Shown here: piece by piece, positions 1 to 24,000 of the stretch
Position numbering within the stretch: position 1 is the first letter of the stretch
How the letters are laid out: the number at the start of each line of letters is the position of its first letter
Assembly (NCBI RefSeq): GCF_042429435.1
Contig: NZ_JBHMAF010000196.1
Source: Ectobacillus funiculus
Lineage (GTDB): Bacteria > Bacillota > Bacilli > Bacillales > Bacillaceae_G
DNA: 24,000 nucleotides
Strand: one strand, 5' to 3'
The notes under the pieces: generated by a model
Told to the model about the DNA's origin: nothing
The model's database searches: none
Seen by the model: the letters and a program-made list of their open reading frames with translations, nothing else
Made by a program: the position numbers and the translations under genes

Positions 1-951
1 CTGTATATTACAGGAAAACCGTATGATACATTAGAAGAAATTGTCGGGATAAGAGGAAAAGGCATTGGTTCGTTTAAAGAATTTCAAATAGGCTATCGTG
101 CTGTCAATCTAACAGCTGAAGGAAAAGTCGATCTGCCAGCGGTCAAAGAGGCAATTGGCGAGCAGACTAAAATGATTGGTATTCAGCGCTCAAAGGGCTA
201 CGCAACTCGTCCATCATTTACGGTGACCGAAATTAAAGAGATGATTGATTTTGTAAAAAGCATTAAGCCTGACGTTATCGTATTTGTGGACAATTGCTAC
301 GGAGAGTTTGTCGAGGAGATTGAACCATGTCACGTTGGCGCGGATCTAATGGCAGGATCGCTTATTAAAAACCCTGGCGGCGGCATTGTGAAAACAGGAG
401 GCTATATTGTTGGGAAAACGAAGTATGTAGAGGCTTGCGCCTACCGTTTAACATCTCCAGGCATCGGAGCAGAAGCAGGTGCATCGCTGTATAGCCTGCA
501 GGAAATGTATCAAGGCTTTTTCTTGGCGCCGCATGTGACCGCACAGGCCTTAAAGGGCGCTGTGTTTACAGCTGCATTTTTAGAGGAACTTGGAATGAAT
601 ACATCACCTCGCTGGGATACGCCGCGGACTGATCTCATTCAGTCTGTTCAATTTGATGATGCAGATCGAATGATCGCGTTTTGTCAGGCTATTCAATATG
701 CCTCGCCCATCAATTCACACTTTAAACCATATGCCAACTATATGCCGGGCTATGAGGATGATGTGATTATGGCGGCAGGAACATTTATACAAGGGGCAAG
801 CATCGAACTATCGGCAGATGGTCCGATTCGCCCTCCATATGTAGCCTATGTCCAAGGCGGACTTACCTACTCACATGTAAAAATTGCGATTTGTTCTGCC
901 ATTGATGAACTTTTGCAAAAAGGATTGCTGCAGCTAGAGCAAACGACATAG
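1..951 (+). CDS. ynbB: PLP-dependent Cys/Met-metabolism family protein (YnbB / aluminium-resistance-protein family), 5' end cut by window edge
   Basis: Frame 1 is open from base 1 (LYITGKPYDTLEEIVGIRGK...) and continues into tracked ORF 172..951. It sits directly upstream of glnR-glnA as ynbB does in B. subtilis. The family call is by resemblance only. Confidence 0.7.
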   Translation: MYITGKPYDTLEEIVGIRGKGIGSFKEFQIGYRAVNLTAEGKVDLPAVKEAIGEQTKMIGIQRSKGYATRPSFTVTEIKEMIDFVKSIKPDVIVFVDNCYGEFVEEIEPCHVGADLMAGSLIKNPGGGIVKTGGYIVGKTKYVEACAYRLTSPGIGAEAGASLYSLQEMYQGFFLAPHVTAQALKGAVFTAAFLEELGMNTSPRWDTPRTDLIQSVQFDDADRMIAFCQAIQYASPINSHFKPYANYMPGYEDDVIMAAGTFIQGASIELSADGPIRPPYVAYVQGGLTYSHVKIAICSAIDELLQKGLLQLEQTT

Positions 952-1037
952 AAGCAAGCAGGATAAAATGAAGCCAAATGCATATGATAACAGAGGGCGC
1001 GATGGGAAGAGACACGCTGTTGGAAGGTATCACAAAA

Positions 1038-1077
1038 AGTAACATTAATTGACATGTTACATAGCGTGTTATAAAAT
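1038..1077 (+). promoter_or_regulatory. glnRA promoter with overlapping GlnR/TnrA-type operator
   Basis: -35 TTGACA (1049-1054), a 17-nt spacer, then -10 TAAAAT (1072-1077). AGTAACATTAATTGACA (1038-1054) fits TGTNA-N7-TNACA with one mismatch and overlaps the -35. A second, weaker dyad TGTTA-N7-TGTTA lies at 1055-1071. Confidence 0.5.
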
Positions 1078-1110
1078 AAAGATATGTTATAAGGCGAAGG
1101 AGGAACCGAA

Positions 1111-1518
1111 GTGCACACACATGATCGGCGTTCTACTCCATTGTTTCCCATCGGTATTGTCATGAATTTGACGCAGCTGTCCGCCCGCCAGATTCGTTAT
1201 TACGAAGAGCATGATTTAATTTCACCTGTCCGAACTGAGGGCAATCGTCGGCTTTTCTCATTTAATGATGTTGATAAATTGCTTGAAATCAAGGACTTGC
1301 TTGATCAAGGCTTAAACTTAGCTGGTATTAAGCAGGTGCTACAATTGAAAGAGGATACCGAGGCACAGGTGCAGCCTGCTCCAGCAGTGCAGCAGGAAAT
1401 ACCGAAGCAATTGTCTGATGCAGAGTTGCGCAAGCTTCTTCGCGATGAGCTTCAGCAAGCAGGTCGATTTAATCGAACCTCGATGCGCCAAGGAGATATG
1501 TCTCGATTCTTTCATTAA
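1111..1518 (+). CDS. glnR: MerR-family nitrogen regulator GlnR
   Basis: GTG start preceded by AAGGAGGA. The protein is alignable end to end with B. subtilis GlnR ([22 protein letters not shown] ... [10 protein letters not shown]). It lies immediately upstream of glnA. Confidence 0.95.
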
Positions 1519-1574
1519 TATGGGAATTGCTATTTGTTTTACATAAAATGCTAGGGATTAGGAGGAAGGAAACG

Positions 1575-2909
1575 ATGGCAAAGTACACAAAGGATGATAT
1601 TTTTCGTATCGCAAATGAGGAAAATGTAAAGTACATACGCCTGCAATTTACAGATCTTCTAGGCATTATTAAAAATGTTGAGATTCCTGTTAGCCAGTTA
1701 GAAAAAGCATTAGGAAACAAAATGATGTTTGATGGTTCTTCAATTGAAGGATTTGTCCGTATCGAAGAGTCAGATATGTATTTATATCCAGATTTAGATA
1801 CTTGGGTTATTTTCCCTTGGACTCCAGAAAAAGGAAAAGTTGCCCGTTTGATTTGTGATATTTACAATCCAGACGGTACACCATTCGAAGGTGATCCACG
1901 CAATAACTTAAAGCGCATTTTGAAGGAAATGGAAGCGCTTGGATTTACGCACTTCAACCTTGGACCAGAGCCGGAGTTCTTCCTTTTCAAGGTAGATGAA
2001 AAGGGCAACCCAACTCTAGAGCTGAATGATAACGGCGGTTATTTTGACCTTGCGCCAACAGATTTAGGCGAAAACTGCCGACGCGATATCGTGCTTGAGC
2101 TTGAAGAAATGGGATTTGAGATTGAAGCATCTCACCATGAAGTAGCGCCAGGTCAGCATGAAATTGACTTTAAATATGCTGATGCGTTAAAAGCTTGTGA
2201 TGATATTCAAACATTTAAGCTTGTTGTAAAAACAATCGCTCGTAAACATGGTTTGCATGCAACGTTCATGCCGAAGCCGTTATTTGGAGTGAATGGATCC
2301 GGTATGCACTGCAACCTATCCTTATTCCGCGGCAATGAAAATGCATTCTATGATCCAAGCAGCGAATTACAATTAAGCGAAGTTGCCCGTCATTTTCTTG
2401 CTGGTATATTAAAGCATGCAACGAGCTTCACTGCGGTTACAAACCCAACAGTAAACTCGTATAAGCGACTTGTGCCTGGTTATGAAGCACCTTGCTATGT
2501 AGCTTGGTCTGCTCGCAACCGCAGTCCGTTAATTCGTATCCCTGCTTCTCGCGGTTTGAGCACGCGTGTTGAAGTGCGCAGTGTAGACCCTGCTGCAAAT
2601 CCATACTTGGCAATGGCAGTATTGCTTGCTGCTGGTCTTGATGGCATTAAAAATAAAATTGCAGTACCGGCTCCAGTAGACCGCAACATTTATGTGATGA
2701 CAAAATCAGAGCGCGAAAAAGCAGGTATTGTAGACTTACCGGCTACATTGGCAGAAGCGCTCGACAACTTGAAAACAAATGAGGTTATTTGCAACGCGTT
2801 AGGACAGCATTTGCTTGAACATTTCATTGAAGCAAAAGAAATTGAGTGGGATATGTTCCGTACACAAGTTCACCAATGGGAACGCGATCAGTATATGAGC
2901 GTATATTAA
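1575..2909 (+). CDS. glnA: glutamine synthetase type I
   Basis: The real start is MAKYTKDDI at 1575, after GGAGGAAGGA. The tracked ORF start at 1527 is an upstream in-frame extension. The full-length GS-I sequence is present ([33 protein letters not shown]). Confidence 0.97.
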
Positions 2910-2915
2910 AAACGA

Positions 2916-2951
2916 AAAGCCTTGACCCTAACTGGGGTTGGGGCTTTTTTT
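2916..2951 (+). terminator. glnA intrinsic terminator
   Basis: AAAGCCTTGACCC (2916-2928) pairs with GGGTTGGGGCTTT (2935-2947, including G-U pairs). A run of T follows to 2951. Confidence 0.8.
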
Positions 2952-2955
2952 ATAC

Positions 2956-3080
2956 ACTTTAAGCATAAATTTCTAGCCAGGGGACTATTCGACGTAGTGA
3001 GATATTCTAGGAATAAAATATAAGTGCAACTACGCCTCTGTTTTCACCCAAGGGCAAGGCTCGCCTATGATCTTGCTAAT
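2956..3080 (+). repeat. structured intergenic repeat, copy 1 (3' module degenerate)
   Basis: ACTTTAAGCATAAATTTCTAGCC...AAGTGCAACTACGCCTCTGTTTTCACCCAAGGGCAAGGCTCGCC aligns with copies at 11255, 12344 and 19594. The terminal hairpin and TTTTCTTTAC tail are lost. Confidence 0.7.
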
Positions 3081-3500
3081 TATTTCAAGCTTAGCGCATA
3101 GGACTTTCTATTCCTTATATAATATTTTGATATTAAATTAACAGGAAATAAAGTGTGCCAATCAAGGTATGGTTAATGTGTGTTCTCTGCTTCCTTTTGG
3201 GAATTCTTGTCCCTATTGTTTTTTGTTATTACCAGATTACTAGATCTTTTTAGAGGGGTTATCTGTGGCTGAAAAAAAGAGCTATATTGGCCTGCATGGT
3301 TATTATTCAGTCGAGGAGGAGTGTACGAAGGAACCAGTTAAGAGCTTTTGGATAATCGTTTCAGAGTCTAGAAATGCGAGTCATACTGTATAACACCGAA
3401 ATGTTTTCTGCCGCTTCGTCAAAAGAGTCCCTATAAGCGGACTGTGTTCGCGATGGTTGCTTTCTCCCTAGTTCTTTATCCGCTAGGAGAGAGGGCAACT

Positions 3501-3528
3501 AAAAAAGAGACGCTATTTCCAGCGTCTC
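3501..3528 (-). terminator. intrinsic terminator of the zinc-ribbon gene
   Basis: On the minus strand GAGACGCT-GGAAAT-AGCGTCTC is followed by TTTTTT (plus-strand A run 3501-3506). It lies 18 nt past the stop at 3546. Confidence 0.7.
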
Positions 3529-3545
3529 CATCTATTTATTAAAAA

Positions 3546-3767
3546 TCAGCGTAAAAGCAATCCATCAAGAAATTCAGTCTGTAAGGATGCTTCCCCGCAA
3601 TCTTTACAGGTCGTTATTGTAGCGCGGGCGTTGAATACACGGAGCATCTCGAAATCACTAGGATGCCAGCTGCTACACTCATGTTGAGTATTCTTTTCGC
3701 AACTAGGGCAATGTTTCTCCAAAAGCTTAACAGCGGGACTACGTTCAATTATTTTCTCCATTTTCAT
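3546..3767 (-). CDS. hypothetical small zinc-ribbon protein (CxxC...CxxC)
   Basis: 73-aa ORF with SD AAGGGGGA upstream of the ATG and its own terminator. It has two CxxC pairs (CPSC at residues 20-23, CKDC at 54-57). I recognise no family. Confidence 0.6.
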   Translation of the reverse strand: MKMEKIIERSPAVKLLEKHCPSCEKNTQHECSSWHPSDFEMLRVFNARATITTCKDCGEASLQTEFLDGLLLR

Positions 3768-4009
3768 ATTCCCCCTTTGTTTTGTAGCTCTACATTTAGA
3801 TTGTACCTTATTTTAGGACATATGTGATATGTTTTTAGTAAGATTTAGTGACATAAAAAAGAAACTTCATATGTAATTGTCCACTGCTCTTTCATCTGCC
3901 ATAAACATTCTATTATTTATCTTGGGCTGTTTCGTCTTAGGCTGTTCTTATCCAGCTGCCATTTATTCACATGTAATAAGAATATTTAGAAAATTTATAA
4001 TCTTTAGTA

Positions 4010-4038
4010 TTTACAAAATTCGACTTAAGATGTATGAT
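4010..4038 (+). promoter_or_regulatory. candidate sigma-A promoter reading into the tandem 76-nt repeats
   Basis: TTTACA (4010-4015), a 17-nt spacer, then TATGAT (4033-4038). No protein-coding ORF follows. Confidence 0.4.
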
Positions 4039-4044
4039 AAAGAC

Positions 4045-4526
4045 AAGTAATACAAACGAATCAAAAACATCAGAAAAGGATGTGAGTTTAGTAAAATAGA
4101 GAAAGGTGAAATGTACAGGGATGTACATGGGAATGGCTAACCTAACTAAGGAAAAGGTGATTCCAGTGGGATAGAGAAAGGCGAAGTGTGCAGAGGCGCA
4201 CATGGGAAGCAGCCAAGCTAACTAAGGAAAAGGTGATTCCAGTGGGATAGAGAAAGGCGAAGTGTACAGGGATGTACATGGGAAACGGCTAACCTAACTA
4301 AGGAAAAGGTGATTCCAATGAAGTAAGTAAGGCGAAGGTTTAATTACATAGACCGGGTAGGAACCTAGACATGAGTTTTGAACAAATCTCGAGTCAAGGA
4401 GGGGTTCTCTTAAAGAGAAAAGCATGGAAAGGACTTCGAAAAAATGAATGAGGAAATAGTGTAAGCGACCTTGTCACTCCAGTATGGATAGACGAGGTCG
4501 CTTGCTGTCGTTTTATCTGCTTTTTT
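4045..4526 (+). ncRNA. hypothetical GGA-rich small RNA (ends and strand not established)
   Basis: It lies downstream of the 4010-4038 promoter. There are 17 GGA on the + strand between 4078 and 4488, against 4 on the - strand. Hairpins are repeated. A possible 3' end is the 9-bp stem AAGCGACCT/AGGTCGCTT (4463-4503) followed by a T-rich tract to 4526. Confidence 0.3.
4072..4337 (+). repeat. 3.5 tandem copies of a 76-bp purine-rich unit
   Basis: Units start at about 4072, 4148, 4224 and 4300 (period 76). The first 41 nt of units 2 and 3 are identical (AAGGAAAAGGTGATTCCAGTGGGATAGAGAAAGGCGAAGTG). Unit 4 is partial. Confidence 0.9.
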
Positions 4527-4669
4527 GATCCAGTCGCTGCAAGTTTTGTTAGGGGAAGTGCTGTTATTACAATAATTCTCAACTTCATCATCTTAAAAGA
4601 GAAAGCTTCTAAAAATACAATGATTGGCGGTGCTGTAATTACTCTCAGTGCAGTAATGCTTATTCTATA
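4452..4669 (+). pseudogene. C-terminal remnant of an EamA/DMT-family transporter
   Basis: The open frame 4452-4669 has no start context. It ends ...FIILKEKASKNTMIGGAVITLSAVMLIL*, the typical last TM helix of DMT permeases. The N-terminal ~250 aa are missing. Confidence 0.45.
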
Positions 4670-4823
4670 ATGAACGATTTAATTAAGGAGTTCGGACCGT
4701 AAACCTTAGATATCACTATATATTAAGAAGGTTTTTGGCTGTTTTTTTGCTTTTGCATTAAAAAGGGAGGCAATGTATTGTAATGAGCCACATGGTGTAT
4801 ACTAAGAAAAAAGGAAGAATCTA

Positions 4824-5291
4824 ATGATAGGATGTATTATCGCAATCATTGTATTTAATATCGTAGCTTTTAAGCTAAATAAAAGGCTAACAACAAATCA
4901 AGTTGTTCATATTTGGACATTTACAATTGCGTTCCAATGCATCTTTGATTTTATGCTAGAATTTAAATATTATGGTTATTGGTATTTTGACAAAGGGGCA
5001 GATTGGATAGGGATTCTTCCGCATACAGTATTGATTTCACCTGTTAACATGATGTTTTTGAATGGATATCCGTTTGAACATGGAATGAGGAAAAAGATTG
5101 TGTATATTGTTGTCTGGACACTAGGTGCTTTAGTGTATGAAACCATCACGTTACTTCCTGAACCGTGGGGATACTTTCATTATGGGTGGTGGAGATTGTG
5201 GCACGCAGCACTAGTGGATCCTGTACTTTTTTTTATGCTGCTTAAATATTACAAATGGATATGCAAATTAGAAAGGCAAGCTTGTCAGTGA
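4824..5291 (+). CDS. small polytopic membrane protein (resembles CBO0543-type family)
   Basis: 155-aa ORF with SD AAAGGAAG 7 nt upstream. It has 4-5 hydrophobic, Trp/Tyr-rich segments. The family call is tentative. Confidence 0.6.
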   Translation: MIGCIIAIIVFNIVAFKLNKRLTTNQVVHIWTFTIAFQCIFDFMLEFKYYGYWYFDKGADWIGILPHTVLISPVNMMFLNGYPFEHGMRKKIVYIVVWTLGALVYETITLLPEPWGYFHYGWWRLWHAALVDPVLFFMLLKYYKWICKLERQACQ

Positions 5292-5415
5292 AAAAGAATG
5301 ATTGGTATTCAGGGATTTAAATGGTAAATTTTGTTATATAAACGCATGTGTAGAAAGAAGATAGATAATATCTGAAAAATAGAAATATTAAAATAGTTGA
5401 AAAGATTTCTTGGAA

Positions 5416-5446
5416 TAATAAAAAAGAAGAGCTATTGGAAGCTCTT
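5416..5446 (-). terminator. lexA terminator (possibly bidirectional)
   Basis: AAGAGCT (5427-5433) pairs with AGCTCTT (5440-5446), directly after the lexA stop (5447-5449). On the minus strand it is followed by CTTTTTTATT. Confidence 0.65.
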
Positions 5447-6067
5447 TTAATGGATATTTCGATATACGCCAATGACTTTTCCGATAATGGAAACGTGTTG
5501 TAAAATAATCGGCTGCAGCGAAGAGTTTTCTGGCTGCAGGCGGAAGTGTTCCGCTTCTTTATAGAAACGTTTTACTGTTGCTTCGTTTTCCTCCGTCATT
5601 GCTACCACAATTTCTCCGTTATTGGCGGATGTTTGCTGGCGAACGACAACGAGGTCGCCATCGAGAATTCCTGCCTCAATCATGCTGTCGCCAGCGATCT
5701 TTAACATGAAAACAGAATCGTTTTCGGGAACTAAATTGGCCGGCAATGGGAAATGCTCGTCAATATTTTCAACAGCTGTAATGGGCGGACCTGCTGTTAC
5801 TTTTCCGATAATCGGAACGTGTACAACGGATTTCATTACGGTGGATGGTCCATCCTCCCCTAATATTTCGATGGCGCGAGGCTTTGTTGGGTCGCGTCGA
5901 ATATACCCTTTTTCTTCTAAACGCGATAAGTGACCATGTACAGTAGAACTAGAAGCAAGACCAACCGCTTGCCCAATTTCACGTACAGAAGGCGGATACC
6001 CTTTTTCTTGTACCTTTTGCTTGATGAAGTTGAGTATATCAAGCTGTCTTTTTGATAGTTTTTCCAT
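5447..6067 (-). CDS. lexA: SOS repressor LexA
   Basis: The real start is [14 protein letters not shown] at 6067, after GAGGTG. The tracked 251-aa ORF is an upstream extension. It has a wHTH N-domain, a VTAG cleavage region, GDSM (Ser) and VKRF (Lys) of the S24 peptidase dyad. Confidence 0.97.
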
Positions 6068-6103
6068 ATTTACACCTCGCTTTGTATAAGAGCTTTTTAT
6101 TTC

Positions 6104-6129
6104 ATTATAGCATGAAAAGATTGTTTTCA

Positions 6130-6132
<3 letters not shown>
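6104..6132 (-). promoter_or_regulatory. lexA promoter
   Basis: On the minus strand: TTGTGA (6127-6132), 17 nt, then TATAAT (6104-6109). Confidence 0.5.
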
Positions 6133-6849
<717 letters not shown>

Positions 6850-6895
6850 CTAGTATAAGATGGGTACGTAGTGCTTAGAAAAGGAGAGAGGAACT

Positions 6896-7135
6896 ATGTT
6901 AAGTCCTGAAAAAATAAGTCGCATTAATGCGTTAGCTAATAAAGCAAAAGCGGAAGGATTAACGAAAGAAGAGCAGCAAGAACAGCAGGAACTTCGTAAA
7001 GAGTATTTGCAAACCTTCCGTGGGCATATGTTAGATCAATTAAAGTCTGTAAAAGTTGTTGATGATAAAGGAAATGATATTACTCCTGGGAAATTAAAGA
7101 AGCTCAAGCAGCAAGGGAAAAGCATGTTGCACTAA
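6896..7135 (+). CDS. ynzC: UPF0291/DUF896 protein YnzC
   Basis: 79 aa, with SD AAAGGAGAGAGG. It aligns with B. subtilis YnzC (RIN.LA.KAKA...EEQ.EQQ.LR.EYL..FR). Confidence 0.85.
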   Translation: MLSPEKISRINALANKAKAEGLTKEEQQEQQELRKEYLQTFRGHMLDQLKSVKVVDDKGNDITPGKLKKLKQQGKSMLH

Positions 7136-7164
7136 AAAGAGGCGAGGAAACTCGTCTCTTTTTG
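7136..7164 (+). terminator. ynzC terminator
   Basis: AGAGGCGAG-GAAA-CTCGTCTCT followed by TTTT. Confidence 0.7.
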
Positions 7165-7408
7165 CGTGAGAGATTGAGAGAACCAGGCTAAAAGGGTATT
7201 CAGTTGGTGCTTCTTGCAAGGATACTAGGCTTGAAATTACAAATAGACTGTATTTTTGGTGCTGTATGAATTTCTGTAATTTTTGTTATATTTGAAAAAT
7301 TATAATGTCTTTTCAATAAATATTGCCAATACATGTTGTATAATTAAGTGTGGCAAGCTATCATATAGAGTGTGTTAATTGTCTATTATTTTTGAAAGGG
7401 AGAAAACT

Positions 7409-9403
7409 ATGTCACATTCAATTGAACAACTTTCTATCAATACAATTCGTACGCTTTCCATTGATGCGATTGAAAAATCAAACTCAGGACATCCTGGGAT
7501 GCCGATGGGTGCAGCACCAATGGCGTATACATTATGGTCACAATTTATGAATCACAATCCGCGCAATCCAAAATGGTTTAACCGTGACCGTTTTGTACTT
7601 TCTGCAGGTCATGGATCCATGTTGCTATACAGCATGCTTCACCTATCTGGCTATGATGTAACGATAGATGATCTAAAAAGCTTCCGTCAATGGGGCAGCA
7701 AAACACCAGGACACCCAGAATACGATCATACTCCTGGCGTAGATTGTACAACAGGACCACTTGGACAAGGGATTGCTACAGCTGTAGGTATGGCTATGGC
7801 GGAGCGCCACTTAGCTGCAAAATATAATCGCGAAGCATACAACGTAGTAGATCATTATACATACGTAATTTGCGGAGACGGCGACTTAATGGAAGGTGTT
7901 TCTGCTGAAGCATCCTCTTTGGCGGCGCATTTAGGTTTAGGCCGTTTGGTTGTATTGTACGATTCCAATGATATTTCCTTGGATGGCGATTTAGATCGTT
8001 CCTTCTCTGAAAGTGTAAAAGGCCGTTACGAAGCATACGGCTGGCAATATATTCGTGTAGAAGACGGAATGGATGTTGCTGCGATTGCAAAAGCACTCGA
8101 AGAAGCAAAGAGCGACGAAAACCGTCCGACATTAATCGAAGTACGTACAATCATCGGTTTCGGTTCTCCAAATAAATCCGGAAAATCCGCTTCCCACGGT
8201 TCTCCGCTTGGTAAGTCTGAAACACAATTAACAAAAGAAGCTTATGGTTGGAATTTCGAACAAGAATTCCACGTGCCTGAAGAAGTATACGCACATTTCC
8301 GTTCTGTGATTCAAGAAGCAGGCGAGAAGAAGCAAGGTGAATGGGATGCATTGCTAAAAGGCTATGCGGCTGCTTATCCTGAATTAGCGACAGAGCTTAC
8401 TGACGCAATGGAAGGCCGTCTTCCTGAAGGATGGGAAAACAATCTTCCAAAATACGGCTTAGGAACAGCAACTGCTACACGTAACTCTTCTGGGGAAGCA
8501 ATCAACGCGATCGCAGAAGTCGTTCCAGCTTTCTTTGGTGGTTCTGCAGACCTTGCAGGTTCTAACAAAACATATATGAAGAACGCAAAAGACTTCACAA
8601 GAGAAGATTATAGCGGCAAAAACATTTGGTACGGCGTTCGTGAGTTCGCGATGGGCGCGGCGATGAACGGAATTGCGCTGCATGGCGGCTTAACAACATT
8701 CGGCGGTACATTCTTCGTATTCTCTGACTACCTACGTCCGGCAATTCGCCTAGCTGCTTTAATGAAATTGCCTGTTACGTATGTATTCACACACGATAGC
8801 ATTGCAGTAGGAGAAGATGGTCCAACGCATGAGCCAATTGAACAGCTTGCTTCTTTACGTGCAATGCCAGGTCTTTCTGTGATCCGTCCTGCAGATGGAA
8901 ACGAATCTTCCGCTGCATGGCAGCTTGCGGTAGAATCTAACAAACCAACAGCTCTTGTGTTAACTCGTCAAGACTTGGCTGCGTTAGAGGGTGCGGTAGA
9001 AAACACATATGACAAAGTATCTAAAGGTGCATATGTGGTTTCACCAAGCAAGAAAGCAACAGCAGATGCGATTCTAATTGCAACAGGTTCTGAAGTAAAC
9101 TTAGCAGTGGAAGCACAAGCTGCACTAGCAAAAGACGGTATTGATGCATCTGTTGTAAGCATGCCATCTTTTGATTTGTTCGAAGCACAATCAAAAGAAT
9201 ATAAAGAGTCAGTTCTTCCAAGAGCGGTAACAAAACGTCTTGCAATCGAGATGGGATCTACACTTGGCTGGCACCGTTATGTAGGCTTAGATGGTGACGT
9301 AGTAGGTATCGATACATTCGGCGCTTCTGCACCAGGTGAAAAGATTATGGAAGAGTATGGTTTCACAGTAGAAAATGTTGTTGCGAAAGTAAAAGCATTG
9401 TAA
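7409..9403 (+). CDS. tkt: transketolase
   Basis: The real start is MSHSIEQLS at 7409, after GAAAGGGAG. It has the [11 protein letters not shown] and [11 protein letters not shown]-binding motifs and is a full-length 664-aa Tkt. Confidence 0.97.
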
Positions 9404-9410
9404 TTTTTAG

Positions 9411-9445
9411 AAAAAAATCTCTCCGCTATGGGGAGATTTTTTTTT
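9411..9445 (+). terminator. tkt terminator
   Basis: ATCTCTCC (9417-9424) pairs with GGGGAGAT (9430-9437). A run of 9 T follows. Confidence 0.8.
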
Positions 9446-9730
9446 CGGTCTTTAGTAGTTGGTCAGGAAAAACAATCTTTGCGAAAATAGCATATAATAT
9501 TTTAAGGAAAGCAATTCGTTATTTATAAAACTGAAAGGAACACAAAAGGTTATTCCATAACGCAAAAGAAAAATGAATTTCTGATGACTTCGGCAAAGAA
9601 CTGCATGAAGATTTCTGGCATGAATACAACCGGTTGTTAAAAAATACCTCACATTAATGAAATCTGTATATTCTGATTAAGAAGGCTGGATTTTAAGAGG
9701 AAACTAATGTAGCCTATGAAAAACAGTTCT

Positions 9731-9737
9731 TTCGACA
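9731..9737 (-). promoter_or_regulatory. Spo0A box upstream of sirA
   Basis: Plus-strand TTCGACA is a perfect TGTCGAA (0A box TGNCGAA) on the minus strand. It lies about 55 nt upstream of a TATAAT at 9791-9796 and about 100 nt upstream of the sirA ATG. sirA is Spo0A-activated in B. subtilis. Confidence 0.4.
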
Positions 9738-9835
9738 GAAATAGTCCTTTCTTTCTCCATGGTAAGACACTTCTTTTGTGCATGCTTTTATATAATCGTA
9801 AAAAAGGGGCTTGTCTCATGCGAGGGGGAAAGAAG

Positions 9836-10282
9836 ATGAAAGTATATCATTTGTATTTAATTCGTGATGATATTGCCAAGTCGTACTTCGGAAGGGAACA
9901 TTTGCTATTTGATCTGTTTGTCCGGTTTACTCGCGCTCGTTCCTTATCAGCTAAGAAAATGTTATATAAACAAATCCAATACATTACGAAACCGCTGCCG
10001 CAGTTAAAGCTGCACCATCGTGTCGAGCAGTCGCTTTTGTCAAGCCACTTGTATAAAAGAGCTGTGAATGTTCACACCCTTTCTTCGGCAAGCGGGGATG
10101 TGTGCGGGACACTTACCATTAAGCCACAATATGCCATACTTGAATCCGTAGGCAATTTAGAAGTAGAAATGATATTTTTTGAAATACTAAGAAAGAACGA
10201 AATGACGTTTCTTGCTATGGAATATACCGCAGAACAGTGTGGCTGGCTAAATCCAATTAAGCAAGAAAGAAAATACGTATAA
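9836..10282 (+). CDS. sirA: sporulation inhibitor of replication SirA (YneE)
   Basis: The real start is MKVYHLYLIRDDIAKSYFGRE at 9836, after GAGGGGGAAAG. It aligns with B. subtilis SirA, including FFE.LRK....FLAM....GWLNP.K at the C-terminus. The tracked start 9716 is an extension. Confidence 0.8.
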   Translation: MKVYHLYLIRDDIAKSYFGREHLLFDLFVRFTRARSLSAKKMLYKQIQYITKPLPQLKLHHRVEQSLLSSHLYKRAVNVHTLSSASGDVCGTLTIKPQYAILESVGNLEVEMIFFEILRKNEMTFLAMEYTAEQCGWLNPIKQERKYV

Positions 10283-10368
10283 GTATGAAAAAATATGACG
10301 TACAAATCTTGTCTTCTGTAAGACGTTCTAGTACACTGTAATGTAGACAACATGAAGGAGGAAACCGT

Positions 10369-10587
10369 ATGTCAGTTTGGGTCGTTGTTCTAGTGGGCAT
10401 TCTTGCATTAGCGGCAGGCGTAGCGCTAGGATTTTTCATCGCTCGTAAATATATGATGGACTATTTGAAAAAAAACCCGCCTATTAACGAACAAATGTTA
10501 AAAATGATGATGATGCAAATGGGACAAAAGCCGTCTCAAAAGAAAATCAATCAAATGATGCAGGCTATGAGCAAACAAACGAAATAA
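10369..10587 (+). CDS. yneF: UPF0154 membrane protein YneF
   Basis: 72 aa, nearly identical in pattern to B. subtilis YneF ([45 protein letters not shown]). SD is GAAGGAGGAAA. Confidence 0.9.
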
Positions 10588-10594
10588 AGCGGAC

Positions 10595-10628
10595 AAGACA
10601 CTCGAACTTGGAGTGTCTTTTCGTTTTC
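10595..10628 (+). terminator. yneF terminator
   Basis: AAGACACTC (10595-10603) pairs with GAGTGTCTT (10611-10619), followed by TTCGTTTT. Confidence 0.75.
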
Positions 10629-10662
10629 TGTATAAGGATTTTGATATAAAACGTTCTATAGA

Positions 10663-10690
10663 AGCAGCCGCTCCTGAGAGAGCGGCTGCT
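10663..10690. other. perfect 11-bp GC-rich hairpin without a clear U-tract
   Basis: AGCAGCCGCTC-CTGAGA-GAGCGGCTGCT. On the minus strand it is followed by TCTATAGAACGTTTTAT, so it could be a weak terminator for ORF 10824..11036. Confidence 0.35.
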
Positions 10691-10823
10691 GGTTAGGTGA
10701 AGCTAAGAAATGTAAAAATCATTGCTTTGTCTGCTTTAATTCAATCGGAGCTGCAAATACAAAGCATTATGTTGAGAAAATAATCAGATCAATGTAGATT
10801 ATGTGGTAGATCTTGATGAGGTA

Positions 10824-11036
10824 TTATAGATAAGGAATCGTTTGCTGTGTGAGTATAGGGGATTGATTGTGTACAGTGTGAATGTGCAGCGATGGAGGAG
10901 AGCCGAAGCGGCGCGTTACCTCATCTGCAACCTTTTGAATCGCGTGAATTTCAGACGATGCAAAGACAGTTAATTCTTCTTGAATCGTGCGAGGTCCTTG
11001 CCTAAACATATATTGGACGGAATACGAGAAAATCAT
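10824..11036 (-). CDS. hypothetical 70-aa protein
   Basis: The ORF has GAGAGGAA about 10 nt upstream of the ATG. It occupies the slot held by ynzD in B. subtilis, but I see no Spo0E-type motif. No family is recognised. Confidence 0.4.
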   Translation of the reverse strand: MIFSYSVQYMFRQGPRTIQEELTVFASSEIHAIQKVADEVTRRFGSPPSLHIHTVHNQSPILTQQTIPYL

Positions 11037-11136
11037 ATCTTATCATTCCTCTCGTAAAAAGAATATTTTCTAGTATTCTCCATTTTTGAGCCTATTCCTT
11101 CTTACTATAAAGAAAGACTTAAGTATATCTGTTCCG

Positions 11137-11254
11137 CTGTAAAAAGTATAAATTTCCAGCTAGGAGCGAATTCGACATAGAAGGGATTTTTAGGAAACTT
11201 CGCCTCTGTCTTCGCCCAAGGGGCAGGGCTCGCGAATCGGTGAGTTTTCTTTAC
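11137..11254 (+). repeat. structured intergenic repeat, copy 2 (5' end diverged, internal ~20-nt deletion)
   Basis: CTGTAAAAAGTATAAATTTCCAGCTAGGAGCGAATTCGAC...CGCCTCTGTCTTCGCCCAAGGGGCAGGGCTCGCGAATCGGTGAGTTTTCTTTAC. Confidence 0.85.
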
Positions 11255-11389
11255 ACTGTAAGAAAGAATAAATTTCTAGCTAGGAGCCAATTCGACGTAG
11301 TCGGAAATTTTAGGAATACAGTAAAAGTGCAACTACACCTCTGTCTTCGCCCGGGGAGCAGGGCTCGCCAATCGGTGAGTTTTCTTTAT
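11255..11389 (+). repeat. structured intergenic repeat, copy 3 (full length, head-to-tail with copy 2)
   Basis: ACTGTAAGAAAGAATAAATTTCTAGCTAGG...GGAAATTTTAGGAATACAGTAAAAGTGCAACTACACCTCTGTCTTCGCCCGGGGAGCAGGGCTCGCCAATCGGTGAGTTTTCTTTAT. Confidence 0.9.
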
Positions 11390-11516
11390 TTTGCTTAAAA
11401 ATTGTGTATAATGAAAAAGTAGGGAACATACGTACATAAGACAGGTATATTTCTTTTTATTAAGCTGCAAGGAATGGTTTGCTGCAATAGGAGAGGACGA
11501 GCGGAAGGGAGAGCTT

Positions 11517-12224
11517 ATGCAGGATATAAATGTATTGTTGGCGTTTGGTGCGGGATTTTTGTCCTTTATATCTCCGTGCTGTTTACCGTTGTATCCGGCC
11601 TTTTTATCCTATATAACGGGAATGTCTGTATCGGAGCTGAAAGAGGAGCAAGGGATGCTGCAAAAGCGGGGGATGCTGCATACAGCATGTTTTCTTCTCG
11701 GATTTTCTATTATTTTCATTGCCATTGGCTTCGGAACTTCGTTGGTTGGAAAGTTCTTTATGGATTATCAAAACTTAATTCGACAGCTAGGTGCTATTTT
11801 TATCGTTTTGTTTGGACTTGTTATTGTTGGTGTATTCAAGCCAGAATTTTTGATGCGGGATCGGAAGTTCATCTTTCAAAATCGGCCATCCGGCTATTTT
11901 GGTTCTGTAGTGATTGGAATTGCATTTGCGGCAGGATGGACGCCTTGTACAGGTCCGATTTTAGTATCGGTGATAGCATTATCAGCTACGAATCCAGAGT
12001 CAGCGCTGCTGTATATGATAGCCTATGTCCTAGGATTTGCAATACCATTTTTCGTTTTGTCGTTCTTTATTACGAGAATGACATGGATTAAAAAGTATAG
12101 TGCAAGACTTGTTAAGATGGGCGGCTATGTAATGGTGCTTATGGGTGTGCTGTTATATTTTGATGCTATGACAGGAATTACTATATTTTTTGTCGATGTA
12201 TTCGGTGGCTTTAAAGGTTTTTAA
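11517..12224 (+). CDS. ccdA: cytochrome c biogenesis thiol-disulfide transporter CcdA
   Basis: 235 aa, aligning with B. subtilis CcdA ([29 protein letters not shown] ... AAGWTPC.GPIL). The out-of-frame ORF 11474..12091 is rejected. Confidence 0.93.
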
Positions 12225-12225
12225 C

Positions 12226-12343
12226 ACTGTAAGAAAATATAGATTTCCGGCTAGAAGTAGATTCGACTCAATCGGAAATTTTAGAAATGCAGTGTAAGTG
12301 CAAATTACGCTCATGTCTTCGCCAATTGGCGAGTTTTCTTTAC
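12226..12343 (+). repeat. structured intergenic repeat, copy 4 (short 3' variant)
   Basis: It starts 1 nt after the ccdA stop: ACTGTAAGAAAATATAGATTTCCGGCTAGAAG...GGAAATTTTAGAAATGCAGTGTAAGTGCAAATTACGCTCATGTCTTCGCCAATTGGCGAGTTTTCTTTAC. Confidence 0.9.
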
Positions 12344-12477
12344 ACTGTAGGAGAGTATAAACTTCCAGCTAGAAGTAGATTCGATGCAGTCGGAAGTTTT
12401 AGGAATACAGTGTAAGTGCAACTACGCCTCTGTTTTCGCCCAAGGGCAGGGCTCGCCAATCGGCGAGTTTTCTTTAC
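12344..12477 (+). repeat. structured intergenic repeat, copy 5 (full length, head-to-tail with copy 4)
   Basis: ACTGTAGGAGAGTATAAACTTCCAGCTAGAAG...GGAAGTTTTAGGAATACAGTGTAAGTGCAACTACGCCTCTGTTTTCGCCCAAGGGCAGGGCTCGCCAATCGGCGAGTTTTCTTTAC. Confidence 0.9.
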
Positions 12478-12487
12478 AGGGCTATGG

Positions 12488-12496
12488 TGCTATAAT
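12488..12496 (+). promoter_or_regulatory. extended -10 promoter candidate for ccdC
   Basis: TGCTATAAT (TGnTATAAT) lies 11 nt after the end of repeat copy 5 and about 40 nt upstream of the ccdC ATG. The -35 position falls in the repeat tail (TTTTCT, a poor match). Confidence 0.45.
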
Positions 12497-12538
12497 AGCT
12501 AGAATAGGATTAAATTTCCGGAAAAAGGATGATGAGGG

Positions 12539-13045
12539 ATGAATTCAATACTTCTATCGAGCATTGTGGCTGTTTTAATGGGAATGGGTGTGATGTTCGT
12601 TCGGTTTAAAGCGGCAAAAAAGCCTGCATCCTTAAAAAAGATTATTTTACCCCCTATTTTCATGAGTACAGGGGCATTGATGTATGTTGTTCCTGAGTTT
12701 CGAATTACGCCTGCAGAAATGGCAGAATCTATAGCGGTTGGCTTATTTTTCTCTATTTTTCTTATTAAAACCTCCAAGTTTGAAGTGCGCGGGAACGAGA
12801 TTTATTTGCAGCGTTCTAAGGCGTTTGCAGGTATTTTGCTCGGCTTGCTCATTGTGCGGATTGCATTTAAAACATATTTAAGTCAAACAATTGATTTTGG
12901 ACAGCTAAGCGGTATGTTTTTCCTTCTTGCCTTCTCTATGATTATATCATGGCGGGTTGCGATGTATCGTTCGTACAAAACGATAGAGGCAGAGCTGAAA
13001 AAGACGAACCCTTTGCAATTTGATGAAGATAGAAAGCTCACGTAA
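12539..13045 (+). CDS. ccdC: CcdC (YneJ) membrane protein
   Basis: 168 aa, aligning with B. subtilis YneJ (SSIVAVLMG...KKIILPPIFMSTG ... FEVRGNEIYLQRS). It follows ccdA. Confidence 0.85.
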   Translation: MNSILLSSIVAVLMGMGVMFVRFKAAKKPASLKKIILPPIFMSTGALMYVVPEFRITPAEMAESIAVGLFFSIFLIKTSKFEVRGNEIYLQRSKAFAGILLGLLIVRIAFKTYLSQTIDFGQLSGMFFLLAFSMIISWRVAMYRSYKTIEAELKKTNPLQFDEDRKLT

Positions 13046-13075
13046 AAAACCTCAGTCGGATAACTGAGGTTTTTT
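13044..13075. terminator. bidirectional terminator between the convergent genes ccdC and yneK
   Basis: AAAAAACCTCAG-TCGGATAA-CTGAGGTTTTTT. It has an A run on one side and a T run on the other. Confidence 0.8.
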
Positions 13076-13506
13076 CATTTAAACAGCAATGCTTGAAAGG
13101 GAGAATAATCAATTTGCTTTTTCTTAAGTGTTTGTACTAAAAACTTATGGTCGCGTTTTGGAGTAGCAAGAATATAGCCTTTAATAATGAGGTCTTGTGT
13201 AATGCTTACAGCCTTTTCCTGCAAAGCGAGCTCTCCGATTTTTCCGGCGATTTTCGAGCGTGCTACATCACGGAACAACTCTGGAACGGGACTGACGAGT
13301 TCCTCTAGCAATGTTTTTTGCTCCTCTCCCCACATATGCCGAGTTTGTTCAATATAGTAGTATTCCCAGTCTAAAATGGATTTGCCGTCTTCCTTTGGCA
13401 GCCGTTTCAAAAACTTTCGAAACATAAAATATCCGCCGATTGACATAAGACTTAATAAAATAACTGTCCAAATGACGATGAACCAGCTGAACCACCCTGT
13501 AAGCAA
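13075..13506 (-). CDS. yneK: DUF2621-type membrane-anchored protein YneK
   Basis: 143 aa with a TTG start at 13506, 6 nt after AAGGGGGA. It has an N-terminal TM helix. Position and sequence type match B. subtilis yneK. Confidence 0.8.
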   Translation of the reverse strand: MLTGWFSWFIVIWTVILLSLMSIGGYFMFRKFLKRLPKEDGKSILDWEYYYIEQTRHMWGEEQKTLLEELVSPVPELFRDVARSKIAGKIGELALQEKAVSITQDLIIKGYILATPKRDHKFLVQTLKKKQIDYSPFQALLFK

Positions 13507-13601
13507 TGCACATCCCCCTTTGTATGACTAAAAAATTTTCATAGATTGCTAACTTTATTATAAAGTTGGCACCTGTATAAAGGCAAGACGGGGGGCTGTT
13601 G

Positions 13602-13630
13602 TTAACAAGTCTTGTCTTAATTGGTATACA
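13602..13630 (+). promoter_or_regulatory. candidate hut operon promoter
   Basis: TTAACA (13602-13607), a 17-nt spacer ending in TGG (TGn extended -10), then TATACA (13625-13630). The spacer contains the palindrome ACAAG-T-CTTGT. Confidence 0.4.
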
Positions 13631-13671
13631 GGATGTATATGCCGCATATGCAAAGAAAAAGGGGTGGTATT

Positions 13672-14109
13672 ATGCTGCAAGAAAGCAATCGAATCGGCCG
13701 CATTGCTATGCTTTTTGCACTGGCAGATGCAGGAGAAACGTTAACTACTCCGCTTCCAAATGGATGGCGGTATTGCACGGGCAAGGTCGGGTCTATGAAT
13801 TCGCAAAAAATTGTTGCTGCTATGGAAACTGCCGCTAAAAGTTCGCATATTATAGAAACAGATGTATATCGAGAAACACATGCGTTGTATCATGCGATTA
13901 TGGAAGCGCTATACGGAGTAACAAGAGGGCAAGTACAGTTAGGAGATGTGCTCCGTACCGTTGGGCTTCGATTTGCGATTGTGCGAGGCAATCCGTACGA
14001 TCGCAAACAAGAAGGAGATTGGCTTGCTGTTGCACTTTACGGCACAATTGGTGCACCGGTTCGAGGTTCTGAGCATGAGGCAATCGGACTTGGGATTAAT
14101 CATATATAA
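13672..14109 (+). CDS. hutP: hut operon positive regulator / RNA-binding antiterminator HutP
   Basis: The real start is [14 protein letters not shown] at 13672, after AAGGGGTGG. It aligns with B. subtilis HutP (GW..C.GKVGSM......AA.ETA.K ... [14 protein letters not shown]....[23 protein letters not shown]). Confidence 0.93.
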
Positions 14110-14187
14110 TAGCCCATAGTTTATGAGAATAGAAGGGGGCCTTGTCATGCGGGGTGGTGTAATCCTGCATGACAAGGCCCCTTTTTG
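14110..14187 (+). promoter_or_regulatory. HutP-responsive attenuator (UAG motifs plus intrinsic terminator) between hutP and hutH
   Basis: UAG occurs at 14110, 14117 and 14130. The first two are 4 nt apart, as in HutP sites. A 15-bp perfect stem GGGGCCTTGTCATGC (14136-14150) / GCATGACAAGGCCCC (14167-14181) follows, and then TTTTTG. Confidence 0.75.
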
Positions 14188-14207
14188 CCTAAAAGAGGTG
14201 AGCGAGG

Positions 14208-15701
14208 ATGATTGTATTAACAGGGGAGTCTCTTACGATGGAACAGATGCGCTGCATTTTGTATAAGGGGGAAGCTGCTGCAGCCTGCCCGCAAAGTATG
14301 GAGCGCGTTCGGAGATGCCGCAAAGTGGTTGAAGAGATCGTTGCTGATGAGAAGATTGTGTATGGGATTACGACTGGATTTGGCAAGTTTAGCGATGTAT
14401 TGATTGGAAAGGAGGATACACAGCGGTTGCAGCAATATTTAATTCAATCACATGCGTGCGGAGTGGGAGAGCCGTTTCCCGAAGAAGTGGCGCGCACTAT
14501 GCTTGTGCTGCGCGCCAATACATTATTAAAAGGATACTCGGGGGTGCGGCCTGACGTTATTTTGCTGCTGCTTGAGCTCGTCAACCGCCGTATTCATCCT
14601 GTTATTCCGCAGCAAGGTTCTCTTGGCGCAAGTGGAGATTTGGCGCCCCTTTCTCATCTTGCGCTCGTGTTAATTGGCGAGGGAGAGGTGTTTTATAAAG
14701 GAAAGCGGCAGCGTACAGCGAAGGTGCTTGCCAAAGAAGGGCTGCAGCCAATTGTTTTACAGGCAAAGGAAGGACTTGCGCTCATTAATGGTACACAGGC
14801 GATGACAGCGATGGGAGTCGTTACGTATCTAGAAGGCGAAGTGCTAGCCTATCAGTCAGAATATATTGCGGCTATGACGCTGGAAGGCTTAAGGGGAATC
14901 ATAGATGCGTTTGATGAGAGCATACACTTAGCTAGGGGCTACCCTGAGCAGACTCGTGTAGCGCAGCGAATGCGGCTGATCTTGACGGGTAGCAAGCTCG
15001 TTACAAATCAAGGAGACCTGCGTGTACAGGATGCGTACTCCCTTCGTTGCATTCCACAGGTGCATGGTGCGACGTGGCAGGTGCTTGGTTATGTAAAAGA
15101 AAAGCTGGAGATTGAAATGAATGCGGCAACTGACAATCCGCTTTTGTTTGCGGACGGTGATAAAGTGCTTTCCGGCGGTAATTTTCATGGGCAGCCGATT
15201 GCGTTTGCTCTAGATTTTTTAAGCATTGCGATGGCGGAGCTTGCTAATATTTCCGAACGGCGTATTGAACGTCTTGTGAATCCGCAGCTGAATGATTTAC
15301 CGCCGTTTCTGAGTCCGCAGCCTGGACTGCAATCTGGAGTGATGATTTTGCAATATGTTGCAGCTTCCCTCGTGTCAGAAAATAAAACGCTCGCCCATCC
15401 GGCAAGCGTTGACTCAATCCCCTCCTCCGCGAATCAAGAAGATCATGTGAGCATGGGGACAATCGGTGCTCGTCACGCCTATCAAATCACAATGAATGTC
15501 CGGCGTGTATTAGCCATCGAACTAATCTGCGCTATGCAGGCTGTGCAGTATCGGGGAGTGGAACATATGAGTGCGAAGACGAGGGGGCTATATAAAGAAG
15601 GCCGAAAGATTGTCCCGCCTATTGTCAAGGATCGCATATTTTCTTATGACATAGAGAATGTGGCGAAGTGGCTACAAGCAGAAAAGAGGGAGATCGTATG
15701 A
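14208..15701 (+). CDS. hutH: histidine ammonia-lyase
   Basis: 497 aa with SD AAAGAGGTGA. It has the MIO-forming motif [15 protein letters not shown] and strong full-length resemblance to B. subtilis HutH. Confidence 0.97.
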
Positions 15702-17350
15702 TGAAACATATTCGGGCACCGCGCGGAACAACATTGCAGACGAAGGGATGGGTGCAGGAGGCTGCCTTGCGTATGCTGCTGAATAATCTAGACCCAGAGG
15801 TTGCTGAAAGACCAGAGGAGCTAGTTGTATACGGCGGAATCGGAAAAGCGGTTCGCAATTGGGAGAGCTTTCACGCGATTGTTGAATCGTTGAAGCAACT
15901 GGAAGAAGATGAGACGCTGCTTGTTCAATCTGGAAAACCGGTTGCTATATTCCGTTCCCATGCAGATGCGCCTCGTGTATTGCTTGCAAATTCCAATCTC
16001 GTTCCCAAATGGGCGACGTGGGAGCATTTTCGTGACCTAGAGAAACAAGGTCTCATGATGTACGGACAGATGACGGCAGGAAGCTGGATTTATATCGGAA
16101 CACAAGGTATTTTACAAGGAACGTATGAAACATTTGCAGAGGCAGCGCGGCAGCATTTTCAAGGAACGCTCAAGGGGACGATTACAGTAACATCAGGGCT
16201 TGGGGGAATGGGAGGAGCACAGCCGCTTGCAGTGACAATGAATGGCGGGGTTGTAATCGCTATTGAAGTTGATCCACAGCGCATTAAGCGGCGGATTCAA
16301 ACGAAATATTGTGACAGGATGACAGCTTCTTTAGATGAAGCGATTGCTCTTGCAAGGAAATATAAGGAAAAACAGGAGCCGTTGTCGATTGCGCTATTAG
16401 GAAATGCGGCAGATGTACTCCCTGAACTTGTGAAGAGGGGATTTACCCCTGATTTGGTGACTGATCAAACATCGGCTCATGATCCGCTGCATGGCTATTT
16501 GCCAGCAGGTATGTCGTTAGAGAAGGGAGAATCACTGCGAAGCGAGCAAGCAGCGGCTTATATCTCACTTGCGAAAAAAAGCATGGCGCATCATGTAGGG
16601 GCGATGCTCGAGCTGCAAAAGCGGGGGGCGGTTGTATTTGACTACGGCAATAATATTCGACAGATAGCATATGATGAGGGGGTGGAGCATGCATTTGATT
16701 TTCCAGGCTTTGTGCCGGCATTCATTCGGCCGCTATTTTGTGAAGGAAAGGGACCGTTTCGTTGGGTTGCTTTATCGGGAGATCCTGCGGACATTTATAA
16801 AACAGATGAAGTAATTTTACGCGAGTTTTCTGACAACCATCGTTTATGCAGCTGGATTAGGGAAGCTCGTCAAAAGGTTGCGTTTCAAGGCTTACCAGCT
16901 CGTATTTGCTGGCTAGGCTACGGAGAACGGGCAAGGTTTGGTCAAATCATCAATGAAATGGTTGCAAAGGGAGAGCTATCTGCTCCAATCGTGATTGGTC
17001 GCGATCATCTAGATTGCGGTTCTGTTGCTTCGCCGAATCGAGAAACAGAAGGGATGAAGGATGGAAGTGACGCTGTGGCAGATTGGCCCATTTTAAATGC
17101 AATGATTAATAGTGTAAATGGTGCGAGCTGGGTATCTGTTCATCATGGCGGAGGAGTGGGAATGGGGTATTCCTTACATGCGGGGATGGTGATTGTGGCC
17201 GATGGCACGGAGGCTGCCGCTAAACGTCTGGAAAGAGTATTAACATCTGATCCTGGTATGGGAATCGTGCGGCATGTGGATGCAGGATATGATCTGGCTA
17301 AGCAAACAGCAAAGAGACATGGGATAAACATTCCGATGATGGGGGAATAA
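15698..17350 (+). CDS. hutU: urocanate hydratase
   Basis: The real start is [10 protein letters not shown] at 15698, after GAGGGAG. This forms an ATGA overlap with the hutH stop. Motifs [10 protein letters not shown] and [18 protein letters not shown] are present. Confidence 0.97.
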
Positions 17351-17351
17351 C

Positions 17352-18614
17352 ATGCTGGATACATTGCTTATCAATATTGGGCAGCTGCTCACGATGAATC
17401 ATGGAGAGAAGCCGTTAAAAGGGGAAGCAATGGGGAGGCTTCCCCGTATCGAGAACGGTGCAGTAGGGATAAAAGATGGAAGATTTGCTTTTGTTGGATC
17501 GATGGAAGAGGCGAAGCAGCTTAAAGCGGAGAAGGTAGTAGATTGCATGGGCAGGATTGTTTCGCCAGGTCTGATAGATCCTCATACACATGTTGTATTT
17601 GGCGGCTCTCGGGAGCATGAAATCTCGTTAAAGCTGCAGGGCGTACCATACCTAGAGATTTTAAAGCGGGGCGGCGGCATCTACTCCACTGTACAAGCGA
17701 CAAAGCAGCTGAGTGTGGAGGAGCTGAAAAGGAAAGCGAAGGGACATCTTGATCGGATGCTGTCCTATGGTGTTACAACAGCGGAAGCAAAAAGTGGTTA
17801 CGGCTTAGATAGAAAAACGGAGTGGAAGCAGCTGCAGGTGATACAAATGCTTCAGCAGGAGCACCCTATAGATCTTGTCCCAACCTTTTTAGGTGCACAT
17901 GCACTTCCGAAAGAATATGAGGGAAATGCGGCGGCTTTTTTGCAATCGATGATTCAGATATTGCCGGAGCTAAAAGGAATGGCTGAATTTGTTGACATTT
18001 TTTGTGAAACGGGTGTGTTTACGGTAGAGGAAGCAAGGGCTTATTTGCAAAAGGCTAAACAGTTTGGCTTCCATGTAAAGATGCACGCGGACGAAATTCA
18101 TTCGATTGGCGGGACAGAGGCAGCTGTAGAGCTTGGGGCAGCCTCGGCTGATCATTTGTGCGGTGCTTCCGAGAAAGGTATCGAAATGCTTGCCGCTTCT
18201 GATACGATTGCGGTCCTTTTACCCGGCACCACATTTTATTTAAATAAGGATCGTTATGCCAAGGCGCGCAGCCTAATTACAGCAGGTGCAGCTGTTGCAC
18301 TTGCCACAGACTTTAACCCAGGCAGCTGCCCGACAGAAAATATACAGCTGATTATGAGCCTTGCGCTCCTGAAGCTGAAGATGACACCAGAGGAAATTTG
18401 GAATGCTGTAACGGTAAATGCGGCACATGCAATTCACCGCGGAAGCTCGGCAGGACAAATTCAAGTCGGACGATTTGCTGATGCTGTTCTTTGGGATGCG
18501 CATCATTATGCGTACATTCCGTATCATTTTGGCGTGAATCATGCTGGAACCGTTTGGAAACATGGAAAAGTCGTATATCAGCGAGGTGAGGAAGCTTGCG
18601 CATTCCATACGTAA
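17352..18614 (+). CDS. hutI: imidazolonepropionase
   Basis: It starts 1 nt after the hutU stop. Amidohydrolase motifs are present ([25 protein letters not shown]). Confidence 0.96.
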
Positions 18615-19537
18615 AAAAGCATGCCGCATTTTCTGATCGTGAAGTAACAAGATGGAATGACATTCTCAAGGATTGGGATGGAGCAGAAGCGCTCATAGGC
18701 CCTGTTATTCTTGGAGTCCCATTATCGAAGTCATCCATCAGTCATTCTGGCGCGTCCTTTGCTCCGCATGCGATTCGACGCATGCTAGGATTATATACAA
18801 CGTATCACATAGAGGATGAAAAGGATGCTGCAGACAGCGTACTATTAGATTGCGGGGATATAGAGATGCATGTTACAAACATACTGGAGAACCATAAACG
18901 AATAGAGCATGCCGTTTCTTTATTAACAGAACGGTATGAAAAAGCGATACCGATTATCCTTGGAGGCGACCATTCTATTAGCTTTCCTAGCATTAGCGGA
19001 TTTGCAAAGGGAAGAGGGAGGGTTGGCGTTATTCAATTTGATGCGCATCATGATTTACGAAATATAGAGGACGGCGGACCATCCAATGGTACACCGTTTC
19101 GGAATCTGCTTGAACATGGCGTGGTAGAAGGGGAGAATATAATCCAAATTGGCATCCGCAATTTTTCAAATGCCAAGGCATATCATGCATATGCTCTTGC
19201 AAAAGGAGTAACCGTTTACACAATGAAGCAGGTAAGGAACCGAGCGGTAACAGACATTGTACAGGAGAGTATTGAAAAGCTGCGTACCCGTGTAGACAGC
19301 ATATACGTTTCTATTGATATGGATGTACTGGATCAAGCTTGTGCGCCTGGGTGTCCTGCCATCGGTCCTGGGGGGCTGCATAGCCGGGAGCTGCTTGAGG
19401 CAGCGGCATTGCTTGGAAAAGAACCTCTTGTCGGAGCTGTAGATATTGTAGAGATTGATCCAACGATTGATTTTCGAGATATGACGAGCAGAATTGCTGC
19501 ACATATCGTCATGAGTTTTGTTTTGGAGCGATTATAG
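18596..19537 (+). CDS. hutG: formimidoylglutamase (arginase family)
   Basis: TTG start after GGTGAGG, overlapping the hutI end by 19 nt. Motifs [17 protein letters not shown] and SIDMDVLD are present. Confidence 0.93.
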
Positions 19538-19540
19538 CTG

Positions 19541-19586
19541 AAAACACCCCTGCTTAGGAGCACAGCTCATAAGCGGGGGTGTTTTT
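19541..19586 (+). terminator. hut operon terminator
   Basis: AAAACACCCCTGCTTA (19541-19556) pairs imperfectly with TAAGCGGGGGTGTTTT (19570-19585). The T run is included. Confidence 0.8.
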
Positions 19587-19593
19587 AAATTAC

Positions 19594-19721
19594 ACTTTAA
19601 GAAAGTATAAATTTCTAGCTAGATGCCAATTCGACGTAGCGAGAAATTTTAGGAATAAAGTATAAGTAGGGCTACGCCTCTGTCTTCGCCTAACGGCTCG
19701 CCAATCGGCGAGTTTTCTTTA
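19594..19721 (+). repeat. structured intergenic repeat, copy 6
   Basis: It follows ATTAC: ACTTTAAGAAAGTATAAATTTCTAGCTAGATGCCAATTCGACGTAGCGAGAAATTTTAGGAATAAAGTATAAGTAGGGCTACGCCTCTGTCTTCGCCTAACGGCTCGCCAATCGGCGAGTTTTCTTTAG. Confidence 0.9.
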
Positions 19722-19773
19722 GAAATAGATATATTTTTGTATGCTTTCTCGCATTACAAGCATTTCATCATGT

Positions 19774-20583
19774 TCAACCTCTTCGGAATAGTCCGAGTAC
19801 TTCCACGGTTTCGGTAATATTTACAAACGCATGCGGATCTGCTTCAGCAATTAATGCTTTAATATTTACAAGCTCCTCTTTTGCAATAACCGTCATGAGT
19901 ACGCGCTTTTTTTCGCTCGAATAAGCTCCTTCACCTTCTAGAAGCGTAATGCCGCGCACAATGCTAGAAAGCAGGCTTTGCTTCATTTCCTCTGCTTTGT
20001 TCGTTATGATCATAAGCGTAAGCTTTTTATGCTTCGTGTGGATGGCATCAATGACTTTTCCTGTTACATAGATAGAAAGCAGACTGTTTAAGGCAGAGTC
20101 CCAATTAAAGAAAAAACCAGAAATAAGAATTACTACTGCATTTAATACAATCAAAAATCCGCCAAGTTGTATCTCCTTCTTCCTGGAGAAGAGCATGCCT
20201 ACAATGTCAAAGCCTCCGGTCGAGCCTGCACAATTAAGTACAAGTCCGACCCCTGCACCAGTGAGGACACCGCCGAACAGAGAGGAAAGAAGAGACTCTG
20301 TTGCAATGGCCTGCACAGGGATGAAATACAAACCCGCTGAAATCACAAGAACAGATAAAACAGTGTAGCAAATAAACCGCTTGCCAAGACCTATGTAGCC
20401 TGCAATTAAAATAGGTATGTTCAGTAATAGGTTGATGAGTCCCGTGTTAAGCGGTGTCAAAATACCGATAATAATTGCGATACCGCTAATACCGCTGCTA
20501 AGGACATGATGCGGGATGAGAAAACAGTTAAAAGAAAAAGAGATGAGTACCGAGCCGAGAATAATCCCTAATAACTTGTACAT
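19774..20583 (-). CDS. YitT-family membrane protein (with C-terminal DUF2179-type domain)
   Basis: 269 aa with SD AAAGGACGG. It has five to six TM segments followed by a soluble C-terminal domain (TLMIITNKAEEM...VNITETVEVLG), typical of YitT. Confidence 0.85.
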   Translation of the reverse strand: MYKLLGIILGSVLISFSFNCFLIPHHVLSSGISGIAIIIGILTPLNTGLINLLLNIPILIAGYIGLGKRFICYTVLSVLVISAGLYFIPVQAIATESLLSSLFGGVLTGAGVGLVLNCAGSTGGFDIVGMLFSRKKEIQLGGFLIVLNAVVILISGFFFNWDSALNSLLSIYVTGKVIDAIHTKHKKLTLMIITNKAEEMKQSLLSSIVRGITLLEGEGAYSSEKKRVLMTVIAKEELVNIKALIAEADPHAFVNITETVEVLGLFRRG

Positions 20584-20853
20584 ACAATGAGACCGTCCTT
20601 TTTATCAATCTTATTGTGAATTATAAAGGTATTTGGCTCATTTGTGGAAAAACAGTTTATTTTGGAAAGTATAACTAGTTTGAAAAGTATAAAAATTTAA
20701 ATTTTAGCATGAATATTCATTTTTAAAGGAGATGTTGTTTTTACTTGCGGAAGGGAAGGCAAGTCAGCTATATAAGTGTTTGGATTGCATACTTATGAGA
20801 GCGGAAGAATGACACAAGCATAGAGGGCGCTCAACCAATGAGCGTCCTTTGTA

Positions 20854-21015
20854 CTAGAATAAGCCGACAATTGCTTCATATAATCGATACCCGAGATAGA
20901 TGCCGACAATTCCTAATACTCCTACTAAGGTAGGTGGAGCTGGAAGAGGAAGTTTGATAGCCGAAAATACTACACCAACGATGAGACCGGCAAGAATCGC
21001 TAAAGCGTATTGCAT
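20854..21015 (-). CDS. XapX-domain small membrane protein
   Basis: The real start is MQYALAILAGLIVG at 21015, after AAGGGGTG. The 53-aa protein has the XapX-like pattern LPLPAPPTLVGVLGIVGIYLGY. Confidence 0.65.
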   Translation of the reverse strand: MQYALAILAGLIVGVVFSAIKLPLPAPPTLVGVLGIVGIYLGYRLYEAIVGLF

Positions 21016-21118
21016 ATGACACCCCTTCTCGTAATACAAGATAAAGGTAGTATACGTCACCTTTCCAATCCTTATTTAACCTAACTTCACAAAGGAGAGC
21101 TTTTCCGGATGAAGGAGG

Positions 21119-21520
21119 CTATTTGCACCCTTCATCCGGAAAATGAATCGTATGCTCCTTTACCGAAACCATTTCATTTTTTGAAATATGGATTTCTAGT
21201 AAACCGTTTTCAAAAGAAGCATTCATACGTTTGTACATGATATTCACAGGCAGCTGTATATCACGCATGAGTGCAGGACCTGTTTTTGTTTGGATGAGAA
21301 TACGCAGTCCATTCTCTGTCTTTTCGATCATAATATCGCTTTGACAAGCATTGGGCGGGACATCGGCTTCCAAAATATACTCTTGTTCCGTTTCAAATAA
21401 ATCAATGCGAAGCCCTTCTGGATAATAAAAGCTAGCGTAAGGATCTGCGAAAAATTGGTCCATCCACTGTTCAAATCCTTCGACTTGAAAAAAGCAGTCC
21501 TTTTTTTTCTTTGCACACAT
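21119..21520 (-). CDS. cotM: spore coat protein CotM-like (alpha-crystallin/Hsp20 fold)
   Basis: The real start is MCAKKKKD at 21520, after GGAGGG. The segment WMDQFFADP....LRIDLFETEQEYILEADVP matches the CotM/ACD pattern. It is adjacent to sspP as in B. subtilis. Confidence 0.7.
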   Translation of the reverse strand: MCAKKKKDCFFQVEGFEQWMDQFFADPYASFYYPEGLRIDLFETEQEYILEADVPPNACQSDIMIEKTENGLRILIQTKTGPALMRDIQLPVNIMYKRMNASFENGLLEIHISKNEMVSVKEHTIHFPDEGCK

Positions 21521-21732
21521 GGCGCGAAACCCTCCGTTATTCTGATTCTTGATACATAATATACAGCGGGAGGATAGATAGGTGATATAAAGCGCAGAAT
21601 TGTATATCAATATCACATTATGTGGCCGAATGAGGGAATATGTAAACAAAGAAAAAAGGATTGTATTTGAATAATTGAACAATTGATGGAGAAATATGGA
21701 GACGAGACGTTAGACTTGTTTTTCGAGTTAGA

Positions 21733-21757
21733 AAGCCCGCTGAAGGCGGGCTTCATG
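21733..21757 (-). terminator. sspP terminator (weak U-tract)
   Basis: AAGCCCGC (21733-21740) pairs with GCGGGCTT (21746-21753). On the minus strand it is followed by TCTAAC, which gives the run CTTTCT. Confidence 0.55.
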
Positions 21758-21761
21758 TAAC

Positions 21762-21911
21762 TTATTGATCGTGATGGGTGTTATGTTTTTGACGTGTATG
21801 GTTACGGTTTTTTACTTTATGAGAGCCGCTCATTGGTTCCGGTTGACCGCTCGATGGTTGTGCGTCCTTCGGTGAGTTGCGACGAATGGATTTTGCGCTG
21901 TTTCGTTCCAT
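21762..21911 (-). CDS. sspP: small acid-soluble spore protein P
   Basis: It is not in the ORF track because it is under 60 aa. My translation is [49 protein letters not shown]. It matches B. subtilis SspP (...[23 protein letters not shown]...). SD is GGAAGGAGGG. Confidence 0.85.
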
Positions 21912-21932
21912 GAAATATCCCTCCTTCCCTAT

Positions 21933-21961
21933 TAGGATGAGAGAATTTTGTGTAAATATAC
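21933..21961 (-). promoter_or_regulatory. sigma-G/F-type forespore promoter candidate for sspP
   Basis: On the minus strand: GTATA (21957-21961), 17 nt, then CATCCTA (21933-21939). This compares with the consensus GHATR - 17/18 - CATXHTA. Confidence 0.4.
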
Positions 21962-22027
21962 CTGTATGTTTTAGCGGGAAGCTACGAAATATATAGAGGA
22001 AAAGAGTGACAAGAAAGGGGATTTTTT

Positions 22028-22297
22028 ATGCCGTACAATAAAGATGAGCAGCAGGCGTTTCAAGCAGCGCAGCAAGGAACAAAGGAAGCAGTAAATATCG
22101 CAAGCAGCATCGTGGCAAATGACCCGGATTATGCAAGCCAGCTAAAGCATCTTCGCAAAGAGGTGGGCGAGGCATATGAGCAAATTCAAAATGCGTTAGA
22201 AAGCGCAACAGAAACGCAGTATGATCAATTGCAAAAATATGAACAGGATTTGCGCAAGATTATGCAAGATGTAGATGGACAGGATAGCTTTAGCTGA
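22028..22297 (+). CDS. hypothetical 89-aa Gln/Glu-rich helical protein
   Basis: It has SD AAAGGGGA and its own strong terminator. It sits on the opposite strand between sspP and sspO. No family is recognised. Confidence 0.6.
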   Translation: MPYNKDEQQAFQAAQQGTKEAVNIASSIVANDPDYASQLKHLRKEVGEAYEQIQNALESATETQYDQLQKYEQDLRKIMQDVDGQDSFS

Positions 22298-22300
22298 GGA

Positions 22301-22330
22301 AAAACCCGCCTATATTGGCGGGTTTTATGT
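22301..22330. terminator. bidirectional terminator
   Basis: AAAACCCGCC-TATATT-GGCGGGTTTT, with A and T runs on both sides. Confidence 0.8.
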
Positions 22331-22334
22331 TTAC

Positions 22335-22461
22335 ACTGTAGGAAGATATAAAGTTCCGGCTAGAAGTCCTTAACATAGCCGGAAATTTTAGGAATACAGT
22401 GTGAGTACAACTGCGCCTCTGTCTTCGCCTAACGGCTCATTAATTGGCGAGTTTTCTTTAC
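22335..22461 (+). repeat. structured intergenic repeat, copy 7
   Basis: It follows GTTTAC: ACTGTAGGAAGATATAAAGTTCCGGCTAGAAGTCCTTAACATAGCCGGAAATTTTAGGAATACAGTGTGAGTACAACTGCGCCTCTGTCTTCGCCTAACGGCTCATTAATTGGCGAGTTTTCTTTAC. The last 4 nt overlap the sspO stop codon. Confidence 0.9.
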
Positions 22462-22607
22462 TGATTCTTTTTTCGTTTTTTGTTGTTTTGACGCTGCGCA
22501 GCTGTCAGCGGTTCATTGGAAAACTCTTCGTTATAGCCTGTACCTATTCCTTGTGCGGATGCCGCATTCATGCCAGGAATGATATGATTCGCTTTTCGTT
22601 TTGCCAT
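22458..22607 (-). CDS. sspO: small acid-soluble spore protein O
   Basis: It is not in the ORF track. My translation is [49 protein letters not shown]. It matches B. subtilis SspO (M.KRKANH.I.GMN.A..QG.G.GY...........E.QNNKKRK.NQ). SD is GGAGGTGA. Confidence 0.85.
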
Positions 22608-22629
22608 TGTATATCACCTCCGTTGCACC

Positions 22630-22659
22630 TAGTATTTGATAGACGCTTGCTGTCTATTC
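22630..22659 (-). promoter_or_regulatory. sigma-G/F-type forespore promoter candidate for sspO
   Basis: On the minus strand: GAATA (22655-22659), 18 nt, then AATACTA (22630-22636). Confidence 0.4.
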
Positions 22660-22751
22660 GAGCCGAAAAAGAGGATGCCATTATGTTTGGTTATATTGAT
22701 GCATGTTTGTTCCACATTAAGAAAACAATATGCATGTATGAATGATTGTTT

Positions 22752-22766
22752 ATAACGAATACTTAT
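22752..22766 (+). promoter_or_regulatory. CcpC-type dyad upstream of citB
   Basis: ATAA-CGAATAC-TTAT fits the ATAA-N7-TTAT dyad bound by CcpC at the B. subtilis citB promoter. It lies about 140 nt upstream of the citB ATG. A second ATAA...TTAT (N5) follows at about 22774. Confidence 0.4.
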
Positions 22767-22903
22767 TGCAAACTATAAGTTTCTTATTATTTACTTATGT
22801 TCCAAGTTGTAATAAGATAGTATCGTAAGCTTTTGAAAGAGTTTGCATAAACTCCGTATTTAGAAAATTCAGCTTGTTTACGTTTAACAGGGGGGAAACA
22901 TAA

Positions 22904-24000
22904 ATGGTGAAACACGATCCATTCCACGCACGTACTTCTTTTGAAGTAAACGGCAAAACGTATCAATACTATCGTTTAAATGCGCTTGAGGACGCAGGGA
23001 TTGGCAAAATCTCTCGTTTACCTTATTCCATTAAAGTATTGCTCGAGTCCGTTCTTCGTCAAGTAGACGGCCGCGTTATTAAAAATGAGCATGTAGAAAA
23101 TTTAGCAAAATGGGGTACAGCCGATGTGAAAGACATCGATGTTCCATTTAAGCCTTCTCGCGTTATTTTGCAAGACTTCACAGGTGTACCGGCTGTTGTA
23201 GATTTAGCTTCCTTGCGTAAAGCTATGGCAGATTTAGGTGGAGATCCTGATAAAATTAATCCGGAGATTACGGTTGATCTTGTTATTGACCACTCCGTGC
23301 AAGTAGACAAGGCGGGTACAGAAGACTCGCTTCAATTCAACATGGACCTAGAGTTCAAACGAAATGAAGAGCGTTACAAATTCTTAAGCTGGGCGCAAAA
23401 ATCGTTCGATAACTACCGTGCGGTTCCGCCGGCAACTGGTATTGTCCACCAAGTTAACCTTGAGTATTTGGCTCCTGTCGTTCACGTGCAGGAAGTAGAC
23501 GGTGCACTTGTTGCATATCCAGACTCTTTAGTAGGTACAGACTCCCATACAACAATGATCAACGGTATCGGCGTTCTTGGATGGGGCGTAGGCGGTATCG
23601 AAGCGGAAGCTGGAATGCTAGGACAACCTTCTTACTTCCCAGTTCCTGAAGTAATCGGTGTGAAATTAACAGGATCGTTGCCAAGCGGTGTAACAGCAAC
23701 AGACGTTGCGTTAAAGGTTACACAAGTATTGCGTGCAAAAGGTGTAGTAGGCAAGTTCGTAGAATTCTTCGGACCTGGTCTTTCAAGCATGCCTCTTGCT
23801 GATCGTGCGACAGTGGCGAACATGGCTCCTGAGTACGGTGCAACCTGTGGTTTCTTCCCAATCGATGAAGCTTCCTTGAACTACCTTCGTCTAACAGGCA
23901 GAGAAGAAGAGCAAGTACGCGTTGTAGAAGAATATTGCAAAGCGAACGGATTGTTCTTCATAGCTGGTAGCGAAGACCCAATCTACACAGACCTTGTAGA
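22904..24000 (+). CDS. citB: aconitate hydratase A, 3' end cut by window edge
   Basis: It is not in the ORF track because there is no stop in the window. The ATG at 22904 follows GGGGGGAAAC. My translation is [53 protein letters not shown]...[24 protein letters not shown]..., a canonical aconitase N-terminus. Confidence 0.97.

Follow-up and report, generated by a model that had tools for sequence, protein, structure and literature searches.

Seven repeat copies in the window (the whole 24,000-nucleotide stretch of Ectobacillus funiculus-like chromosomal DNA analysed here) belong to a non-coding element of ~120–136 bp that occurs in several soil Bacillaceae genera and is apparently undescribed. 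We regard these copies, with a probability of roughly 0.55, as non-autonomous modular mobile DNA of a wider soil-Bacillaceae superfamily, moved in trans by an enzyme encoded outside the window. On the best reading, the family homes to T-tracts and terminators, recreates its target with its own end and behaves like selfish mobile DNA.

Anatomy and distribution of the repeat family

An earlier note on this DNA had described seven co-oriented copies confined to intergenic DNA, and nhmmer recovered each of them on the + strand where it had been placed (E about 5e-21 to 9e-41; Table 1), all intergenic and including two head-to-tail pairs, c2–c3 and c4–c5. A strict pattern for the 3′ module matched five times in the window and never in 100 shuffles. 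The three-part anatomy proposed earlier was also correct: a 75-nt imperfect 5′ hairpin (outer stem ACACTGTA/TACAGTGT, inner stem AAATTTCC/GGAAATTT, loop ATTCGAC) is followed by a linker and a 3′ hairpin, CTCGCC-AATC-GGCGAG, after which comes TTTTCTTTA. Every intact copy closes with a terminator-like hairpin plus U-tract. Unit size ranges from 90 to 136 nt across the family, and the units are AT-rich except for the 3′ hairpin. A conserved A-rich motif of 8 nt, TAAGAAAG, lies 5–6 nt inside the 5′ end and is complementary to the 3′ T-run CTTTCTTTA. The deletion variants of c2, c4, c6 and c7 roughly fit the earlier account: in c6 and c7, GCCCAAGGGCAGGGC is replaced by a short GCC-TAAC-GGC hairpin; c4 lacks the entire GCC-TAAC-GGC/GCCCAAGGGCAGGGC hairpin region; and the nucleotides missing from c2 lie around TACAGT..GTGCA.

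Table 1 Repeat copies in the window and window positions that are empty relative to MAG locus L025
Feature	Position	Strand	Description
c1	2954–3067	+	Degenerate; 5′ hairpin and linker retained, 3′ terminator-like hairpin destroyed; nhmmer E 5e-21, model positions 2–113
c2	11134–11253	+	120 nt; ~16 nt missing at hairpin/linker junction; unit 1 of tandem pair upstream of ccdA
c3	11254–11388	+	Full length, 135 nt; head-to-tail behind c2
c4	12224–12342	+	119 nt; without small middle hairpin
c5	12343–12476	+	Full length; head-to-tail behind c4
c6	19592–19721	+	Short middle hairpin GCC-TAAC-GGC
c7	22333–22460	+	Directly 3′ of terminator of 89-aa ORF (22301–22327)
Empty site A	13541–13542	+	aaaaaattttca^tagattgc; one copy exactly here in L025
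Empty site B	13619–13620	+	gtcttgtctta^attggtata; two tandem copies here in L025

The 5′ hairpin covaries across the family. Pair 7–73 is UA in 44 copies and GC in 33, pair 26–57 is UA in 47 and CG in 32, and pairs 24–59, 25–58 and 3–77 covary as well; within the window, the AAACTTCC/GGAAGTTT change in the inner stem of c5 is compensatory. Overall, 90% of hairpin cells were paired, compared with 28–50% when the partner was slid. Folding energies of the element were modestly below those of shuffles (z −0.8 to −2.8) and alike on both strands, and wobble asymmetry gave no folding strand (G·T 174 versus A·C 131, with the two stems trending oppositely).

A wider scan found that the family extends well beyond the window copies, with 193 nhmmer matches in total across the window and 92 loci from at least 20 genomes. 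One Ectobacillus metagenome-assembled genome (MAG) accounts for at least 115 copies, spread over 34 blocks, and the family is also represented in Neobacillus, Cytobacillus, Scopulibacillus and Bacillus benzoevorans. The 3′ module, ATAAGTGCAACTACGCCTCTGTCTTCGCC-(variable small hairpin)-GGCTCGCCAATCGGCGAGTTTTCTTTA, is near-identical in Ectobacillus, Neobacillus, Cytobacillus, Scopulibacillus and MAGs, whereas the 5′ part differs among genera (in Neobacillus, for example, its hairpin is TAGGAAAG-TATAA-CTTTCCTA). A second family, which co-occurs with the first in mixed arrays, has an unrelated interior but matches it in the 5′ motif TAAGAAAGTATAA and in the hairpin+TTTTCTT(T)A end; that two families with unrelated interiors have these ends in common points to the termini as probable cis-acting sites. 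Copies in other genera may contain an optional internal module, absent from the window copies, that scored 19.7 bits for Bacillaceae-1 (RF01690), for which the threshold is 35 bits; this Bacillaceae-1-like module occurs in either orientation, and modules are mosaic and nested. Rfam 15 yielded no matches at the gathering threshold for the whole window and only chance-level matches in E-value mode for the copies and their relatives, and no counterpart of the repeat family emerged among Rfam families, phages or the published work searched. What the first reading of the sequence had missed was the apparent precise homing to terminator T-runs, the modular structure of the superfamily and the recurrence in several genera of a 3′ module that hardly varies.

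Terminator context, orientation and strain differences

Arrays of the element are positioned behind T-runs. A T-run of at least 4 lies directly upstream of 82 of 99 arrays, compared with 9 of 84 controls, and the upstream 40 nt fold with a median of −11.9 kcal/mol, compared with −2.75 kcal/mol in controls (p = 9e-14); most of these T-runs belong to host terminators, coming behind a stable hairpin. The base between T-run and element is A in 57% of cases, and the first bases of the element are regular. Copies lie with fixed polarity just 3′ of this short sequence, and arrays are strictly head-to-tail. T-runs of variable length occur at both junctions. The left junction is often ..TTTTAT^AC.. and the right ..TTTCTTTAT, the right-hand TTTA being part of the element; the base after TTTA varies independently on each side, and in single copies the bases at the left junction disagree with those at the right.

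The window copies illustrate this context. Both c1 and c6 lie directly 3′ of a host terminator, that of glnA for c1 (hairpin ~2919–2944, T-run 2945–2951) and that of hutG for c6 (hairpin ~19541–19581, T-run 19582–19586). The 3′ hairpin of c3 scored as terminator-like, and downstream of c3 lies TGTGTATAAT, which resembles an extended −10 promoter for ccdA; a promoter-like sequence for ccdC, TGCTATAAT, lies downstream of c5. Copies can also abut coding sequence: the first base of c4 is the final base of the ccdA stop codon (TAA 12222–12224), and the final TTA of c7 is the complement of the convergent sspO stop codon (gene calls from the syntenic locus L094).

Orientation is strongly biased. Arrays follow local GC skew in 124 of 148 cases (~85%); for other genera the figure is 52 of 61. 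Skew over 8 kb is only a proxy for the direction of replication from oriC to terC and is confounded by gene orientation. Where skew and upstream gene conflict, the element sides with the skew in 21 cases and with the gene in 8, and within contigs 65 of 74 arrays have a common orientation, compared with 74% of genes.

Related genomes differ in the presence of copies, a polymorphism that the earlier note had proposed looking for. Relative to the window, the 92%-identical MAG locus L025 carries a single copy (1809–1930) at site A with no duplication, and two tandem copies (2014–2278) at site B with a junction ambiguity of one A; each difference reflects either insertion or precise loss, and neither empty/filled pair has a target duplication longer than 1 nt. 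Strains that are ~98–99% identical are also polymorphic, but in tandem copy number only, through chimeric (recombinant) copies, and no new-site insertions were found among them. Strain L098 has a single chimeric copy at the c2–c3 site, and c4 is absent as a separate unit from L098, L099 and L100 as well as from the MAG locus L025. The counterpart of c6 in strain L094 measures 118 nt.

Among 109 full copies no two were identical, with a mean identity of 85% and a nearest-neighbour identity of 93%. Given this, the lack of new-site insertions and the origin of the differences between close strains in unequal recombination within arrays, the earlier description of the element as recently active is unsupported. 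Within tandem arrays the adjacent copy was the nearest relative for only 9 of 34 copies, suggesting that many array neighbours arrived independently. Divergence between orthologous copies was 2.8%, compared with 2.0% in the remaining intergenic DNA and 1.25% in coding sequence; resident copies drift neutrally, like other intergenic DNA.

How the element may spread

We propose that the element would insert in a single polarity immediately 3′ of a T-run, usually a T-run plus A, without target duplication. In intergenic DNA, such a T-run would nearly always be the U-tract side of an intrinsic terminator. Since a GC-rich hairpin plus TTTTCTTTA forms the end of the element, every insertion would recreate the target and bring a terminator with it. 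Recreation of the target would account for the head-to-tail and mixed arrays, and the cost to the host would be low because the terminator supplied by the element would still stop transcription ahead of the next promoter. Afterwards, arrays would grow and shrink by unequal homologous recombination. In favour of mobile DNA are the size of the family and its covarying hairpins, the placement behind terminator T-runs, the exact match of empty to filled sites, the orientation bias, the neutral drift of copies already in place and the termini shared between genera and between two families. Against it are the failure to find a transposase, HUH protein or longer element with matching ends in ~750 kb of loci, the dissimilarity of the two hairpins (in IS200/IS605 the left- and right-end hairpins are alike), the modest folding energies and, as regards current activity, the lack of identical copies and of new-site insertions among close strains. 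The chemistry of insertion is a more tentative matter. The version that we prefer, with low confidence, has a folded single strand inserted at the replication fork by an enzyme of the HUH/Y1 type or one with comparable structure specificity; the A-rich 5′ motif would then pair with the T-run and so select the target. Site-specific recombination of the 'TTTAT' type, like that proposed for bcr1–bcr3, is a close alternative.

Among the rival explanations, the one that survives best, although we consider it unlikely, is a host-selected RNA or terminator module, the copies of which are kept as backup terminators, 3′-UTR stabilizers or sRNAs and spread mainly by local duplication and horizontal transfer. 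The terminator-like ends of intact copies fit this explanation, as do the covarying stems, the structured-RNA-like conservation of the linker and 3′ module across genera and the co-orientation of 78% of arrays with the upstream gene. It is also favoured by the arrangement at ccdA, where the element begins at the stop codon and is the sole terminator-like structure ahead of the ccdC promoter. However, most copies lie behind a terminator that already exists, orthologous copies are not more conserved than other intergenic DNA, and c1 is kept in both strains despite having lost its terminator. The element copies contain no conserved internal promoter and match no Rfam family, and precise-boundary copies at unrelated loci would still require a dispersal mechanism.

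A slightly weaker case can be made for an IS200/IS605-type palindrome-associated element (PATE) moved by a Y1 TnpA, with the T-run as left cleavage and target sequence and the 3′ hairpin as right-end hairpin. Like such PATEs, the window family has no target duplication or terminal inverted repeat, is strand-specific, carries sub-terminal hairpins and is inserted 3′ of a short motif; its replication-strand bias puts the T-run strand on the lagging-strand template, and its A-rich motif sits beside the 5′ hairpin, the position expected of a guide sequence. On the other hand, its two end hairpins are unrelated in sequence and size, the left one varying by genus while the right end is constant, and its end mimics the target, unlike that of IS608. 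Nor did a partner emerge: the 94 loci (~750 kb) and the window contained no transposase, HUH protein or longer element with matching ends, and tblastn with an IS200 TnpA (which matches IS200F at 100%) found no Y1 gene in the ~750 kb of loci. The ends of a Bacillus (B. cereus) IS200/IS605 element, L101, are unrelated to those of the repeat, and the best 120 homologues of a Bacillus TnpA included none from Ectobacillus or Neobacillus. The window itself has no transposase, as first noted; its sole recombinase-like ORF is a conserved YneB-type resolvase homologue adjoining lexA.

Spread without an enzyme, in which replication template switching or microhomology-mediated recombination at stalled hairpins carries a segment between two T-runs over to a further T-run and arrays grow by slippage, is improbable. 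It would be in keeping with the T-runs of variable length at both junctions, the mosaic, nested modules (including the Bacillaceae-1-like module in either orientation), the clearly recombinational changes in arrays between strains and the transposase-free loci, but it leaves unexplained why, among all inter-T-run DNA, only these families reached at least 100 copies, why different genera have kept the same 5′ motif and 3′ module, and why there is such regularity in the base that follows the T-run and in the opening bases of the element. Least probable is a classical MITE, a deletion derivative of a DDE-transposase IS that moves by cut-and-paste through terminal inverted repeats and leaves a target-site duplication: the element is small, non-coding, abundant, intergenic and variably present between genomes, and TAAGAAAG near its 5′ end forms a short imperfect inverted repeat with CTTTCTTTA at its 3′ end, yet that motif is not terminal, junction bases of single copies differ between left and right, strict single polarity to the T-run and skew is unexpected of a DDE MITE and no IS with matching ends was present in the loci searched. 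The earlier label 'MITE-like' is unsupported in its strict sense, there being neither classical terminal inverted repeats (~15–30 bp) nor a target duplication longer than 1 nt; the long 'stems' first described are both confined to the 5′ two-thirds of the repeat.

Comparison with known systems

Group IIC introns such as B.h.I1 of Bacillus halodurans home just past the stem-loop and T-run of intrinsic terminators, in terminator orientation, and recognize these sites by pairing over a few bases with the T-rich flank on the 5′ side. They are ribozyme/reverse-transcriptase retroelements of at least 600 nt with six domains, a GUGYG 5′ end and domain V. We rejected this identity for the window element, which measures 90–136 nt, has no group II domains and no Rfam intron match, and has the target preference alone in common with them. 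REP/BIME elements with RAYT are 20–40-bp GC-rich palindromes with a GTAG/CGTC tag and alternate in orientation within arrays; they were rejected on unit size, on the AT-richness outside the 3′ hairpin and on the strictly head-to-tail arrays, and the GTAG of the window element lies in its 5′ loop, not at the foot of a palindrome.

In general, the modular build of the window family is comparable to that of BIME/REP arrays and of BOX of S. pneumoniae, which has a boxA–boxB(n)–boxC organization with variable numbers, optional inserts, lone modules, folded transcripts and slow mobility (PMC3049150). BOX has terminal inverted repeats and target duplication, whereas the window family has neither and its polarity is tied to T-runs. 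SPRITE, a small interspersed repeat that resembles an intrinsic terminator, is enriched near gene 3′ ends, has no matching IS and duplicates in an unknown manner (PMC3049150), features that recall the window family. It differs in consisting of one 18-bp duplex and a long U-rich tract, in ~30 copies of which ~63% are on the leading strand; precise placement behind existing terminators and arrays have not been reported for it, and it has no sequence relation to the window family.

A close parallel is with bcr1–bcr3, group A interspersed repeats of the Bacillus cereus group, which are non-coding, ~100–155 bp long and present in tens to more than 100 copies. Each folds into two stem-loops that are independent of each other and show compensatory changes; the repeats are often found in UTRs, vary in distribution between strains and have a TTTAT-type junction motif, with no transposase identified (PMC3184786, PMC6542083, PMC3446304). 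For bcr1, restriction to the B. cereus group and flanking 5-bp direct repeats have been reported. Ectobacillus is near this group, the window CcdC being ~68–71% identical to B. cereus-group proteins. Indirect searches detected no sequence similarity to the bcr repeats: three B. cereus-group ccdC loci contained no copies of the window family, and when c5 was compared by blastn with all PLSDB plasmids its one match was in an 'Arthrobacter citreus' plasmid record, B. cereus-group plasmids giving none. The likeness to bcr1 that the earlier note had drawn holds for size, the two stem-loop modules and, less clearly, TTTA(T/C) junctions, and extends to compensatory changes and strain-variable distribution, as judged by comparison with published descriptions rather than with a bcr consensus sequence. 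Unlike bcr1–bcr3, the window family spans several genera, occurs without target duplication and is defined by its terminator context and its terminator-like 3′ end.

The repeat family within and beyond the window

All seven + strand copies (c1–c7) of the short non-coding repeat were found by direct-repeat search, sequence reading and alignment at the places reported in the earlier note. Alignment left its account of a three-part anatomy with deletion variants essentially intact, c1 being degenerate, and confinement to intergenic DNA was true of every window copy. A profile made from six copies regained all seven (E values 5e-21 to 9e-41), and a strict 3′-module pattern matched five times in the window versus 0 times in 100 shuffles. 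The family is real, clearly beyond chance, and is wider and more structured than first described. Rfam, which the note proposed to search, holds no family matching the window, the copies or their relatives: gathering mode on the whole window gave no match, and E-value mode on the copies, the Neobacillus and Cytobacillus variants and a second family gave only a sub-threshold match of an optional module to Bacillaceae-1.

The window comes from a Bacillaceae chromosome and carries glnR–glnA, lexA, a yneB-type resolvase homologue, tkt, sirA, ccdA, ccdC, a DUF2621 gene, hutPHUIG and yitT; an exact-sequence look-up of its CcdC returned nothing, and homologues labelled Ectobacillus funiculus or Bacillus sp. 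OTU530 share 99–100% identity with it. Copies c2–c3 and c4–c5 form exact head-to-tail pairs, and the terminator of the upstream gene ends in a T-run 2–8 nt before c1, c6 and c7. Copy c4 overlaps the ccdA stop codon TAA (12222–12224) by one base, 12224 being both the end of the codon and the start of c4, and extended −10 promoter-like sequences lie directly 3′ of c3 (for ccdA) and c5 (for ccdC). At the other end of an element, c7 closes with TTA (22458–22460), complementary to the stop codon TAA of sspO (− strand), a second host stop codon touching the repeat.

Between c1 and an ORF for a 155-aa membrane-like protein (no Pfam match) lies a 1.7-kb stretch (3100–4824) without a convincing ORF. 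It holds about four tandem 76-nt units (4061–4363; 85% matches; no Rfam match), apparently one unit fewer in the E. funiculus locus L094 (blast overlap 242 versus 168 nt), and a 73-aa ORF (3546–3767, − strand) with zinc-ribbon-like CxxC...CxxC spacing. A very strong 20-bp hairpin with a T-run between hutP and hutH (14135–14182) is ordinary, standing where the hut operon's HutP-controlled terminator would be expected.

A 27-base pattern scanned over 185,579 species genomes matched at least 92 stretches, and profile matches in the listed loci and the window number at least 193. Among the matches listed are the Ectobacillus MAG JBEPZN01, with tandem arrays of up to four units, at least 12 named species or strains of Neobacillus, at least four of Cytobacillus, Scopulibacillus, Bacillus benzoevorans and several MAGs. 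Across the genera in these matches the last ~60 nt is almost invariant, consisting of ATAAGTGCAACTACGCCTCTGTCTTCGCC, a small hairpin of variable length (GCC..GGC) and TCGCCAATCGGCGAGTTTTCTTTA, unlike the 5′ part, which varies by genus. In Ectobacillus, Cytobacillus and some MAGs this part forms a long, imperfect hairpin whose loop, ATTCGACGTAG, is conserved; in Neobacillus and Scopulibacillus a short one takes its place, TAGGAAAG-TATAA-CTTTCCTA, of which a 17-bp version also occurs. Some copies carry extra hairpin modules at the GTGCA^AAC junction. One of these, an optional internal module and look-alike of the Rfam family Bacillaceae-1 (RF01690; 19.7 bits against a threshold of 35), has two hairpins with the loops CGUCCUG and CAUCCUG. 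Relative to the 3′ module its orientation is sense in Scopulibacillus and antisense in Neobacillus and Cytobacillus, and the Bacillaceae-1 'RNA motif' may therefore itself act as a nested insertion module. Solo 5′ hairpin modules lacking the 3′ module, with host genes coming next, occur in L022 (1666–1740, − strand), L026 (1100–1172) and L027 (about 2700–2826), suggesting that the 5′ module may be able to exist or move alone. The solo module in L022 is a nearly perfect 75-nt palindrome (ACACTTTAAAAAACATAAATCTCT...AGAAATTTATACTTTTTTAAAGTGT) directly after a terminator T-run.

The second repeat family (~155 nt, CAAGATAAGAAAGTATAAC...GTCTAGCTCCCAAGGCCC...GCGGGCCTTGTCCGCTTTTCTTTA; interior GTCTAGCTCC...GCGCTTTTCTT) has a Cytobacillus/Neobacillus variant, is absent from the window and alternates with the first in mixed arrays. 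The two have in common only the 5′ motif TAAGAAAGTATAA and an end made of a hairpin and TTTTCTT(T)A. No copy of the first family was found in the phage collection or in viral contigs, and a plasmid search returned one, unannotated, on a megaplasmid. This copy (L093; CP053689.1, 35878–36009; 74.5% identity) is on a 250-kb record labelled Arthrobacter citreus NEB 577 (Actinomycetota), a label that may be wrong. A literature search found no description of the family, which appears to be undescribed.

Repeat copies in the window and module and second-family positions in the compared loci (L numbers)
Feature	Location	Strand	Remark
c1	2954-3067	+	degenerate, 3′ hairpin gone
c2	11134-11253	+	
c3	11254-11388	+	
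c4	12224-12342	+	
c5	12343-12476	+	
c6	19592-19721	+	
c7	22333-22460	+	
Bacillaceae-1-like module	L067 4468-4526		
Bacillaceae-1-like module	L037, L091, L074		Cytobacillus
Bacillaceae-1-like module	L019, L052, L036		Scopulibacillus
Second family	L031 5100-5256		
Second family	L043 5962-6114, 3690-3860		
Second family	L022 6368-6522		
Second family	L092 ~1300-1470		
Second family	L021 2326-2650		
Second family	L014 ~4480-4655		

Target site and orientation

We compared 99 arrays having an intact 5′ end with 84 controls. A run of at least four T directly upstream was present in 82 of the arrays versus nine of the controls, and the upstream 40 nt folded with a median of −11.9 kcal/mol versus −2.75 in controls (p = 9e-14). 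T occupied the six positions before the junction at 74–89%, and the base after the T-stretch was A in 57%, after which the element begins (C/T)AC. The element is placed directly behind intrinsic terminators and, less often, behind bare T-runs. Because it ends in a GC hairpin plus TTTTCTTTA, the element offers a further target site of this type, which explains the head-to-tail and mixed arrays. Models with a TA or 5-nt duplication, or with a dyad-symmetric attB, did not fit the flanks.

Arrays were co-oriented with local GC skew in 124 of 148 cases and with the upstream gene in 103 of 132; in other genera 52 of 61 followed the skew. Where skew and upstream gene conflicted, the element went with the skew 21 times and with the gene 8 times. 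Within contigs of the MAG, 65 of 74 arrays had one polarity versus 74% of genes. These counts are suggestive of a replication-tied bias in which the T-run strand is the lagging-strand template, skew over 8 kb being confounded by gene direction.

Turnover, age and folding of the copies

Locus L025, from the Ectobacillus MAG, is syntenic with window positions 11607–19338 (~92% identity) and has a single copy at the site of c4 and c5. L025 also fills two sites at which the window and every E. funiculus strain examined lack a copy, with one copy at 13541^13542 and two at 13619^13620; at both, the empty/filled junctions are precise to 0–1 nt, without duplication. Among E. funiculus strains at 98–99% identity, L094 has the same repeat sites as the window. 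L098 has one copy in place of each window pair (upstream of ccdA and between ccdA and ccdC), and the ccdA–ccdC site also holds one copy in L099 and L100. The aligned single copies (L098 at both sites, L100 at ccdA–ccdC) are chimeras of the first unit's 5′ part and the second unit's 3′ part, a signature of unequal recombination. The 80 aligned copies of the MAG all differ from one another (mean identity 85%, nearest-neighbour identity 93%), and the adjacent unit is the closest relative in only 9 of 34 tandem copies, indicating that many neighbours arrived independently and that the family is not young.

The rate at which resident copies change bears on a rival explanation, namely that they are maintained for a selected terminator or RNA function. 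Orthologous copies diverge by 2.8%, compared with 2.0% for other intergenic DNA and 1.25% for coding sequence, and drift as fast as other intergenic DNA. Neutral drift of residents together with near-identical termini across genera is the pattern of a mobile family rather than of many individually selected RNA genes. Two-sided changes in twelve pairs show that the 5′ part is under selection as a hairpin. Across 92 aligned copies, the structure we specified pairs in 90% of cells versus 28–50% with the 3′ partner slid; covarying pairs include 7–73 (UA 44, GC 33), 26–57 (UA 47, CG 32), 24–59, 25–58, 22–61 and 3–77, and the 3′ module is too conserved for covariation to show. The data fit either folding strand, and either DNA or RNA as the folded molecule; the folding energies of single copies do not stand out (z −0.8 to −2.8) and are alike on both strands. 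Asymmetry of G·T versus A·C wobbles was rejected as an indicator of the folding strand, since the full count was contradictory between the two stems.

A candidate pseudoknot (AAGAAAG/CTGTCTT) pairs in 94% of cells with two-sided covariation absent. Where two units meet, CTTTCTTTA-N5-TAAGAAAG forms an inverted repeat, and the A-rich 5′ motif is paired with the 3′ U-run in the MFE fold of c6 and partly so in that of c5. Over short lengths the 5′ loop TTCGACGTAG resembles a Spo0A box, the pMV158 nick site and the ssoA CS-6 motif, likenesses that we take to be consistent with chance.

Proposed mobilization and relation to known repeats

The evidence best supports a modular, non-autonomous mobile element targeted, with fixed polarity, to the 3′ side of T-runs (terminators). 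Insertion would occur immediately 3′ of a T-run or terminator, in a single polarity and without duplication; the element's own end would rebuild a terminator-like target each time, and copy number would afterwards be altered by recombination. Enzyme-free template switching at T-run microhomology is one rival. Common termini around unrelated interiors are what would be expected of cis-acting ends. The MITE-like classification in the earlier note did not survive in its strict, classical sense, terminal inverted repeats and duplication both having been sought and neither found; a DDE MITE is a further, unlikely rival.

In ~750 kb of loci, tblastn with an IS200 TnpA query detected no Y1 transposase and all-against-all blast no longer shared repeat or longer element with the same ends; the ends of one Bacillus IS200/IS605 element are unrelated to those of the repeat. 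For the chemistry of homing insertion we tentatively envisage that TAAGAAAG pairs with the T-run while a structure-specific enzyme works on single-stranded DNA at the replication fork. More speculative still is a Bacillaceae superfamily of small elements homing specifically to intrinsic terminators. A conserved A-rich 5′ guide, TAAGAAAG, would pair with the terminator's T-tract on the lagging-strand template; the element would be moved by some structure-specific enzyme not yet recognised, and each insertion would rebuild the terminator.

To our knowledge, small interspersed repeats without a known transposase (bcr1-3, SPRITE and BOX) have awaited an explanation for some two decades. The present family offers a precise, statistically overwhelming target (the T-run of intrinsic terminators), termini common to families with unrelated interiors, a 3′ module barely varying across genera, and genomes with at least 100 copies beside close relatives with empty sites; together, these clean handles make a search for the mobilizing enzyme tractable. 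If the terminator-homing logic holds, selfish DNA would find safe harbours through a universal transcription signal and would give Bacillaceae chromosomes additional terminators, recombination substrates and polymorphic arrays. In practice, such repeats will break short-read assemblies and yield spurious ORF calls.

Small interspersed non-autonomous repeats are a known general kind, and what distinguishes this family is its terminator-homing biology. It lacks one defining feature of the palindrome-associated elements (PATEs) of IS200/IS605, similar hairpins at both ends. SPRITE is like it in being terminator-like and BOX in being modular. Closest in behaviour are bcr1-3 from the neighbouring B. 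cereus group; a site-specific 'TTTAT' mechanism has been proposed for them, and they have no known enzyme. Its target choice parallels that of group IIC introns, and the superfamily proposal, if true, would describe a DNA-level analogue of the way these introns home and might also supply the mechanism that has long been missing for bcr1-3.

Follow-up and report, generated by a model that had tools for sequence, protein, structure and literature searches.

An RNA family of the Bacillaceae built from tandem hairpin modules with translation-initiation features and missing from Rfam 15

Introduction

A purine-rich tandem repeat lies close behind a promoter-like sequence at positions 4010-4526 of a 24,000-nucleotide stretch of Ectobacillus funiculus DNA (contig NZ_JBHMAF010000196.1), here called the window. 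What does this repeat encode, and what would its product bind? A sequence-only reading of the locus proposed a non-coding small RNA that titrates CsrA by way of GGA motifs in its hairpin loops. We report here a computational analysis of the locus and its relatives, which upholds the first half of that interpretation, a stand-alone small-RNA gene on the + strand, and speaks against the second, CsrA titration as its selected function. The published literature that we searched contains no description of this RNA and none of a CsrA sponge in Bacillaceae.

Results

A promoter-to-terminator gene

Our analysis supports 4010-4526 as a stand-alone small-RNA gene on the + strand, with a promoter, purine-rich tandem hairpin modules and a terminator, and the predicted RNA is ∼465 nt long in the strain of the window. 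The sigma-A-type promoter TTTACA-17-TATGAT is found where it had been placed, at 4010-4038 on the + strand, matching at 10 of 12 positions and scoring as the top promoter-like site within 3500-5200. Immediately 5' of the -35 is an A/T-rich block that resembles an UP element, TAGAAAATTTATAATCTTTAGTA (3987-4009, + strand), and that recurs almost unchanged ahead of the homologous RNA genes of B. fengqiuensis, Neobacillus pocheonensis and a metagenome locus (L076). Transcription is predicted to start at about 4045, inside a conserved ..ACAAG, and the -35, the -10 and this ACAAG start region are kept in homologues.

Downstream of the promoter, the reported 76-nt direct repeat is readily recovered, with in-register copies at 4061, 4136, 4212 and 4288. 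Tandem Repeats Finder delimits it to 4096-4317 (period 76, 2.9 copies, 85% matches), and the 18-mers AAGGAAAAGGTGATTCCA and TAGAGAAAGGCGAAGTGT occur three times each against an expectation of 0.01-0.02. The observations on composition are borne out as well: purines make up 70% of the + strand, unit 3 contains 23 pyrimidines, and stop codons are present in all three + frames. No further copy of the unit is present elsewhere in the 24-kb window.

Each copy of the repeat is a module of ordered parts, all on the + strand. The first module (4061-4135, numbered 0) is degenerate, with 62% identity to the reference unit and a partial match to the module profile; it has a Shine-Dalgarno (SD)-like sequence, AGAAAAGGA, in the region 4072-4086 and no start codon, followed by the box AGGTGAA (4104-4110), a hairpin with a GGGA loop (4111-4128) and GGG (4129-4131). 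Module 1 (4142-4217) opens with the SD AAGGTGAT (4154-4161) and the spacer TCCA, continues with a mini-ORF consisting of GTG (4166-4168), GGA and TAG (4172-4174), and ends with the box AGGCGAA (4179-4185), a hairpin (4186-4203) and GGG (4204-4206). The loop of this hairpin (GAGG/AGAG) is without GGA, and its stem is preserved, a compensatory exchange having put G-C where modules 0 and 2 have A-U. Module 2 (4218-4293) repeats the arrangement, with the SD at 4230-4237, GTG (4242-4244), GGA and TAG (4248-4250), the box at 4255-4261, a hairpin with a GGGA loop at 4262-4279 and GGG at 4280-4282. The terminal module (4294-4357), of a distinct 'type b', has the SD at 4306-4313, a mini-ORF of ATG (4318-4320), AAG and TAA (4324-4326), the box at 4330-4336, the hairpin GGTTTAATTACATAGACC at 4337-4354 and GGG at 4355-4357. 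Every family member has a module of type b, even the RNAs of loci L010 and L030, which consist of a single module.

From the last module to a short 3' micro-ORF runs a variable domain (4358-4426, + strand) that is kept only in the closest relatives (L050 and L076). The micro-ORF cassette (4427-4464, + strand) comprises the SD GAAAGGA (4427-4433), an ATG at 4444, the peptide MNEEIV and a TAA at 4462-4464. It runs into an intrinsic terminator (4463-4526, + strand) composed of a long interrupted hairpin (4463-4503) and a U-rich tract (4504-4526). The terminator hairpin is an inverted repeat with 19-nt arms, is present in both the minimum-free-energy and centroid folds, and is kept in all family members, also at the contig ends of L003 and L005.

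Other open reading frames at the locus were rejected. Those of 45-78 aa on the - strand are unconserved, and the 76-nt unit shifts the frame at each repeat; a 26-codon ORF at 4371-4451 is reduced to 10 codons in L050 and is absent from L028.

A family with variable copy number and no fixed neighbor

The RNA belongs to a Bacillaceae RNA family that is missing from Rfam 15. At the gathering score, neither the window nor any of 15 related loci matches Rfam 15, and at E <= 10 nothing relevant is found within 3800-4800. The sequence-only reading had called for a check of conservation and copy number, and both can be answered. Ten or more further Bacillaceae have the same architecture, among them members of Neobacillus, Peribacillus, Metabacillus and Halalkalibacter and several 'Bacillus' species; the family covers at least six genera, and B. 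fengqiuensis has four loci. At the E. funiculus locus itself, strains have 1.5, 3.5, 3.5, 4.5 and 6.5 units.

Synteny, followed through the neighboring CBO0543-family protein, is informative for close relatives only, as matches to this protein at 70% identity or less are paralogues in other contexts; one such paralogue carried a homologue of the RNA 2.5 kb away, and this uncovered the family. Scanning the genomes of 185,579 species with a module pattern gave 12 real Bacillaceae loci in nine species. The remainder, one match within GC-rich coding sequence of a Bacillales metagenome-assembled genome (L055) and isolated matches from unrelated phyla, were judged as a group to be chance on three grounds: their record titles, the presence of one match only at each locus, and the number of random matches expected for a 20-base pattern. 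A metagenome scan added three loci. Promoter, modules, micro-ORF and terminator are common to all loci from both scans, and always in one orientation; in general, a strong sigma-A promoter leads into one to more than 10 modules, behind which lie a short micro-ORF and the terminator. The possibility that the unit is a dispersed DNA repeat was thereby examined and set aside, as the unit is confined to complete promoter-to-terminator copies of the RNA gene. BLAST of the window RNA against plasmid and phage collections returned no match, and the unit is absent from the phage collection. The B. fengqiuensis member matched two megaplasmids through its terminator cassette alone, with no modules there.

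No neighboring gene is conserved across the family loci; neighbors differ everywhere. This bears on a type III toxin-antitoxin arrangement, in which, as with ToxI, processing of the repeats would yield units that inhibit the protein product of a downstream toxin gene. The layout of ToxIN, CptIN and TenpIN is a promoter, tandem direct repeats and a terminator, and the locus reproduces it, including a variable number of repeats; furthermore, the repeats start with AGGUGAU, as do those of ToxI. Against this, no conserved ORF follows the array and terminator, there is no toxin gene, and PADLOC has no match for the adjacent proteins. The unit of 76 nt or more is also about twice as long as that of ToxI, known type III antitoxin families having a repeat unit of about 34-45 nt, and some members possess a single module. 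We regard this explanation as extremely unlikely.

Hairpin covariation favors the + strand

The module hairpins are conserved as structure. Their pairs are canonical in 85% of cases compared with 49 +/- 6% in shuffles, none of 5000 of which reaches the observed value, and three to six pair types occur per position. RNAalifold on a MAFFT alignment of the modules found no consensus structure because the hairpin sequences are too divergent to align; MAFFT also moved the register of extracted hairpin arms, and pairs were therefore counted in register by script.

These pairs also indicate which strand is read. In the RNA of the + strand, there are 20 G.U pairs against eight A.C, and this asymmetry backs the + strand. 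Could the functional transcript nevertheless be the - strand, as a pyrimidine-rich small RNA with UCCC loops, similar to RoxS/RsaE or LhrC? The reverse complement of the E. funiculus hairpin does read UGUACA-UCCC-UGUACA, and the folding z-score is similar (-5.15). However, on that strand the 20 G.U pairs would be mismatched as A.C, only 79% of pairs are canonical instead of 85%, and the summed hairpin energy is -147 kcal/mol compared with -168 kcal/mol for the + strand. The conserved promoter and terminator are both oriented to the + strand, the UCCC loops are no more conserved than the GGGA loops, and RsaE was not matched in the Rfam search; the probability of a functional - strand transcript is close to negligible.

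Several other structures were considered and rejected. A helix between the SD and spacer (UGAUNCC) and the tail behind the hairpin (GGNAUCA) seemed compensatory in L010, L013 and L028, and was dropped because cognate pairing is no better than non-cognate (-6.25 compared with -6.24 kcal/mol, p = 0.47). A K-turn was rejected by eye, since the tandem G.A pairs are out of place, as were PyrR, TRAP and HutP sites, a GAAA tetraloop receptor and a G-quadruplex. A likeness to 16S rRNA of CCAGUGG..GGCGAAGGC was discarded, as the CCAGUGG part is unconserved.

The GGA motifs are neither conserved nor enriched

Does the RNA titrate CsrA? The candidate sponge would sequester CsrA with GGA motifs in hairpin loops and linkers, thereby relieving repression of flagellin and other targets. 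The sequence observations behind this proposal are accurate. The hairpin TGTACAGGGATGTACA is located at 4112-4127 and 4263-4278; GTACAGGGATGT, at 4113 and 4264 (in module 2, 4264-4275), fits the CsrA consensus RUACARGGAUGU at 12 of 12 positions, and region 4078-4488 has 17 GGA on the + strand and four on the - strand. The consensus is indeed SELEX-derived (PMC7652899). By our arithmetic, ∼0.011 chance matches to it are expected per 24-kb window, counting both strands. A full E. funiculus unit has four GGA, one of them in the loop within the SELEX match, and we estimate that, across the family, about two thirds of modules have GGGA after the hairpin. The overall layout is like that of CsrB and RsmZ, a stand-alone RNA with repeated hairpin modules.

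It is the comparison with relatives on which the CsrA reading fails. The GGA loop is restricted to E. funiculus, where it is polymorphic (GGGA/GAGA/GAGG), and among 35 distinct modules from about 12 species none of the loops of other species has GGA; those loops include AGAAAC, AAAUG, AACUG, AAGAC, AUUACA, AUA, UUCU, GAGA and GAAA-type sequences. The 12-of-12 match arises from the conserved stem plus a single A-to-G change in a GAGA loop. The 17 GGA are themselves unexceptional, as dinucleotide shuffles of the predicted transcript have 14.7 +/- 2.6 (z = 0.9), and at least 17 GGA occur in 26 of 2360 other windows of 411 nt. For three further E. funiculus loci, z is +0.4 to +1.5, and for 12 homologues from other species it is -1.8 to +0.1, with 0.7-2.5 GGA per 100 nt. 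In addition, the elements that are conserved (AAGGUGAU, NCCA, NUG, stop, AGGCGAA and GGG) are no CsrA motifs, and there is no Rfam match to the Csr/Rsm families (the CsrB, CsrC and RsmX/Y/Z models). In B. subtilis, CsrA is antagonized by FliW at near-equimolar stoichiometry. Flagellated Bacillaceae usually have both csrA and fliW. The hairpin, with six to seven contiguous pairs and a tetraloop, has a longer stem and shorter loop than the preferred SELEX ligands, which mostly have four or fewer pairs and hexaloops (PMC7652899). The gammaproteobacterial CsrB/CsrC/RsmX/Y/Z RNAs do resemble this family as promoter-to-terminator small RNAs with repeated purine-rich hairpin modules of variable number. 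However, GGA is invariant and enriched in those sponges, with 13-22 motifs (PMC6546359), whereas here it is neither, and the conserved element is an SD, a start and a stop. A CsrA sponge is therefore improbable, although binding of CsrA to the RNA of E. funiculus itself is conceivable, and the case illustrates that motif matches in a single genome require comparative support.

Each module has the parts of a translation-initiation region

What is conserved is a series of elements that is recognizable from translation. The order within the unit is the SD AAGGUGAU, which is complementary to the 16S 3' end, a 4-nt spacer NCCA, AUG/GUG/UUG, one sense codon, a stop, AGGCGAA, the hairpin and GGG. The 35 distinct modules from about 12 species were counted. 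Start codons are ATG in 19, GTG in 11, TTG in four and CTG in one. A stop stands at codon 3 in 27 of the 35 (TAG 18, TAA 5, TGA 4), and one further module stops at codon 2, so that 28 of the 35 combine an SD at working distance and a start with no more than one sense codon before the stop. Early stops are absent from the other seven, which run for 3-21 codons. Within the window, the start-stop elements are 4154-4174, 4230-4250 and 4306-4326. No module has TGG at codon 3, which is marginal evidence given an expectation of about 2.7 and the lack of independence among modules. Conserved micro-ORFs of this kind fill the RNA, and for that reason the label 'non-coding' needs qualification.

The SD is strong. 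Its duplex with the anti-SD averages -11.5 kcal/mol (range -8.7 to -14.9) compared with -9.5 for the best SDs of the window's own genes and -3.6 for background, and modules with a changed GGUGAU have a different SD core instead, for example GGAG or GAGG. The distance to the structure behind it is fixed as well, the hairpin beginning at +20/+21 in 34 of the 35 modules. The predicted unpaired probability of the initiation regions is 0.39 compared with 0.48 for the rest of the RNA; they are slightly more paired than their surroundings, and openness is therefore not obvious. Furthermore, the CCA spacer, AGGCGAA and GGG are unexplained by initiation alone, which hints at a further partner.

These last features suit another explanation, that the modules copy the initiation region and downstream hairpin of a real mRNA and titrate its regulator, either a translational repressor protein or an antisense small RNA complementary to AAGGUGAUNCCANUG...AGGCGAAG. 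The early stop would then only avoid wasted translation across the binding site. The invariant CCA, AGGCGAA, the hairpin at fixed distance and GGG all go beyond what initiation requires, the predicted folds have the initiation regions partly paired, and the tolerance of 1.5-6.5 copies in one species and of several loci in a genome is what a sponge with additive dosage would show. On the other side, a candidate partner was not found, and no protein gene is linked to the RNA at the family loci. The variation of the start among A, G and U and of the stop among UAG, UAA and UGA suits selection via translation better, and the SD/spacer-tail pairing described above has no cognate preference. Judged by the RsaE motif, the GGUGAU and GGCGAA boxes would be poor complements of the CCCC regions. 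A Firmicutes precedent exists in RosA of B. subtilis, a sponge RNA for RoxS and FsrA (PMC8216469). RosA is not known to be modular or repeated, unlike the family described here. On balance, we consider mimicry of an mRNA operator possible but doubtful.

A micro-ORF that abuts the terminator

Fourteen distinct family sequences share the 3' micro-ORF, with an SD, an in-frame AUG or GUG and six to eight codons that end in (E/K)-I-(V/I)-stop. Its length differs by whole codons, and its stop alternates between UAA and UAG. As the 5' arm of the terminator starts within the stop codon, with the stem running from 4463, a ribosome on the ORF (4444-4464) would occlude this arm. The terminator cassette is also found on a Metabacillus plasmid, where it lies behind a 44-aa gene and without modules; therefore, part of the conservation of 'EIV-stop' could act at the RNA level.

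The cassette is similar to the leader attenuators MsrDL and ErmCL, in which a 6-8-codon ORF with its own SD has its stop abutting a Rho-independent terminator; MsrDL is a hexapeptide leader ORF beside a terminator (PMC10314930). Translation of the micro-ORF could accordingly be imagined to control, in cis, read-through into the EamA remnant and the CBO0543-family gene, as Erm and MsrD leaders do. The stop inside the terminator arm and the MsrDL precedent both favor this, and the CBO0543-family gene is 170-320 nt downstream in E. funiculus, L003 and L005. Yet directly downstream in the window is merely a C-terminal pseudogene fragment, and in other species the downstream genes all differ, several of them being on the opposite strand or having a leader of their own (a T-box in L020). 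Unlike in the MsrDL and ErmCL leaders, no conserved gene lies 3' of the terminator, the peptide (M-x-E-E-I-V) bears no relation to the arrest peptides known so far, and the cassette ends an RNA instead of opening an operon. Attenuation of a downstream gene is thus very improbable.

Discussion

Our best reading of the RNA, held tentatively, is a stand-alone, ribosome-engaging array of two-codon mini-genes. We infer that it is transcribed, binds ribosomes and is translated. Each module would be a complete translation-initiation region opening a two-codon mini-ORF, and the ligand of the conserved purine-rich motifs would be the ribosome and not CsrA. The array of start-stop sites may load ribosomes and then immediately free them. 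The module hairpin at +20/+21 would lie just past the reach of a ribosome terminating on the mini-ORF, and ribosome occupancy may stabilize the RNA. At the 3' end, a ribosome finishing translation of MNEEIV would sit on the 5' arm of the terminator hairpin and so couple translation to the state of the RNA 3' end.

Two-codon mini-genes are known from lambda bar, the EHEC LEE1 leader, axe-txe mg2 and the start-stops of E. coli, and like the modules they combine a strong SD at working distance with a start, a single sense codon and a stop. Those with strong SDs are known to be translated and may protect mRNA or be toxic, toxicity arising via peptidyl-tRNA drop-off (PMC8708949). However, the known examples are single elements in leaders of protein-coding genes or in phage DNA, whereas here one to more than 10 of them make up the bulk of a conserved, multi-copy RNA that stands alone, and an AGGCGAA box, a hairpin at +20/+21 and GGG accompany each. 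Any effect in trans would be an additional property of the array: it might tax the translation machinery through initiating ribosomes, release factors or peptidyl-tRNA turnover. We think it rather unlikely that the array is highly expressed and titrates ribosomes, a release factor or peptidyl-tRNA hydrolase in trans, with copy number as the dose.

For those who work with these genomes, there is a practical consequence, in that the array disrupts short-read assemblies at this locus and yields spurious ORF calls on the - strand. For the Bacillaceae, the finding adds a conserved RNA gene new to Rfam 15 that is multi-copy in some genomes and of strain-variable length. Start-stop and two-codon ORFs are otherwise known only as isolated oddities, and an RNA made of start-stop units offers a clean system for studying what such elements do. 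Should the array indeed act in trans on the translation apparatus, the family would represent a ribosome-directed regulatory RNA of a kind not previously described.

Architecture and neighborhood of the element

The predicted small RNA gene on the + strand at 4010-4526 begins with the promoter described in the sequence-only reading (TTTACA-17-TATGAT, 4010-4038), which is the best promoter-like site within 3500-5200, and continues into a 76-nt direct repeat with in-register copies at 4061, 4136, 4212 and 4288. Tandem Repeats Finder reports 2.9 copies with 85% matches at 4096-4317. As had been stated, the + strand is purine rich (70%) with stops in all three frames, the hairpin sequence TGTACAGGGATGTACA lies at 4112-4127 and 4263-4278, and the 12-mer GTACAGGGATGT is located at 4113 and 4264. 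GGA is absent from the loop of the middle hairpin (4186-4203), whose stem is preserved through a compensatory replacement of A-U by G-C. The element ends in a long hairpin (4463-4503) with a U-rich tract behind it.

Nearest matches of the window proteins are from Ectobacillus funiculus. Upstream of the element are glnR-glnA (1111-2909, + strand) and a 73-aa zinc-ribbon ORF (3546-3767, - strand; CxxC...CxxC) that is divergent from the RNA promoter and has weak YnfU/FmdB-type matches. Just downstream of the zinc-ribbon gene, a perfect GC-rich hairpin (3506-3529), terminator-like on both strands, is probably its terminator. At the Metabacillus locus L013 and the Halalkalibacter locus L015, the RNA unit contains, or is closely followed by, a same-strand gene for a different small zinc-ribbon protein of ~64 aa. 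Relative to strain L001, the interval from the glnA terminator to the zinc-ribbon gene carries a ~380-nt insertion in the window (~3108-3486), containing ORFs of 32 aa (hydrophobic, 3155-3253) and 42 aa (3265-3393), both without an NCBIfam or PADLOC match. On the other side are a 59-codon remnant of an EamA transporter C-terminus (4491-4670, +), a CBO0543-family membrane protein (4824-5291, +), lexA (5447-6067, -) and, from 6160 (+), a resolvase-like gene, a DUF896 gene and tkt. The EamA remnant (Pfam EamA, E = 1.4e-4) begins at the RNA terminator with its N-terminal part missing. Strains L001 and L002 of E. funiculus retain it, as does metagenome contig L090; the more distant L003 and L005 lack it. 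Apparently, the 5' part of the EamA gene either houses the RNA gene or was replaced by it.

A family of RNA genes in Bacillaceae

A chance BLAST match to a non-syntenic Bacillus fengqiuensis locus revealed that promoter, module and terminator travel together. Scanning one genome per species with the module pattern AAGGTGATNCCNNTGN{8,12}AGGCGAAG identified 12 real Bacillaceae loci, four of them in B. fengqiuensis and the others in Peribacillus frigoritolerans, Metabacillus sp., Halalkalibacter lacteus, B. suaedaesalsae, B. salitolerans, B. pinisoli, Neobacillus pocheonensis and an Ectobacillus MAG; the remaining matches, single and mostly in unrelated phyla, were counted as chance without individual inspection. 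A metagenome scan added three further loci. Members contain from one to at least 11 modules, the genes beside the RNA are unrelated from one species to the next, and no Rfam family overlaps any member. Given the differing neighbors, the lack of Rfam overlap and the shared travel of the parts, the element is, by sequence comparison, a member of a stand-alone RNA gene family, a description of which was found neither in Rfam 15 nor in the literature searched. It is neither a generic dispersed repeat nor a leader tied to one particular gene.

Two of the four B. fengqiuensis copies (L043 and L059) lie in a segmental duplication sharing ~200 nt upstream, with fragments of a Y-family polymerase (dinB/IMS) gene directly downstream, whereas at L030 homology is shared only from the -10 element onward; no consistent mobile-element boundaries were found for the B. 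fengqiuensis copies. L013 (~2030-2075) and L015 (~1165-1205, both in oriented coordinates) have an extra conserved micro-ORF near the RNA 5' end, with a perfect Shine-Dalgarno (SD) sequence AAGGAGGU and the product METFYET or METFKET. Rfam also places a T-box leader, a ZMP/ZTP riboswitch, RAGATH-18 and a group II intron fragment near members (L020 3829-4035, -; L015 1692-1769, -; L011 5469-5534, + and 10-94, +), none of which overlaps the RNA family.

Copy number variation

The unit is conserved across species and its copy number is variable. Among same-species strains the flanks are nearly identical and the unit number differs, with 1.5 units in L002, 3.5 in the window and in metagenome contig L090, 4.5 in L105 and 6.5 in L001; hairpin loops in these strains are GGGA or GAGA. 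For L003 and L005, two relatives that are syntenic but more distant, the assembly ends at the conserved terminator. All of the short-read Logan contigs from related species (L003-L006) break exactly at the RNA terminator or micro-ORF, which a tandem array upstream would explain; many draft genomes probably contain a mis-assembled or collapsed version of the locus.

The conserved module

Alignment of 35 distinct modules gives a consensus of an A-rich run, AAGGUGAU, NCCA, NUG, NNN and a stop, followed by N(A/U)AGGCGAA, a hairpin and GGG(A/U). The start codon is ATG in 19 modules, GTG in 11, TTG in four and CTG in one. Codon 3 is TAG (18), TAA (5) or TGA (4) and never TGG, and one module has its stop at codon 2. 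Modules with an altered GGUGAU have a different SD core (GGAG, GAGG) instead. Duplexes with the 16S 3' end typical of Bacillus average -11.5 kcal/mol, compared to -9.5 for the best SDs of the window genes and -3.6 for background.

Counted from the start codon, the hairpin starts at +20/+21 in 34 of 35 modules. Its sequence is variable and its pairing is kept, with 3-6 pair types per position and 85% canonical pairs in register versus 49 +/- 6% with shuffled 3' arms (0 of 5000 shuffles reach the observed value). The excess of G.U pairs (20) over A.C mismatches (8) identifies the + strand as the RNA; a small RNA presenting UCCC from the - strand, a minor alternative, fails on a tested feature.

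GGA motifs and CsrA

The sequence-only reading proposed that the RNA titrates CsrA through GGA in hairpin loops. Its counts for 4078-4488 (17 GGA on the + strand, four on the - strand) are reproduced, and the SELEX consensus RUACARGGAUGU was quoted correctly (PMC7652899). A CsrA sponge predicts that GGA is a conserved and enriched element, but the 17 GGA of the predicted transcript compare with 14.7 +/- 2.6 in dinucleotide shuffles (z = 0.9), and so are what is expected of a 67%-purine sequence; at least 17 are also reached in 26 of 2360 other 411-nt windows. In homologues, GGA does not exceed the frequency expected from composition and is missing from the hairpin loops. Loops across the modules include GGGA, GAGA, AGAG, AGAAAC, CGAAAC, AAAUG, AACUG, AAGAC, AUUACA, AUA, AUU and UUCU, among others, with GGGA restricted to E. 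funiculus and one transition away from the GAGA of its nearest relatives. The SELEX match therefore arises from a conserved stem (GUACA..UGU) joined to a species-specific loop. Furthermore, the Csr/Rsm models of Rfam 15 have no match in the window or related loci, and compared with preferred CsrA ligands the hairpin has higher stability and a shorter loop (PMC7652899). A CsrA sponge is thus very improbable, although the GGA-rich E. funiculus version might bind CsrA in vitro. The sequence-only reading identified a real RNA gene of interest; the ligand assigned to it was very probably wrong.

The 3' micro-ORF cassette

Every family member ends in the same cassette (4427-4464 in the window), in which an SD (GAAAGGA or GAAAGGG) is followed 8-10 nt downstream by AUG or GUG and a peptide of 6-8 codons (MNEEIV, MSEEIV, MDEEIV, MNEEIIV, MNEKIV, MDIEIV, MDISEIV, MVTQEEII), with the UAA or UAG stop lying in the pairs at the base of the terminator stem. 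Lengths change by whole codons, and substitutions, which are few, are either synonymous or conservative. The cassette is also found, with modules absent, on a Metabacillus megaplasmid, so RNA-level constraint may account for some of its conservation. There (L104 2335-2580; M. dongyingensis plasmid pBY2G20, 362 kb) the form ..AAAATAGTATAAGCGACCTTGT...ACAAGGTCGCTTA ends an annotated gene for a hypothetical protein of 44 aa, and an overlapping 16-codon ORF likewise ends KIV-stop. The cassette shares its micro-ORF/terminator geometry with MsrDL-type attenuators (PMC10314930), but the element has no regulated gene downstream. A cis-acting attenuator and a type III antitoxin are minor alternatives that each fail on a tested feature.

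A possible role in ribosome loading

Because the conserved part is an initiation region with an immediate stop, and the hairpin lies just beyond the reach of the terminating ribosome, we tentatively favor an RNA that would load ribosomes and release them at once, as an array of mini-genes. Against this, folding predictions do not make the initiation regions particularly accessible (unpaired probability 0.39 versus 0.48 for the rest of the RNA), seven of 35 modules have no early stop, and the invariant CCA, AGGCGAA and GGG are left unexplained. Those three elements keep as the main rival a sponge that copies an mRNA operator and would titrate a putative protein or small RNA, which we consider rather unlikely. 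The conserved unit corresponds to a two-codon mini-gene, or start-stop element (PMC8708949), present in this RNA in repeated form and making up its body. Mini-genes, leader micro-ORFs and repeat-bearing small RNAs each have precedents; none is known for their combination. In a mini-gene array, translation of the terminal micro-ORF would bring a ribosome onto the terminator arm, and ribosome occupancy would stabilize the RNA and might also burden the translation machinery.
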